This document shows, piece by piece, positions 1 through 64,000 of a stretch of DNA of 64,000 nucleotides. Under the pieces are notes generated by a model. It did no database searches and was not told the origin of the DNA. It saw only the letters and a list, made by a program, of their open reading frames with translations. The DNA is from Mytilus trossulus (taxonomy: Eukaryota): NCBI RefSeq assembly GCF_036588685.1, contig NC_086375.1, positions 13,826,001 through 13,890,000 of the forward strand, given 5' to 3'. The translations under genes were made by a program, and so were the position numbers. Each line of letters begins with the position of its first letter. Positions within the stretch are counted from its first letter, which is position 1.

Positions 1-2830
1 TTGTTGTAAATGAACCATTCCAATATACATGTAGCTATGGAACTCTAGCTCTAAGGTCCTTATGATAATTTTTTACTATCTGTGGACCTATTTTAGCTCT
101 CAAGTCCTTATGATATTTTTTTAACATCTGAGGACCTATGGTTCGTTGATCCGCAAATAGTCAAAAAATATCACAAGGACCTACCATAGGCCAAAAATGA
201 GCGAATGATTATTTTTCTTTAATAACTGATCCTAAAGAGGCAGATTGTGGGGGGGATGCACAAGTGGGCCCGCCACCCCCCCCCCCCCCCCCTTTTCTGA
301 AAAAAATGTGATGGTTATATAAGGATTACCTGCAGCATGACCGGAGCAGGCCGCTTCTTAGGAAGTCAGTGAGCCACCACTTATCAAAATTTCGGGATCC
401 GTCCCTGTTCTTTGTTCAGAAATTTAAGTGAGTCCTACTCAAACTAGAGGCTGTTAATAGCTGCTTCACCTCCATCTTCAACGATAGCCGTTATTTGATA
501 CAAACCATTATGAAAGGGCAATAACCCTACAACGACTCAACTGAAAAAATCAGTCAATTCAGTCATGTTGATTTATTTGTAGATCTTCTCCTGCATATCA
601 TTTTTTATAGACAAAGTTTCAATCTTTATTTGTTACCTTTAAACTTTTCTATCGGGGTTCGACAAAACCTCATAGTGAAAACATCTTAAAAGGGAAAATA
701 CTCAAACTACAAGTAGAATTAAAATGTCAGTCATCACAGCTTATGTCTATAATCTTGTCTTATTGATCTTTTGTTTATGTGTAAAGTTTTTATCTACATT
801 TATATCTTTTATAAATTTTATTCAAAATTAAGTTGAGAAAAAAATGTATTGTCATGATAGTTCTATTAGAAAACTAATTCTAATCTAATAAAATAAAAAT
901 ATGTGAACATTGTTTTTATTTTGTATACAAAAAATTCTATAAACTTGTTTGCTAATACATATATCTATTGATTTTTCAAAGAATGTTAAGTGCTTCAAGT
1001 ACATACTAGTCACATGAAATTTGTGTTTATATATACAAAAATAAAACTGTTGACTATAGAGACAAATATTCAAATTGTAATCCACAATTCTAAGAAATAG
1101 CCCCAGATATTGGACATTTTATAATTTCTTCCCTGTGTACATCACTTACTGTGAAAATGCTGGTGTGTTCACGGTAAGAATTTTTAAATAATGCAACTGC
1201 TCTTTTATTTTCATTACTTTAAATTCAAAACGATTTCAAAATTCCAGAAGGGTTTTTATTTTGGGTTGAGAGTGACTGCAGGAGTCTGGGCCATTCATTT
1301 TTTTCTTTTACAAAAACAAATTATTTAATTTTTCGTGTAGTTGGATATTTTTTACACAAGGATCAAAATGGAGATGTGTTTTAGCTGTGTTTTATATATA
1401 AATGTATGTATATCCATGTTACATCATCCAATTAACACAAAAACACCAGATTTCATTTTTGTATAATTAATCATTTTTTCTTTGATATAATTTTGTATCA
1501 AAATTATTTGTTAAACAATTAATAGTTATTGTTGTAAATGAACCATTCCAATATACATGTAGCTATGGAACTCTAGCTCTAATGTCCTTATGATAATTTT
1601 TTACTATCTGTGGACCTATTTTAGCTCTCAAGTCCTTATGATATTTTTTTAACATCTGAGGACCTATGGTTCGTTGATACGCAAATCCGTCCCTGTTCTT
1701 TGTTCAGAAATTTAAGTGAGTCCTACTCAAACTAGAGGCTGTTGATAGCTGCTTCACCTCCATCTTCAACGATAGCCGTTATTTGATACAAACCATTATG
1801 AAAGGGCAATAACCCTACAACGACTCAACTGAAAAAATCAGTCAATTCAGTCATGTTGATTTATTTGTAGATCTTCTCCTGCATATCATTTTTTATAGAC
1901 AAAGTTTCAATCTTTATTTGTTACCTTTAAACTTTTCTATCGGGGTTCGACAAAACCTCATAGTGAAAACATCTTAAAAGGGAAATAACTCAAACTACAA
2001 GTAGAATTAAAATGTCAGTCATCACAGCTTATGTCTATAATCTTGTCTTATTGATCTTTTGTTTATGTGTAAAGTTTTTATCTACATTTATATCTTTTAT
2101 AAATTTTATTCAAAATTAAGTTGAGAAAAAAATGTATTGTCATGATAGTTCTATTAGAAAACTAATTCTAATCTAATAAAACCTAAATATGTGAACATTG
2201 TTTTTATTTTGTATACAAAAAATTCTATCAACTTGTTTGCTAATACATATATCTATTGATTTTTCAAAGAATGATAAGTGCTTCAAGTTTATACTAGTCA
2301 CATGAAATTTGTGTTTATACATACAAAAATTAAGCTGATGACTGTAGAGACAATTATTCAAATTTTAATCCACAATTCTGAGAAATAGCCCCAGATATTG
2401 GACATTTTATAATTCCTTCCCTGTGTACATCACTTACTGTGAAAATGCTGGTGTGTTCATGGTAAAAAAATTTAAATAATGCAACTGCTCTTTTCTTTTC
2501 ATTTCTTTAAATTCAAAACGATTTCAAAATTCCAGAAGGGTTTTTATTTTGGGTTGAGAGTGACTGCAGGAGTCTGGGCCAATCATTCTTTTCTTTTACA
2601 AAAACAAATTATTTAATTTTTCGTGTAGTTGGATATTTTTACAAAAGGATAAAAAAAAGAGATGTGTTAGCAGCTGTGTGTTATATATATAAATGTATGT
2701 ATATCCGTGTCACATCATCCCAATAACACAAAAACACCAGATTTCATTGTTGAATAATTACGCAGTTTTTCTTTTGTATACTTTTTCATCAAAATCATTT
2801 GTTAAACAATAAAAGAGTTATTTTAAATGA
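1..2830. repeat. Recent tandem segmental duplication upstream of TRIM-like gene 1 (copy 1 1-1528, copy 2 1529-~2830)
   Basis: TTGTTGTAAATGAACCATTCC restarts at 1529 and the copies are near-identical. Copy 2 lacks 159-398 (junction GCAAAT|CCGTCCC, AT microhomology). A more diverged third copy lies at ~9500-10390 plus ~11400-11520. Confidence 0.92.
236..406. mobile_element. Short GC-rich MITE-like element (AGAGGC(A/G)GAT...GGATCCGTCCCTG); partial second copy at ~12210-12320
   Basis: Imperfect terminal inverted repeat and G/C runs. The same 5' end and internal sequence (TGGTT..TATA..GGA.T.ACTG.AGC.TGAC.GGA) recur at 12210-12320. Confidence 0.55.
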
Positions 2831-3245
2831 ACCACTTGGGGTACATTGAACCTCTGCTATACAACCCTGAATTAATTAAACAAAAATATCTTTTAAAGAA
2901 CTGTTACAATTGAAGGTCTGTCTTTCAATCCAAATGCTCATATTTTGATAGGAAAACTTTTAACTTGACCATAATTTTAAGGTAATAAAGCAAAACGTAA
3001 AATCAAAGGATCGTTTGTCTCTAGAAAATGTATACAGGTATATGGTTAAAAATATAAAGAACTGTGTTACCAGAAAGGTATTTTTAATATTTTGATGATA
3101 TCTTATTTGGTAACTGAGGAGAAAAAATAATAAGCGAAAATCAAAGTTTCAAACTTGAACTTTGAGCTTGATTTCAATTTCTTTTTGTTGGACCAATGAC
3201 CTCAAATCAATATATTTGTATCTTTCAGATATTAAAAGAAAAGTA

Positions 3246-4943
3246 ATGGCCTCATCAGTGAAGCACCTTTGTACAATTTGCCATGATGATGGAATCTCCA
3301 ACTCAGCAGTCACATGGTGCACAGAATGTGAAGTTTTCTTTTGTGGAGATTGTGAAAAACCTCACAGCAAGTCCAGACTGTATAAGAACCATAAAACCAT
3401 GTCAGCTGAAGATTACAAAAAGTTACCTACATTCATGCAAGCTATCAGCAACCAGTGCAGAGACCACAAGGAGAGGTTTGAGCTTTATTGTACTTACCAT
3501 GCCTGTCCATGTTGTGTCCAGTGCATCACCGATAAACATAAGATGTGTAAAGAAATGAAACCCTTGTCAGATATCCTACAGCAAGTCAAATCATCTGCCT
3601 CAGTGCAACTTTTTGAAAAAGATTTGAAGGATTTGAAGGAAAACTTAGATACAGCCGTAAAGTATCTGAAAACCAGGATCACTACCACCAATACTCAGAA
3701 AACCAAAGCTGTTGAGGAAATACAGCATATGAGGAAGTCTATCAGTGATTACTTAGACAATTTAGAGCAAGACATACTAAATGATTTAGAGTCTAAACAT
3801 TCAAAGCTCCAATCAAACATGGCCACTCTCCTGCAACAAATGGAACAGCGAGCCAGTCAGATAGACCTAATGCAGAGCCAGTTTACCAAAATGACGCAAT
3901 ATGCCACAGAGTTACAGGTGTATATTGGTCTAAGAGAGATTGAGAAAACTACATCAGAAACAACAAAATACATAGAATATTTAGAAAGTGGAGACCACTT
4001 CGGTGAAAACAATCTAGAGGTCAACATTTCATCTGCTCTAAAATCAATTTTAAAAGATGTCAAATCATTTGGTGATATCAATATCAATACCACCTCATCT
4101 ACTCTAAAACTAAAGGCTGGAAGAAAAGATCAAGCTCAGCACTTGGTCCAAAATGTTGCTGGAATTGAACAAATAAAGCCATCCTTGTTGACAAAACTGA
4201 CAATTCCAAAAGATATGGGGTGTTTATATATAACTGCCTGTCTTATATTACCTGATGGTAAATTTATAATACTTGATAAAAAACAAAAACAGCTACTGTT
4301 GTTCAGTAATGATGGCATCTTCATCAGAAAAGTAATTACATTCACAGGATATCCATGGGATGCTTGCTTTGTCAGAAATAACACAGTAGCCGTCGTATTA
4401 GGACCAGTACACCAGACAGTACTGGTGGATGTAGAAAAGAATACAGTTATTCAAACAATTGAACTTTCTCATCCCGGTGTTGGAGTAGCAAGTGATGGTA
4501 CAACCTTGGTTATCAGTGATAATTACAGCCAATGTACTACAGTGAATCTGAGTGACATGTCTCATACAATCATAGAAGTAATGGGAGGAGTGGGTCGTAT
4601 TTCATTATACAAAGGAAATATTTACGGCACCAATTATCATGAAAATAAAGTCTGCTGCTATAAAATTACTGGAGAACCTCTCTGGACATTTCAGAATCAG
4701 GACATTGCAAGACCAAGAGGAATTACTGTAGACAAGAACAGTTTTGTTTATATAGCTTCAAATGAATACAACAGTATCGTGGTAGTATCACCCGATGGTA
4801 AAATCTGTAAGAATATTTTATCGATGAATGATGAAATCAAACGACCTTGGGCAATAGACATAAACAAAGAAACAGGAATGATGCTAGTGTCAAGTGAAAT
4901 AAGTATTAGTGGACGCGAATCAGCTTTTGTTTATAAAATATAA
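3246..4943 (+). CDS. RING-less TRIM-like protein, copy 1 (B-box1, B-box2, coiled coil, NHL-like beta-propeller), 565 aa
   Basis: CxxC...WCxECxxxxCxxCxxxH B-box1, CxxH...CxxHxxxCCxxCxxxxH B-box2, heptad-rich middle and C-terminal PxG-type repeats (PRGITVD, PWAIDIN). True start is ATG 3246 (MASS, as in paralogues), after the splice acceptor TTTCAG (AG 3227-3228). The ORF-track start at 3162 would be intronic. Confidence 0.93.
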   Translation: MASSVKHLCTICHDDGISNSAVTWCTECEVFFCGDCEKPHSKSRLYKNHKTMSAEDYKKLPTFMQAISNQCRDHKERFELYCTYHACPCCVQCITDKHKMCKEMKPLSDILQQVKSSASVQLFEKDLKDLKENLDTAVKYLKTRITTTNTQKTKAVEEIQHMRKSISDYLDNLEQDILNDLESKHSKLQSNMATLLQQMEQRASQIDLMQSQFTKMTQYATELQVYIGLREIEKTTSETTKYIEYLESGDHFGENNLEVNISSALKSILKDVKSFGDININTTSSTLKLKAGRKDQAQHLVQNVAGIEQIKPSLLTKLTIPKDMGCLYITACLILPDGKFIILDKKQKQLLLFSNDGIFIRKVITFTGYPWDACFVRNNTVAVVLGPVHQTVLVDVEKNTVIQTIELSHPGVGVASDGTTLVISDNYSQCTTVNLSDMSHTIIEVMGGVGRISLYKGNIYGTNYHENKVCCYKITGEPLWTFQNQDIARPRGITVDKNSFVYIASNEYNSIVVVSPDGKICKNILSMNDEIKRPWAIDINKETGMMLVSSEISISGRESAFVYKI

Positions 4944-7900
4944 AATATTATTTTTATTCAATTTAATTTTTAAGAAAAGTACCGGTATATTAATTCATAG
5001 TGTTTAATGATATCAAAGGCATAATATATTCCTCACTGAGACATCTTATTAATTTATTATTAGAATACATGCTTGTTCGCTTTTCATTAAAAAAAATTAA
5101 TGCAAATAGCAAATAGTATTAAGTATCAATATGCCTAAGAATCAGACAGTAGTGAACAACATGGTGATAAACAAAAAACCCACTCCGGTTGACATTAATT
5201 TACGTTCAAAATGTATCATGGTGCACACATATAACTTTTGTTTCCTTTTGCTGTTCTGGTTATTCAAGACATTTTGGTATTATTTTAACCAAAAGTTATC
5301 TAGAGATTTCTGGAATAAAGACATCAGATATCATTTCTAACTCATGATGAAGGTTATTTTTAAATATAATGGTCAGGTTGTTGGGTTTATTCTGCCATGA
5401 ATAAATTTTACCCAAATTGCCTGATTCTTACAAAGACAGTGAGTTGCATTTTAAAAAGAAAAAAGTTAATAAAAAATTACAATACCTGCATGCATGTGTA
5501 GGAAGCACTCTCAGTATCAATCATCATTAGAATCAAACAATTTGAATGCCAATGATATATCATTACCAGAAACCTTGAGCTATAGAAATTAAAGGCAAAC
5601 CAACCTAAAGTAACTGTGAATGGTACGGGATTAAGTTTAGTTTCTTAATAATGTCTAAAATTCTCAATGAATTCCTTAAAACAGGAATATTATAGACAGA
5701 CAAAAATTGAGAATTATAAACAGCAAAAGAGCAAGACCTGGATTAATTACATTTTTTTCAGGCGAAAACCCTGTTGAAATAGAACTACAGAATAGAATCT
5801 CTTTGTTAGAGAAGGCAATAAATGCTTACTGTAATGTTTACTATGGTAACACAAATTAAAAAAAATAAAAGAAACAAATAAAACGACAATTTTTTATTCA
5901 ATTACGGAGTATTTTATTTTAAAAACACCATTTGCATAAGTTTTCAATTGATCCATTACATAGTAATGCAGAACAATTAGATATCAAGTCGACGACATTG
6001 GTATCTATCAAGTTGGATGTAGAAAATGCATAACCTCTGATTTAAAAAAAAAATTACCACGAACGGAGAATATATCAATCTATTTGTTCAGTAATTTTCG
6101 TGTCTGCCCTTCCATTTTGAACTCAAGAAAAAATTCCAAAAAATGGGTAACAATTGTATCAAAAAGAGCAAATCAAGTGCACCTTTTTATGTTAGGGTGT
6201 GTTTGAGGTGTATATTTTGTCTTTAAAACGTACAAAGCAAGAGTATTTGATATATCATCTCGCTTCAGATTCTATCATTTTGATATATATCAAAGCTACA
6301 GGTTGACTTTATAACATAAAAAAAAGTACGAACAGATGAAATATATGGGTCAAGTGAAATACCTCTAATGAATCACAAAAACAGAGTTGGTGTGTTTGAA
6401 TAGCTATTTTTTTACTAAAAGTACTTGACGACAGTCTTTTAAATTGAATGATGAAAATGTATATTTTCGAAAAAATAAAAAAAATTGTGTTTGATAACTA
6501 GGGTTTAAAATCTTCAATCACTGAAATTTTTAAGTCTGCACTTCCACGAAATATTTCATTAGAATTTTTTTAAATGTTTAAGAATTTTCAAAAAAATCCA
6601 CCTGACAACCGATCAGACAATAGTTTTAAGTTGAATCAATGCAGACAAGATCATTAACTGATACTCATTAGCTAGTAGATACATTTGTCTTTTAAAATAC
6701 AACTGACATATAATGATCGTAATGGTGCTATGTGGATGAATTTATTGTTTTTCAAGAGCAAATTTGGCAGCGGGTCATCCCCACAATTAATGGCTTCCAT
6801 TTCTACGATTGTGAAAATGAACTGGCGTAATGGGGAGATAATTTTGACGAAGTGGAATCCTGACTGTTTTATAACATCTATCCCAGTTGACCTTCTTTTA
6901 ACATCATGACCACTAAATGTTCAGTTATGTGAAAGTTTTCTAGAGTTCAGTTCCTTTTGAAATTTTTGTCACACTGGCTCTTTTCTAATACACACATTAC
7001 AAATTAATACAAGGAATTGAATTGTCTTCATTTGGAAATAATATGTTGAAATTAAACTCAGATATGAATACAAGTCTGTACATCTAATGAGTTATAAGTA
7101 AGTAAATAAGTAAGTAAATTGTTTATTATAGTGACTTGTGTAAATCAGCATAAATATATAAATTTGTACAAAATATAATAACATATATAATACACCCGGC
7201 CCAATGGACCAATAAGTCACCTTTTACTGTTAGTTCAATATAAATGTTCTAATATCACGTGTCAATTGCCAATTTAAATTTAAATACAGATAGTTATAGA
7301 TTAAGAATTAACGATTGTAAAAGTTCATATATTATTCATCTAAAGTTTGTGAAAAATTTTAAGAATGTTAACTAGAGTAAACTGTTTGTTTTCTAAGGAA
7401 AAGTGACGCTGCTAAGTATTTAGCTATTTTCCTTGGATGGTTCACCAGTTATATTTAATCACTTCCTTATATAATGATTAAACACTAAACACTAAAATAC
7501 AGTTATTATAATTTCTTCATTATTTTAATTTCTCAAAACCAAAATTTGATTGAGAGTGAGATGTGTAGGCAAACTTATCCATTTGGGGTTTTTTTTTTTT
7601 TTGTGTTGAGCCTGCAACTTTTGTCACAAAAGGGAGACATAGCAATCCTAAATTCCGTTGGTGGTGGTGGATTTTACAAATAATAATTCTGTGGTTTATA
7701 ATTTTTTGAAATTTCAATAAATTTCTTAAACTATTTTCTACCAAAATTGGACAGAAACTTGGTTATCAAAAACTTGTATCTAGAAGAAAATTTTGTAAAA
7801 AATATTTCCTGTTTTTTTTTCATATTTTACTTAGTTTTTATTCCAGTTAACATAACATACAGTTTGCAATTAAAAGATTTTAAATATTTATTAAATTCAT

Positions 7901-7962
7901 TAACCATCTCTGAGTATTACCAAACTTGGACAGAAGCTTCTTACAATCAAAAGATAGTAACT

Positions 7963-9360
7963 AGAGCAAACTTTGTAAAACTTTTTTCCCCTTTTTGGTT
8001 AACCTGTGACTTTTTTTACAAGCATAACTTTTTTCATACATTTCAAAGGGTTTGTTTCGTGAACTAATGTATTAATTGTGCATTCTCCTATCACACTGAA
8101 AACATAGACACCAGCAAAAGTAGTCAAGACACTGGGTTCCGGGGAACCCTTACACTTTTTATAATGACCAATCCCTTATTTTATACCTAAACTGATCCAC
8201 TGCAATATAAATAATATTTTATCTAAGTATGGGATTGTATCAGAGCAGATAAAATCACCCCTAACAAGGTATGACACCTGGAAAGGTTTATAAGGTGTTA
8301 TACATGCACCACCAAATTATAGAATGTCACATCTCAATTCATAGGAAAAAAGGGTCAAGAAAAAATATCCCCTTGAATTTGACAGTTGTGAGAAGTTAAC
8401 CCTGCAATTTATTGCAAAATAATTTCTGAGTCAAAACATATATCTTTATCGAGTGTTTCAAAGCACCATTTTGTTTTTATTTGGTGTTTCTATCACATAT
8501 TTTGGAAGCTTGAACATGGTTTCTAAAGCTTCTAAACAGTTGGGAGAAAATAATGAACATTTGATTGGTTAACTTGCAGTATGCAATGAAATGTAATGTA
8601 AAATTATGTCTGTAGTTCAAAATTGGATGACAAATAACGGCGAAGCTAAATATATCATAATTAAACTATAAATCCATTTTTCATATAAAATTTATCAATA
8701 AGTTTGTAAGATGATTCATTTACAGAATAAGGAAATAGAAAGAACTATCTGTACTTTCTTGCCTTTGTTGGTGAAACTATGGACTTATTTCTGTAATCTT
8801 AAGATATGATTCTGATACATGTATTTTTGCTATACTCACATAAATGATAAAAAAAAAATTGAATTATCTCCCTTTGTATGATTTGGAATTCAACTCTGAT
8901 ATCAATACAAAGTCTGCACTGAGTTATATTGAATAACTTCCATTAATTTCTGAATTCTTTTAATTTCTCAAAACCAAATTTGGATTAAAATAAATATGCA
9001 TGAGAGCAAACTTTGTAAAACTTTTTTTCCCCTTTTTGGTGAACCTGTGACTTTTTTCACAAGCATAACTTTTTTCATACATTTCAAAGGGTTTGTTTCG
9101 TGATCTGTAAATGTATTAATTGTGCATTCTCCTATCACACTGAAAACATAGACACCAGCAAAAGTAGTCAAGACACTGGGTTCCGGGGAACCCTTACACT
9201 TTTTATAATGACCAATCCCTTATTTTATACCTAAACTGATCCACTGCAATATAAATAATATTTTATCTAAGTATGGGATTGTATCAGAGCAGATAAATCA
9301 CCCCTAACAAGGTATGACATGTGGAAAGGTTTATGAGGTGTTATACATGCACCACCAAAT
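7963..9360. repeat. ~355-bp direct repeats (7963-8317 and 9003-9360) bracketing ~685 bp
   Basis: AGAGCAAACTTTGTAAAAC...CACCACCAAAT occurs twice, nearly identical. Each copy contains the inverted repeat GGGTTCC-GG-GGAACCC. Confidence 0.85.
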
Positions 9361-10398
9361 CAGTCTAAAAGTATTTTACTGGGGATTGTTACATGTATTT
9401 TCCATTTCTAAGCTTGAATTTTCAAGTTACCTCACAGAGTTCATAGACAAAAGGAATTTACTTCCACTTGAATCAATATTAAGTTTTCTTAAATAATTGA
9501 TCCTGTGTTCAGATATTTTAGTGAGTCCTAGCCAAACTTACTAGAGGCTCTAAAGAGCTGTACCGGTCACTTACATCTTCAACAATAGCCATTTTGTGGT
9601 AAAAATCATCATGAAAAGGCAATAGCTCTATAAAGAGTTAACTGACAATTTCAGTCATGTTGACATATATGTAGATCTTTCCCTGTTAATCATTTTTGCT
9701 ATCTAAAGTGGTTATTTTGACATGCTATTTTCAACTTAAAGGCAGTTTTCATTTCTGTATTCACTAATAATCTAGATATATATATTTATGTATAGATCCA
9801 AATATGTATCACTTTTAAATATGAATTGAATTGGAATTAATACTTTTCTTCTTCGTTATTTTGTTAGCTACACGTGTACATGTATTCTCTCATGATGTTT
9901 ATACAAAACTGATTCTAAATTAATATTTTTTAAGTGATTAATAGAAAAAAACCTGTGAAAATTGTTTTCATTTTTTGTACAAAAAGTTCTTTTAATTTGT
10001 TACAAAAACTCTCAATTTAAAAATAAATGGTAAGTACTTCAAGTACATATTAGTCAAATCAAATGTATGTTCATAAATAAACTGTTGAATCAATTACTAA
10101 AAATGAAATAAACAATTCTATTAAAGTGTCCAATATATTGGTTATTTTATAATTTCCCTGTGTACATCCCTTCCTGTCAAAATGATCATGGTAAGAATTT
10201 TCAGTTAATTCAATTGCAAATCTATTTAAATTATTAGAATTTCAATTTTTTTGAAAATTTTAGAAGGGTTATAAGGGCAGGGTTGTGTGTGACTGGGCAA
10301 ATAATTTCTTTGGATAAAATACATATCTCTTAACAAAAACTATATTTTTGTGTGGTTGGCAAAATTTTAAACAAGGATCAAAATGGAAATTATATATA

Positions 10399-10590
10399 TA
10401 GATATAGGAAGATGTGGTGTGAGTGCCAATGAGAAAACTCTCCATCCAAATAACAATTTAAAAATTAAACCATTATAGGTTAAAGTACGGCCTTCAACAC
10501 GGAGCCTTGGCTCACACCGAACAACAAGCTATTAAGGGCCCCAAAATTACTAGTGTAAAACCATTCAAACGGGAAAACCAACGGTATATA
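10399..10590 (-). mobile_element. Short interspersed repeat (retroposon 3' tail); other copies ~29687-29880 and ~62735-62955 (opposite orientation)
   Basis: GATATAGGAAGATGTGGTGTGAGTGCCAATGAG...GGAAAACCAACGGT is seen three times in the window. It interrupts the paralogous flank of the 1-2830 repeat. Confidence 0.75.
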
Positions 10591-10719
10591 TATTTTAATA
10601 TAATTATTTTCTGTGACTGTATCTTACATTAATTTGTAGGATCCTTTACTATAGATAATTTAGCTGATCTGTAACAATAACATCTTCATGCCTTATATAT
10701 CATGTACTGTAGTACGCCG

Positions 10720-10776
10720 CTAGATTAAAGCTGACGTGGAAAGGTAACATATGGCCACCGAAAGCTCTTTTTTTAG
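10720..10776 (+). ncRNA. Candidate non-canonical minimal type-I hammerhead ribozyme (second copy 11160-11216)
   Basis: Core CTGACGT (A9>U) at 10731-10737; stem II GG..GGT-loop-GCC..CC; GAAA 10760-10763; palindromic AGCT stem III; cleavage predicted after C10767. Stem I is CTAGA(TT)AAAG pairing with TTTTTTTAG. Confidence 0.5.
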
Positions 10777-10777
10777 A

Positions 10778-10872
10778 GCCCAGGTGGTCGTGTGGTCTAG
10801 CGGGACGGCTGCAGTGCAGGCGATTTGGTGTCACGATATCACAGTAGCATGGGTTCGAATCCCGGCGAGGGA
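10778..10872 (+). promoter_or_regulatory. tRNA-derived Pol III internal promoter (SINE-type head; second copy 11218-11312)
   Basis: A-box-like TGGTCGTGTGG at 10785-10795 and perfect B-box GGTTCGAATCC at 10852-10862. There is no acceptor stem, so it is not a functional tRNA. Confidence 0.7.
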
Positions 10873-11379
10873 AGAACCAAAAATTTGCGAAAGCAAATTT
10901 ACAGATCTAACATTGTTAGGTTGATGTTTAGACGAGTTGTATATACATTATGTACATAGCCATGTATCACCATCATTGATGGCGATCCGATGGATACATC
11001 TGTTGTAGGGTTGTCACTGACTCAGACGTACTTATGAATATAATTATTTTCTGTGACTGTATCTTACATTAATTTGTAGGATCCTTTACTATAGATAATT
11101 TAGCTGATCTGTAACAATAACATCTTCATGCCTTATATATCATGTACTGTAGTACGCCGCTAGATTAAAGCTGACGTGGAAAGGTAACATATGGCCACCG
11201 AAAGCTCTTTTTTTAGAGCCCAGGTGGTCGTGTGGTCTAGCGGGACGGCTGCAGTGCAGGCGATTTGGTGTCACGATATCACAGTAGCATGGGTTCGAAT
11301 CCCGGCGAGGGAAGAACCAAAAATTTGCGAAAGCAAATTTACAGATCTAACATTGTTAGGTTGATGTTTAGACGAGTTG

Positions 11380-11412
<33 letters not shown>

Positions 11413-12039
11413 CAATGAAACATCATCCCAATAGCACAAAAACACAAGAAGATTCCATTGTTGTTTACTGGGCATGGCATGATATCTTTTATTAAAATTT
11501 CTATTAAAATTATTAGTTAAAAAGTTAGAAAATTTTGATCTTGAACATCATTTCAAGGTCAATAGGCAAGAAGTTTTTATCAAAAGATCATAGGACTCTA
11601 CAATATAAGGTTAATGAGTTGTGTCACCATACAGGTAGCTCTGAATATAAGAGGGGAGAAAACTCCCATGAAATGTCAATGTGGCCTTTCAACCACAATT
11701 TAAGTGTTACAACATGTCGCAACTCTCAACTTTGTAAAAATAATTTGTCGATATCATATATGGTTTCTGAGGAGAAGCAATAATAAGCCCAAATTTGAAA
11801 CAGACCTTGACCTTTTTTTTGGTCATATGTTGGTAGGCCAAGGACCTGAAATCAAAAGACACCAGCTCTGTATCACTTAATGTTTTCCACAGTGAAGAAA
11901 CAAGTAAAAATAGTGTTCGAATAAACAGTGTCTGTTTCAAAAACGTATAAACTTTTCAATTACATATACCAAATATCTAAGCAACATCTTGCAAAACTAA
12001 ATATCCCCATAAAAAATAAAAATTTGCAGAAGAAAAAAG

Positions 12040-12840
12040 AAAGAAATGGAGAATGTGTCCCCATGGGCACAGGTGATGCCCCCTTGCAAACAACATTATA
12101 AAGGGACATCAATCAAAAACAATAAAAGTGACGCTACCCAAAATTGTACTTGATCTGAGTTTTGTGGTAATAAGTATTGTGTATAGCTTTCATAACATTT
12201 GATTGAGGCCAGAGGCGGATTTAGGGGAGGGGGCCTGGGCGCCAGGGGGCCCGGGCCTTCCCTTTTTGAAAAAAAAAATGGTTGCTTATATAGGGAATCA
12301 CTGAAGCGTGACTGGAACTCGAGAATGATTAAAGTGAACCCACTAAAATTCAAATTTGACCTGTATTTTGTGGTAGTAAGCAATATGTAAAAGGTTCATA
12401 ACATTTGGTTGAGGACGGAAACTAAACTTTTTGGAATTTTTCAATGTATAAAGGGGCATAACTCTAGAACAGTTAAAGTGACACCACCAAAGATTACAAA
12501 CTTGATCTGTGTTTATTTTGTAATAATCATTTTGTATAACTTTCATAACATTTGGTAGTGCCAAATAAACTCATCATAGATACCAGGACTAAATTTAGTA
12601 TATACGTCAGACGCGCGTTTCTTCTACAAAAGACTCATCAGTGAAGCTCGAATCCAAAAAAGTTAAAAAGGCAAAATAAAGTACGAAGTTGAAGAGTAAA
12701 CTTAAGTTAGGAAACGAAAACTAAATAAACATTTAGTAATTTATAAAGGGGCAAAACTCTAGAACAGTTTGTATGACACTACACAATTCAAACTTGATAT
12801 GTATTATGTTGTAATAAGCATTGAGTATAAGTTTCATTTG
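12040..12840 (-). mobile_element. Helentron-type non-autonomous element with ~160-bp internal tandem repeats, interrupted by a MITE and a retrozyme fragment
   Basis: Repeated AAAGGGGCATAACTCTAGAAC...AACTTGATCTG...TTTCATAACATTTGG units. It is the reverse complement of elements at 18335-19730 and 25717-26295. Confidence 0.65.
12604..12650 (-). ncRNA. Type-I hammerhead ribozyme (retrozyme fragment ~12563-12697), with mismatches in stems I and II
   Basis: Minus strand reads GAGCTTCA-CTGATGA-GTCTTTTGTAGAA-GAAA-CGCGCG-TC-TGACG. Confidence 0.8.
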
Positions 12841-14257
12841 ACTATATATATAAATATGTCACAGTTGTATAACAGTGTGGATTAGATATTTAGTGTATGA
12901 TATTGGATAGTTTATACGCTTTTGAAACCTGCACAATTTAACCAAGCACTTTTCCTTGTAAGATTAATCTCCCCAAACAATGCTTTACTTGTTATCTCTA
13001 CTCCTTCGCAACAACAAAAAATGATTGACGGAAGCGATCCACAGTCTCCATATGAGAGTTATTTCCCTGTTATATATTTGATATAATTGAAATATACTTG
13101 TTACTTGTAATCCATAAGGGATACACACCTAGTCTTTTGATATGAGGTTCAGAGTACATCCATAAGAAAATGATGTCAAGGTCGAAAGTCAAGGTCATTA
13201 TCTAAATTTTGATAATTTTAACGAATGATTCATTTTCTCGATTAGAAAAATAACGCAAATATAAATCGCTGTGAATATGTAAAACTATGCTTTTTCTTAT
13301 TTATCTTCTTCAAGTAAGTTTTAGATTCGCGTGATTTAATTGCCGCGAAATTGGTTATATGAGAGTGTCGAAATATTTTCACCAATCTTTTAGCTATGGC
13401 ATGTGGTAAAATAAATATATTGGTTAAATGGGTGTGTGGACATTAAACAGGAGTTTCCTCCCCTCATATTTTTTAATTACCTGTATTCGTGTATAAGTCA
13501 TTAACTATATACAGAAGAGACTTAGGGTCATTTGATTTGAGGTCCTTGCTTGATGACTTTGAAAGTCGAGCTAAATTTGATCTTCTAGATCTTGACCTTT
13601 GGTATAAATACAAAATCATACTTGATAAAGCTATGGAGTCCTTTGCATAAAGTTGGTAGATATATGACTTTCAATAGGTCACCTGGGAGTGACCTTTTGT
13701 AAACTGGGTGTCGCCGTGTCCTGTAGTGATTTCATTTCAAATTACCTAGAATTATATATTTCGGGAATCAGTGTGAAGAAACCTATCAGATGGTACTGGA
13801 AGTGAAATTTTAAAACTCGAAGCAATTTATCTCCCTTATTATATAGAAACCTTATATTTTTGTTACTTAAGCTATCATATGGGACCAACAGTGACATTTT
13901 CTGAACTGGACATAGCAAATTTGCTGCCTTTTTTTAGACAAAAAGCGCATAACAACCATATATTTTTTAAACCTATGATTTGACACCAACAGTTACTTTG
14001 AGTAAACTGCATGTAGCTTCTTAATGTGGAAAGACATTCAATTGTTATAAAAATAATTTCATTTTATTTTATAACTAAATAATATATCATGTAGCATGCA
14101 GTACCGGGGTATATGTGTCATAACATATCAGGATACTTATAAGGTTTACATTTATAATACACATAACTTTCTACAGTAATTTATGGGGCAAACTGTTTTA
14201 TATATAACCAAATAATTCATTTTTTTAACATTATTTCAGACATAAAGAGAAAAAGTA

Positions 14258-15961
14258 ATGGCCTCATCTGTCAATCACCTTTGCACAATTTGCCATGATG
14301 ATGGAATCTCCAATTCAGCAGTCACATGGTGCACAGAATGTGAAGTTTTTTTTTGTGGAGGTTGTGAAAAACATCACAGTAAGTCCAGACTGTCCCAAAA
14401 TCATAAAACCATGTCAGCTGAAGATTACCAAAAGTTACCTACATTCATGCAAGAAATAAGTAGCCAGTGCAAAGACCACAAGAAGAAGTTTGAACTGTAT
14501 TGTTCTTTCCATACCTGTCCATGTTGTGTCCAGTGCATCACTGATAAACATAATAAATGTCAAGACATGAAACCATTGTCAGATATCCTACAGAAAGTCA
14601 AATCATCTGCCTCAGTGCTACTTTTTGAAAAAGATTTGACGAATGTGAGGGAAAACTTAGATACAGCCATAAAGTATCTGAAAACCAAAATGAGTACCAT
14701 CAATACTAAAAAAACAAAAGCTGTTGAGGATATTAGGAATGTGAGAGAGTCTATCAATGATTACTTAAACAAATTAGAGCAAGACATACTGAATGATTTA
14801 GAGTCAAAACATTCAAAGCTACAATCAAACATGGCCACTATCGTGCAACAAATGGAACAGCAAGCCAGTCAAATAGACCAAATGCAGAACCAGTTCACCA
14901 AAATGACGCAATATGCCACAGAGTTACAGATGTATATTGGTCTAAGAGAAATTGAGAAAACTACAACACAGGGAGCAAAATATTTAGAAGATTTAGAAAA
15001 TGGAGACCACGTTAGTGAAAAAAATCTAGAGGTCAACATTTCATCAGCTCTACAATCAATTTTACAAGATATCAAATCATTTGGAGATATTAATATTAAT
15101 ACCACCTCTTCTACACTTCGACTAAAGACCAGCAGAAAAGATCAAGCCCAGCACTTGGTTCCAAACGTTCCTGTTATTGAACAAATTAAGCCATCCCTAT
15201 TGACAAGACTAACAAGTACAATAGATATGAAGTTGAATATATGGGCCTGTCTTATCTTACCTGATGGTGAATCTATAACACTTGATCGCAATAAAAAACA
15301 ACTACTGCTGTTCAGTAAAGATGGCATCTTCATCAGAAAAGTAATTTCATTCACAAAGCATCCATGGGGTGCTTGCTTTGTCAGAAATTATACAGTGGCT
15401 GTCACATTAAGATCAGCAAACCAGATAGCTTTGGTAGATGTAAAAAAGGATAGAATTATTCAAACAATCAAACTTTCGCATGATTGTTTTGGAGTGGCAA
15501 GTGATGGTAAAACTTTGGTCATCAGTAGTGGTGGCAGCCAGTGTACTACAGTGAATCTGAATGACATGTCTCATACAATCTTAGAAGGAATGGGACTTGG
15601 ATCTATTGCATTATTCCAAAGAAATATATATGGTATCAATTACCATGAAAACAAAGTATGCTGTTATAAAATTACTGGAGAACCTTTGTGGACATATCAG
15701 AACCCAGACATTGCCACACCACGAGGACTTTCATTAGATAAGAATGGCTTTGTTTATATAGCTTCCAATGGAAACAACAGTATCATGGTAGTATCACCAG
15801 ATGGTAAAACCTGTAAGAAAATACTATCAGAGGCTGATGGAATCAAAGATCCATGGCAAATAGATATTAACAGAGAAACAGGAATGATGATAGTGTCGAG
15901 TAGAATGAGTGATAATGACAGTGTTACAGACTATGAAACAGCTTTTGTGTATACAATTTAA
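14258..15961 (+). CDS. RING-less TRIM-like protein, copy 2, 567 aa
   Basis: Intact ORF with the same domain order as copy 1. Acceptor TTATTTCAG (AG 14238-14239) lies just before the ATG. Confidence 0.95.
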   Translation: MASSVNHLCTICHDDGISNSAVTWCTECEVFFCGGCEKHHSKSRLSQNHKTMSAEDYQKLPTFMQEISSQCKDHKKKFELYCSFHTCPCCVQCITDKHNKCQDMKPLSDILQKVKSSASVLLFEKDLTNVRENLDTAIKYLKTKMSTINTKKTKAVEDIRNVRESINDYLNKLEQDILNDLESKHSKLQSNMATIVQQMEQQASQIDQMQNQFTKMTQYATELQMYIGLREIEKTTTQGAKYLEDLENGDHVSEKNLEVNISSALQSILQDIKSFGDININTTSSTLRLKTSRKDQAQHLVPNVPVIEQIKPSLLTRLTSTIDMKLNIWACLILPDGESITLDRNKKQLLLFSKDGIFIRKVISFTKHPWGACFVRNYTVAVTLRSANQIALVDVKKDRIIQTIKLSHDCFGVASDGKTLVISSGGSQCTTVNLNDMSHTILEGMGLGSIALFQRNIYGINYHENKVCCYKITGEPLWTYQNPDIATPRGLSLDKNGFVYIASNGNNSIMVVSPDGKTCKKILSEADGIKDPWQIDINRETGMMIVSSRMSDNDSVTDYETAFVYTI

Positions 15962-18334
15962 AATGAAATTTATTTTAAAAAATAGATCTGTGCATAGTGT
16001 TAAATGATATCAAAGACATTATATCTTCCTTATTAAGGTGTCCACATAATTAACACTAAATACATATTTGTTTACTTTTCAAATGTTTTTAAATTTGTTT
16101 TCAAATCAATTTATAAATAAAAGTATTAAAAAGAAAGCAGTAATTGAAAAATGAAAATAGCATGTATCGGAAGCAATTTTAGTTTCCACCTTCATTAGAA
16201 CCAAACAATTTGAATGTCAAAGATAAAAAAATCAACACTTGAAAACTTAGCTATATGACCAAAGGACCCATAAAAGGAATAGCCAAATAAACCTCAAGTC
16301 AACTGTGCATTGCGGGGAGAAACTTATAAAGTTTCTTGATAATTCATCAGTTAATCAATGAAAACCTCAACAAGAGGCTCCTTAAAGATCCTCCATTGTC
16401 ACCGGGATTTTTTTTGTCTACACCTCACATAAATGAATATTTTGCATATATACATTTGTAATTTGTAAATTTATCAGATCAGTTCTGCCAAATATTATTT
16501 GATTATGAAAAAATTAACATTTTAAATTGAATCTTGTGATATGTCAGAATTTGATACATTATAACTTTTGAAAATTTAATAACAACATACATGAACATTG
16601 CTGCATTGTTAAACCATAACCACCAACCTTTGCATTAAATGAATTTTAAGAATATTTGGTAAATTCAGACACTTTTCATATTCTAATACCAAGGGAGCTA
16701 AATCAATTCATCATGATCATACAAGAAAAAGTTGATTTTTTTTTAGCAATCCTGTGACATTTTATAATGATGCTTGCCATGTTTCAATTAAATCAAATAT
16801 GTGGCATAAGAATCTGAATGGAGATAACTGTACCTTTAGTTGCTAGGTAACAGTAAAATCTATGTTTCTAGCTTCTGAATTGCTAATTTTTAACCTGTTT
16901 TAGCTGAACCAAATTATTATAGATGCTATTTGAGGCATCAAACATGAAGAAATAAATTTGAAAGGGGTATAAAAAAATGGCACATATATATATATGCACA
17001 CTGTCAACACAATTTGTTTTTTTTATGAATGAGTTACACCAGTTTACTGCACTTCAGATGACATCCTCAAACAATATGTTCACACTGTGAAATTAAATAA
17101 CACAAGCATACTGACAATATAATATGTATGAAAACTTAGTCCAAATAATGATGATGTCTTAGTTACAAAGCTATTTAAATTTGGAATGGCATCACAGAAA
17201 AGAATTAAAGTAGCCTTGCAAGTCGTCATAAATTATTTGGTCTTGGACTAACATTTCTAATGCACTAAATTACTAATGGACTAGCTATAAACTATAACAT
17301 TTCCCGCATTTTTCTAAAACTGCCTACTAGTAACCCCCTTTTCGTTTGTTTATTGTTATTAAAAGTCCGACTCTCTGAGTCTCTGATGAACCTAACTTTT
17401 GGTACCATTTTTATGTTAGGAGAAATTTTATTTCCCGATAGAATATACCTGTTAAATGATAAAATTGTAATTCAATAAATAAACGATTTTCTGACGGTAA
17501 CTGGTCGACCAGTAATGTTTGCGTCTATGAGAATTAACTTTTAATTGATACTTTTCCATTTTATACATTGCCATGATTTGTGTTTACTTTATCTCAACTT
17601 TTTAACAGGATAACAAAGTTTTACCTGTTGATGAAATTTCTCACCTGCAAATTCTCTCCTTTCTAGCCTTCTCGACAGAAGTGTGGGCTATACTAAAACT
17701 CTGTCCAAAAACCGGTGTTCAGTTCCGGTCGGTTCTGCAAAACAGGACTTTCCTTAGAAATTTGTTTTGAAAGGAAAGGATATTAATTGTTACTTTATAA
17801 GCTTTTGTCAGTTCACACATTGCTTCCATTTTTAATTTCTTTGGTGCGTGTCCTTCATTTGATCCAACAAATCATGAATATCATGACCCTTCTGAAAATG
17901 GTGCGGATGTTTAACTCCTAGAGGCTAGATCATCCTACTGTGCCAAACGAAGGTCAATCTTTAAAATACAACTAATTCATGCATTATTTTACAAATTACA
18001 GCATTAATGATACACTTGTACCCTGTATTTTTATATTCTGTAGGTAAAATTGGCATACCATGATATATTTATGATCCAGACAAAAGTTTCCATTCTGGGA
18101 CTATTTTGTAGATTTAGCCATATATACTATATAGTTCCACCAATTAAATTTCGAATCCATATTGAACCATAGAAAAATGGGTTTGAATCGACCTGGAAAC
18201 GACCAGGTCATGATTCTGTAATGAGGAGTACTAAAATTGCATATACATGCTTAAATTCACACCCCGTTCATTTCCTGCTTATAAATACGTACATTTTATA
18301 ATTACTATTAATGTTTCAACTCTCATAAGATTTG

Positions 18335-19730
18335 TTTATGACCCCGCCGTGGCCGAAATGGCATTACGTTTTACCATTATCCGTCCGTCCGTATGTCACA
18401 AAGTTGGTTTCCGTTCTATGTCTCAATTGATACGTTACTCTAGAGCTAGCTCAAAGTACGCTGATTTTGTTGAACGAGAAATACTGCTTTCTCAAAAGTT
18501 GCTAGGACAGGGCTTTGAATCAATCAAATTAAAGTCATCACTCAAGAAATTTTACGGTCGCCATCATGAGCTGATTGGCCATTATGACAAAAGTGTCAGA
18601 AATCATTTCTGGTATTCTTCCTCAGTCATAAAAACCTTCCATCATTACCGAAGTGAACAAAAAAATAACACGACGGGTGCCGTATACGGTGCAGGAAATG
18701 CTTACACCTTCACTCCCGGTTTTTAGTGTTGTTTCTTATCTATTATTTGGTAACTGTTGATGTAAATGTCTTTTGGTTTTATGAGTCTTTGTTTAATCCT
18801 TTGTTTTGACCGTTATTTTTGTCTGTAACTTAAGTTAGCCGCAACCAAATGATATAAAACTTGTACAAAATGCTTATAACCACAAAACACAAATCAAGTT
18901 TAAGTTTTGCATGGTGACGGCACTCTTACCGTTCTAGAGTTATGCTCTTTTACAAATGGAAAACTAAACATGCCAAAAAATCTTAGCTAAAAATTCCAGT
19001 AGACCTCCTACGCTCCCCATTAGTATTTAAAGATTTGATTTCATTCAACAAATTAATTTAAGACCTTTATGTACGTGTCGCTTAGAACACGGCCATATAC
19101 AAAAGGGTCAATAGTAATCATCCATGTAATTTGCTCTATGGGATATTTGCAGTATCTTTAAATGGAGGCAATTATTTGGCATGTTGCTGAATTTTTCGTG
19201 CCTGTTTGCTTCCCTAAATTTGCCTCAACCAAATATTATAAAACTTGTACGCAATGCTTATTACCACAAGACACAGATCAAATTTGAATTTTGGTGGCGT
19301 CATTCTAACTTTTCTGGAGTTATGCCCCGTTATAAATCGAAACATGCTGATTTTTTCGTTTCTGTTTTCTAGCTGAAGTTTGCCTCAACCGAATGTCATG
19401 AAACTTATACACATACTTATTAAAACAACATACTGATCAAGTTTGAATTTTGGTGGTGTCACTTTTACTGTTCCGGCATAGTTTTGCCCCTTTACAAATG
19501 GAAAAAATGCTGGATTTTCCGTTTCTGTTCTCTAATTTAAGTTTTCCTCAACAAAATGTTATGCAAAATATACACCGTGAACAATACTTATTATTACAAA
19601 ACTCCTATCAAATACAAATTTGGGCAGGGTCACTTTTATCGATCTTCAGTTATGTTCCTTTATAAATTTAGATGATATCATACAAGCGGGGACATCATTT
19701 GTGTCCCATAGACACATTCGACATTTATTT
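18335..19730 (+). mobile_element. Helentron-type non-autonomous element (5' hairpin, (TCCG)n, ~160-bp internal repeats) with nested Penelope-like fragment
   Basis: Starts TTTATGACCCCGC..., has a TCCGTCCGTCCG microsatellite and ~160-bp repeats, and ends GCGGGGACATC...GACACATT. Confidence 0.65.
18418..18826 (+). mobile_element. Penelope-like retroelement 3' fragment (RT C-terminus and 3' tail)
   Basis: Encodes SQLIRYSRASSKYADFVER...KLLGQG...KKFYGRHHEL, homologous to the RT C-terminus at 44170-44712. Confidence 0.75.
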
Positions 19731-20059
19731 ATTTTCTCTCATTTTTATCCATTTTATCCATTTATTTTATTTTGTATATCTATTATCTCCTTTTAATGTC
19801 GAAAACGTATTTATTTAAGCGTTTCATGCAGTTGAAATATGCATATAACTGTTGCGATTTCAATCAATGCTAACATGTATTTTTATCTTATACAGATTAT
19901 GCAAGACACAAACAAGTCAACTTCCTCTTTAAAAGGGGATATAATAGTGATACATTTTGTTGAAATAGATAGTTTGATTCTAAATATTTTTGGAAAAATA
20001 TTTAGTATTGAAAGTAGTAAAAACTAAAAGCTTTTTAAAATTTTATTTTGTTCATGTAT

Positions 20060-21166
20060 GAATTTTCCGTACATTTTATGGACACCATTACGAATTGATA
20101 GATCCATACATTGTGTCTGTGTCTAAACTAGCTAAAAAAAAATTGATCACGTCTTAGAATATGGTTTACCATTTACCTTGTCTGGGTTTTTATAAAGTAC
20201 CGAACATAACCTATTCCAGAATATGAATCTTTTGCTGAGTGTGAATTCGCATTGTTATGAGATGTGACACGGGGTTTGTTTATCCAACATTCATTTATTT
20301 AGTTATGATATTGTTTTTGTAATTGTGATCGGATGTTGTTAAATGTATTATCGTTTGTAGTTATTGTAATTCTACTTTTTTAATTTTCTATTCGTTTGTA
20401 AAAGTAAAGATAATTAATCAACCAGTTCATTAATAAGATTTTAGTTTAATGCAACTATATATATGTGCACGATTTATTTGTTTTATATTTTTGATTTAGA
20501 AGAAATACCGAAATAGCTAGATAAAACAATTACTTATCTAACTACTAACACAATTCTATATAAATATTCTTATAATTGTTATAAAATACATCAAATCACT
20601 TAATAAAAAACTATTCTGGATTTATATCCAATTTTTAGAAATTTACATGTGACGTATTCACTTTTGTTGCGTTGATCCAGTCGTGTGACGTTTCTGTTGT
20701 GCTGTTTTTATGTGTAGTCCGAGATTTTTTATGTGTTCGTTTTTATTCTTTGGTTAGCATGTCGAAATGTACTATTGTAATGTTTATTTGTGTATTTTTC
20801 TGTTCTGCATGTTCTTGCATTGATTTGTACTGTATTCCTGTCATGTAATGTTGTCATTTTAGTGTTATATTTAACATTGCCATAAAAGTGCAAGCTTGGC
20901 TATCCACAAAGCCAGGTTCAACCCACCATCTTTTCTTAAAATGTTCTGTAACAAGTCAGGAAAATGGCAATTGTTATCTTATAGTTCGTTTCTGTGTGTG
21001 TTGCATTGTCATTTTATTTGTTGCACTTCTGTGTTTCTGTTGTTTCGTTGTTTTCATCTTATAGTTGATGTGTTTCCCTCGGTTTAAGTTTGAAACCCGG
21101 ATTTGTTTTCTCTCAATAGATTTATGACTTTCGAACAGTGGTATAGACTACTGTTGCCTTTATTTA
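20060..21166 (+). mobile_element. Decayed Penelope-derived element with twister-like motif (20876-20971); inverted partial copy at ~51500-52240
   Basis: Starts with an FYGHHYELID-coding remnant and ends with the family tail ...CTACTGTTGCCTTTATTT. 20060-20720 matches the reverse complement of 51500-52240. Confidence 0.6.
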
Positions 21167-21372
21167 AATTAAAGTTGAACTTGTTTCTCGTCTCTAGATA
21201 AAACATTTGCCTATATTATAATAAATGGTATGAGCCGCTTATCCTACCAATCTTCAAGATCTTTGTATCTTAATTTCAACATCAGATAATCTTGCATACA
21301 CTTCACTGTTCAAGCAGTAATGCTTGAAGGCATATACTATTTAATAAGATGATGGAAAGAGAGTCTGTAAAA

Positions 21373-21813
21373 AACTAGATGTGGCAAAGCGACACGAATG
21401 GCCCCGTCCCAAAAAGTTGAAAAATCTGCAATTTCAATAACACATGTGGACACAAACATGATGGTTGTCTCACATATCAAAAATCAGCTCAAAATCTGTA
21501 TAACTGTCATTTTCAATAATTTATCAAAGTACAAAGCCTGTCATTTCAGCAACAATTAGTGGAGCGGAACGAAACTTATACTTGATCTGTAACTCATTAT
21601 GGTTAACTCACATACCACAAAACAACCCAATATCTGAAGGCGTTTAGAAAAAAGCTCCGTATAATGGTTTGTTGCGGAATGACAGAATGACGGAATTACG
21701 GATTTACGGAATTTCTGAATTACGGAATATCGGAATTTCTGAATTACGGATATCGGAATTTCGGACAAGGGTAAAACTATATGGCACCGACAACTTCGTT
21801 GCGGGGCCATAAA
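21373..21813 (+). mobile_element. Helentron-associated (HINE/pearl-like) element
   Basis: Subterminal inverted repeats ATGGCCCCG (21398-21406) and CGGGGCCAT (21802-21810). Degenerate (ACGGAATT)n microsatellite and a terminal hairpin CCGACAAC-TTC-GTTGCGG. Confidence 0.7.
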
Positions 21814-22340
21814 TATGTTTATCGGAATTATCTGATTTTGTCTAATGCTTAGTTCGTGTCTGTGTGTGTTACATTTTAATGTTGTGCCGTTGTTCTCCTC
21901 TTATATTTAATGCGTTTCCCTCAGTTTTAGATTGTAAACCGGATTTGTTTTTTTTCTATCGATTTATGAGTTTCGAACAGCGGTATACTACTGTTGCCTT
22001 TATTTATTTGCCCTTTACATACGTCAATTCCTGCAAAGTTATCTAAAGGAGGGGCGAAAGATACCAATAGAACAGTCTTACTTATAAATCGAAAACAAAC
22101 TGACAAAGCCATGGCTAAAAAGATAAAGACAAACAGACAAATAATGATTGTATGTGCTTTTTATACAAATCTTCAACTACTAGAATTATGAAGAATTCCA
22201 TCGGTAAAGTTTCGGATAAGAAAAGAGATACATGCAATATTTTTTTCGACTTTTGTTGCGTTTCAGCAAGCCAAGGATGTATGCAAAATTTAAGCAAACT
22301 CTGTGATATAGTGGTATAGCCCATTTACTGTTCCTTCAAC

Positions 22341-24110
22341 TTAAATTTTATAAACAAAAGCTGTTTCATAGTCTGAAACACTGTCATCATCACTCTTTCT
22401 ACTTGACACTATCATTATTCCTGTTTCTCTGTTGATATTTATTTGCCATGGATCTTTGATTCCATCAGATCCTGACAATATTCTCTTACATGTTCTGCCA
22501 TCTGGTGATACTACCACGATACTGTTGTTTCCATTGGAAGCTATATAAACAAAGCCGTTCTTGTCTAATGAAAGTCCTCTTGGTTTGGCAACGTCTGAGT
22601 TCTGATATGTCCACAAAGGTTCTCCAGTAATTCTATAACAGCTGACTTTGTTTTCATGATAATTGATACCATAGATATTTCCTTGGAATAATGCAATAGG
22701 TCCCACTCCTTCCATTCCTTCTAAGATGGTATGAGACATGTCATTCAGATTCACTGTAGTACATTGGCTGCCAGCACTGGTGATCACCAAAGCTTTACCA
22801 TCACCTGCTACTCCATAACCTTCATGAGAAAGTTTAATTGTTTGAATAATTTTATTCTTTTCAACATCAACCAAAGCTATCTGGTTTGCTGATCTTAATG
22901 TAACAGCCACTGTATAATTTCTGACAAAGCAAACATCACAAGGATTCTTTGAGAATGTAAATACATTTCTGATGAAGATGCCATCGTTACTGAATAGCAC
23001 TAGTTGTTTTTTGTTGTTATCAAGTATTATAATTCTGCTATCAGGTAATATATGACAGGCCCATATATTTAACTTCATATCTTTTGGACTTGTTAGTCTT
23101 GTCAACAAGGATGGCTTTATTTGTTCAATTCCAGGAACTTCTGGAACCAAGTGCTGGGCTTGATTCTGTAGTCTTGTCAACAAGGATGGCTTTATTTGGT
23201 CAATTCCAGGAACTTCTGGAACCAAGTTCTGGGCTTGATTCTTTCTTTCGGTCTTTAATCGAAGTGTAGAAGATGTGGTATTGATATTAATATCTCCAAA
23301 TGATTTCACATCTTGTAAAAATGATTGAAGAGCAGATGAAATGTTGACCTCTAGATTCTTTTCTGTGAAGTGTCCTGCACTCTCTAAATCTCCTATATAT
23401 TTTGCAGTTTTCTCAATTTCCTTAAGACCAATATACATCTGTAGCTCTGTTGCATGTTGTACCAGATTGGTAAACTGACTCTGCATTTGGTCTATCTGAC
23501 TGGCTCCCTGTTCCATTTGTTGCAGGATAGTGGCCATGTTTGCTCTCAGTTTTGAATGTTTAGACTCTAAGTCATTAAGTATGTTTTGCTCTAATTTGTT
23601 TAAGTAATCATTGATCGACTTCCTCATATAACTGATTTCCTCAATGGCTTTGGTTTTCTGAATATTGATGGTGCTGATTCTGGTTTTCAGGTACATAATG
23701 GCTGTATCTAAGTTTTCCTTTACATTTTTCAAATCTTTTTCAAAAAGTTGAACAGAAGCAGATGCTTTTACTTGCTGTAGGGTATCAGACAAGTGTTTCA
23801 TGTCTTGGCATTTTTTATGTTTATCAGTGACACACTCTACACAGCATGGACAGGCATGGAAAGAACAGTAAAATTCAATCATCGTATTGTGGTCTCTGCA
23901 CTGACTACTTATTTGTTGCATGAATGTAGGTAACTTTTTGTAATTGTCAGCTGACATGGTTTTATGATGTTTAGACAGTCCTGACTTGCTGTGAGTTTTT
24001 TCACAGTCTCCACAAAAGAAAACTTCACATTCTGTACACCACGTGACTGCTGTATTAGAGATTCCATCATATTCACAAATTGTACAAAAGTGCTTGACTG
24101 ATGAGGCCAT
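22341..24110 (-). CDS. RING-less TRIM-like protein, copy 3, 589 aa, with an in-frame 75-bp internal duplication
   Basis: Intact ORF; acceptor TTATTTCAG (AG at 24130-24129). NQAQxLVPEVPGIxQIKPSLLTRL occurs twice (23094-23242). Confidence 0.95.
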   Translation of the reverse strand: MASSVKHFCTICEYDGISNTAVTWCTECEVFFCGDCEKTHSKSGLSKHHKTMSADNYKKLPTFMQQISSQCRDHNTMIEFYCSFHACPCCVECVTDKHKKCQDMKHLSDTLQQVKASASVQLFEKDLKNVKENLDTAIMYLKTRISTINIQKTKAIEEISYMRKSINDYLNKLEQNILNDLESKHSKLRANMATILQQMEQGASQIDQMQSQFTNLVQHATELQMYIGLKEIEKTAKYIGDLESAGHFTEKNLEVNISSALQSFLQDVKSFGDININTTSSTLRLKTERKNQAQNLVPEVPGIDQIKPSLLTRLQNQAQHLVPEVPGIEQIKPSLLTRLTSPKDMKLNIWACHILPDSRIIILDNNKKQLVLFSNDGIFIRNVFTFSKNPCDVCFVRNYTVAVTLRSANQIALVDVEKNKIIQTIKLSHEGYGVAGDGKALVITSAGSQCTTVNLNDMSHTILEGMEGVGPIALFQGNIYGINYHENKVSCYRITGEPLWTYQNSDVAKPRGLSLDKNGFVYIASNGNNSIVVVSPDGRTCKRILSGSDGIKDPWQININRETGIMIVSSRKSDDDSVSDYETAFVYKI

Positions 24111-24198
24111 TACTGTTTATCTTTAAATCTGAAATAAAGTGAGAAAAAAATTTCAGAAATGAATTATTCAGTTATACATAAAACAGTGCATTACTAAA

Positions 24199-24502
24199 GA
24201 AGAGGGACGAAAGATACCAGAGGGACAGTCAAACTCATCAATCGAAAATAAACTGACAACGCCATGGCTAAAAATGAAAAATGACAAACAAACAAACAAC
24301 AGTACACATGACACAACATGGAAAACTAAGGAATAAGCAACACGAGCCCCACCAAAAACTAGGGGTGATCTCAGGTGCTCCGGAAGGGTAAGCAGATCCT
24401 GCTCCACATGTGGCACCCATCGTGTTGCTTATATGATAACAAATCCGGTAAATAGTCTAATTCAGTAGGTCACATTCAGGAAAGGGAAGGGGATTGTAGT
24501 TA
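24199..24502 (-). mobile_element. Abundant Penelope-type 3'-tail repeat; other pieces at ~22047-22145, ~35831-35985, ~42965-43100
   Basis: GAAGAGGGACGAAAGATACC... is repeated. The continuation at 42965-43100 encodes KFYGHHHELVDRYGISVS on the minus strand, linking the family to the RT C-terminus. Confidence 0.7.
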
Positions 24503-25716
24503 GTGTGTACATAAATGGAATACTTTTGTCCTGATATGTAATGACAAATATACCACTGGTTCTACATGTTACCAACGTTATTTCGACTGATCGGGCGGAG
24601 CTTATATTTTAATTTGCATAAGGACAGTCTATATGAAGAGGTGTGTGATTAAGATGATTCTTTAACTATTATTAATTCCTATCAGTGTCATATTAATACT
24701 TTCAAATCAACAATTTCCAAAATGTGACACTAATTGCATGGTGTCGCCAATGTACTTTATCAAAATATTCTTCCCTTAAAATATCGGGTAAATATCAATC
24801 AAACTTGGCCACAATAAGTTTTGTCTATAATCTTAAAAACCAATATGGAAAGACAAAATCTTATAAGGGTAGAAATATTGAGAATGTTAAGATCTACCAC
24901 TTGTCCATTCACATCAAAACTGTCAGTTAACTTTTGATAGGAGTTACTGCCCCTCAATATCATAATTTATCAATATTTTTATTGTTTGTCAATTACTTTA
25001 ACAACTATGATAGAAACAGATACAATTTTTAGGGAAAATACCATTTAATTTTAAGGGGTACGAAAAATTTTGTTCCTGCATATTCTTTATTCGTAATCTC
25101 TGTCCTGTTTTTTATTTTTCAATCTTCTCGTTCATGCCTGTTTTACTAGTATATACTGATTTTTTTTACTGAAATTGTCATCCTGCCTTTTTGTGGCAAC
25201 TTGTTCATCCTGCTTTTTTTTACTCAAAACACCTATACTGCCTTTTTTAGGAAATTGCATCCTACCCCCTCCCTAAAAATTAAATATTAGCGCCCTAAGC
25301 AAGACAAGATCTACAAATAAGTCAAAATAAATTTTAGCGGCAGCACTCTTGTTGGTTTAAATGATATGACTCTATGATATTTTGTTATGAATATTAGATA
25401 CATGTGTATCTCTTTCATTCTGGTAAATTACACAATAAGTGGAAAATCGCTCATGCAGGTAAATATACATTTCGAGAAACAGGTTTTGATAAGGTCAGAA
25501 AATTATTAAGTCTGTGTGAAAAACAGCTTGAATCTGCGACAATAAGAAGGTGGTAATATCATATGTCAATCAAAATAATCAAAATCTTTAGGTATGGCAT
25601 AGGACAACTACTGACTTGGTTCCCTACTTGGGACAGGCTCACAAATTTAGCCCTTTTAGGTTATATATATATGAATTCCATCCAATCACAGGTGCTTGTG
25701 TTTTGGAACTGAATCT

Positions 25717-26295
25717 TTTTATGCCCCCGCCATTGTATAGGTGTCATTAAGTTTTACCTTTGTCCGTGTGTAAGTCCGTACTTCCCAAAAATGGTTTCTG
25801 TTATCTAACTTTAGTTTGCCTTAACCACATATTATGCAAAATACTTATCACCACAACACACAGATGATCAAGTTTGAATTTCCGTGGCGTTATCTACTTT
25901 TTCTATTCCATTATTTTGCTCCTTTATAAATTGAAAAATTGCTGAACGTTTTTGTCTATTCTTCCAATTTAGTTTGCCTCAAATAAACATTATGCATTTT
26001 ATACACAATGCTTGTTACCAAAATACACAGATCTAGTAAAGATATTGGAGGCGTCGTCTTTTCCTGTTCAGGAGTTATGCCCCTTCACAAATAACACAAT
26101 TGCTGAACTTTCCTTTCCGTTCTTTTACTTAACTTTGCATCAACCAAATGTTATAAAAGATATACATAATGCTTATAATCACAAAAACTCAGATCAAGTA
26201 CAAATTTGAGTAGCGTTACTTTTGTCGTTCTTGAGTTATGTCCTTTTCTTATGTTATATGCATGCATCATCATATGTGTTCCATGGACATTTATT
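25717..26295 (+). mobile_element. Helentron-type non-autonomous element, third copy, with ~160-bp internal repeats
   Basis: Same termini and repeat unit as 18335-19730. Confidence 0.6.
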
Positions 26296-29200
26296 TTCTG
26301 TTGTTTGCACTAAATTATATTAAATTTTCTATTTATAGCCATTAATAGTCTACGTTTGTCTTCAATTGTTTAGGGTGATTTCATCAGCTCTCATTCAATC
26401 CCTTATTTTTTCTACCCATTCTCAAAAATAATGTTTATTAATTACGGATAGTTATAGACTATTAAAGGGATTGTACATAAAAAAAAGTAGGATTTCTGAA
26501 TATCCTTAATGGTTATTAATCCGATCTTTTTATGATTATACTACCCCTTATACCTTTGAGAAAGACAGTTAATAATGATACAATAGAAATTAAAAGTTTA
26601 AAAATCATTGAGATGATTTAAGGGATAGAAAACCCTTTAATGGTGACCAGAAAAACCTTAAATCCCTAAAGGCATGAATTGAACTTTGTGACATTTAATT
26701 TAATTTTAATTTAACATGTTACTTACATTTTTGTTCTTTATGCTGTGTCTTTAGAAAACAAATTTCCAATAGAGTTCAATCTATGCAAGTAACACTATTT
26801 GAATCAAGTCATATGTAAATAATGTGTTCCTTTCTGTCCTGGAAAAAAAAGCTTCGGACAGCATGAACAACTTCTTTGAATTAAACATTTGTTAAGAAAG
26901 GATTAAGTATGCCAATTTATATCATACATATTTGAGTATGCTGGTTTCTTGTGATCAATTCTGATTGGATTACTCATAGCATTAACTTGATTAAAGGATT
27001 TGTGTGCTTTGAATGAAGGGTTTGTGTCACTCTATATTTATTTTTCTTAGAACATGTATCATTGTTTATCTTGATTGATGTCATGGTGATGTGTTGCCTT
27101 CTTTGAATTATTATTTTGAATCCGTCTTCCTATATTCTAACTAAAATTCGAACAGATAAATAGTTATTAACCTTAGATTGTACGACAGGCAGTAAGGCTT
27201 AAACATTTTCCTCTACAATGATTTGAGATATGTCAATCAATCTTCCCTATTACAAAAGATAAGCCAAATTAAATTTATTTCTTTTCAAGCTTGGCCATGC
27301 CTTGATGTTCATGAGTCCTTGAATGATAGATTAATCATCAACAGTAAGTCTTTTATGTGTTTAACGGTTTAACCAGTCCTTTTACAAATTATGAACATAG
27401 GTCAAGGTAAATTGATGATTTTCACTTAGTAATTCATATAAAGTTACATTCCCCATTTCAAATCTCAATTTTATTGTATTTTTTTAAGACAAATCTAAAA
27501 CATGTGTATTAGCTTGAAAAACATTGAAAACCCTTTTTCAGTTAGATTTATATGCAGAAGTCCCAACTTTACACTATTGTTTTGTCTTCATGAATACTTT
27601 TTTTTTTTATCAAATGTCAGTCATATTTTTGGGTCTGATAACTTTCTTTGTAGGTGGCGCTGTTAGGTTTGTAGAGTCTTCAGTGATCCATAACACTATG
27701 TCAGGAAACAATTGACAGTCTCTGTCCCATTAAGAGAGATTTATTTAGTATTCTAGTGTGCAGGTTAAACTTGTTTTTTAATAATTCTTTGATGTCAAAA
27801 TCAATGTGTTTATCGTGAAATTTATAGATTCTGGATTAGGAAGATAAAAAGACTTTCGTCATCAATATTTTCTACCAAATGCTATTTAAATATAAATCAT
27901 AAAAATAAAAGTGATGGATAATAAAAGAGCTAACACGACAGTTTTTCTCTCTAACTACATTTATTTAAGATTTATTATTTCCCATTAATATGGAAAAAAA
28001 TATAAAGTGTTTTATGCTGTTAAAATATAGATTTCAAATAAAAACTTACCTGTCATATTTTATAATATAGGTGAAGTAAGATACCAACCATTCTCTAAGA
28101 ATTTATTTCCTTCCGTCTTTCTGTCCTTTTGCTTTTTCGTTCAACCTTCCCAGATTTGTCTCGTCTACGACGACAGTTGCAGTATACATATATTACTATA
28201 TGGCGGCGGCGGCGGCGTTAACTTTTTGTTCAAAGATGTATATTTCAGAAGGATGAAAACCTGGATGCTAACTGAACTGTATACAGATAACTTATGTTAC
28301 GAGTAATGGACTGTCATATGTTTAATATCCTTAACCTCTTTCTCAAAGTCACGGACTGCTTGAAAAAAATGAGAATATGAATTTCTCACATATTATGAGT
28401 AAAAGGATAACCATATTTGGTATATAGGGGTTCTTTGCATCATTACCTGTTTGTCAGACACTGACCACCCGACCTCTATCGAATTTCATGTTTTTATTTT
28501 AACCTGCATCTTTAAGACTTTCAACATAATCTATGGCCAGTAAAGCCGGCGATACATTTCAGTGTGTGCACTATTTTTATTGAAAACCTCGAGCAGGGCA
28601 TACGTGTAGACACATTATTCTTTCACCTTTAGTTCTAATTCAGTTAACTATTGTTATTCGATTTTTAACGGACAAAAGATCTTATTGTATAATAAGAATA
28701 AGAACGAGTAGCAGTAGTGCCTGTAATTATGTGGTAGTTTTCCTGTCAGGTTACAAACCAAAATATTCAAGTGATAATTAGTTACTTGAGTATTGTCAGT
28801 TCAATTAAAAAAAAATATAAGAGCCTTTTTTGAATATTGATAAATGTGGAAATAAATTGTGTGAGCAGTTGAGGTGACCTTATGATAGATTTTCTATGGT
28901 TCCACTTGATGAAATGTGATTTCAACTCCTTCTTAAAATACGAAACTTGACAGCATATAAGTTTCCTTCGAGTGTGTATGTGTTATGCTTTATTGTCCCC
29001 TGCGTAACGCATTGTGGGGGACATGGAAATACAGAGCGTCTGTCCGGACTTGCTAGCAATTTAGTTATAAAAAACATGCATATTTTTTTAATTTGTAGTT
29101 TCACATAAATTTAAGAATAATACTATAAGAATAAAAAGTTTATAAATTATATTAATGATTTAAGAGACAGAAAAGTATTTTTTTCAGAATTATATTTATT

Positions 29201-30291
29201 ATAACTTTTGTTTTTGATCTATCATGTTAAAACAAATATAATTTCTTTAAATCAAATTGTGGTTTCAACATGTTCGAGAAATAAAAAGAAGAATGAAATT
29301 CTTATAACTACTTTTTAGTGTTTTTAGTGTCTTATCCTCATGAAAGTTATTAAGTATATTTCTCAGGACAGACTTTGTATTGATATCAGAGTTTAATTCC
29401 AACATATTTTTTTTCAAAGGCAGACAATTCAATTCTTTGTTTGTATTTGTAATGTGTGTATTAAAGAGAGGTGTGACAAAAATTTAAAAAGAAAATGAAC
29501 TGAAAAAAACAAAAAGTTTTGCTCGATGGAGGTGCCCAGGATCCATTGATTCAATTGGATGTTGAGTAATAATAAACTATAGAAAACTTTTTTTCACAAA
29601 ACTAAAATAAAATGGGAATTATGTCAATAGATGGAATAGAAAATATATAATTAATCTAGGTTCTGTTCATTTGCTGTTTAGGATTAGATATAGGAAGATG
29701 TGGTGTGAGTGCCAATGAGACAACTCTCCATCCAAATAACAATTTATAAAAGTAAACCATTATAGGTCAATGAACGGCCGTAAACACGGAGCTTTGGCTT
29801 ACACCGAACAATAAGCTATAATTGCCCCCAAAATTACTAGTGTTCAAACGAGAAAGCCAACGGTCTAATCTATATAAAAAAAACTACATTTGTGTCTTTC
29901 TACATTGTACCTGTTTTAAGGTACTCATTGAGAAATATGGACATTTAGAAACCAAACTAGCCCCTTTCATGCCCAGTTGACTTTATGTTGATTTTACTAG
30001 TCATGAGTCATTCGGTCTTAAAGCTTTGTGGTATTGATATATCATTGTCATTCAAATGTTTGGCTAAAATGATGGTTGATACTGAAAATGCACAGTATTT
30101 TTTTTTTTTTTAATTTCTGTTTTCATTTTCTATTTGAAATTGATTTTTATGAAAAGTGAACCAACATGTATTCCTATGATAAAAGATGTACTACTAGATG
30201 CCTTTATGAGGAGGATATAATGTCCTTGATATCATTTATCACTATGTACATATATCCTTCTATTCAAAAATAAAATGAAATAAGATGATAC

Positions 30292-31979
30292 TCAAATTTT
30301 ATATACAAAAGCTGTATAATTGTTATCATCACTTGTTTTACTTGACACTATCATCATTCCTGTTTCTCTGTTGATATCTATTGCCCATGGATCTTTGATT
30401 CCATCCTTCTCTGACAGTATTGTTTTACACGTTTTACCATCTGGTGATACTACCATGATACTGTTGTTTCCATTGGAAGCTATATAAACAAAGCCATTCT
30501 TGTCTAAAGAAAGACCCTTTGGTTCGGTAATGTCTTGGCTCTGATATGTCCAGAGAGGCCCTCCTGTACTTTTATAGCAGCAGACATTGTTTTGAGAGGA
30601 ATATATGCCATATATATTTCCTTGGAAAAGTGCAATAGGTCCCAGTCCTCCCATTCCTTCTAAGATGGTATGAGACATGTAATTCAGATTTATTTTAGTA
30701 CTCTGGCTGTTACCACCACTGATGATTAAAGTTTCACCCTCACTTGCCACTCCGGTACAACAATGAGGAAGTTTAATTGTTTGAAGAATTTTATTTTCTT
30801 TTACATCAACCAGTACTGTCTGGTAGGCGTATCCTAGTGTGACAGCCACTGCATTTTTTCTGACAAAGCAAGCATCCATGGGATATCCTATAAATGTAAC
30901 TACTTTTCTAACGAAGATGCCATCACTACTGAACAGCACTATTTGTTTTTGTAATAGTCAAGTATTATAAAAGTACCATCTGGTAGTATTAGACATGCAT
31001 GTATATCTAAATGCTTCATATCTTCTGGAAGTGCCAGTGTTGTCAACACGTTTGGCTTTATTTTTTCTATGCCAGGAACTTTTGGAACCAAGTGCTGAGC
31101 TTGATCTTTTCTTACAGCATTTATTTTTAGTGAAGAAGATATGGTATTAATATTAATATCTCCAAATGATTTGACATTTTGAAATATTGATTGAAGAGCA
31201 GATGAAATGTTCACCTCTAGATTCTTTTCTTCAGCACTTTCTAAATCTTCAGAATATTTTGTCGCTTGTGATGCTATTTTCTCAATTTCTCTCAAACCAA
31301 TATACATCTGCAGCTCTGTAGCATATTGCGTCATTTTGGTAAACTGGCTCTGCATTAGGTCTATTTGACTGGCTTGGTGTTCCATTTGTTGAACGAGAGT
31401 GTCCATGTTTGATTTAAGCTTTGAATGTTTAGAATCTAAGTCATTAAGTAGGTCTTGTTCCAATTTGTTTAAATAATCATTGATCAACTTCCTCATATAG
31501 CAGATTTCCTCAGTGGCTTTGGATTTCTGAGTATTGATAGTACTAATCTTGTTTTTCATATACTTTATGGCTGTATCTAAGTTTTCCTTCGCATCCTTTA
31601 AATCTTTTTCAAAAAGTTGAACCGAGGCCGATGATTTGACTTGCTTTAGGATATCAGACAAGGGTTTCATTTCATGACATTTCGAATGTTTATCAGTGAT
31701 GCACTGGACACAGCATGGACTGGCATGGAAAGGACAGTAAAGTTCAATTTTTTTCTTGTGGTCTTTGCATTGGCTACTTATTTCTTGCATGAATGTAGGT
31801 AACTTTCGGTAATCTTCAGTTGACATGGTTTTATGATTCGTAGACAGATGGAACTTACTGTGTGGTTTTTCACAGTCTCTACAAAAGAAAACCGCGCATT
31901 CTGTGCACCATATGACTGCTGGGTTGAATATCCCATCATCATGGCAAATTGTACAAAGGTTCTTGACTGATGAGGCCAT
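30292..31979 (-). pseudogene. TRIM-like copy 4, split by a 1-bp deletion in a homopolymer (pseudogene or assembly error; 562 aa if repaired)
   Basis: Two adjacent ORFs together give the full protein. An A5 run (T at 30946-30950) reads YYKNK* where one more A gives YYKKQIVLF, matching paralogues. Acceptor AG at 32007-32006. Confidence 0.88.
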
Positions 31980-32763
31980 TATACTTTTCTCTCTATTCTT
32001 TATATCTGAAATGAAAGGGGGAAAGTCTTTAATTTGAATTTATTCATCAGTTATTACCGAAAATGTTGAACCAATTTAAATGTATTTATACTATAGTTTT
32101 CTTTCATTCAAAGACCAATTACGACTTCTTTAAAAATTCATTTATTTATTCATTATCAGCTGATTGCAAATTATAGCTTTTTGGCAACATTTGTTTATCT
32201 ACTAATTAAAAAAGGTTTTATGGTAAGGTTAACTTGTTTCAGTTATAGTTAAACACCTAAGGATAGGTGTGTCTGGATAAGATTCCCAGTCGTCCAGAGG
32301 CCAGGGGTTTCTTATCTAGACACGTAGTATCTCAAGGTGTATAACTAGCATATTCCCTAAGGTAAACCCTGTATTTGCTAACATAGGTTTTTAAATGAAA
32401 AAGAACGGAAAGCATATTTCTTGACAATATCAAACTTTGATTTATAAGATTTTTTTATTATTTTTACATGAAACCCCACTTGACATCTTCTTTCAAACTT
32501 TGACAAGTGAGTAGATTTTAGAAATGTCGAAGTTGCTGTTTTGCATATGATTGTTAAACGCATGCGCTAATATGGAATAGCAGGCGAAGGTTGACTGTTT
32601 CGTGCATTATTTTTACAAAACAAAATACAACCTGCTCTTTGTATGAAATTGTTAATATGGGCGGGGACATGACGAACAACATTTTGAGTCAGGCATTGAA
32701 TTTGGTAGAAAAAACAAAAGATAAAGACTAAATTATAATTCAAAGTTCTTATACATGGGTCAT

Positions 32764-33161
32764 GAAACGCGCGTCTGGCGTACTAAGTTATAATCCTGAT
32801 AACTATTAAGACCACTGGGTCGATGCCTCTGCTGGTGGACGTTTCGTCCCCGAGGGTATTACCAGCCCAGTAGTCAGCACTTCGGTGTTGACATGAATAT
32901 CAATTATGTGGTCATTTTTTATAAATTTCCTGTTTATAAAACTTTGAACTGTTCGAAAAACTAAAGATTTTCTTATCCCAGGCATAGATTACCTTAGCCG
33001 TATTTGGCACAACTTTTTGGAATTTTGGATCCTCAATGCTCTTCAACTTTGCATTTGCTTGGCTTTATAACTATTTTGATATGAGCGTCACTGATGAGTC
33101 TTATGAAGACGAAACGCGCGTCTGGCGTACTAAATTATAATCCTGGTACCTTTGATAACTA
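32764..33161 (+). mobile_element. Greater-than-unit-length hammerhead retrozyme (monomer 347 nt, cleavage site to cleavage site 32776-33122)
   Basis: GAAACGCGCGTCTGGCGTACTAA occurs at 32764 and 33111, with a complete hammerhead at the 3' junction. Confidence 0.9.
33083..33128 (+). ncRNA. Type-I hammerhead ribozyme, canonical core
   Basis: Stem I CGTCA/TGGCG; CTGATGA; stem II GTCT-TATGA-AGAC; GAAA; palindromic CGCGCG stem III; GUC cleavage after 33122. Confidence 0.93.
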
Positions 33162-36100
33162 ATTATACTTGTTTAATTAAGGTTATCATAAATGCATTTT
33201 TCTCATGTTACGGTTTAAAAAAAAAAGCACCCCCTTTTTTCTAAATAGTAAACAAACATGCATATTCGGACATACTGAGGGAAAGATGTGTCGGGTTTAG
33301 ACACGCTCAACATACAAAAATACAGATTGAATATTAAGGAACTCCCTTTAGGAGGAAATCCGGGTGGGGGGAGCAGGATTACAACTCCCTCTTCTTTTTT
33401 TCTTTAAAAAAAAAGATGCTTAAGAACAGAGACATATTACGGGAACATACATTTTATCTACAAACAAAGGAGAATTTAAAGAGGTTTTTATATGACAGTT
33501 GTTGTCCATTTGTTTGATTCGTTTTATCTTTGATTTTGCCATTTTATTAGGGACTTTCCGTTTTGTGATGTTCTCTGAAAAATCTAGAGATTTGTAGGAT
33601 AACAAATTAAAATAACTTTTTGTATGAAAAATAAAAATTGCCCCTTTGAGATATCTCGCGTCACTATTTCTTCAACCTTAAATTAGTTCACGTAGTTTTT
33701 AAGCTTTAAGTTTTTTTAAACATTTATTAGAATACGAATAAAAGGTGGCGTTGGGTAAAACGTCATTGAAAGAGCAACCTAACGATCAAAATAACTATGA
33801 TCAATCTGTTCTGTTCTGATATATACCCCCTTTTTTAGAGGCGCATTCCACTTATGGGATGAGCATACTTAACCGAAACTGAGAAACTGAGAACTGAAAA
33901 AGTAGATATCTTAATATTTACAATATGATGAATTTTAATATGATGTTATCCGTTCGTTTGAAGTTATTTATCTTTTGATTTTTCCATTTCATAAGGGACA
34001 TTCTGTTATTGATTATAAAAAATACCAGGACTAATTTGGTACAACCGCCTGGAAAGCCTACATATGACTCAGTGGCACTTAAATCAACATATAATTACCA
34101 CATATCAGCTTAAGGATTACTCTAACCGTTTGAAGGTTTGGACTATGTATCTGATACCTACACTGCACAAAAATCATTTACTGTCATTTCATCTCGGCCT
34201 CTAGTAAGTGTTTTACAACTTATTTGTCATATAAAATATTGACTAGTCTAAAATTTGTATAAGATAATATCTCCCATCTTTTTTTCTATGTATTTGTTTT
34301 TAGTTGATATCTGTTAAGTTTATAAAAATACCAGGATTAATTTGGAACAACCGCCGCCCATTTAGTCTACATGAGACTCAGTGGCACTCAAATCAACATA
34401 TAATTACAACAATTCAGCTAAACGACTACACCGAACATTTGAAGGTCCATACTATATATAAGCTACCTATACTACACACAAACCGATTACTTTCGTTTCA
34501 TCTCGGCCTCTAGTAAGTGTTTTCAATGTATTTCGGTTGTTTCCTGTAATTAGTTAATACTTCAGTTTTATCATATATCTTTTGTATAGTCATTTTATAA
34601 AATTTACTGTTTGCAAAAGTATAAATTATTCTAAATAATAGGGATGTTCTGGTACCGTTTTTTTGTAGTATACCGCTGTTCAAAACTCATAAATCAATGG
34701 ACAAAAAACAAAATCGGGGTAACAAACTAAAACTGAGGGAAACGCATTAAATATAAGAGAACAACGACACAACATTAAAATGTAGCACACACAGAAACGG
34801 ACTAAGCATTAGACAAAATCCTGTGAGAATAACAAACATAACCAACGAATAATAACTACTCAACAGTACCTAAGTTCGTTTTCATGCAGTTCATATAATG
34901 TGATTTACACATATAAACGAAGTTGTAATATTCACACATCAACATATTTGTCAAGTGGGTTTTACCGGTGTACGGAAAAATTTATAATGAGAATTTAAGG
35001 AACCATTCATTTATTAGAATTTGCATCAACAGCCTTTATCAATTCCAAGTTTTAGTCTCAAACGCAAAGTCTTCGTTTCACTATCATCTAGAGCTATAAT
35101 CCCCACATTCAAACTGCTAATGATTTTTCGACTAATGCTCGACTTAGAATCTCTTTAATGTTTTAAGTAAGTATTTTATCAAATACAAATTTTAAACATT
35201 CTTATTTACTAGTACATTTGTACTTTATTATGCATAGTTGCATAGATTGCCAAAAAAAATTACAAAAAATGTAACATTATTTAAATGTCTGCAACTCATA
35301 TAAAAAAATTGTATACAAACGCATGTCGCTTTATTTATGTTTTTAATTGCTAAGACAAAGTATTTAAATTGAAGTTAAGTGTCCCATATATTGTACATTT
35401 AAATTCCAACTGCATATTCCTGTCTGTCAAAAAGTTCACGATAAGAATATTCAGACATTTTAATTTTTCAAATACAATTTTTATAACTTAAAATTCAGCA
35501 TTATAAAAGAAAGCAACAGTCCATATTTGCCAAAAAAAAGAGTCTTGATTTTGATAGAAAGTTTTAAACATAATAGATTTCATAGTGGTGGAAAACAGAG
35601 GAACCGGAGAATTAACACTTTCTTAATATTAATTGCTAATTTATACACAGTCCAAAATTTGATTGATATGATATCGTCACTCTTTTATTTTATTTATGTA
35701 TTTTGAATATCTGTAAAAATAATTAATGATACCAAGTTTAATTTGGTACAAAAGCCGTGCTTTTGTCGACATAACTCTCATCGAGGCTCAAATCAGCATA
35801 AACCGGGGAATAACAACATCCCAGCTTAAGTTTGGGGTTCGTGTTTTTTATTCTTTAGTTTTCTATGTTGTGTCGTGTGTACTATTGTTTGTCTGTTTGT
35901 CTTTTTTCATTTTTAGCCATGGCGTTGTCAGTCTGTTTTAGATTTATGAGTTTGACTGTCCCTTTGGTATCTTTCGTCCCTCTTTTGTAAGTCCTCCTCT
36001 GATCATCTGCAGGTCCGTAATATGTTAATGTTTCCTATACTACATAAACATCGATAACTTTCGCTTCATCTTGGCCACTAGTGAGTGTTTTACAACAAAT

Positions 36101-36684
36101 ATTTCATCCCTTTTCAACTGATTATTATATTTTTCTGATGTTGTACTGCTTAACCACTGTCCAGTGGGCGTCCACAAGCTTGTTTCATCTCACCACTGTC
36201 ACATTATGTATGTGACTGTCCCACGTCAGAATCATGTTATTCAGATGTTGTCCTCTGCTGCTAATTGTTTCATATCACATATTCTTACTATAATGTTAGA
36301 TAGTATGTACTAAAACAGGTATTTCGATTTTTTAGCATCGACATTTGATTTACAACTCCTCTTGAGTAAATACTTCAATAGCAACTTTCAAATCCAGGTT
36401 GGAATGCCGTGTAAAGTTATGTTAAACAGATGTTTAGTGCAGCACTTGGGAGATTTATGTAATATAACTTTGTTTAGAAACAATGTTCAATGCAGTGAAG
36501 GAAAATCCATCTTATATCTTTGGTTGAGACTTCAAAAGAATATAAGAAGATACATTTGATTGACCAGGACTTCTTTTTTTACTCTCACTAAGTGTATTGT
36601 CTATACCTTATTTCGTTTTCAAACAACAGATGTAATATGATTAACACACAAAAACGAAGTTGTTACATTAACACATCAATATAT

Positions 36685-36803
36685 AGTCATCAAAAGTACC
36701 AGGATTATAATTTTATACGCCAGACGCGCGTTTCGTCTACATAAGACTCATCAGTGACGCTCAGATCAAAATAGTTAAAAAGCCAAAACAAATACAAAGA
36801 TGA
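36685..36803 (-). mobile_element. 5'-truncated retrozyme insertion with intact hammerhead (36718-36762) and 7-bp target-site duplication
   Basis: AATATAT at 36678-36684 and 36804-36810. The empty site is visible in the neighbouring array unit at 38605-38611. Confidence 0.88.
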
Positions 36804-38282
36804 AATATATCTGTCACGTAGATAGTACCGGTGCATACAACATTCGCATTTATACTCAAAGAACCATTCAATTTTAATTAGAATTTGTATCAACATCCTC
36901 ACAACTTTATTCTATTCTAAATTATATTATCAATTGCAAATTTATCATTTTACAATCATCTATAGCTATAACCACCCATTTTTAAACTGCTATTAATTCT
37001 TTCTTAAATACTCCCCTTATAATCTCTTATTGTTTGGAAAAGTATTTTATAATATACAAGTTTCAAACATTTATATTTACGAGTACATGTGAACTTTATT
37101 ATACACAGTTGCTTAGTTTGCAAAAAAAAGGTCAATACTTGTTACATAATTTTAAATTTCTGCACAGCATACAAAATTTCTGAATAACAACGTGACGCTT
37201 CATTTAGTTTTTAGTTGCTTAGACAATGTATTTAAACTTAGCTAGGTGTCCCATATATTGTACATTTAACCTCCAACTGCATATTCCTGTCTGTCAAAAA
37301 GTTTATGGTAAAAATATTCAGATCTTTCAATTTTTACAAATACAGTGTTTTATAACTTAAAATTCAACATTTATATAAAAAAAAAACTAGCAACAGTCCA
37401 TAATTGCAAAGAACAAAGAGTCTTGATTTTGTTTAAATGAATGTTGAAACATAATAGATTTCACATTGGAGAAAATTAGAGGAACTGGAGAATAAAGTCT
37501 TTCTTATCATTTATTGCTTATTTATACACAGTCCAAAATTTGATTGAAATGATATCTTCACTCTTTTTTTTTATTTATTTGTTTTAAATATCTGTAAAGA
37601 TTATTAAAGATACAGAGATTAATTTGGTACAGCAGCCGTACTTTTCGTCTACATAATACTCAGCGGTGCTCAAATCAGCATATAATAACAACATCCCAGT
37701 TTAAGGCCTCTCTAAACATATGTAGGTCCAAAATATGTAAATGATTCCTATACTTCACAAACACCGTTAACTGTCTTTTCATCTTGGCCTTTCGTGTGAG
37801 TGTTTTACAACTTTTATTCCATCCCTTTTCAACTAATTATTATATTTTTCTTATGTTGTACTGATTAACCACTGTCCAGTGGGCGTCCGCAAGCTTGTTT
37901 CATCCAACAAAATTATGTAGTTGACTGGCCCACGTCAGTAGCATGTTATTCAGTGGTTGTCGTCTGCTGCTAATTGTTTCAGTTGAAATCATACCACATC
38001 CTCTTACTTTAATATCAGATAGTATGTACTAAAACATGTAAATTTCTAGCACCTACAGTTGATTAACAACTCCTCTTCAGTAAATGCTTTCATAGCAACT
38101 CTAAAATCCAGGTTTAAATGTTTTCTTAAAATTATGTAAATGGTTTAAAAATATGTTTAGTGCAGCACTGGGCAAATTTATGTAATAAAACTTTGTTTTG
38201 AAGGACACATTTGAAATTTTTATATCCAATACACTGAAGGGAAATCCATTTTATATCTTTGGTAGAGACTTCAAAAGAATAT

Positions 38283-38466
38283 AATAAACTCATTATAGAT
38301 ACCGGGTATAAAATTTAATTTTTAAGACAGACGCGCGTTTCGTCTACAAAAGACTCATCAGTGACGCTCGTATCAAAAATGTTTTGAAAGGCCAAATAAA
38401 GTACGAAGTTGAAATGCATTGAGGACCAAATATTCCTAAAAGTTTTGCCAAATACAGCTAAGGTAA
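38283..38466 (-). mobile_element. 5'-truncated retrozyme with hammerhead (38326-38370)
   Basis: Minus strand GAGCGTCA-CTGATGA-GTCTTTTGTAGAC-GAAA-CGCGCG-TC. It is absent from the paralogous unit near 36540. Confidence 0.85.
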
Positions 38467-39623
38467 GACCATGTATTTGATTGTATATGATTCCCTCTAA
38501 GTGTCGTTGAAGTACGCTGTAGATTGTCTATACATTATTTCGTTTTCAAGCAGTTCATGTAATATGATTAACACACAAAAACGAAGTTGTTACATTCACA
38601 CATCAATATATCTGTCACGTAGGTAGTACCAGTACATACCACAATTGCATTAATATTTATAGAACCATTCAATTTTAGTTAAAATTTGTTCGTGTTGTTT
38701 CTTATTTACTATTTATAACTGTTGATGTAAATGTCCTTTAATTTTTTGAGTCTTTGTTTACTCCTTGGTTTTGATTGTTATTGTCTTGTATCAACATCCT
38801 TACAACTTTAGTCTATTCTAAATTATATTTTTAAATGCAAAGTGATAATTTTACAGTCATTAGAGCTATAAACAACTAAGTTTCAAACATTTATATTTAC
38901 AAGTATATTTGCACTTTATTATACATAGTTGCTTAGTTTGCAAAAAAAACATCAATACTCGTAACATTATTTAAATTTCTGCAATGCATACAAAATTTCT
39001 GTATAAAAACGTGACGCTTCATTAATGTTTTTAAATGCTAAGACAAAGTATTTAAACTTAGCTAGGTGTTCTATATATTGAACATTTATCCTCAAACTGT
39101 GAATTACTGTCTGTCAAAAAAATCAGGGTAAGAATATTCAGATATTTCAATTTTTCAAAAAAAGTGTTTTTTACTTCAAATTCAGCATTTTATAAAACTT
39201 TGGCAACAGTCCATAGTTGCATAGAATAAGAAGTCTTCATTTTATTTAATAGAAAGTTGAAACATAATATATATTTTCACATTATCGAAAACAGAGGAAA
39301 GGGGGAATTTACTCCCACTTATCATTTATTGCTAATTTAGACACAAATTTAAATAAGATAATATCTTCTGTATTTGTTTTTAGTTGATATTTGTAAAGAT
39401 AACCCAAAAAACAATGATTAATTTGGTAAAACCGCCGAGCATTTCGTCTACATAAGACCCAGTGGCGCTCAAATCAGCATAAAATTACCATGTTCATACC
39501 TCTGACTATTTGAAGCTCCATACTATGTATTGGCTACCTATACTACACATCGTTTACTATTGTTTTATCTCGGCCTCTAGTAAGTACTTTACAACTAATC
39601 TTTCATCCCTTTTCCAATCATTA

Positions 39624-41028
39624 TTAGGTCTTTCCACCTTTCCGTGTGGAAAGACCTATTGAATTTCTTCTGATGACTATTTTTTTTTTCTTCAACCTAT
39701 TTTTTTTCTTGCGGTGTAAAAATGTTTCAAAAGATGTCGCTTTGGTTTTTTGTATATGATATCATACATTCTATACGCTTTTGAAACTGACCCTGTTTAA
39801 CCGAACATTACTTCGTAAGAGTTTTCTCCCCAAACACTGTTTTTCTTGTTATCCGCAACCGCAAAAGAAAGCGACATTTATTTTACCAAATTGCTCGTTA
39901 TATCCTCAGGATGTTAGGTTTTGTTTTGACCGAATAAAGGCAACAGTAGTATACCGCTGTTCAAAACTCATAAATTCATGGACAAAAACAAATCAGGGTA
40001 ACAAACTAAAACCGAGGGAAACGCATTAAATATAAGAGGAGAACAACGACACAACACTAAAATGTAACACACACAGAAACGGACCAAGCATCAGACAAAA
40101 TCCCACGAGAATAACAAATATAACATCAAAATCAAATACATGAATTTGGGATAGACCAAGCTTTACGAAGACCCCTTTTGAGAGTTATTTCCCTTTTGTA
40201 TTGAAATAAGTGAAATAAATTTGTAACTGGAAAACCATAAGTGATAGAGTCCTAGGGTCTTTTGATTTGAGGTTCTTGGTCCAAAAAAATAAAATGAGGT
40301 CAAGGTCAAAGGTCAAGGTCATGTTCAAATTTTTGATTTCGGCTTGTTATCTCTTATTTTCAGAAATCATACAAGATATCGACAAAATATTTTCAGACAA
40401 TTGTGTGTTGCGACATGTTGTAACACGTAAATTTTTCTTTAAAGGTTACGTGACATTTAATGCGAGTTTTCCCCACTTTTATATCTAATATTAGTTTTAT
40501 GGAATATAACTCATTAACAATATATAGTAGAGGCCTAGAGTCTTTTGATTTGAGTTCTTTGGTTGATGACCTTGAAATTGAACTCAAGGTCATAGGTAAA
40601 TTTAACGTTCTAGATTTTGACCTTTGTTCTTTCCTCTTATGTATACATGATAAAGCCATGGGACTTTTTGCAAAAGGTTGCAAGCAATGTGACATTGAAA
40701 AAGCCAACCGGAAGTGGCCTTTTGTAAACCGGAAGTAGCCATTTGTTCTACTTATTTAATGTAAAAGTATAAAGAACTATCTTTTTTTGGAATCAGTGTC
40801 AAGTAAACTATCAAAACATACCGGAAGTAACATCTTTTAAACCGGAAGTAAAAAATGATCTCCCTTATTTATATCTTTTTGTATAGAAACCATGTATTTT
40901 TGGAATCAGCGTTAAATAAGCTGTCATGTGACGCTAAAATTGACATTTAAAACCAAATTTTAATATTATCATATAAAAAAATCCTTAATGGTGGAAAGAC
41001 CATCAATGGTTCTCTGAACAATTGGTTT
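39624..41028 (+). mobile_element. Helentron-type element (TCAAGGTCA-rich), interrupted by a retroposon tail at ~39934-40155; relatives at ~11535-11880 and ~13000-13960
   Basis: 5' palindrome TAGGTCTTTCCAC...GTGGAAAGACCTA and a matching subterminal GTGGAAAGACC near 40991. Confidence 0.6.
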
Positions 41029-42774
41029 TTAATTATATAATATATATTGTTCTTATGTTGTACTGATTAACCACTGTCCAAAGTTAGGAGAGGGTTGAGC
41101 ATTTGCAAGCTTGTTTCACCCAAACACATTCTGTATGTGCCTGTACCATTTCAGTATCATGTAATTCAGCGTTGGTCGTTTGCTGCGAGATGTGTCATAA
41201 GCAATCAACCCACATCTTGTTACTTCAAAATAACATGGTATGTTATAAAACAGCAACTCTGAAGTTAGGTTTTATGTTCTGATTTAAGTGATGTAAATGA
41301 AATATGAAGAAGTTTCGAGTATTACTTGGCAGACCCAGTAATATTATTTTGTTTATAAGGACACTTTTGTAATATGATATCCATTTCAATTTTTGGTTCG
41401 ATTGTCCTGGACTCCTGTTTTTTAAGTGTCGTTGTAGTACGTTGAGTTGCCAATTGAATTGTCATTACCTGATTCTGTTTTCAAGCAGTTCCTGTAATGT
41501 GATTTACAAACAAAAAAGTTTGTCATTCACGCATCATAATATTTGTTAAGTATTTGTAGTGTCAATATCAAATATAGCTATAATCCCCACGTTCAAACTG
41601 CTATTGATTTTCGCCAGATACTCGCCTAAGAATCTCTTCATTGCATCAAAAAAGTAATTTATAAAATACAGTTTTCAAACATTCTTATTTACAAGTACAT
41701 TTGTACTTTATTATACATAGCTGCTTAGTTTGCAAAAAAAAACCGTCAATACTTGTAACACTATTTAAAATTTCTGCACAGCATACAAAATTTCGGTTAA
41801 AAACGTGACGCTTGAGTACTGTTTTTGTTGCTTAGACAAAGTATTTAAACTATGCTAGGTGTCCCATTTATTGTACTTTTAACCTCCAACTAAAAAAATA
41901 CTGTCTGTTAAAAAGTTCATAGTAAGAACATTCAGATATTTCATTTTTTCAAAAATGTGTTTTAAATTTCAGCATTTCATAAAACATTGGCAACAGCTTT
42001 AATTGTATAGAATAAGTAGTCTTCATTTAATAGAAAGTCGAAACATAATATATTTCACATTGGCGAAAACAGAGGAAAGGACTCTATTTATCATTTATTG
42101 CTAATTAAGACTCAGTCCAAAGTTTAATAATCATAATATCTTCACTCATTTTTTATGTGTTTTTTTCTTAATATCTATAAAAATGATTAAAGATACCTGA
42201 ATTAATGTGGTACAACAGTCGCGCAAATCCATCGTTTGACCCTTTTCTCAAACAAGGTCGAATGAACATTTGGAGCTCTAATATAAAGGGGGTGATAACG
42301 TCATTGATTTTTCACTTATAGTCTTTGTTTAATTGTCAGTTTTTGAAACAATATGCAGAATTTATCATTGTTTCAAATAAAGAAACAAAAAATCATGAAT
42401 ACTGATGCTTTGAAACACCCAAGATATATATTGTTATCTTATCTGTGTTTGTTGCATTATTGTGGTGTTTTTTTTTGGTTGCACTTCAGTGTTTCTGTTG
42501 TTTCTTTGTTTCTTTCACTCTTATAGTTGATGTGTTTACCTCAGTTTTAGTTTGTTACCCGGATTTATTTTCTCTCAATCGATTTATGAACTTTGAACTA
42601 CTGTTGCGTTTATTTATGACGGAAATATTTTTACTGCAATGAAATGAAGGATTAATTTCCTACAAAAAAAAGTAAAAACACAAAAATACTGAACTCCGAG
42701 GAAAATTCAAAAAGGAAAGTCCAAAATCAAAAGGCAAAATCAAAAGTCCAAACACATCAAACGAATGGATAACA

Positions 42775-42874
42775 ACTGTCATATTCCTGACTTGGTACAG
42801 GCATTTTATAAGGTAGAAAATGGTGAATTGATCCTGGTTTTAAAGCTAGCTAAACCTCTCACTTGTATGACAGT
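42775..42874 (-). ncRNA. Type-P5 twister-like ribozyme (UACCAAG family)
   Basis: Minus strand: P5 ACTGTCATA/TATGACAGT; GAGG; CAA; ACC-P3-G; P4 CCTG-TACCAAG-T-CAGG. Confidence 0.7.
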
Positions 42875-43287
42875 CGCATATAATTCCATTATATTGACAA
42901 CGATGTGTGAACAAAACAAACAAAAACAATAATAGGTAAAAAAATCACAAATAGGGGTAAATAGTCTTATTCGGTAGGTCACATTCGTGAAAAGGGAACG
43001 GGATTGTAGTTACGACATAAGGAACATATCCGATATCATCTGTGAAACTGATATTCCATAACGGTCAACCAACTCGTGATGGTGTCCGTAAAATTTACAA
43101 AGTGATGATTTCAAATTCACCATTTGGAATTCTTGGTTTAAAAATGAAATTCACAATTAGGAAGCTGAAATCATCTCTTTTGTCGTAAAGTTTTGTTTTC
43201 AACCGACCCTCATAGTCAATTTCTAGATATAAGTCATAATTAAATGGCAAAATCAAAAGCTAAAACACATCAAACGAATGGATAACA

Positions 43288-43387
43288 ACTGTCATATTTC
43301 TGACTTGGTACAGACATTTTCTTATGTAGAAAATGGTGGATTGAACCTGGTTTTATAGCTAGCTAAACCTCTAACTTGTATGACAGT
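43288..43387 (-). ncRNA. Type-P5 twister-like ribozyme (UACCAAG family)
   Basis: Minus strand ACTGTCATA caa GTTA GAGG tttagctagctataaaaccaggtt CAA TCC AC CATTTTCT-acata-AGAAAATG TCTG TACCAAG T CAGA aa TATGACAGT. P3, P4 and P5 are perfect and both pseudoknot pairings are possible. Confidence 0.75.
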
Positions 43388-43419
43388 CGCATCAAATTAC
43401 ATTACATTGTCAACAAAAC

Positions 43420-44720
43420 AATAAAATTGAGAATGGAAATGGGGAATGTGTCAAAGAGACAACAACCCGACCAATTAAAAAAACAACAACAGAAGGTCAC
43501 CAACAGGTCTTCAATGTAGCGAGAAATTCCCGCACCCGGAGGCGTCCTTCAGCTGGCCCCTAAACAAATATATACTAGTTCAGTGATAATGAACGCCATA
43601 CTAATTTCCAAATTGTACACAAGAAACTAAAATTAAAATAATACAAGACTAACAAAGGCCAGAGGCTCCTGACTTGGGACAGGCGCAAATATGCGGCGGG
43701 GTTAAACATGTTTGTGAGATCTCAACCCTCCACTTATACCTCTAACCAATGTAGAAAAGTAAAAGCATAACAATACGCACATTAAAAATCAGTTCAAGAG
43801 AAGTCCGAGTCTGATGTCAGAAGATGTAACCAAAGAAAATAAACAAAATGACAATAATACATAAATAACAACAGACTACTAGCAGTTAACTGACATGCCA
43901 GCTTCAGACTTCAATTAAACTGACTGAAAGATTATGATTTCATCATATGAACATCAGGCACAATCCTTCCCGTTAGGGGTTTAGTATCATACCATCATAA
44001 CATCTATGAGAAGAACATAACCCGTATCATGCCAACAACTGTTTTTAGAATAAATGTGTTTAGTTCCGATGCAAAGACCTTATCAGTGATTCAATATTAA
44101 CGCCAAAATATGCAATCTTTAATGACTTGACAACAGTATCGTAAGTATATCCCTTCTTAATAAGTCTATTCAAAGGTTTTGTAAGTTTATGAGGTGAATA
44201 CTGACACCTTTGTGCTTTATAAAGAATATTTCCATAAAAAAATGGATGTGAAATACCTGAACGTATAAGAAGTCTCGGCTGCATGTTGAGCTACATTTAC
44301 GAATGATGTCTTTATACCGATGATAATATTTAGTAAATGTTTTGACTAGTTTGTGATATCGAAAACCCTGGTGTAATAATTTTTCAGTAATACATACATT
44401 TCTCTCGTTAAAATCTAAAACATTGTTACATACACGAGCGAATCGTACAAGTTGAGATATATAAACACCGTAAGATGGTGACAAGGGAACGTCACCATCT
44501 AAAAACGGATAATTAACGATAGGAAATGAAAAATCATCCCTTTTATCATAAATTTTAGTATTCAGCTTTCCGTTAGTGATATAAATATCAAGATCGAGGA
44601 AAGGGCAGTGGTCATTGTTAGTATTAGCTTTATTTAAAGTAAGTTCACCAGGATAAATTTCATTAATATACATACTGAAGTCGTCATTATTGAGAGCCAA
44701 AATATCATCCAAATATCAAA
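43420..44720 (-). mobile_element. 5'-truncated Penelope-like retroelement: frameshifted RT C-terminal half (44060-44712) and ~640-bp 3' tail containing a twister motif
   Basis: (Y)LDDILALNN...IYPGELTL...PFLDLDI...TKIYDKRDDFSFPIVNYP...SYGVYISQLVRFAR. The ORF ends with no C-terminal GIY-YIG domain. Confidence 0.8.
43657..43747 (-). ncRNA. Type-P5 twister-like ribozyme (UCCCAAG family)
   Basis: Minus strand GGTTAGAGGT ata AGTG GAGG gttgagatctcacaaacatgtt TAA CCCC GC CGCA-tatt-TGCG CCTG TCCCAAG T CAGG a GCCTCTGGCC. This matches the twister signature UAA-N4-GCC...G-CCNG-UCCCAAG-Y-CNGG...GAGG. P2 is imperfect in this copy. Confidence 0.8.
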
Positions 44721-45499
44721 GAGTAAAAATGTCAAAAATAGGAGCACAGTAGTCAACATTGTGTTATCATCTCAATCACTATAAAAACAACAAATGTAAC
44801 GAAGAAGCACAAAAAGGCATACATCAAATTTAACACCCTCATTTTTCTTATCTTATACGATTTTATTTATCTATGTAAAGTCTACCAGTAAAGGATGGAA
44901 GGTTTTCAGTACTGGTGTAAAATTGCGCGTTTGAAATTCGCACAGGTAGACATAAAATAATTTTGTCGTTCATCTGTATACTAAAACAAAAAAATACTAA
45001 AATCTCTCTATGTATAAGGCCGCCGTTGACAGTAAAGCATCTGGATTTGATGATAAATAGCAAAAAAGAAATTGTCCTGTTCCCAAGTACTTAGGTATGA
45101 CGGCATACATAAATGCAGAGTCACGTAAAGTAGATATAACAAAAACAGACTTAGCAGTAAACGTAATAATAATGAATAAAATAATTGTGTGGTTCAAAGT
45201 ATGACGGGATACATAAGTACAGAGTCACGTCAAATGTATATCATAAAAAACAGACTTAACAGAAAAAGTAGTATTAATAAATAAAATGGTTTTGTCATTC
45301 AAAGTATGGCATGATCCATAAGAAAAAGTAATATTAATAAATGAAATAATTTTGTCGTTCAAAGTATGATGTTTTACACAAGTACAGAGTCACGTCAAAT
45401 GAATATCTCAAAAAACTGACTTAACAGTAAAAGTAATATTAAAAAAGACAAATAAAAGAATACTATAACACGTTATTAAGATGATTACCAACGTCAGTA

Positions 45500-46120
45500 C
45501 GCAAAATCTATACTTCTAGACCATCTTGTATCATATGTGAAGTTGATACGGAATGTTTATCAACAAGTTCTTGGTACCTTCCGATGAACTTTTTAAGATA
45601 AAGGACGAGACGTTCTTGTTCATCAACTTTCCGCTCAGACACTGGTGACGTTTTACAATGTCTGAATTGAAGCTGCAACCTCTTGAATACCGAATAAGTT
45701 GGGAAATATATATTCCATATGCGGGTGAAGTTGGTATATTACTACTAAGGTGGGGGAAATTGATAATTTCAAAATTAAAATCGTCTCGTTTGTCGATGAT
45801 TCTGGTACTGAGATGACTGTTTATGTCAAATTCCAGGTATAAGTCTAAAAATGAGATGGAGGAAGCCGTGTATGTTGTCTCTTTAATTTCTAGGTCTTGG
45901 GTATATTAGTGGAACCTAATCAGAAAAGTTTTCGGATTGTTAATGGAAAGAACATCATCAATATATCTGAAAGTGAAATTAAATAACCTGGCTTCTTTTA
46001 TCTTCTTGTTTTTGACAAGTGTCTGAAGGAACTCCGATTCATATGAAAATAAGAATAGGTCGGCAAGGAGAGGCACACAGTTCGTTCCCATAGGAATGCC
46101 GACAATTTGTTGAAACTGTC
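45500..46120 (-). pseudogene. Penelope-like RT fragment (second family)
   Basis: GIPMGTNCVPLLADLFLFSYESEF...FTFRYIDDVLSINNP (catalytic YIDD). The downstream sequence is disrupted. Confidence 0.8.
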
Positions 46121-46943
46121 AAATTCATAGAAATATTTTTTCGTATGCAACCGGATGTGATGTACTAATTTTAGTGATTTTGCACCTAATGAAGAAACTT
46201 TTGTTGAATAAACTGTATGGAATTTTTATTCCTTTGTAATACTGGTTATTTCTAGCATTACTGTCACGTTTTGTCATAATCAGTTCAATAGTTTGAGAAA
46301 AATCTAGTATAATTTAATGTCATGTAATGTTGTCATTTGAGCAGTATATTTAACAGAGTCATAAAGCACGATGTTTGGTTAGCCCAAAACCAGGTACAAT
46401 CTATACCATTTTCTCTTAAAATTACATGTAATACCTCAGGAATTTGGCAGTTGTTATCTGTTATTTGGAATCCATGTCTATTGCATTGTCATTTGTTTTT
46501 GTTGCACTTCAGTGTTCTGTTGTTTATTGCTTTTCTCTTATAGGTGATGTATATCCCTCGGTTAAAGTTTGTAATCCGGATTTTTTTCTCTTAATCTATT
46601 TATAACGTTGGAACAGCAGTCTATCTTTATCTTCCTTACTAAGTGACTCCCACAAATAGAGTTAAATCATAAATTATGATTATGTTATGTTTCATTTTGA
46701 AGAAACTTTTCAAAATACCAGTTATCGTTTTTTAGTTTGCAAAATATAAATGTATGTTTGTTTAAATTTTTTAGTCAGTTGATCTGTATTTCTGTACAGT
46801 TTTGGCTGCTGGATCCCAATTATTGTCACATACACATATATTTATATATATCTGTTTGGGTTGATTACTCAAAAATGTCATTTTAATAGTACTAAACCAA
46901 CTGTCATGTAACTTGGGGGTTAAGCTGGCTGTGAAACCAGGTT

Positions 46944-47169
46944 AATATTTATCAAAAGTACCAGGATTATAATTTAGTACGACAGACGCGCGTTTCGTCT
47001 ACATAAGACTCATCAGTGACGCTCATATCAAAATATTTATAGAGCCAAACAAGTACAAAATTGAAGAGCATTGGGGATCCAAATTCCAAATACGGCTAAG
47101 GTGATCTATACCTGGGATAAGAAAATCCTTAGTTTATTTCGAAAAATTCAAAGATTTGTAAACAGGAAA
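46944..47169 (-). mobile_element. 5'-truncated retrozyme with hammerhead (46980-47024), inserted inside a plus-strand twister-like motif (~46900-47217)
   Basis: Canonical core CTGATGA...GAAACGCGCGTC on the minus strand. The flanks rejoin as ...AAACCAGGTT|CAACCCAC...GTCTGTACCAAGTCCGG. Confidence 0.85.
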
Positions 47170-47382
47170 CCAACCCACAATTGTCTTTGAAAAATGTCTG
47201 TACCAAGTCCGGAATATAAAAGGTGTGTTTCACGCGTCCCGTTAGTTGAATACGCTTGATTTCATACTTTTACTTTCTTTATACGGTGTGATATTTTTGA
47301 GTCAAACTATTCCTTGTAACTGCATGCAGTTTTATAAGACAAAATAACTTTCATACATTTCAGAAGGAAAGATAAAAGTACA

Positions 47383-49086
47383 ATGTCTTCATCGGCCAAG
47401 CACATTTGTACAATATGTCATTATGATGAAGTCCCGAAAACAGCAGTCACGTGGTGCACAGAATGTGAAGTTTTCTTTTGCGGAGACTGTGAAAAACCTC
47501 ATAAAAAATTAAGATTGACCATAAATCATAAGACCATATCATCTCAAGATTATCAAAAGTTACCGACATTCATACAAGAAATAAGCAGTCAGTGCAGAGA
47601 CCACAATAAGAACTTTGAACGTTACTGTTCTGTTCATGCATGTCCCTGCTGTGATCAATGCATCACTGATAAACACCAGGCATGTGGAAACATGCAACTG
47701 CTATCAGACGCTATTAAGCAAGTAAAAAATTCTTTCTCAGTTGAGTTTTATAAAAACGAATTGATGGACGTAAATGAAAACTTAAATAAAGCCATAAAAT
47801 ACCTGACAGCGAGGATCAGTACAGCCAATTCCCAGAAAACTGAGGCATTTGATGAAATCCTGTATACTCGAAAGTCTATCGATGACTACTTTGATAAAAT
47901 AGAGCAGAAAGTACTCGACGAACTAGAGAATAAACATTTGGAGCTGAAATTAAACATGGCCTCCATCGTACAACAAATGGAACAGCGACTGCATCAGATA
48001 GAAAAAATTCAGAGCGAGTTTACCAAAATGACACAATCTGCAACTGCGTTAGAACTGTATTTTGGTCTGAAGGAAATTGAAAAAACTACATCAGAAGCCG
48101 CAAAATACATTTCAGATTTAAAGGAAAGTGGCGATCACTTCAGTGAAAAGAATTTAGAGGTTAAAATTTCATCTGATCTTCTATCAAGTATTCAAGATGT
48201 CAAATCATTTGGAGATATTAATATCAATACGACGTCTTCTACTCTCCTTGTCAAGACCGGAAGAAAGAATCAAGCACTATGCGTTCCTAGAAGTGATCGA
48301 ATTAAACCAGCTTTGCTAAAGAGACTGACAATTCCCCAAAATATGAAGTTTTTGAATATACTGGCGTGCTTAATATTGTCTGATGGTAAGGTAATAATTC
48401 TCGATTACAACAAAAAACAACTACTGCTTTTTAGTGACGCTGGCTTCTTCGTTAAAGAAGTATTTACATTCAGAGAATATCCTCTCGATGCATGCTTTGT
48501 CATAGATAATACAGTGGCTGTCTTATTAGGATCAGCAAACAAGACAGCTCTGGTGGATGTTGAAGAGAAGACAATTATTGAAGAAGTTGATCTTTTTCAT
48601 TATTGTTATGGAGTAGCAAGTGATGGTAAAAACTTAATTATTAGCAGTGATAATAATAAGATTATCAAAGTGAATTTGGACGATATGTCTCAAACAATCT
48701 ATAAAAAAGGAGTGGAGGAACTATTTTATGTTTCGTTATTGCAAGGAATTATCAATGGTACCACGACCTTTCAAAACACAATCTGCTGCTATAAAAGTAC
48801 CGGGGAACCTCTCTGGACATTTCAGCGCCAAGACATTGACGTACCAGGACGACTTACATTAGACAAGAATGGCTATGTTTATATTGCTTCTTGTAGGAAC
48901 AACAGTATCGTGGTATTGTCACCAGATGGTAAAACCTGTAAGACAATACTATCAGAGGCTGATGGAATCAAATCTCCTTGGGCAATAGATATAAACAAAG
49001 AAAAGGGATTGATGGTGGTGTCCAGTTTTATGAGAGATAATAGACGTGATGCTTTCTATGATACAGCATTTATTTATAAAATTTAA
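47383..49086 (+). CDS. RING-less TRIM-like protein, copy 5 (most divergent full copy), 567 aa
   Basis: Intact ORF with both B-boxes conserved. Acceptor CATTTCAG (AG 47362-47363). Confidence 0.95.
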   Translation: MSSSAKHICTICHYDEVPKTAVTWCTECEVFFCGDCEKPHKKLRLTINHKTISSQDYQKLPTFIQEISSQCRDHNKNFERYCSVHACPCCDQCITDKHQACGNMQLLSDAIKQVKNSFSVEFYKNELMDVNENLNKAIKYLTARISTANSQKTEAFDEILYTRKSIDDYFDKIEQKVLDELENKHLELKLNMASIVQQMEQRLHQIEKIQSEFTKMTQSATALELYFGLKEIEKTTSEAAKYISDLKESGDHFSEKNLEVKISSDLLSSIQDVKSFGDININTTSSTLLVKTGRKNQALCVPRSDRIKPALLKRLTIPQNMKFLNILACLILSDGKVIILDYNKKQLLLFSDAGFFVKEVFTFREYPLDACFVIDNTVAVLLGSANKTALVDVEEKTIIEEVDLFHYCYGVASDGKNLIISSDNNKIIKVNLDDMSQTIYKKGVEELFYVSLLQGIINGTTTFQNTICCYKSTGEPLWTFQRQDIDVPGRLTLDKNGYVYIASCRNNSIVVLSPDGKTCKTILSEADGIKSPWAIDINKEKGLMVVSSFMRDNRRDAFYDTAFIYKI

Positions 49087-49093
49087 ATCGACC

Positions 49094-49975
49094 TTTTTAG
49101 CTTATCTGGCCCAGAGGGCCAAGTGAGCTTTTATCATCACTTAGCGTCTGTCGTCCGTCGTCGTCATCGGTATTTAAAAAAATCATCTTCTCGTCTGAAA
49201 CGCCGAAGCTAAAATAAACCAAACTTGACCTAAATCATCCTTAGAGTATCTAGTTAAAAAAATATCCGATGACCCTGTATATCAACTAAGAGGGCCGCAT
49301 GGCTAAACTAGAACATAGGGGTTTCAATGCATTTTAGCTGGTATCTCCGAAGCTAAAGCAAATTTTCAGACGCATTCAGCAATATGTAAGCTCTCCTGAT
49401 CGAAATTGTCAATTGACCTTTTTAGGATTTATTGCCCTTTAAAGTAAATTTCTCGCAATGCTTCGGAAATTTTGCAATTTTTTACAAATATCTTTTCCTC
49501 TGAAACTACTGGGCCAAGTTAATCTAACAATTTCAAAGGTGAGACAATAGTGTAATCCTGAAATGTTCCTGTTTGATATTTTTTTCTCTCTAAGGCTAGA
49601 TGGAAAATAGTTATACATGTATTGATAAATGCTACGATGCAACTCTTGAATGTCAAGGTGTGTAAATTGTATCAATTCACAATACATCGGTTTTACCAAA
49701 GAATAATAATAAAAGGCAAACCTTGATGAAAATGGAACACGGCTGGAAATTTTACTTGAAAATCCTGCCCATTGAGCTATTTTCAACACCTTTTTGGTCA
49801 GTTACAACTTATGTTCTTTTGTCAAGACTACTTTTACCCAAAATGGAAATCTCACAATTTATTTGGCCTGAAGCATATAAATATGTAGGACTTGGAGATG
49901 CGATGGGGACGCCGAAGTATGATGGTCCTTTCACTGAGGTACAAATATAATATACAGGTGAGCGATTCAGGCTAC
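49094..49975 (+). mobile_element. Helentron-type non-autonomous element inserted 7 bp after the copy-5 stop codon
   Basis: TTTTTAGCTTATCTGGCCCAGAGGGCCAAGTGAGC hairpin start, (GTC)n microsatellite, and subterminal CAGGTGAGC at 49955. Confidence 0.6.
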
Positions 49976-50174
49976 CTATCATTTTTATAGGTAAAGTTCT
50001 AGCTTCAGAGATCATTATTTTTTTTGTTAACAACTTTAGCATTTTATATAATATAGAGGATTTCAATAATTTGTCACTCAAAATTGCAAAGAACATTCAA
50101 ATTCAAAGTATCTTATAATTCTTATAGATATATAAGGTAAAGATCCATTATCACTGGAACCTTGTCCTTTAGAA

Positions 50175-50500
50175 GCAAAATCTGCTGCTGCAAAAGTACT
50201 AGCCTCCGGGCATTTCAGCCCCAAGACATTAAAGAACAAGGAGGGTTTTTATTAGGCAAGAATGGCTTTGTTTATATAGCTTCTCAGCAGTATGTACGGC
50301 AGTATTGGGGTAGTATCACCAGATAATAAAATCAGTTAAATAATACTACCAAAGGCTTAAGGAATCAAATCTCCTTGGGAAATAGACATTCAACACAGAA
50401 AATCTGGTATCTTTCGTCCCTTTTTTGTGTCCATTTAAACAAGTGGCGATTAAACTGATCTATTCTATTCTATGACACATATTTTTTTTATAAAATCTAA
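50175..50500 (+). pseudogene. Decayed relic of the last propeller blades of a TRIM-like copy
   Basis: Nucleotide matches to paralogue 3' ends (AAGAATGGCTTTGTTTATATAGCTTC, GTAGTATCACCAGAT, GGAATCAAATCTCCTTGG..ATAGAC, TATAAAATCTAA), with stops and indels. Confidence 0.85.
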
Positions 50501-51225
50501 AATGTTGTTTTTTTATTTTCATTTATTAATAAATATCTAGCCTTGCAAAGATTTTTACGTTATCATAGATTTTCTATCTTTAAACAAAAAAAAACATGCT
50601 TTTTTATTTTACACAAAATAAAGGATTTTCATAATTTTTCATATAAATAGCAAAGAGTATGTTATATGAGAATGTTCTGCTATTTAATTATTGAAATATT
50701 TTCCCGTAAGCAGCTTTTTTAACTATAAGAACTCTCGTTGCAACGTTGGCCGCCACTGAGCAACAATGCGAGGGAAAACCAAAATGAAAGAAACAGACTT
50801 CAGTGTACATGTTATATTATATATAGGCTCCCGACTTGGAATAAACACATAAAGAATGTGGCGGGATTAAAATTTTGTGAACCTTAGTTTAAAAATCTGT
50901 TTACAAATGCTTAACTTATGACATCGATACAAATTAAAATAGAAAAAGATCTAGCAATGAAAACAAAACAAAGACTGGACGTGGTAGGGTTGTGAAACAA
51001 CTCTTACAAAAAAAAGTACAGACAGCTAGTTTATATCCAATAACAAAACAAATCATGTATCTAAGACGAAGATATCATTCGGTACACATCCAACATTCAA
51101 CAGGCAGAGAATAACATGACATTGTGCAATTTTAAAATATAGGTATCGACAAATTGTAGCACCGTAAAAGTGCATATATGTACAACAATCATATTAAGTA
51201 TGGTTTTAATTTACTGATAACAAAA

Positions 51226-51420
51226 TCAATATAAATACAATATAAATACAATATTCAAAGATTTAATAGCATCGTTGGGTTGGTAACCTTTCAGAATAAG
51301 TTCATTTAAAGGATTGATAAGTTTACCTGGGTTGTATCTAATTTTCCGGACTCGGTAAACAACATCACCGTAAAATTTACGATGTGCTATTACGTTTTCT
51401 ATGAGTGAGGCCACACTTGC
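51226..51420 (-). mobile_element. Penelope-like ORF extreme C-terminus remnant
   Basis: IAHRKFYGDVVYRVRK...KLINPLNELILKGY aligns with ISHPFFYGNILYKAQR...KLTKPLNRLIKKGY (44060-44284). Confidence 0.65.
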
Positions 51421-52662
51421 AAACCAAATATTTGTTTCTATGGAAGAATTAAGAAAAGGTTTTGAAAAATTTGTGGTAACGATGTCATTCATGAAATTTC
51501 ATGACAGAGAAATACACAAATAGACAGTACAATAGTGCATTTTGACATGCCTACCACAGAAAAAAAATGAACACATGAAACAATTTAGGACACCACATAA
51601 AAACAGCACAACAGAACCAACGCATTGTCTGTCACACGACTGGATAACCTCACATAAGTGACGTCACAGGTAAATTTCTAAAATTTGGATATACGATGTA
51701 GTTCAGGATCAGGTTTGTTGTCCTAGTATTTTATGTATTTTATACCAATTACAAGAATATTAATAAAGAATTATGTTAGTAGTTAGATAATTAATTGTAT
51801 TATCTAGCTATGTCGATGTTTATCAAACAGTAATACAAATGAATCGTGTACGTTTAGTTGCTTCAAACTAAAACCCTACAAATTAACTGGACAATAAATG
51901 ATATTACCTTTTACATACGAATAAAAGATATAAAAAAAATATAATTACAAATACAACCGATAATACATTTAACAATATCTGATCAGAATTACAAATACAA
52001 CACCATAATTGATTTCATGAATGGTGTATAAATAAATACCGTCACACGTCTTATAGTAATGCGAATTCACATTCAGCAAAACGGTTATATTCGATAAAAG
52101 GTCACGTTCAGTACTTAAAAGACCAGACGACGTAAATGGATCGAAAACCACAATATAATACGTGGTAAAAAAAGGTTAGTTTTGACAAAGACACATCGTA
52201 TAGATCAACCAACTCGTGAAGGTGTCCATAAATTTACGGAGTGTCATGGTTAATCTTTCCTCCTAATATCTTTGTTTGAAATTTTTTGGTGTATGAAGTA
52301 CAATCAAAGGTTTTATCTCCTCGTCCTTATATGTTTTTAAATTATATCAAAACGTAATAAAAAAATTAAAATAAACTTTTAAAAGTTTGACGCACCCTAA
52401 GCGCTTCTTTTTATTTAAGTTAAGTTGAGCGCTTCGGACTCATGAAATTTATTACGTGTACAATTTGTTTTCATGCTTTTTTTCATCAGGAACGCCAAAA
52501 CCAAATAATTCACGTATAAATACCTGATTACTTGATCTATCCAATAAATAATTGACCTGAAAGAAGAGCCAATGTTCTGTTGACTAATCATTACAATTGA
52601 AAGTTTACAGTTTGATGAAAATCTGAGTTTACTTTTGCAATTAGCCTGTTCAGTAGATTTAA

Positions 52663-53272
52663 GGGCATACGATACAGTTTTGAACCTGTATTTACAAGTT
52701 GATGAAAATTTGCATATAGGCTATTTTGTACCTGATTAAATCAAATATGTAATAAAAAATATACCTTCATGTGCTACTTTTTGAGTAAAATGAGGTCGAA
52801 ATTTGGTATACTTGCTCAAAATTCAGATTTGTGTCCGTATTTTCTTTTTCGAAAGAAAGACATAACTTTTTTGTTTTAAAAGATAAACACAAATTGTTTT
52901 TTTGTTAAATAATCGGTAATTTCTGTATTTTATAAGTATTATTAAAAATTATGCAATTTTTATTCAGAAATAACTCACATTTATCAAATGATCATGAATA
53001 GAGGAAAAAACGTCATTTTTTGCTGCATGTTTATCAAAATTTAAAAAAATGCGCTATTTACAGTTTGGGTCACATAATCTCCTTGCAAAATGAAACAAAT
53101 TGCTGTTTTCAAAAATAGGGGTCAATGCACTCGTTTTCAAATTAAATCAGTTCGAATGATAAAAATCAGTCGAAAAATGCATCTTACCCCGAAATGTCAT
53201 AGTTTGAAGTCGCGAAAATATCATTTTACGTTAGCAACGTCATTACCTTCCCTGTAACTGTATCGTATGCCC
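52663..53272. mobile_element. MITE with perfect 17-bp TIRs and TTAA target-site duplication (Kolobok-like)
   Basis: TTAA|GGGCATACGATACAGTT ... AACTGTATCGTATGCCC|TTAA. Purine-starting TIRs with TTAA fit Kolobok better than piggyBac. Confidence 0.85.
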
Positions 53273-55142
53273 TTAAGAATGAGATTGCACAATGAGTAGT
53301 TACAAAAATAAAAAAAAGTGCACGTACTGTTGAAAGGGAAAGACGATTAGTTGTAGAAATATGGAACCATTATCTACGTCTTTCTAGAGTGGGTATGATG
53401 TTTCTTTAAAACAATTATGATCCTACAAAATAAATGAAAAATTTACAAACTTGACATAAAAGTCATGTTTCACTTCATGTATTGTAAACATTTAAAGTTA
53501 CTCGTTGTATTTCAACTGTTTTATTTGTGAAACTAACTAGTATAAATAATGGCAACAGTAGTATAGCACTGTTTAATAGTCATAATTGGATAAAGACAAA
53601 CCAAATCTGAGTAACAAACTAAAACCGAGGGAAACACATCAACTTTAAGAGGAAAAATATGGAAAAACAGACACACTGAACTACGGCATAAGCAGACGCC
53701 AACAAACATAGATAACACAAACTGCCATATTCCTGACTCGGTACAGAACATTTTAAGAAAACAGGGTTAAACAAGGTTTCACGGCAAGCACAACAACCCA
53801 CATATGTACCCTATATAAACGTTACGGCTTAATTAAATTGTCTCTTTTACTTAACCCATGTTAACCTGGTTCTTACTGTTCTTTATCTTTTGTTGAAAGC
53901 AGTATATTACCCTCTATTTGTCGTTTCTGTTTTGATTAGTTTTTTATTTTGCTAGGTGACGTAGCCGACAATTACTATTCATATGCCCTTCAGTCCTCTT
54001 GTACATTGTGTTTTCCCCTGACGCTTTATTTTCGAGAGAAAAAATCTAACATGTCTACCACGTTAAAATACATTTAGATAAAGTTTAGTTCTTGAAGAAG
54101 TGCATTTAGTTGAAATGTTAAAAATCATCAGCTGTTTCCCTAGCATAAACCAGATTTGTTAAACCAATTCAATGGCAGATTTTGTTTATCTATTTTTCAC
54201 CTGCATGTATATATAGAAGGTCTGAAAAAACAAATATATCAATATCAATATATCAACTCTTTATTAGCTTATATATAAAGACAACTGTAGTATACCGCTG
54301 TTCAAAAGTCGTAGATTGATTGAGAAAAAAACAAATACGGGTTAGAAACCAAAACCGAGAGAAACCCAACAACTATAGGAGGAAAACAGCAGAAACACAA
54401 AAGTGCAACAAAAACAGACGCCAACACACATAGAAACGAACTGTTAAAAAGCATATGCCATATTCCTGACTTGGTAAGGAAAATTTAAGAAAAAAATGGT
54501 GGGTTGAACCTAGTTAAATGGCATGCTAAACCTCCTGCTTTATATTATTTGAAATTCCCGATTTAAATGCTTTACCATTCATTTTATTTAGCCCACACGA
54601 ATCAAAGGAGTATGGGCTGTAGCTATTCGCTATATTGCTACTAAACCCACTAGTTTACTGTATTAGATGTTAAGTATAAGTATTAGACACACCTTGAGGG
54701 TGCTAGCCCGAATTGGTGTTTCTTATTTACACCAAGATATTAGTGTCAATGCATAATTTCAATAATTCAAGAGATGGAAATTCAGCGATATGATCATATG
54801 TTTTAGAAAAACATAGTATATGCAAGGTATCCAATATTATTTAACGATATCGTAGTGTAAATTAGTCGATTTTCGCATTGTTTTAATTTACGATTCCTAG
54901 TCCAAACTTGTACACATGATTTCATTTATGCATGTTGTTCCTGCTTGATAAGTTGAAAGTGTCTAATGATTTAACTTTAGAACCAACACACATGTCATAA
55001 AGCTGAAATGTCAAACAGGAGTTAAAGGGCAATTAGGAATATTTCACGGCTATGACATGGCAAAATAAATATTGTGTAATATATAACAGTATACATGTAA
55101 GTTCAATCCTTGATCTAATTATTACTGGACTTGTTTCAGGTG

Positions 55143-56920
55143 ACCTTCTTTTGATATAATTGTGTGCAGTGTACTTTAAAAAAAAATCATAAAAATTAGA
55201 GTTTTAACCTTAGTAGTGAATTTGCAGAAAATAAGGTTATACATCTGGTATAAATATAATTGTATAATAATCAGATAGAAATCACTTATAACGTTTGCTC
55301 ATGTTTATTTGAATAAAAGAATATATAGGCTACCAATACAAAACGTATATTTAAAGACCAAGATACATTCATAAGCGTCTATACCGTATGTTGGCCTACT
55401 TATGACCTTAGAACGGGGTATAATCAACGAGCAATTTATGAAAGAAGATATGTACACTTTATAGAAATATTTTGATATGACATGAACTAGCAATTAAAGA
55501 TAAATAAAGAAAATCCTACATTATTTTATATATGAAAACCAACTATACACGAACGAAAATTATCTCGAGCAGCAACCAACGATAATCACTTAAGTACAGG
55601 TTTGTGCGTTAGGACAGCAATATACAAAATGTGGCGGGGATAAACATGTGTGGGAGTGTTAACCTATGACAATACAAAGTCAATACTACAAAAGAAAACA
55701 TAGAATTACATCATTTTAGAGAATAATCGAATCCTCGTTTAATGAGCCCTGAGCATTATTATTTTCATTTCAATACAAAAGACAAATTATACCGATCTAA
55801 GAGTACCCACAATTTCTTAAAATTGTGTTCAAGGCTCAAATGTAAATAATCAAACATGTTTTCTCTGCCATCTTTGCATACAAATATATAATTTGTTGTT
55901 TCAACCTTCTTTTGAAATTATTGTGTGCAATGTACTTTGAAAAAAATCATAAAAATTAGAGTTTCAACCTTAGTAGTGAATTTGCAGAAAATAAGGTTAT
56001 ATATCTGGTATAAATATAATTGCATAATAATTAGATAGAAATCCCTTATAACATTCGCTCATGTTTATTTGAATAAAAGAATATAAAAACGAATAATACA
56101 AAACGTATATTTAAAGACCAAGATACATTCCTAAGCGTCTATACCGTATGTTAGCCTACTTATGACATTAGAACGGGGTCTAATCAACGAGCATTTTATG
56201 AAAACAAGATGTTTACACTTTATAGAAATATGTTGATATGACATGAACTAGCAATTAAAGATAAATAAAGAAAATTCTACATTATTTTATATATGAAAAC
56301 TAACTATACACGAACGAAAATCATCTCGAGCAGCAACCAACGATAATCACTTAAATACAGGTTTGTGCGTTAGGTCAGCAATATATGAATAAACTCATCA
56401 TAGATACCAGAACTAAATTTTATATTATACGCCAGACGCGCGTTTCGTTTACAAAAGACTCATCAGTGACGCTCGAATCCAAAAAAGTTAAAAAGGTCAA
56501 ATAAAGTACGAAGTTGAAGAGCATTGAGGACCAAAAACCCTAAAAGTTTTGCCAAATACAGCTACGGTAATATATTGCCTGAGGTAGAAAAGCCTTAGTA
56601 TTTCAAAAAATTCTTAATTTTGTAAAATGTTAATTTATAAATATAACAATATCAATGACAATTCATATCACCACACACAGTGTTAACCTGTGACAAAAGA
56701 GAGTCAATACTACAAAAGAAAACATTGAATTAAATCATTTTAGAAAATAATCGAATCTTCGTGTAATGAGCATTATTATTTTTCACTTCAATACAAAAGA
56801 CATATAATACCGATCTAAGAGTACCCACAATTGCTTAAAATTGTTTTCAAGGCTCAAATGCAAATAATCAAACATGTTTTCTCTGCCGTCTTTGCATACA
56901 AATATATACTTTGTCGTTTT
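55143..56920. repeat. Tandem duplication (period 761 bp); second copy carries a retrozyme insertion
   Basis: CCTTCTTTTGA.AT.ATTGTGTGCA.TGTAC at 55144 and 55905. Confidence 0.9.
56387..56680 (-). mobile_element. 5'-truncated retrozyme with hammerhead (56430-56474)
   Basis: Canonical core on the minus strand. Absent from the first duplication copy near 55620, where ~30 bp is present instead. Confidence 0.85.
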
Positions 56921-57845
56921 TCAATAAAAAAAATATACCATTCTTCGAAAAATCTTAAATCATCGTACAGGTTGACGTAATATCAACAAACATATTTCAC
57001 CCCGACACGTTCTGTATTTGTCTGTATCATGTTCGGTTCCTGTACCGTGGTTATCGTTGCTTCATGTCTGACAACTTCGTAAGTTATTTGTTATTTATAA
57101 GCCGTTATTTTTCTAATTTAATGTGTTCATTATGTGTTTTATTCGAGACCTTTTATAGCCGAATATTAAGTAATGGGTTTGCTTTCATTGTTGAAGACTG
57201 TACGGTTGCCAGAAGTTGATATATTTGACTCATTGGCAAATACACCAAATGTCCTTATATCTATATTTACATTAATCCCATTGATTTTACGCTTTCGTGA
57301 CTCTTCGGAAATTTTTGTCAATAGTTAAAAATAAGTATTTAAATTTCAATCAATAACTCCAGGTAAGTAAAGAAGTATCACAGATATATTGATATTTGAC
57401 TTCCATAAGCAAATTCCTTCCTGTCAAAATGGCCAGGTAAGAATGTTGGAGTAGTTCAACTATTTGTGTAAATAATTCATTAACCCTATTTAATATTCTG
57501 ATTACAGTACCATGAGAATGAAAAACCTTATAGTTCTTTACACAAGAAATTAGAAAGATGATAAAGTTCACAGTTTGTGATGAAAAAATGTGTGTAAACA
57601 TGCAAATTACACAGTGAGATTTAACACTTTTTAAAGGAGAGATTCAAAACGTTATCATGTTTAATGATACCAATGATTTGTTTAGTCTCACATTGGTGAT
57701 ACACACTGACAAAATAAACGAAAAACTACACATGAGATTATAAAATTAAAAACAAACACTGATAACTTAAAAAAGATCGAAACACACAATCATATTTGTA
57801 CACACAAGCTACTTTAGTTGCGTTTCTGTATATATCTGAAGTTAA

Positions 57846-58290
57846 AAAAGGCAACAGTAGTATACCGCTATTCGAAATTCATACATCGATTGAGGAAAAA
57901 ACAAATTCGGGTTACAAACTAAAACTGAGGAAAACATTTAATATAAGAGGTGAACAACGAAACAACAGAAACACAACGCTAAAATGCAACACAGAAACGA
58001 ACTATAATATAACAATGGCCATTTTCTTGACTTGGTACAGGACATTTAAAAAAAAATGGTGGGTTGAACTTGGTTTTGTGTCTAGCAAAATCTCCGCTTT
58101 TATGGCAATGTTAAATATAACATTAAAATTACAACATTACATGACAGGACTAAAATAAAAAAATAAATGGGAGAACATACAGGACAGAGAAACACACAAA
58201 TACTAGCTTTCAAAAGGTACCAGGCTTATAATTTAATACATCAGACGTGCGTTTCGTCTATATAAGACTCATCAGTGACGCTCAGATAAA
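57846..58290 (-). mobile_element. Non-coding retroposon carrying a hammerhead (58239-58283) followed by a twister-like motif (~58016-58110)
   Basis: Minus strand order: GAGCGTCACTGATGAGTCTTATATAGACGAAACGCACGTC, ~130 nt, twister-like ...CAACCCACC...GTCCTGTACCAAGTCAAG, then the family tail GCGGTATACTACTGTTGCC. Confidence 0.75.
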
Positions 58291-59076
58291 GATTAACTAT
58301 GATTACGCTTAGATACATTTAAATAATCATCGTTGACAATTGAGAGAGAAATTCTGAATTGGTGACATTTCGCTACCATAGTTAAGAAACTCTGCTGTTT
58401 ATTCACTGTCCACATCCACATGTAAAAATTAGTATCAACACTCAACTTATTAACCCCGATATTTTTATTGGTACAGTTTTGCCATTTTTGCCATAAAAAA
58501 TATATACCCATTTTAGTGTAACATTCACTGAAATTCATTACTTTCAGTTATATAGATATTTAAGAAAGAATTACTAATACTCGTATATAACCAGGGAGAC
58601 AAATTCACAGGGGTTCATTTTGGAACTTTATTTGATACGTTAACTTTCAAATGATATGGTTTAATTTGACATAACGTAAATCCATTTTAATACAGATGTT
58701 ATAAAAAGGAAGGTAATTTCTATATAAAATCTCGCGAAATCATGACAGGTTTGTTTTTGGCACATCCCAATACATCCAATTATACAAAGTGACCCTCTAG
58801 GCTTTTTAAGGCGATAACTGGATAGAAAGTGATTAAGAGTTATGTCTCCTTTGCATTTTATAATACATAGACATATTTAACAATGCTATTAACGTTGACA
58901 TATTCACCTAAAGGAAACCATCACAGATAGTATGTGTACAAAAGCTGAAAACAATTAAGTTAAATCTATCTTATGATTAGCGTCCATTTAGAAACGTGTC
59001 CTTATCATGCCCTTTTGCCAATTTTAATGCAAATAGAGTGACATGGTTATATGTGTCTTTTGCATAACTGAAAAGT

Positions 59077-59990
59077 TAAATAACAAAAATACTGAACTCC
59101 GAGGAAAATTCTAAACGGAAGGTCCCTAAGCAAATGGAAAAATCAAAAGCTCAAACACATCAAAAGAATGGATAACAACTGTAATATACCTGATTTTGTA
59201 AAAGCATTTTCATAGGCATAACATGATCAACTAAATCTGATTTATAGCTCGCGAAACCTCTCACTTGTATGACAGTCGGACAAAATCCCATTATATTAAC
59301 AACGATATATGAGCAAAACTAAAATACATATTATCGGTAAAATTGTCAAAAAATATGATTATAGCAGTCTACATTCAATTTGCATTAACATCGTAATCTA
59401 GTTGATACGTAATATTTACCAAAAAGGTATTATATATCCTCCTTATGTTATGTGACAAATCCCTAGCTGGTCCATCAACATTCTGCTAAGGCACCGGTTA
59501 TCTTTAACGACTATGAGTAGCATTTGCAAGATCTTGAACATCGAATGAGTTAATAAATGAATATTCCTTATGCTGATTAAGTTGGTATACTGCTACTAAG
59601 GTGGGGGAATTGATAAATTCAACTTCAAATCGTCTCGTTGTTATATATTCTGATAACAAGATGACCGCTAATTTCTAAGTTTAAAATTAGCAGAAGAAGC
59701 CGTATCTGTTGTTTTATTAGTTTCTAGTTCTTGAGGATATTTTAATGGAACCAAAACAGAAAAGTTTTGATTGTTAATTGAAAGAACATCATCCATATAT
59801 CTGAATGTGAAATTAAATGATATGGGTTCTTTGATTTTCTTGTTTTGGTTTCAAGTGTCTCAAGGAACTCCGACTCATATGAAAATAAGATGAGGTCGGC
59901 AAGAAGAGGCGCACAGCTAGTTCCCTTGACATTCCGACAATTTGCTGAAAAAGTCAACTTCGAAATTCAACAAATATGTTGTCTATAAGA
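59077..59990 (-). mobile_element. Decayed Penelope-like element (RT fragment ~59400-59990; 3' tail with decayed twister ~59178-59277)
   Basis: GTSCAPLLADLILFSYESEF matches 45906-46091. The tail matches 42662-42960. Confidence 0.75.
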
Positions 59991-60061
59991 AACTGATTTT
60001 AACTGGGATTTGTGGTCGAAACTTCGTACTTTATTTGACTTTTTAAAACTTTTTTGGATTC

Positions 60062-60106
60062 GAGCGTCACTAATGAGTCTTATGTAGACGAAACGCGCGT
60101 CTGGCG
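60062..60106 (+). ncRNA. Hammerhead ribozyme with core mutation (CTAATGA, G5>A), probably inactive; retrozyme fragment ~60020-60150
   Basis: GAGCGTCA-CTAATGA-GTCTTATGTAGAC-GAAA-CGCGCG-TC-TGGCG. Confidence 0.8.
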
Positions 60107-60502
60107 TATATATGAAATTTAGTCCTGGTATTTATGAAGAGTTTATTTATTGTGATCAAGGTACAATGAGCAATCCTTGTTGCCAACGAATTTGCAACAC
60201 TTTGTCTCACATTTCGTGACGTTCGTCACGGGTGGGACATAAACCAATATGTTTGTCATTTTTTATTTTGTTCATTTTTCTTGTTATGGTCTTATCTTTA
60301 ATTTTCATGGTTTTTGATTTCACCCCTTTTTCCCTTTCTATGTATCGTAACCATTTTGATAATTATAAAGAAGAGAAGAATATGCATGATTAACATATAT
60401 TTGTTGCATTAAGTTACTAGGCATTTTCTCGAAAAAGAAACATTGATTCAGTTATAATTGAGGGCTAACCATTTTATATTACTGAAAATTGATATATTTT
60501 AG

Positions 60503-61420
60503 ATTGTGAAAAAACTCAAAGGAATTCCATACGTGACAGAACTAAAACCCATTAGCTCAATATCACCAAAAGATACATTTATCATGGAAGTAATATGCAA
60601 TCCACCCAATGACCAGCAATGTGTTCCAAATGTTTGTGAAATTGATCAGATTAAGCCATCATTATTGAGACGACTTACTATTCCAAAAGATATCAAGTCT
60701 TTAGGAATAATATGGTCCTGTCTGGTATTACCCGATGGTAAATCTATAATAATTCATCACGACAAAAAACGTCTACATCTGTTCAGTAATGAAGGAATAT
60801 ATATCAGAAAGATTATAACATTCAAAGAATATCCAAATACTGCTTGCTTTGTCAGTAATAGTACAGTTGCTGTCACATTAGAAGCTAACCAGATAGCACT
60901 TGTAGATGTAGAAAAAAACAAAATAATGAATACAACAAAACTTTCTCATAAATGTTATGGAGTAGCGAGTGATGGTAAAACTTTGGTCATCAGTAGTGAT
61001 GACAAGTGCACTAGCGTGAATCTGATTGACATGTCTCATACAATTTTAGAAGGCGTGGTTAAACTGAAAAGTATTTCATTATTCCAAGGAAATATATATG
61101 GTACCGTTTTCTATGAAGACCAAGTAAGGTGCTATACAAGTACTGGAGACGTACTTTGGACATTTCAGAGCCATGATATTGACTATTCAGGAGGACTTGC
61201 GATAGACCAAAATGGCTTTGTCTTTATATCTTCTTATGAAAAGAACAAAATAGTGGTAGTATCACCAGATGGTCAAACCAGTTAGACAGTCTTATCAGAA
61301 GCTGATGGAATCAAATCTCCTGTAGCAATAGACATTAACAGAGAAACAGGATTGATGTTAGTGTCAAGTGATATAAGTGCTGACAGTTGTGATCAAACAG
61401 GTTTTGCTTATAAAATCTAA
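60503..61420 (+). pseudogene. Propeller-only exon of a TRIM-related gene with one in-frame TAG (61283-61285)
   Basis: Acceptor TTTTAG at 60501-60502, ~35 non-homologous codons, then homology from QQCVPNV..IDQIKPSLL. After the TAG (Lys codon in paralogues) the frame continues cleanly for 44 codons to ...GFAYKI* at 61420. Confidence 0.8.
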
Positions 61421-62044
61421 ACAATGCCATGCTGGTTTTTTTCATTTTATATATAAAGGTATAACTGTATATTTTAGAGAACGGCCATTTACCTTCAAAA
61501 GGGTGAAAATGTTTTTTTCCTTAAAATATATTCTGATCCCAAATTTGATGAAAAAAGAATGTGTCCATAATACATGATGCCCAACTCGCCTTTTCTATGT
61601 TCAAATTCTTTGACCGGAAGTTGGACAGACGAAAAACATAATGCCCCTTGTTGGGCATGATAGTCATGCTGATGACAAAAATATTCTGAATCAAGATGTT
61701 CCCAATTGTTAAATTTAGAAGAAGAAAAAAAATAATTGATAGCGTTGAAAAACTAAGATAAGAAGATATGACTCAGACAAGACATCCTTCACACCTCCCC
61801 TTTTGGAGTTAAATGGATGCTCCCTAAAGATAGGCACTAGATGCTTCTTATTAGATGTCTTCATCCTATTATTATTTGAAGAAAAAAATGATCATTTTGT
61901 ACATGCTATGGAAAATTCCAAAATTACTTCACATAAATAAAATAGAGTTGTTTTAAGTAGTTTAAATTCAAATAACGCTTTATTAAGTTTACGCATCTGA
62001 ACCACTTCCTTGGATTACAAATTAATAGGAATGCTCTAACTTAA

Positions 62045-62436
62045 GGAAGTTCGCTTCTCAGTTTCAGAGTTATTAACTTTTTAAAACACTAGTTTATATT
62101 GATAGTGGATTAATAAAGGAATACAAAGAGCAAAAAAATATATAGGTCACTGTGCTTGTTTTCGACATATTAGTCTATGAAATTTTGGCGGGAAAATATT
62201 CTCTCATAACTTTTCTTAGCTTTATCATTGACAAGTAGAAATTCTCAAAAGCTGTTCAAAGAATTTAAATCTTATAAGACTTTTACAGATGGCTTATCAA
62301 TATACATGTAAAAGATTTATAAAAAGACAAATGGGGGTCACCACTCCAGGCATATTTTTTCAAAGCTTTCAAATGGATAAAACCAGAGGATTCCGAACAT
62401 CTGACAAAAAATCCAAGACATGACAAGCCAGCTTCC
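62045..62436. mobile_element. Second TTAA-flanked MITE with imperfect TIRs
   Basis: TTAA|GGAAGTTCGCTT ... AAGCCAGCTTCC|TTAA. Confidence 0.55.
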
Positions 62437-63036
62437 TTAACAATTTTAAAGACCAAGGATGTATAAATATTTGAGCTATATGACATTGAGTGGCCCAACA
62501 GAAAGAGATTTTTCAGTTTGACTGCTCTGGTATCGTTCGTCCCTCTTTTATGAATATTCATAGGAACAAAAATATACAGATTTGGATGATTTCAAATGAT
62601 AAGCGGTATTGTTTCTGTCTGAAAAGAAGGAATTGAACTTGTTAACATCAAAATGACTGTAAGATAAAGCAGGTTAATATATTTTACTAATATTTGAGAA
62701 AATTAGTTTTAAAATGGTTCATATTTGTGTTTCTCGTTTCTCGATTTTTTTATAGATTAGAGCGTTGGTTTAATTAACTGTATTTACAGTTTCACAATAG
62801 TTCTTTTCAGGAGTTCTTTCTATCTTGCTGTTTGGTGTGAACCAAGGCTCCGTGTTGAAGGAAGTTCTTTGACCTATAATGGTTTACTTTTTACTAATTG
62901 TGATTTGGATGTAGAATTGTCTCATTGGCACACATAAAACAACATCTTGTATCTATAAAACAAATTTCCTCGTTGTTTTATGTTTCAATGTTTTGATAAC
63001 TTTTACATTCATGCATTTCACAATGCCTATATTTAA

Positions 63037-63285
63037 TTTTTTATAAATTTCCTGTTTACAAAACTTGGAATTTTCTAAAAACTCAGGATTTTTTTTATTA
63101 GGTATAGATTACCTTAGCCGTATTTGGCACAACTTTTTGGAATTTTGGATCCTCAATGCTCTTCAACTTTGTACTTGTTTGGCTTTATAAATATTTTGAT
63201 TTGAGCGTCACTGATGAGTCTCATATATGTAGACGAAACACGTGTCTGGCGTACTAAATTATAGTCCTGGTTCCTTTGATAACTA
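63037..63285 (+). mobile_element. 5'-truncated retrozyme with hammerhead (63203-63251)
   Basis: Matches 32915-33161. Core CTGATGA...GAAA-CACGTG-TC-TGGCG. Confidence 0.88.
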
Positions 63286-63706
63286 ACGTCACAGTTAGGA
63301 TTTGATTGTTCAATGATTTCATTTACATACTGCTCACCAGTGGACATACACTAAACTCTTATTGTACCACAGGCACCGGTGTGTACTCATGGCATATCAG
63401 GAATCAAAGTTTAACAAATTTTTGAAACTAATTATCTGAAAATTGATTGCATTATGTTTACATGCGTTCATGGAACAGAGAAATGTACCCAGACTCCTAT
63501 TTTTAATGAATCAGTATCTAGGCATCAAGAGGCATGCACATACATTTGTAGGACCACTGACAAGGAAGTAACATGTGGGCTATTTATCAGCACGTCTCAG
63601 TCATACACATCGGAGAATCATGACCAAAATAACAGCACTGTGGCCGCTGTCAGTTTCATAGAATGAATCAATCTGTTTACCAATTTTCAAAAATGTAATT
63701 GATCAA

Positions 63707-64000
63707 GGGTCGATGCCTCTGCTGGTGGACTTTTAGTCCCCAAGGGTATCACCAGCCCAGTAGCCAGTACTTCGGTACTGGCATGAAAATACGGATTTTT
63801 TGTGTTATTAAAATTTGCTGTTACAAAATATTAAAAATTATTATAAATTAAGGAATGTATCTCCCTCGTGCAAAGCTCTGATTCCTTTCACGAATTTGGC
63901 TATACTTTTTGGACCTTTTGGATTATAGCTCTTCATCTTTTATATAAGCTTTGGATTTCAAATATTTTGGCCACGAGCATCACTGAAGAGACATGTATTG
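63707..64000 (+). mobile_element. Second retrozyme family; hammerhead (CTGAAGA core at 63983-63989) cut off by the window edge
   Basis: Shares the structured domain of 32817-32895, then diverges, and ends GAGCATCA-CTGAAGA-GAC-ATGTATT-G. Confidence 0.75.

What the first reader, a model, noticed from the sequence alone, without database searches (positions are those of the whole stretch)
10597..11385. 440-nt tandem unit joining a tRNA-like Pol III promoter to a non-canonical hammerhead: candidate self-transcribing retrozyme
Seen: 1.8 identical copies. In each, a hammerhead-shaped motif is followed directly by a T7 run and an A-box/B-box tRNA-like head. The motif has a 9-bp bulged stem I, CUGACGU, an interrupted stem II, GAAA, palindromic AGCU and a UC cleavage site. 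The two predicted cuts (after 10767 and 11207) would release a 440-nt monomer that starts just before the promoter. The array ends GTATATA inside a (TA)n tract. Known: minimal hammerheads with palindromic stem III cleave as dimers, and Schistosoma Sm-alpha is a precedent for a tRNA-related repeat with a hammerhead. Inference: a SINE/retrozyme hybrid carrying its own promoter, copied from circular or multimeric RNA and primed at TA microsatellites. Caveats: core position 9 is U rather than A, a competing hairpin GCTCT-T6-AGAGC covers the cut site, and an internal TTTT could stop Pol III.
Basis: partly seen in the sequence, partly recalled or inferred. Interest (0 to 1): 0.8.

Follow-up and report, generated by a model that had tools for sequence, protein, structure and literature searches.

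The report
tRNA-headed tandem retroelement, hammerhead not supported
The 440-base repeat is a fresh copy of a very abundant, highly transcribed, non-coding mussel jumping element that lands in TA repeats in the manner of Penelope-like retrotransposons, and its "hammerhead" is most likely not a working ribozyme but part of a long conserved stem-loop.

Summary
Window 10597-11385 is 1.8 units of a 440-nt repeat, 100% identical, ending in (TA)n. The letters of the hammerhead-like motif, the T7 run and the A/B boxes are as described.

The hammerhead reading is not supported.
- Rfam finds no hammerhead.
- Position 9 is U in 5,089 genomic units and A in 980.
- G8, position 9 and G12 are among the least conserved positions.
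- The motif region is the least conserved part of the unit.
- Covariation supports the competing hairpin, not stem I.
- The hammerhead fold costs about 23 kcal/mol.
- RNA reads cross the predicted cut and show no pile of ends there.

The broader idea is largely supported. The unit belongs to a family of more than 6,000 units on all chromosomes. Arrays sit in (TA)n. Their 3' junctions fall at two AGAC-N-TAT sites, and their 5' ends are variable or inverted. A young Penelope-like element, which has a C-terminal GIY-YIG domain and lacks a hammerhead, ends in the same signal. RNA is abundant and comes from one strand.

Pol III drive and circular RNA remain unproven.

This scan already met the same family on other DNA of this genome, with the same reading.

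The parts
10597..11036 (+). Unit 1 of the 440-nt repeat. Family coordinate p = window position - 10596.
   Evidence: At least 187 matches of 96-100% identity elsewhere in the genome.
11037..11385 (+). Unit 2, cut off at the 3' entry site (p349). It is 100% identical to unit 1.
10585..10593 (.). Left (TA)n remnant of the target microsatellite.
   Evidence: All 9 simple arrays inspected have TA repeats on both sides.
11386..11412 (.). Right (TA)n / (TATG)n tract of the target microsatellite.
10731..10767 (+). Hammerhead-like motif: CUGACGU ... GAAA AGCU C. A second copy lies at 11171-11207. It most likely does not work as a ribozyme.
   Evidence: no Rfam hit; the core is not conserved; no covariation in stem I; pair probabilities about 0.
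10717..10803 (+). Long stem-loop across the unit junction, with helices of 9, 12 and 5 bp. The T-run is its apical loop. The A box lies in the 3' arm and the hammerhead-like core lies in a 22-nt internal loop. A second copy lies at 11157-11243.
   Evidence: -41.1 kcal/mol, pair probability at least 0.97; the apical helix covaries, and the other helices are 80-97% paired across subfamilies.
10764..10779 (+). Apical hairpin GCUCU-U6-AGAGC, which has compensatory changes.
   Evidence: Pair 10767-10776: UA 34, CG 22, UG 10, none unpaired. Pair 10768-10775: UA 28, CG 23, UG 6, GC 4. 0 of 500 shuffles reach the observed score.
10768..10774 (+). T7 run. It is T5-T8 in other subfamilies. It is transcribed through in RNA-seq.
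   Evidence: depths of 435 and 371 across the two copies, and no ends piled there.
10778..10876 (+). tRNA-Glu-derived head, with the A box at 10793-10803 and the B box at 10851-10861. It does not fold as a tRNA.
   Evidence: blocks TGTGGTCTAG and GGGTTCGAWTCCCGGC are shared with a genuine mussel tRNA-Glu(UUC) gene. ARAGORN and Rfam do not call it a tRNA.
10881..10900 (+). Hairpin AAAUUUGC-GAAA-GCAAAUUU. The stem is kept in older copies while the loop varies (GAAA, UUCC, UUCU).
10930..10945 (+). 3' entry signal 1, AGACGAGUUGUAUAUA, the main array end at p349. The copy at 11370-11385 is where this array ends.
   Evidence: 36 of 66 array 3' ends fall at p347-371.
11024..11035 (+). 3' entry signal 2, AGACGUACUUAU (p428-439), the second hot spot for array ends.
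   Evidence: 19 of 66 array 3' ends fall at p433-440.
11180..11180 (+). One-sided pile of RNA fragment ends, equivalent to 10740 in unit 1. It lies 27 nt upstream of the predicted hammerhead cut. Unexplained.
   Evidence: 255 of 1186 and 291 of 1448 molecules end here. Depth falls from 1317 to 455.

Best explanation
The stretch is a very recent 1.8-unit insertion of an abundant, non-coding, tRNA-Glu-headed tandem retroelement of a mussel genome.

Likely mechanism:
1. A plus-strand RNA longer than one unit, either multimeric or circular, serves as the template.
2. A Penelope-like element (PLE) supplies the reverse transcriptase and GIY-YIG endonuclease, and the endonuclease nicks a (TA)n microsatellite.
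3. The freed TA end pairs with the UAU(A) that follows one of two AGAC motifs in the RNA (p334-349 or p428-439) and primes cDNA synthesis.
4. Synthesis runs over one to many units and stops at a random point. This gives the fixed 3' junction, the variable 5' end and the occasional inverted 5' pieces.

The hammerhead-shaped motif is not a working ribozyme in this family. It lies in the internal loop and 5' arm of a long conserved stem-loop that spans the unit junction, with the T-run as its loop.

Shown here:
- the family structure and the junction statistics
- the covariation of the hairpin
- the abundant one-strand RNA that reads through the unit junction
- the existence of a young PLE that ends in the same signal

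Inferred, not shown:
- that this PLE is the mobiliser
- that the tRNA-like head drives transcription
- whether the template is circular or multimeric
For: Family:
- At least 187 scored matches on many contigs, in arrays of 2 to more than 13 units.
- 5,089 plus 980 exact copies of a 20-mer from the unit.
- Older subfamilies of 75-93% identity are also tandem.
- Young arrays are nearly homogeneous, with 0-6 differences per 440 nt. Old arrays have decayed in place, with about 50-60 differences.

Insertion polarity:
- 55 of 66 array 3' ends fall at two sites, while 5' starts fall at 53 different positions.
- The unit has exactly two AGAC motifs. Both are followed by TAT within 9 nt, and they are the two hot spots.
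- An equally long TATATA at p98-103 is used only once.
- TA repeats flank all 9 simple arrays on both sides.
- Head-to-head inverted 5' pieces occur.
- These are the published PLE hallmarks: 5' truncation, partial tandems, an inverted 5' copy and a (TA)n bias (PMC8557442).

Partner candidate:
- It has a partial tandem copy upstream.
- At least 584 candidate copies were seen at first look, and the 40 scored are 97-100% identical.
- All reach the TA run and end ...TTTATAGACTTTTATAT(TA)n.
- Inverted pieces end at an internal TTTAGACTGATATA.

Plus-strand RNA:
- First mates lie 50-100 times more often on the minus strand.
- There are 620-810 reads per million.
- The variation in the hairpin goes through U-G pairs, which are only possible on the plus strand.
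- The plus strand folds with z = -5.4 against -2.9 for the minus strand.

Against a working hammerhead: and (no ends at 10767/8 or 11207/8).
Against: - No target-site duplication can be read in (TA)n.
- The partner link rests on a short shared motif (AGAC, 3-8 nt, TAT) and on the shared target, not on extended homology. An N-terminal-endonuclease (Naiad-type) PLE family also exists in the genome and was not excluded.
- Pol III drive is doubtful. Reads cross the T7 run at about half the full depth, no 5' ends pile up at the head, and no ends lie in the T-run.
- The library's strand convention is assumed, not verified.
- The one-sided RNA end at 10740/11180 is not explained by the model.
- Rfam missed another dimer-type hammerhead in L039, so its silence weighs little against a minimal PLE-type hammerhead.
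- 980 units, some of them young, carry the canonical CUGACGA.
Confidence: 0.7

Rival explanations
1. A Pol III-driven retrozyme whose minimal hammerhead has a palindromic AGCU helix III and is active as a dimer. It would cut after 10767 and 11207 and release a 440-nt monomer that is then circularised and reverse-transcribed.
For: - The motif is rare by chance, about 0.13 expected per 64 kb.
- It shares traits of published PLE 'min-HHRs': a G10.1-C11.1 pair, palindromic 15.2-16.2, a short helix I and a tandem context (PMC4209133).
- 8 of 66 sampled copies and 980 genomic units carry the full canonical core with A9.
- Rfam can miss dimer-type hammerheads here.
- Cyclic 471-nt (440+31) contigs occur in two metatranscriptomes.
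Against: - U9 occurs in 5,089 units against A9 in 980, so spread does not need A9.
- G8, position 9, G12 and A13 vary more than the free N7.
- The motif region is the least conserved part of the unit, at 0.69-0.84 against about 0.9.
- Stem I does not covary, and its two core-proximal pairs are broken in 31 and 40 of 66 copies. Position 1.1 covaries with the hairpin partner instead.
- Helix II is only 2+2 bp, against 6-8 bp in min-HHRs.
- The hammerhead helices have a pair probability of about 0, and forcing them costs 22.8 kcal/mol.
- No fragment ends lie at the predicted cut, and reads span it.
Confidence: 0.08
2. The motif is a decayed relic of a PLE-type minimal hammerhead. An ancestor of the family would have carried it, and its core is now drifting because propagation no longer needs it.
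For: - The right order of the core halves, with A9 kept in a minority of units including older subfamilies.
- The family rides on PLE machinery, and PLEs and animal retrozymes usually carry hammerheads (PMC4209133, PMC7229834 and the 2026 preprint 10.64898/2026.07.22.740005).
- The chance expectation for the motif is low.
Against: - No copy or subfamily with a convincing helix I or II was found.
- No Rfam hit in A9 copies.
- The candidate partner PLE has no hammerhead of its own.
- The alignment of the unit to the canonical mussel retrozyme is not significant, with 80 of 500 shuffles scoring as high.
Confidence: 0.2
3. DNA-level spread of a satellite. Broken, fragile (TA)n tracts would be repaired by copying from other arrays through TATA microhomology, or by re-integration of extrachromosomal circular DNA. 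No RNA would be involved.
For: - (TA)n tracts are fragile.
- The junctions show TA microhomology.
- Palindromic head-to-head and tail-to-tail junctions occur.
- Arrays are tandem like satellites.
Against: - The polarity is strict. 3' ends are fixed and 5' ends free, with no mirror class.
- Junctions need AGAC upstream of TAT. The equally good TATATA at p98-103 is used 1 time in 66.
- The same signal and target are used by a reverse-transcriptase-encoding PLE.
- The structure is conserved in a plus-strand-specific way, and the RNA is abundant and one-stranded.
Confidence: 0.07
4. An ordinary LINE-mobilised tRNA SINE whose tandem arrays arose afterwards by unequal crossing-over.
For: - A tRNA-derived head with A and B boxes.
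- A microsatellite at the 3' end.
- Tandem-like SINE structures are reported in bivalves (PMC11481361).
Against: - Arrays begin at any unit position and end at the entry signal, so they were inserted as multimers.
- There are no TSD-bounded monomers between units.
- Young arrays, this one included, are homogeneous at birth.
- No LINE-like tail is present, whereas the PLE hallmarks are.
Confidence: 0.04

Closest known systems
Animal non-LTR retrozymes (Cervera & de la Pena 2020, PMC7229834; mussel repeats of about 350-390 bp with type I hammerheads)
   Same: Short, non-coding units arranged in tandem and dispersed over the genome. They are highly expressed and are thought to ride on Penelope-like elements. 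They occur in the same host, and a canonical copy lies next to one array (L047:973-1016).
   Different: There is no canonical or conserved hammerhead. A tRNA-derived head with A and B boxes is present instead. The unit is 440 nt. Circular RNA has not been shown.
Penelope-like elements: Neptune, Penelope and Naiad clades (Craig et al. 2021, PMC8557442)
   Same: The insertion footprint matches: strong 5' truncation, partial tandems, inverted 5' copies and a preference for (TA)n. A young PLE of this genome ends in the same AGAC-N-TAT(TA)n signal.
   Different: The unit encodes nothing, with at most 68 codons open in any frame. It would be a passenger, not a PLE.
tRNA-derived SINEs
   Same: The head is derived from a tRNA (here tRNA-Glu-like) and has A and B boxes. 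The element is short, non-coding and non-autonomous, and ends in a microsatellite.
   Different: It inserts as multi-unit arrays with circularly permuted starts. The likely partner is a PLE, not a LINE. Pol III transcription is unproven, and the T7 run is read through.
Schistosoma Sm-alpha and newt satellite 2
   Same: Tandem or SINE-like repeats with a small-RNA-type promoter region and a hammerhead-shaped motif that has a short palindromic helix III.
   Different: Those hammerheads have a canonical conserved core and cleave in vitro. Here the core drifts and the fold is excluded.
PLE 'min-HHR' motifs (Cervera & de la Pena 2014, PMC4209133)
   Same: Core halves in the right order, a G10.1-C11.1 pair, palindromic 15.2-16.2, a short helix I and a tandem PLE-related context.
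   Different: Position 9 is U in 84% of units. Helix II is 2+2 bp rather than 6-8 bp. The family shows no covariation in helices I and II.

Membership tests
Hammerhead ribozyme (type I, including dimeric and minimal forms) | Conserved catalytic core C3 U4 G5 A6 N7 G8 A9 ... G12 A13 A14, with A15.1-U16.1 and H17 | tested here: not met
   The window copy has U at position 9 (10737). Among 66 distinct copies the counts are position 9 T50/A16, G8 G53/A10/T3, G12 G57/A8 and N7 C65. Genome-wide, U9 occurs 5,089 times and A9 980 times.
Hammerhead ribozyme (type I, including dimeric and minimal forms) | Helices I and II supported by pairing and covariation across the family | tested here: not met
   The covariation score of 0.022 equals the shuffle mean. 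Pairs 2.1-1.1 and 2.2-1.2 are unpaired in 31 and 40 of 66 copies. Helix II is 2+2 bp and invariant.
Hammerhead ribozyme (type I, including dimeric and minimal forms) | Match to the curated covariance models (Rfam RF00163, RF00008, RF02275-7) | tested here: not met
   No hit at E<=10 in 201 nt or in 3 kb, and none at E<=5 in A9 copies. Caveat: Rfam also missed another dimer-type motif.
Hammerhead ribozyme (type I, including dimeric and minimal forms) | Self-cleavage at H17 | tested here: inconclusive
   In two stranded RNA-seq runs there is no pile of fragment ends at 10767/8 or 11207/8, and reads span the site. Cleavage in vitro was not tested.
Non-LTR retrozyme | Dispersed short tandem repeats, non-coding and abundantly transcribed | tested here: met
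Non-LTR retrozyme | One self-cleaving hammerhead per unit | tested here: not met
   See the hammerhead rows above.
Non-LTR retrozyme | Unit-length circular RNA | not testable with these tools
   Cyclic 471-nt (440+31) contigs and junction-spanning reads fit multimers as well as circles.
tRNA-derived SINE | 5' head derived from a tRNA, with A and B boxes | tested here: met
   The blocks TGTGGTCTAG and GGGTTCGAWTCCCGGC are shared, in order, with a genuine mussel tRNA-Glu(UUC). The head is not a foldable tRNA.
tRNA-derived SINE | Transcription by Pol III from the internal promoter, ending at a T-run | tested here: inconclusive
   The RNA is abundant and one-stranded. However, reads cross the T7 run, no 5' ends pile up at the head, and there is no drop at the internal TTTT. 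How RNA was selected for these libraries is unknown.
tRNA-derived SINE | Single-unit insertions with a LINE-derived tail and target-site duplications | tested here: not met
   Insertions are multi-unit arrays with permuted starts. No LINE tail is present. Target-site duplications cannot be read in (TA)n.
Passenger (non-autonomous element) of a Penelope-like retrotransposon | PLE insertion footprint: 5' truncation, partial tandems, inverted 5' copies and a microsatellite target | tested here: met
   compared with PMC8557442.
Passenger (non-autonomous element) of a Penelope-like retrotransposon | 3' end shared with an autonomous PLE of the same genome | tested here: met
   Only a short signal is shared. 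The unit has AGACGAGTTGTATATA and AGACGTACTTAT. The PLE has TAGACTTTTATAT(TA)n and TTTAGACTGATATA. There is no extended homology.
Passenger (non-autonomous element) of a Penelope-like retrotransposon | Mobilisation in trans by the PLE protein | not testable with these tools
   This needs a retrotransposition assay.

The most novel reading that the evidence does not exclude
The family is a retrozyme-like, possibly circular RNA retroelement that replaced ribozyme processing with a tRNA-type Pol III module. It would make unit-length, end-paired RNAs without any self-cleavage and be copied by rolling reverse transcription by a hammerhead-less Penelope-like element. Alternatively, in the A9-bearing minority, it would still use a minimal dimeric hammerhead. 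Either way it would be the first tRNA-promoter-bearing passenger of Penelope-like elements, and a natural experiment on whether hammerheads are needed for retrozyme spread.
Probability: 0.2. Interest if true: 0.85.

Novelty: new variant of a known kind. Interest (0 to 1): 0.55.

Why it matters
Animal retrozymes and Penelope-like elements are defined in part by their hammerheads, and the role of those ribozymes in the transposition cycle is unknown. Here a family with more than 6,000 units uses the same targets and leaves the same footprint, but it has a drifting, non-folding hammerhead look-alike and a tRNA-derived head. This suggests that the ribozyme is dispensable for copying, and that a short signal (AGAC, a few bases, UAU) next to a TA primer may be what the reverse transcriptase needs. 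That is a concrete, mutable handle on the poorly understood Penelope insertion mechanism. For annotation, such arrays should not be filed as plain satellites or as ordinary SINEs.

Tried and rejected
- TRF found nothing because there are fewer than 2 copies. The repeat finder and a direct offset test settled the repeat.
- Rfam was run on 3 kb, on 201 nt, on the whole window and on eight loci with older copies. It gave no hammerhead, tRNA or other ribozyme for this unit. I first took this as strong evidence. I downgraded it after my own scan found a good dimer-type hammerhead in L039 that Rfam had not reported.
- I tested a hammerhead with the covarying hairpin as helix III. It was rejected because position 16.1 is C in all copies and no helix I adjoins the core.
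- I tested whether the 3' entry region (UUGAUG...UAGACGAG...GUAUAUAC) is a relic of the canonical mussel retrozyme hammerhead. The local alignment is not significant, with 80 of 500 shuffles scoring as high.
- I fetched the 1056-aa GIY-YIG family as a possible partner. It has an N-terminal endonuclease (Naiad type), the fetched copy does not end in (TA)n, and it shows no similarity to the unit.
I then fetched only short stretches.
- I considered a poly(A) site at 10740, since AUUAAA lies 11 nt upstream and the U-run 28 nt downstream. If the library's first mate is sense, I also considered a minus-strand start site 28-35 nt downstream of an A7 TATA-like box.
Full report
**1. The observation**

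Window 10597-11036 and 11037-11385 are direct repeats at a spacing of 440, identical at every one of 349 positions. TRF did not list them because there are fewer than two copies.

The array is preceded by GTATATATAT (10584-10593). It ends ...GAGTTGTATATA and then runs into (TA)n.

- CUGACGU at 10731-10737
- GAAA at 10760-10763
- AGCU at 10763-10766
- C at 10767
- T7 at 10768-10774
- A box TGGTCTAGCGG at 10793-10803
- B box GGTTCGAATCC at 10851-10861

It is therefore not common, but it is not surprising across many windows.

The unit has no open frame longer than 68 codons, even when read through concatenated units.

**2. It is one copy of a large dispersed family**

The window's own genome is 1.3 Gb in 541 contigs, and earlier notes of this scan call it a mussel. 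It holds at least 187 scored matches of 96-100% identity on many contigs, in arrays of 2 to more than 13 units. A 20-mer from the unit occurs 5,089 times in the U9 form and 980 times in the A9 form.

Older subfamilies of 75-93% identity are tandem too, with the same period.

Young arrays are almost homogeneous, with 0-6 differences per unit. Old arrays have decayed in place, with about 50-60 differences between neighbouring units. Arrays are therefore born as multi-unit insertions and then age.

Runs labelled with three species hold the sequence, and so do two metatranscriptomes.

**3. How the arrays sit in the genome**

All nine simple arrays I read have TA repeats on both sides.

Of 66 array 3' ends, 36 lie at p347-371 and 19 at p433-440, where p is the window position minus 10596. 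The 63 5' starts are spread over 53 positions.

The unit contains exactly two AGAC tetramers, at p334 and p428. Each is followed by TAT within 9 nt, and these are the two hot spots. The equally long TATATA at p98-103 is used only once. TA microhomology alone therefore does not explain the junctions. An AGAC-spacer-TAT signal does.

Several arrays carry an inverted, 5'-truncated piece at the 5' end. Many TA tracts hold two copies tail to tail.

Strict polarity with a fixed 3' end and a free 5' end argues for a single-stranded polar template. It argues against DNA repair copying, which should give the mirror class as well.

Craig et al. 2021 describe exactly this footprint for Penelope-like elements: strong 5' truncation, partial tandems, an adjacent inverted 5'-truncated copy, and a (TA)n bias in Naiad and Neptune-type elements (PMC8557442).

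**4. A candidate partner**

[quoted passage not shown] A Cys-rich linker lies upstream of the GIY-YIG domain (C11:60586970-60589703, L065+L063).

It has the partial tandem copy typical of PLEs. At least 584 candidate copies of its 3' UTR were seen at first look. The 40 scored are 97-100% identical, and all reach the TA run.

It ends ...TTTATAGACTTTTATAT(TA)n. Inverted pieces next to several copies end at an internal TTTAGACTGATATA. This is the same AGAC-spacer-TATA arrangement as at the two junction sites of the 440-nt unit.

This PLE has no hammerhead by Rfam or by a CUGANGA...GAA scan.

A second family of 1056 aa has an N-terminal endonuclease (Naiad type). It shows no similarity to the unit, and the copy I fetched does not end in (TA)n. 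It is not excluded as a mobiliser.

The partner link is an inference from a short shared signal and a shared target.

**5. The hammerhead**

*Sequence models.*
- Rfam reports no hammerhead for the window copy at E<=10, even when only 201 nt are searched.
- It reports none for older copies with CUGACGA.
- It did find a canonical type I hammerhead of a different element beside one array (L047:973-1016, 32.5 bits).
- It missed another dimer-type motif in L039, so this line is weak on its own.

*Conservation.* Among 66 distinct copies, the essential G8, position 9, G12 and A13 vary:
- G8: G53, A10, T3
- position 9: T50, A16
- G12: G57, A8
- the free N7, by contrast, is C in 65

The motif region is the least conserved part of the whole unit. 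Identity of old copies to the window is 0.84, 0.80 and 0.69 in the three 20-nt windows p121-180, against about 0.9 elsewhere.

Genome-wide, U9 outnumbers A9 five to one, and both forms sit in young arrays. In RNA about 9-12% of reads carry A9.

Its two pairs next to the core are broken in 31 and 40 of 66 copies.

The competing hairpin GCUCU-U6-AGAGC has compensatory changes:
- pair 10767-10776: U-A 34, C-G 22, U-G 10, none unpaired
- pair 10768-10775: U-A 28, C-G 23, U-G 6, G-C 4
- 0 of 500 shuffles reach the observed score

Position 1.1 of the supposed hammerhead therefore covaries with its hairpin partner, not with position 2.1.

*Energy.* Window 10712-10806 folds into one long hairpin of -41.1 kcal/mol with helices of 9, 12 and 5 bp.
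- The T-run is its apical loop.
- The A-box region forms its 3' arm.
- CUGACGUGGAAAGG lies in an internal loop.
- The hammerhead helices alone score +2.9 kcal/mol.
- The best fold forced to contain them is 22.8 kcal/mol worse.
- Their pair probabilities are about 0.
- The two longer helices are 80-97% paired across subfamilies, with U-G to C-G changes.

*RNA.* In two stranded raw-read runs no fragment ends pile up at 10767/8 or 11207/8, and reads span both sites at depths of 435 and 371.

*Verdict on the hammerhead.* I put a working hammerhead in this family at about 8%, and a decayed relic of a PLE-type minimal hammerhead at about 20%. The traits it shares with the min-HHRs of Cervera and de la Pena 2014 are the G10.1-C11.1 pair, palindromic 15.2-16.2, a short helix I and a PLE-related tandem context. 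These, and the 980 A9 units, keep the question from being closed without a cleavage assay.

**6. The head**

ARAGORN and Rfam do not call a tRNA in this copy or in any older one.

A genuine tRNA-Glu(UUC) gene of the same genome (L066) shares two blocks with the head, in the right order: TGTGGTCTAG in the D-arm and A-box region, and GGGTTCGAWTCCCGGC in the T arm and B box. The anticodon region is replaced by about 45 unrelated bases.

The head is therefore tRNA-derived. Whether it is a working promoter was not shown.

**7. RNA**

The two raw-read runs give 620-810 reads per million on the stretch. First mates lie on the minus strand 50-100 times more often than on the plus strand. With the usual library type this means plus-strand RNA.

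Independent support for the plus strand:
- the structure variation goes through U-G pairs, which would be C-A mismatches on the other strand
- the plus strand folds far better than its shuffles, z = -5.4 against -2.9 for the minus strand
- the insertion polarity requires a plus-strand template

Summed over the two copies, coverage goes all round the unit. It passes the unit junction, the T7 run and the internal TTTT. The RNA seen is therefore longer than one unit, or circular. Two metatranscriptome contigs of 471 nt (440+31) fit either form.

No 5' ends pile up at the head, and no ends lie in the T-run. This does not fit simple Pol III start-and-stop. The selection used for these libraries is unknown.

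**8. Unexplained**

A one-sided pile of fragment ends lies at 11180 (equivalent to 10740). It holds 255 of 1186 and 291 of 1448 molecules, depth falls there from 1317 to 455, and there is no matching pile on the other side.

It lies in the internal loop of the long hairpin, 27 nt upstream of the predicted cut. Candidate explanations:
- a poly(A) site, since AUUAAA at 10724-10729 lies 11 nt upstream and the U-run 28 nt downstream
- an endonuclease cut whose 30-nt product is too short for the library
- if the first mate is sense, a minus-strand start 28-35 nt downstream of an A7 TATA-like box

Part of the fall in depth may come from the 95% identity filter. The expressed copies differ from the window at 10730, 10750, 10754 and 10774, and by one extra T.

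**9. Comparison and novelty**

The element works like an animal non-LTR retrozyme in that it is a tandem, non-coding, highly expressed PLE passenger (PMC7229834; preprint 10.64898/2026.07.22.740005). It fails that family's defining feature, a hammerhead.

It looks like a tRNA SINE at its head. It fails on single-unit insertion and on LINE partnership.

I found no paper describing a tRNA-headed PLE passenger. The bivalve SINE survey reports tandem-like SINE structures, but not this family or a PLE link (PMC11481361).

Earlier agents of this scan reached the same reading on other copies of this family. I used their notes as leads and tested the (TA)n footprint, the shared 3' signal and the lack of a ribozyme myself.

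Noticed in passing
window 10391-10585: Another abundant repeat (GGAAGATGTGGTGTGAGTGCCAATGAGAAAACTCTCCATCC...) lies directly upstream of the array and is itself bounded by TA-rich sequence. RNA reads cover it on both strands. In other copies it continues ...ACGGTCTAATCTATATAAAAAAAAAG. Related copies sit just after the (TA)n of the PLE (L063:730 onward) and in L062:2240-2400.
   Followed up: partly
G000:C5:45717747-45967089 (L066 is one copy): A tandem array of well over 70 near-identical tRNA-Glu(UUC) genes, with a period of about 1.44 kb.
   Followed up: partly
L047:611-1016 (+), next to an old array of the family: A canonical mussel hammerhead retrozyme with a 362-bp period. Rfam Hammerhead_1 scores 32.5 bits at 973-1016, just under the gathering score of 34. 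It ends ...GACGAAACGCGCGTCTGGCGTATATAC, which again places AGAC and TATATAC near the ribozyme.
   Followed up: partly
L039 minus strand, starting at about 2944 and 2377: A third hammerhead-like motif, CTGAAGAGACATTCATTGTCGAAATCCGGATC, with a palindromic AUCCGGAU helix III and a spacing of 567 bp. Rfam did not report it at E<=5.
   Followed up: no
G000:C10:30946589-30954640 (L061, L062) and many other loci: A young PLE family with an N-terminal GIY-YIG domain (Naiad type) and a 1056-aa ORF, often found as tandem copies 4.28 kb apart.
   Followed up: partly
window 10730 and 11170: The window copy has G just before CUGA, where 64 of 66 distinct genomic copies and practically all RNA reads have A. 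The window array is therefore a slightly atypical member and probably not a source of the RNA seen.
   Followed up: yes
window 10734-10789 and 11174-11229: A few RNA reads (3-6) skip 54 nt between CTGA|CG and GT|GGTCG. This removes the hammerhead-like motif, the T-run and the start of the head. It is probably a deletion variant among genomic copies.
   Followed up: no
window 11180 (equivalent to 10740): A one-sided pile of RNA fragment ends in the internal loop of the junction stem-loop. AUUAAA lies 11 nt upstream and the U-run 28 nt downstream.
   Followed up: partly

Follow-up and report, generated by a model that had tools for sequence, protein, structure and literature searches.

The copies of a hammerhead retrozyme scattered over this Mytilus trossulus locus raise the question of where on the element's RNA reverse transcription begins, and whether that RNA is a circle. 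The window, that is, the whole 64,000-nt stretch of DNA analysed, holds nine hammerhead copies, one beyond the eight listed in an earlier note, and all of them (9/9) traverse the ribozyme's own cut. Past C17, the nine diverge from the element at ~39-41 nt (subfamily 1) or 46-47 nt (subfamily 2).

In subfamily 1, the insertion at 32764..33161 (+) comprises 1.1 units, running from 12 nt ahead of one cut (after 32775) to ~39 nt past the next (after 33122). This copy is genuine and exceeds one 356-nt unit, its overlapping ends being one substitution and a 9-bp deletion apart. It carries a type I hammerhead with an intact core (33085..33128, +; Rfam, 33 bits, E 2.3e-4) and, at 32814..32871 (+; unit positions +48..+105), the sole full copy among the nine window insertions of a stem-loop shared with Naiad elements, which the alignment and folding of homologues predict to be a signal recruiting reverse transcriptase (RT). 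Further subfamily-1 insertions lie at 36680..36804 (-; 125 bp, cut after 36723, Rfam hammerhead 36717-36760-), with a short AT-rich target duplication relative to an empty paralog near 38605; at 46941..47169 (-; 229 bp with internal deletions, cut after 46985, Rfam hammerhead 46979-47022-); at 63038..63285 (+; 248 bp, cut after 63246, end at +39, Rfam hammerhead 63205-63252+); and at 58204..58290 (-; cut after 58244, end at ~+40, Rfam hammerhead 58238-58281-), the ninth copy absent from the earlier list.

Subfamily 2 is represented by a 5'-truncated insertion at 12563..12696 (-; 134 bp, cut after 12610) with the fixed 3' end and an empty paralogous site, whose hammerhead at 12604-, mutated in stems I/II, was located by motif search; by 38283..38466 (-; 184 bp, cut after 38330, Rfam hammerhead 38332-38370-), the 3' flank of which is a Naiad-B-like remnant (71%); by 56388..56682 (-; 295 bp, cut after 56435, Rfam hammerhead 56429-56472-), where ~30 bp of target is missing relative to an empty paralog near 55625; and by 60020..60149 (+; 130 bp, cut site after 60101, Rfam hammerhead 60064-60107+), with core G5 mutated (CTAATGA). 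Three decayed copies on the minus strand (34320-34409, 37593-37677 and 39419-39476; 75-79% identity) probably multiplied along with local duplications, and an old internal fragment lies at the window edge (63707..63990, +; 71% identity). As aligned, the eight copies of the earlier note measure 125-405 bp, in agreement with its ~120-400 bp. Its observation that they cross the cut stands at all eight sites and extends to the ninth, but crossing is not universal: in a larger sample 152 of 170 fixed-end copies do so, the other 18 being stubs of ~30-45 bp.

The copies belong to a non-LTR retrozyme of 356/363 nt with two subfamilies. Every unit has a type I hammerhead, although the Rfam matches in the window all fall just under the gathering score (E 2e-4 to 0.08); array units of 356 and 363 bp lie within the metazoan non-LTR retrozyme range of 150-450 bp, GC is under 50%, and no ORF of at least 150 aa overlaps the window copies. 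Judged by unit size and the two-family description, the element apparently fits the published Mytilus galloprovincialis retrozymes, two type I hammerhead families with repeats of ~350-390 bp, represented by clones MN642551-MN642576 (Cervera & de la Pena 2020, PMC7229834). Exact 19-mer matches number 17,709 genome-wide, and empty paralogous sites are available for 24 of 206 insertions. The dispersed copies were made by retrotransposition, as expected of a metazoan non-LTR retrozyme. At the 24 empty sites the 5' junctions show frequent microhomology, accompanied by a duplication of 0-8 bp or by the loss of a little target sequence. Target-site duplications are in small excess at 7-10 bp (20/182 vs ~5.7 in controls); most sites have no duplication, or a deletion, and the idea of long duplications as the norm was dropped as not typical of the insertions. 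Also rejected was an antisense hammerhead of the kind used in viroid-like RNA-RNA replication: the look-alike string of subfamily 1 is the reverse complement of the stem-loop, has no Rfam match and is gone in subfamily 2. The full monomer folded as a linear strand is unremarkable (z -0.33), and for isolated hammerheads the minimum-energy structure is not the hammerhead fold.

Fixed 3' ends and random 5' ends

End statistics were taken from a 1.68-Mb genome sample, using copies at least 85% identical and unselected for their 3' end. In subfamily 1, 54 of 71 3' ends fall at +38..46 past the cut (1.8 expected if uniform), and in subfamily 2, 31 of 38 fall at +42..49 (0.8 expected); without the identity filter, 68/109 and 51/84, respectively, are at the fixed end. 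Thus, the 3' ends are sharply clustered, not uniformly spread, with one cluster per subfamily. Genome-wide, exact patterns for the subfamily-1 end site give 4,196 copies that stop and 3,892 that continue. At an internal control anchor the element breaks off in just 157 of 17,709 matches, and many of the 100 such cases listed resemble small indels.

The 5' truncation is random, at ~0.0045 per nt. Of 155 copies, three have 5' ends no further than 3 nt from the cut, where 4.2 would be expected (upper 95% bound 5.6%), and no run-off peak at the hammerhead cut is seen among these 155. The first 177 matches hinted that 5' ends were over-represented immediately before the cut; this surplus vanished in the larger sample, where the 5'-end hazard at the first cut is 0.0040 against 0.0019-0.0082 elsewhere. 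At the second cut the hazard is higher (0.012), on 5 events. The earlier claim of a common 3' end with variable 5' truncation therefore holds in the window and in the 1.68-Mb sample alike. A 30-40-bp tail, an optional feature of Penelope-like elements (PLEs), was not seen, each subfamily having its single end cluster. Inverted 5' arms were sought among 253 insertions, and two-armed inverted retrozymes of the kind described for cephalopods were set aside on finding one head-to-head pair. The combination of a fixed 3' end, heavy 5' truncation and partial tandems is the pattern of PLE-mobilised sequences.

A stem-loop shared with Naiad elements

The fixed end lies ~4-6 nt upstream of the 58-nt stem-loop (+48..+105). 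Comparison of the priming site with the 3' ends of autonomous Penelope-like elements, a check suggested in the earlier note, revealed a matching stem-loop, likewise 3' of the fixed end, in two hammerhead-free Naiad (Penelope-like) families, A and B. Retrozyme and Naiad B are 86% identical over 71 nt (E 3e-18), and this stretch is their only match at E<0.05, the rest of the retrozyme being unmatched to Naiad units. The same 21-pair fold is found in 4/4 sequences with four compensatory pairs, all but one of which come from Naiad A, the covariation support being these four sequences. Naiad copies stop at their own fixed T-rich end at 11 of 12 loci in family A and 10 of 16 in family B, and tandem Naiad copies run past it into the stem-loop. 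Length profiles are alike (KS p=0.13), with medians of 180 for the retrozyme and 226 for Naiad B. The retrozyme itself keeps an internal stem-loop in 36 of 170 copies.

Families A and B encode an N-terminal GIY-YIG domain with two Cys, CxC and DKA motifs and a C-terminal RT, the Naiad B ORF being 1008 aa long; their young tandem units measure 4,277 and 3,370 bp, and no canonical hammerhead was present in the six Naiad loci scanned. By motifs, layout, 3.4-4.4 kb size and hammerhead absence we assign them to Naiad. The retrozyme shares its signal with an active autonomous PLE. The partner comparison covered, among the Penelope clades of this genome, Naiad families A, B and C alone; in Naiad C there is an analogous hairpin only, with no sequence match to the retrozyme stem-loop. 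Its tandem continuation is seen in two short stretches.

Two explanations would place the fixed end outside RT initiation. The RNA itself might end at +40..+46 by termination or processing and be primed at its 3' end as in a SINE; the end is indeed T-rich, but this reading leaves a conserved Naiad-shared stem-loop beyond the end and missing from terminal copies, the RNAs described in print are circles and monomers of unit length (PMC7229834), and Poseidon_Ac starts internally whatever the RNA 3' end (PMC11167929). We consider it the least probable of the readings weighed here. Alternatively, the end could be set at the DNA level, an endonuclease resolving a cDNA/DNA intermediate at the motif. 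The PLE 'tail' has been ascribed to EN-mediated resolution (Craig et al., PMC8557442), an EN of the Penelope type cleaves the AT-rich terminal sequence of its own element (PMC11167929), and some Naiad copies are located at or within retrozyme ends, three of them tail-to-tail against ~0.45 expected. Nevertheless, the compensatory pairing indicates a single-stranded (RNA) structure, and the genomic ends of Poseidon_Ac fall at the RT start sites mapped in vitro (PMC11167929), which makes a DNA-level origin very improbable.

Naiad-retrozyme chimeras or hybrid two-armed insertions were looked for at 7 junctions, and no hybrid insertion was found; nesting accounts for 2 head-to-head, 2 Naiad-to-retrozyme and 1 tail-to-tail case. 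Two tail-to-tail cases are unexplained by nesting.

The template of reverse transcription

The sharp 3' end, the random 5' truncation, the missing run-off peak and the Naiad-shared stem-loop support the earlier proposal of a fixed RT start on a template uncut at the hammerhead, which rightly left both a circle and an uncleaved multimer open. The 398-bp copy at 32764-33161, offered there as consistent with more than one round on a circle, is indeed longer than one unit but does not speak for a circle, because long genomic arrays exist from which linear read-through RNA could template it, and because Poseidon_Ac uses uncut linear RNA in the same geometry. Nor does the fixed end need a circle, since Naiads without a canonical hammerhead show the same geometry.

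A third possibility is that RT copies a cleaved linear monomer and, on reaching its 5' end, jumps to a 3' end, either that of the same molecule or that of a different one. The R2 RT, known for template jumping, provides a precedent. Linear monomers make up 5-25% (PMC7229834). Random jumps between co-expressed subfamilies should nonetheless have produced ~60 chimeras across the cut, against 0/155 found; variants are linked across the cut (0/2000 permutations), no excess of indels marks the cut in 184 copies, the junction being clean, and no run-off peak is seen. All this is compatible with a jump inside a single molecule if it is perfectly faithful, yet we regard jumping as improbable.

More weight attaches to a scenario in which the same Naiad enzyme and internal start act on an uncleaved linear read-through transcript of an array, circles being a by-product. 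Uncut linear RNA serves as template for Poseidon_Ac in vitro (PMC11167929), mussel hammerhead cleavage is slow (~0.1 per min; PMC7229834), and long homogeneous arrays, some of >25 units and one reaching at least 57, are available as sources; this scenario equally predicts that chimeras and a cut-site peak are missing and that the junction is clean. On the other hand, daughters would always be shorter than mothers and only 36/170 copies keep an internal stem-loop, so that lineages would need re-expansion. No clear 5' transduction was found among 253 insertions either; five pairs with a common 5' flank were discarded as candidates, local duplication, Naiad C ends or a short repeat explaining them.

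Unit variation also bears on this matter. Units diverge by 0.039 within insertions and 0.074 between them, the contrast being weak in subfamily 2 (0.050 vs 0.064); the last two units of 8 young arrays differ at 0-3 positions, against 2-20 between arrays. In 18 of 21 multi-unit insertions private variants are fixed in both units, and in those of 2-5 units this counts against a linear template, for it implies a single-unit bottleneck. A linear template also offers no reason for an intact catalytic core. At the template level the subfamily-1 hammerhead core has 1 of 449 changes against 11.9 expected, in counts that are non-independent and come from a multi-unit set partly chosen as best hits, and the conservation is weak when counted by position (1/12 vs 91/344); once inserted, the core mutates freely. 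The subfamily-2 core shows no conservation (2/123 vs 1.5 expected; 12 insertions). Several long arrays have variants common to multiple units, in one case recurring every 8 units. Arrays can therefore become homogeneous and long once inserted, and the longest did grow after insertion. Taken together, these indirect arguments favour a circular template, and the linear read-through transcript is possible but rather unlikely.

We therefore propose, with a probability of about 0.55, that a Naiad EN/RT, predicted to bind the stem-loop, begins to copy the retrozyme a few bases 5' of it, with a re-ligated circle as the probable template, leaving 5'-truncated insertions with a fixed end. Arrays or two-hammerhead copies would be transcribed, self-cleaved and ligated to circles, as published for M. 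galloprovincialis (PMC7229834). The Naiad protein would then bind the stem-loop at +48..+105, as its shared sequence, fold and position suggest, and nick AT-rich DNA, with cDNA primed in the T-rich motif at ~+39..+46; the position is that of the observed ends, the mechanism that suggested by Poseidon_Ac. RT would run back across the ligated cut of the presumed circle to a random stop, sometimes after more than one round, and joining of the 5' end, in many cases through microhomology, would duplicate 0-8 bp of target or delete a little of it. The chances are about even for the wider picture of a ribozyme circle whose sole link to its helper is a Naiad RT-initiation stem-loop, circled repeatedly from one site into chromosomal DNA, with a single-unit bottleneck each cycle and arrays regenerated. 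If true, the 58-nt stem-loop would serve Naiad RT as a portable start signal, internal initiation would extend to the Naiad clade, and a short RNA tag might direct target-primed insertion of circular RNA.

Comparison with known systems

Earlier publications cover the retrozyme class, its circular RNAs and, in general terms, a link to Penelope elements. For M. galloprovincialis, circle-templated RT by a PLE has been proposed, and circles dominate in northern blots of mussel RNA (PMC7229834). Which enzyme moves animal retrozymes, and whether circles are the true templates, is called open in the 2020 papers and in a 2026 preprint. No account of the fixed end or of the Naiad signal was found in the openly accessible literature that was searched. 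The published Poseidon_Ac assay could put the proposal to the test, since it specifies a partner (Naiad B), a 58-nt RNA signal and the start position to be expected.

Like the M. galloprovincialis retrozymes, the element is both tandem and dispersed, low in GC and without LTR, PBS or ORF; the available text on those contains no insertion-end mapping, 5' truncation, start signal or partner clade (PMC7229834), and that of a 2020 review describes repeats without a conserved motif pointing to an autonomous partner (PMC7761336). On the grounds of co-occurrence and pLTR homology in Xenopus, Li, Clavereau & Pollet (2026, bioRxiv 10.64898/2026.07.22.740005) argue that animal retrozymes derive from PLEs and are themselves non-autonomous. 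That preprint has a vertebrate focus and, in its available parts, no end mapping, start signal or Naiad partner; unlike the Xenopus case, the present retrozyme matches Naiad units in the stem-loop only.

For Poseidon_Ac, Frangieh et al. (2024, PMC11167929) showed in vitro that uncut linear RNA serves as template, with RT starting ~85-92 nt past the hammerhead cut, and that hammerhead mutants leave insertion unchanged. Both systems have a fixed internal RT start downstream of the cut, marked by genomic ends, together with required RNA 3' of the start and AT-rich targets (PMC11167929). Poseidon_Ac differs in being autonomous, with a C-terminal EN, two start sites, a tail and an uncut linear template (PMC11167929), whereas the retrozyme is non-coding, with one site per subfamily and almost no inverted arms, and its putative partner has an N-terminal EN and no hammerhead.

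Naiad PLEs are likewise 5'-truncated, with partial tandems and fixed 3' ends, and abundant in Mytilus (Craig et al. 2021, PMC8557442); families A and B of this genome have the stem-loop and T-rich end in common with the retrozyme. Unlike it, Naiads encode an EN-RT and are without canonical hammerheads (PMC8557442), and their account, in its available text, describes neither a start stem-loop nor a retrozyme partner (PMC8557442). Non-autonomous elements of Chlamys match their partners at the 3'-end sequence (PMC8557442), whereas the retrozyme matches its putative partner just beyond the end.

Ends of the retrozyme copies

Rfam and motif searches identified nine type I hammerheads in the window, recovering all eight listed in the earlier note together with a ninth at 58238-58281 on the reverse strand. 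Read in the sense direction, every subfamily-1 copy leaves the element some 39-41 nt past C17 and every subfamily-2 copy some 46-47 nt past it, and five further decayed retrozyme fragments are present. For copy counts we pooled 1.68 Mb of the 1.3-Gb animal genome, composed of the window (G000:C3:13826001-13890000), 60 grid-spaced 10-kb blocks, internal-anchor loci, best hits and loci picked on their 3' end. A natural unit read circularly (356 and 363 bp, as in natural arrays) served as the alignment reference for each copy, giving 369 hits with a detection floor of about 30 bp, below which copies are missed. The repeat fits the retrozymes described from Mytilus (PMC7229834) well enough to suggest a mussel genome. 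Best-hit and end-selected copies are excluded from the 3'-end test, and best hits from the 5'-end test.

Among copies of at least 85% identity, 54/71 of subfamily 1 end inside one 9-nt window (1.8 expected) and 31/38 of subfamily 2 inside one 8-nt window (0.8 expected). With the identity filter off, 68/109 and 51/84, respectively, lie at the fixed end, many of the off-window copies being decayed and ending slightly short. Retrozyme arrays share this end position with single copies. Genome-wide, 4,196 exact subfamily-1 tails stop at the fixed site versus 3,892 that continue; at an internal control anchor, 157 of 17,709 fail to continue. The exact terminal base is blurred, since the targets are AT-rich and the match decays gradually across the ATTTA motif common to both subfamilies. 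The common 3' end proposed from the window thus holds, the end counts excluding uniformly spread ends.

The 5' ends have a long-tailed distribution, with a near-constant stop rate of 0.004-0.005 per nt: 152 of 170 copies cross the first cut, 34 are longer than one unit and 8 reach two. Stops within 3 nt of the cut number 3 in 155 copies (4.2 expected), and run-off at the 5' end of cleaved monomers therefore contributes little. Empty paralogous sites, found for 24 of 206 insertions, reveal that the target was either duplicated over 0-8 bp or shortened by as much as about 30 bp, frequently with 5' microhomology, a pattern suggestive of target-primed insertion.

Naiads and the shared stem-loop

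Reverse transcriptase (RT) fragments within the 1.68-Mb sample pointed to Naiads, a group of Penelope-like elements (PLEs), as the partner. There are three young families, A, B and C. In both Naiad A (1056-aa frame, 4,277-bp tandem unit) and Naiad B (1008-aa frame, 3,370-bp unit), the N-terminal domain is GIY-YIG, and CxC and DKA motifs are present; a search of both for a hammerhead found none. Their copies end at fixed T-rich sites of their own, and tandem copies run on into a stem-loop. That of Naiad B matches retrozyme positions +45..+115 past the cut (86% identity over 71 nt, E 3e-18); nothing else matches between Naiad B and the retrozyme. The same 21 pairs are predicted in four sequences (both retrozyme subfamilies, Naiad A and Naiad B), with compensatory change in four pairs, and in each of them the stem starts ~4-6 nt past the fixed end. 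At the template level the stem-loop is among the least variable retrozyme parts, and terminal retrozyme copies always lack it. The length profiles of Naiad B and the retrozyme do not differ significantly. Naiad C has a hairpin at about the same place, unrelated to that of A and B.

In Poseidon_Ac, another PLE, reverse transcription is described as beginning inside the RNA and requiring sequence 3' of the start, with which its genomic ends coincide (PMC11167929). By analogy, retrozyme copying would use an internal start of this type, and we regard initiation by a Naiad as probable (roughly 0.8). Terminal Naiad copies (loci L264/L265 and L275/L276) have no stem-loop behind their 3' end; insertions that comprise the full length plus a pseudo-LTR therefore require that the template be tandem, circular or jumped. 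The template puzzle is the same as the retrozyme's, although Naiads have no hammerhead.

At locus L281 (~3220-3300) a retrozyme piece directly follows a Naiad B 3' end; it terminates at the fixed site despite a hammerhead skipped via short microhomology. Insertions of Naiads in retrozymes and the reverse occur on contigs G000:C1 (6628486-6629625, 2270383-2272225, 23839277-23839718) and C2 (49164019-49165594). Three tail-to-tail junctions (~0.45 expected) hint that the AT-rich terminal motif may be targeted. The Naiad C open frame often ends at 480 aa, and a SECIS-like match (L292:2362-2426, + strand, 32.3 bits, E 0.0066) lies within its 3' UTR; this is possibly a selenoprotein Naiad.

Nature of the RNA template

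The 398-bp copy at 32764-33161, which the earlier note called consistent with reverse transcription going more than once around a circle, is not decisive, because arrays of dozens of units exist, Poseidon_Ac copies uncut RNA (PMC11167929) and Naiads show the same geometry without a hammerhead. Template jumping between molecules is unlikely: subfamily chimeras are absent (0/155), variants on either side of the cut are linked, and no junction scars occur in 184 copies.

A linear multimer could also serve as template rather than a circle. Yet the units of young arrays are identical while each array has its own haplotype; a complete 15-unit insertion has 3 singleton changes, another array none in 13 units, and private variants are fixed in both compared units of 18/21 multi-unit insertions. 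Some long arrays do contain shared or periodic variants and therefore expanded after insertion, so that homogeneity need not stem from reverse transcription. Only 36/170 copies keep an internal stem-loop, and a purely linear lineage would therefore shrink. The subfamily-1 catalytic core is almost constant in templates, though readily mutated after insertion; this conservation is, however, weak in a position-wise count, and subfamily 2 does not show it. Circles are reported as the main retrozyme RNA form in mussel (PMC7229834). Given an internal start by Naiad, we thus favour a circular template.

An array of ~31 kb (G000:C1:269252-300448, parts in loci L093, L094 and L051-L060) has an 8-unit higher-order pattern within the part examined, and represents satellite-like growth following insertion.

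Other features of the window and relation to published work

Single-frame B-box genes of ~570-590 aa lie at 3159-4943, 14246-15961 and 47338-49086 (+) and at 22341-24116 (-), in a cluster with a split gene (30292-32039, -) and a partial one (60503-61285, +). One member has a beta-propeller match. They are TRIM-like paralogs in both orientations, two of which appear broken. Direct repeats at 397-696 and 1685-1984 (spacing 1,288), and at 10597-10896 and 11037-11336 (spacing 440), show 100% identity across 300 nt or more and are either very recent duplications or assembly artefacts. Repeated blocks spaced 1.6-2.8 kb at 34100-42000 contain decayed retrozyme copies and a Naiad-B-like remnant (71%).

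Neither the accessible portions of PMC7229834, PMC7761336, PMC8557442 and bioRxiv 10.64898/2026.07.22.740005 nor paper searches turned up a description of this fixed end, of the shared stem-loop or of a Naiad as partner; supplements may bear on the point. The retrozyme class, its self-cleavage, its circles, a circle-templated model of reverse transcription and the PLE link are already in print (PMC7229834; PMC7761336; bioRxiv 10.64898/2026.07.22.740005); added here are the tests of circular, linear and jumping templates. The fixed end is real and extends genome-wide in an already known retroelement, and the mechanism proposed is specific and testable.

Follow-up and report, generated by a model that had tools for sequence, protein, structure and literature searches.

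At one locus of the Mytilus trossulus genome, two classes of self-cleaving RNA appear to stand in series on the same strand, a hammerhead and then a twister. The question that this arrangement raises is whether the two were selected as a pair that cuts an RNA out between them or were brought together by an insertion. The locus lies in a stretch of 64,000 nucleotides (GCF_036588685.1, contig NC_086375.1, positions 13,826,001 to 13,890,000 of the forward strand), here called the window, and coordinates are counted from its first letter. An initial annotation, made from the letters alone, had described one short element on the minus strand carrying both ribozymes. We followed it up across the genome (1.3 Gb, 541 contigs); papers are cited by accession for the accessible parts of their text. 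The features on which the argument draws are listed here, with A, B, C and E denoting Naiad families and D a free repeat.

57843 to 58290, minus strand: 5′-truncated 3′ end (a piece of 3′ untranslated region [UTR] or pLTR) of a Naiad-type Penelope-like element, family A, as judged from the common 3′ end and variable 5′ ends among copies.
57843 to 57868, minus strand: 3′ terminus shared by several Naiad families; in tandem copies, as at the L355 junction, the 5′ leader of the next unit adjoins it.
58238 to 58281, minus strand: minimal type I hammerhead whose core is canonical and whose GUC cut falls at 58244/58243 (Rfam RF00163).
58203 to 58290, minus strand: likely remnant of an insert of about 300 nt from a free, retrozyme-like hammerhead repeat (family D, unit of 347 to 355 nt), 78% identical to D over about 300 nt and absent from family E.
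58202 to 58210, minus strand: approximate junction between the insert and the Naiad body, from blastn bounds.
58012 to 58111, minus strand: twister-like fold in type-P5 order, damaged in this copy; predicted from column conservation (50 copies), pair counts (12 representatives), and a covariance model.
58067 to 58089, minus strand: two tandem palindromes in the place of P1 (a, 58089 to 58079; b, 58075 to 58067), both broken in this copy; six self-complementary centers occur across families.
20066 to 21170, plus strand: comparison copy of family E, a Naiad 3′ UTR with twister and tail and without the hammerhead insert.
32764 to 33162, plus strand: comparison copy of the free hammerhead repeat D, with a period of 347 nt, the likely source of the insert.
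43654 to 43751, minus strand: comparison copy of the family C twister, with a canonical GAGGG/UCCC pseudoknot, downstream of the reverse transcriptase (RT) fragment at 44715.

Judged by its relatives, the stretch at 57843 to 58290 is the 5′-truncated 3′ end of a Naiad-type Penelope-like element (PLE). Family A copies have a fixed 3′ end and scattered 5′ ends, some of them over 1.8 kb upstream and within an RT; in five long copies this upstream part codes for a decayed RT of the PLE type. The element is thus not the short one first described, since its long copies continue into a Naiad RT. The tail gave five matches at three or fewer mismatches versus none in 100 shuffles, and blastn recovered all eight of the other copies that the initial annotation had named as ending in it. 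A search with the RT as the query led to a young sub-family of family A (median identity, 98%) with DKA and CxC motifs. At one locus, a young relative of family A forms a tandem (period 4765) with a 928-aa frame, an N-terminal GIY-YIG domain, and the twister motif once per repeat. The full Naiad motif set (N-terminal GIY-YIG, CxC, DKA, and C-terminal RT) is present in this relative and in family C; these motifs were read by eye, because Pfam assigned none of three scanned proteins to an RT or GIY-YIG family. The window copy itself is noncoding. Family A also follows the Naiad pattern of 5′ truncation, fixed 3′ ends, and partial tandems (pLTRs). The motif set, the truncation, and the partial tandems are those described for the Naiad clade (PMC8557442), and the 3′ end of family B reads like that of the Naiad_Mgal consensus from the same source. 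In the accessible text of that paper, Naiads are described as lacking canonical hammerheads and the word “twister” has zero occurrences, whereas here the pLTR carries a twister-like fold and one lineage gained a hammerhead. We consider it fairly probable that the locus as a whole is the dead, 5′-truncated 3′ end of a Naiad-type PLE, whose repeated end holds a conserved twister-like fold predicted to self-cleave, likely as a dimer, and whose hammerhead was likely acquired once, as a passenger insert, and has since decayed.

The hammerhead and the twister-like motif both lie, in that order, where the initial annotation had placed them. In the hammerhead, stem I pairs 58281-58276 with 58243-58238 on the minus strand, CUGAUGA occupies 58275-58269, and GAAA occupies 58255-58252; the CUGANGA, GAAA, and NUH core elements are all present, as are stems I and II. 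Its Rfam Hammerhead_1 (RF00163) score is 30.5 bits (E = 0.0012), short of the gathering score, which is 34. PLE hammerheads cleave as dimers via a palindrome (PMC6765202), and the pLTRs studied here resemble those elements in the position of the ribozyme, in a palindrome that replaces a stable helix, and in tandem copies that could serve as partners. They differ in that the dimer-type signature of Naiads is found on the twister, and the window hammerhead, itself of the minimal type I, is likely a passenger. Its stem III palindrome reads ACGCACGU versus ACGCGCGU in other hammerhead copies. This central G-to-A change would leave a dimer helix with central mismatches and so weaken it; the window copy thus departs from the palindromic stem III of dimer cleavage, and nonstandard pairs are flagged in its Rfam alignment.

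The two motifs have fared very differently within the family. In family A, the core of the hammerhead remains canonical in 4 of 58 rows, two of them truncated inside it, and its A6 and G8 are kept in 16 and 8 of 50 copies, respectively, versus 50 of 50 for A+1 of the twister. In the youngest sub-family, 22 copies retain a hammerhead remnant, never with a canonical core, while 21 of 24 have an intact twister core. The initial annotation had made its reading depend on the conservation of both motifs; by these counts only the twister is conserved. The window copy belongs to a clade of seven copies, six of which keep G8 (support, 94/95; the bootstrap is not fully settled and the tree is midpoint rooted), so a lineage with both motifs did spread a little. 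This sub-lineage did at first carry both motifs intact and may have passed through transient double cleavage.

A visible junction separates the two motifs, contrary to the impression that the hammerhead runs into the twister body without an obvious one. At about 58210 to 58202, similarity to the free hammerhead repeat ends and similarity to a hammerhead-free family starts: with 58500 to 57700 as the query, D-like blastn matches end at query positions 283 to 310 and E-like matches begin at position 299. Sister family E lacks the hammerhead but closely resembles family A in its RT, 3′ UTR, twister, and tail. Between the blocks that A and E have in common lie about 420 nt in A versus about 125 nt in E, and about 300 nt of the A segment is repeat D at 78% identity. 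A sample of 1.06 Mb (the window and, at round coordinates, 100 stretches of 10 kb) contained 80 hammerhead-like and 66 twister-like matches, and only 5 pairs, the window’s included, had the family A spacing. In the genome-wide search that the initial annotation had proposed, the junction recurs: all of the best 40 of 9,911 candidates for a 455-nt junction query, the window’s own included, cover both motifs at 83 to 87% identity. When family A copies were chosen by their upstream sequence alone, 21 of 28 continued into the twister body. From these comparisons, the hammerhead likely entered a Naiad 3′ UTR once, as a passenger from a separate repeat, and insertion in A is likelier than loss in E, the direction being set by parsimony.

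Repeat D itself has the form of a non-LTR retrozyme, which consists of tandem units of 170 to 400 nt with a hammerhead in each; its units are 347 and 355 nt long, and the window element has no such structure. Mussel non-LTR retrozymes are repeats of 350 to 390 bp with a type I hammerhead (PMC7229834), and D, with its unit of 347 to 355 nt and type I hammerhead, resembles them, the match being one of size and ribozyme type only; the window element differs in not being a tandem hammerhead repeat. D also has a 47-nt segment (81% identity) in common with the 5′ leader of a young A-type Naiad. Since the free repeat thus shares a Naiad leader, the Naiad RT likely copies it, and D fits a nonautonomous repeat of that kind. 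The same RT would likely have copied the free repeat and placed one copy in the 3′ UTR of a master element.

The shared leader would equally suit the opposite history, in which the hammerhead is native to the Naiad pLTR and this pLTR is the source of repeat D, so that A represents the ancestral state and the segment was lost from E; a derivation of retrozymes from PLE pLTRs has already been proposed (bioRxiv 10.64898/2026.07.22.740005). We think this history unlikely, because families B, C, and E all carry the twister with no hammerhead nearby and because the insert ends close to where free D copies end (mostly 26 to 37 nt past the hammerhead cut, by blast bounds). In the accessible supplement of PMC8557442, moreover, the one match to a 10-letter hammerhead core string falls in a non-bivalve Naiad.

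Several smaller observations concern repeat D and its surroundings. The leader common to D (window 32764-33162) and the start of the young Naiad (L355:4557-4603) points to Naiads as the driver of the retrozyme-like repeat, and the L355:4557-4603 leader has a hammerhead-like GAAAC/CUGGUGA pattern on its opposite strand. In the young sub-family, 231 nt from the upstream part of the inserted repeat are duplicated in tandem (L355:3468-3939 and 8228-8699). At window positions 47150-47226, the 3′ half of a twister, beginning at the predicted cut, adjoins a repeat D copy on the opposite strand.

The two cuts of the window copy are 178 nt apart. On this the initial annotation had based its main inference: the two ribozymes are a selected pair, and double cleavage releases a 178-nt RNA that is circularized by an RtcB-type ligase or else defines the ends of a transposition intermediate. 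The recurrence of the junction, the spacing of 177 to 178 nt, and the seven-copy clade, window copy included, that once had both motifs would all be expected of such a pair, and RtcB does circularize mussel retrozyme monomers in vitro (PMC7229834). We nevertheless regard it as highly improbable. The hammerhead core is degraded in nearly all copies, as counted above, and the copies bear no mark of the excised unit. Among 101 matches that cover the inter-cut segment in 1.99 Mb, not one has the two cuts as its bounds, no match in the same 1.99 Mb spans the circle junction with at least 20 nt on both sides, and the best 40 genome matches to the segment are all dispersed, with no two adjacent. Eleven apparent circle-junction matches were set aside as chance likeness to the hammerhead’s own sequence. 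The segment has no stable fold (z = 0.45).

RNA reads give a similar picture. The window copy and family C were compared with one contig run and with three raw RNA runs of the same species label, each sampled at about 6 in 100. The inter-cut segment has the lowest depth of the element in the three raw runs, on both strands, and no joint of 58066 to 58243 is among the RNA joints listed for them, in libraries that would sample small circles poorly. Reads from the hammerhead continue mainly into repeat D (764 to 1646 reads), which supplies most of them. The proposal of a circularizable 178-nt product thus finds no counterpart in copies or reads, and that of a transposition intermediate is not supported, since copy ends are not set by the cuts. 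It is unlikely that a double-cut RNA circle forms, given a hammerhead that is likely a passenger and has decayed in most examined copies. The series of two ribozymes is likely an inherited insertion, not a selected double cutter.

The twister-like fold, in contrast to the hammerhead, is the conserved part of the element. In twisters, A+1 acts as the general acid and a G as the general base, and the two pseudoknots are named T1 and T2, a usage that follows PMC11662667. In the window copy, P5 would pair 58111-58102 with 58022-58012 and P2 would pair 58097-58095 with 58063-58061; P3 occupies 58058-58043, and P4 with L4 occupies 58041-58026. The G-A-G-A-U strand lies at 58094-58090, T2 at 58060-58059, and the predicted cut at C58066/A58065, as in the initial annotation. 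The partial decay noted at first sight is real: one G of P2 is deleted, T1 has a mismatch at 58091, P4 has one at 58027, and both palindromes are broken. The T1 and P4 mismatches together with the P2 deletion leave the window twister probably weak or dead.

Comparison among copies supports the fold. A+1 is present in all 50 family A copies and A+2 in 46 of 50; both are invariant in 12 family representatives, as is the general-base G that opens the G-A-G-G-N strand (58094 in the window copy). These catalytic positions are kept across families and species. Among the 12 representatives, 88.4% of cells pair versus 73.2% after shuffling, a test that kinship inflates, and 29 to 44% in slid controls. 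Half of the pairs (14 of 28) change on both sides, in P5, P2, T2, P3, and P4; T2 is 95.8% paired, and P4 is 100% paired, with two of its four pairs changing on both sides. Weak points are the third T1 pair, which is U-U in 2 of 12, and P2, which has 4 bp in family C and 3 bp plus a bulge elsewhere, and whose first pair occurs in five types and is C-C in the youngest sub-family. Across 189 parsed matches, which represent few independent families, include some overlapping loci, and were admitted by the parser with three T2 dinucleotides only, T2 is CC/GG in 101, AC/GU in 51, GC/GU in 32, and mismatched in 5; T1 is GGU/ACC in 151, GGG/CCC in 32, and otherwise in 6.

A covariance model of our own scores the motif at 58012 to 58111 at 68.3 bits with family A in its training set; built without family C, the model still detects family C, at 48.5 bits. 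Family C is the clearest case, with a textbook GAGGG strand, a UCCC-AA loop, and a 4-bp P2, and its tandems (periods 4016 and about 4007) have the twister motif in both pLTRs. Single-strand folding of family A copies did not produce the twister (z = 0.18 and 0.65); z was −4.2 and −2.3 for families B and C, respectively. Outside this genome, the motif was found near the 3′ end of 5 of 11 bivalve Naiad consensi (Naiad_Mgal, Bpla, Mphi, Scon, and Mmer) in the accessible supplement of PMC8557442, by string search and by eye, in a text where further instances may be hidden by line breaks. In metagenomes, a pattern scan returned 121 loci, most of which belong to a single repeat family from two data sets. 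An RT match lies within 1.5 kb upstream in 1 of the 121 (64 have at least 600 nt upstream), so the link to Naiads outside this genome rests on the published consensi. The same predicted fold thus occurs in other animals as well as in at least four Naiad families of this genome, both pseudoknots show compensatory changes, and the fold is the conserved part of the element, likely self-cutting.

Among the metagenome loci (L196-L316), an abundant short repeat from two data sets extends from just upstream of P5 to about 230 nt past the twister, with no RT nearby, possibly a nonautonomous twister element. L220 and L251 match the pattern without the fold.

With type-P5 twisters (Rfam clan CL00120), the fold has in common the N^AA cut strand, the G-A-G-G-N strand, an L4 of the form U-NCC-AA-GN, two pseudoknots, P2, P3, P4, and a closing P5. 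It differs in that two tandem palindromes replace P1, P2 mostly has three pairs and a bulged pyrimidine, T2 is AC/GU, GC/GU, or CC/GG, and Rfam models score below threshold. The Rfam twister models gave no match in the window at the gathering score, none in 14 family loci (E ≤ 10), and none in 6 loci (E ≤ 5); on family C there was one weak partial match (13.3 bits, E = 5.9; gathering score, 67.2). Because P1 is missing, the Rfam threshold is missed, and cleavage is a prediction, we regard the fold as one that works like a twister and do not file it as a member. P1 is reported to be dispensable in tested twisters, in which P2 is tolerant and the pseudoknots are sensitive to change (PMC11662667), so its absence lowers the case for membership and not the case for twister-like function.

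Other placements were considered. A cut at Y^AA directly after palindrome a was rejected: the bases that follow cannot pair as P2, and family C fixes the register. A noncircular permutation is not needed, and none was found in the accessible text of PMC10085705. A hairpin-ribozyme tail and a Helentron-type terminal hairpin were dropped once the RT and the tandem structure appeared.

What stands in place of P1 bears on how the fold might act. Every family has two self-complementary tracts between the L1 strands, and P1 is absent. The first palindrome occurs with six different centers (CTAG, CATG, GCGC, GATC, TATA, and TGCA), all palindromic. In intact copies, the predicted self-duplex is worth −9 to −19 kcal/mol for the first palindrome and −4.5 to −8.8 kcal/mol for the second, and monomer hairpins are worth 0 to −2 kcal/mol; the window copy’s self-duplexes reach −5.2 and −0.5 kcal/mol. 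In all 10 copies folded, the G-A-G-G-U strand is also predicted to pair with palindrome b (−1.9 to −6.9 kcal/mol). Two palindromes in P1’s place suggest, on these modeled energies, cleavage as a dimer.

A true twister could instead cleave as a monomer, with the palindromes acting as small hairpins or through an inhibitory GGUU/AACC pairing that tunes its rate and with no need of dimers. The dispensability of P1 in tested twisters (PMC11662667) and the pairing of the G-A-G-G-U strand with palindrome b in every folded copy would both suit such a ribozyme. We doubt this account, since the loop centers of hairpins need no self-complementarity, yet all six different centers have it, and since the hairpins would be worth so little energy.

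In the dimer reading, two twister copies in a tandem pLTR-ORF-pLTR transcript would pair via both palindromes and so hold together the strands that P1 normally holds, and in a monomer the second palindrome could sequester the G-A-G-G-U strand. Cleavage of the upstream copy at Y^AA would yield a unit RNA with an uncapped 5′-OH end some 400 to 700 nt before the ORF, the role proposed for hammerheads in other Penelope-like elements. This reading can be extended to a more general proposal, which we advance tentatively and with rather less than even confidence. Bivalve Naiads would use a dimer-dependent twister in their pLTRs where other PLEs use dimeric hammerheads; with two palindromes replacing P1, tandem pLTR-ORF-pLTR transcripts would cleave and monomers would stay off. 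Family A would then amount to a natural swap test, its master having gained a working hammerhead 178 nt upstream, lost it, and kept the twister.

Any such cleavage would probably be slow or partial, given that the site is read through in most inserted copies. The 5′ ends of copies show no enrichment at the twister cut: of about 60 targeted copies, 3 start no more than 4 nt from it, close to the local density. RT templates were thus mostly uncut there, in agreement with the Poseidon PLE of Anolis, for which hammerhead cleavage was not needed for insertion in vitro (PMC11167929). In the three raw RNA runs, whose libraries are fragmented and sample both strands, read ends do not pile up at the hammerhead or twister site, and family C gives the same picture, with read-through from host transcripts. 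The lack of a cleavage mark in copy ends and reads, together with insertion of Poseidon in vitro without a need for cleavage, would also be expected if the fold derived from a twister, no longer cleaved, and had been kept either to serve the Naiad RNP as a platform for dimerization or protein binding or to act in translation as an element before the ORF. A purely structural role, however, does not require A+1, A+2, and the G, all of which are kept across families and species, and we find this possibility decidedly unlikely. A fold that is predicted to cleave, if inefficiently, remains our preferred reading.

A twister at the end of a retrotransposon is already known from Perere-3 of Schistosoma, where it is proposed to make the RNA 5′ end and allow translation (PMC8501958), and the present motif resembles it in being a twister tied to a retrotransposon. 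Perere-3, however, is a non-LTR element with the ribozyme at its 5′ end, and target sequence completes its P1; the present host is a PLE, with the motif 150 to 420 nt inside the 3′ end. Ribozymes can start translation in viral UTRs (PMC13725137). Our literature search, with subscription journals and some supplements outside its reach, found no paper placing a twister in bivalves, in Naiads, or in other PLEs. Naiads, which dominate bivalve genomes, have been described as the PLE clade that thrives without a canonical hammerhead, which raises the question of what ribozymes do in these elements. A conserved twister-like fold in the corresponding position of the pLTR suggests a Naiad clade with a self-cleaving RNA of another class; if this is true, it would be a twister of dimer design that standard models have missed. 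The hammerhead-twister arrangement itself looks like an evolutionary accident, one that shows a retrozyme-like repeat riding on Naiad machinery, with later lineages keeping the twister and not the hammerhead. As far as the sequences indicate, then, the point of interest is the P1-less, palindrome-bearing twister-like fold conserved in bivalve Naiad pLTRs.

Other observations were made in the window and its relatives. Family C (window 43654-44715; L317 = G000:C8:27109000-27118999; L156-L175) is a young Naiad (99%) with three in-frame TGA codons at Cys-like positions, and its 3′ UTR contains a SECIS-like element (Rfam SECIS_1, 32 to 33 bits; gathering score, 35). It is likely, from these signals, a selenoprotein Naiad in a mussel-type genome; in the accessible text of PMC8557442, selenoprotein Naiads are listed from spiders and clams alone. 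At least three families are represented by further Naiad-type RT fragments at window positions 18235, 44715, and 45905, and L092 has, near 1002, a GIY-YIG-like fragment of another PLE. The window also holds six related intronless ORFs of up to about 590 aa (3159-5086, 14233-16310, 22335-24187, 29969-32039, 47338-49087, and 60503-61421), some of them broken, with a coiled part, a repeat-rich C terminus, and an N-terminal Cys/His-rich region that we take to be B-box-like. In L317, near 6939-9999, an LTR-retroelement-like pol adjoins the family C tandem.
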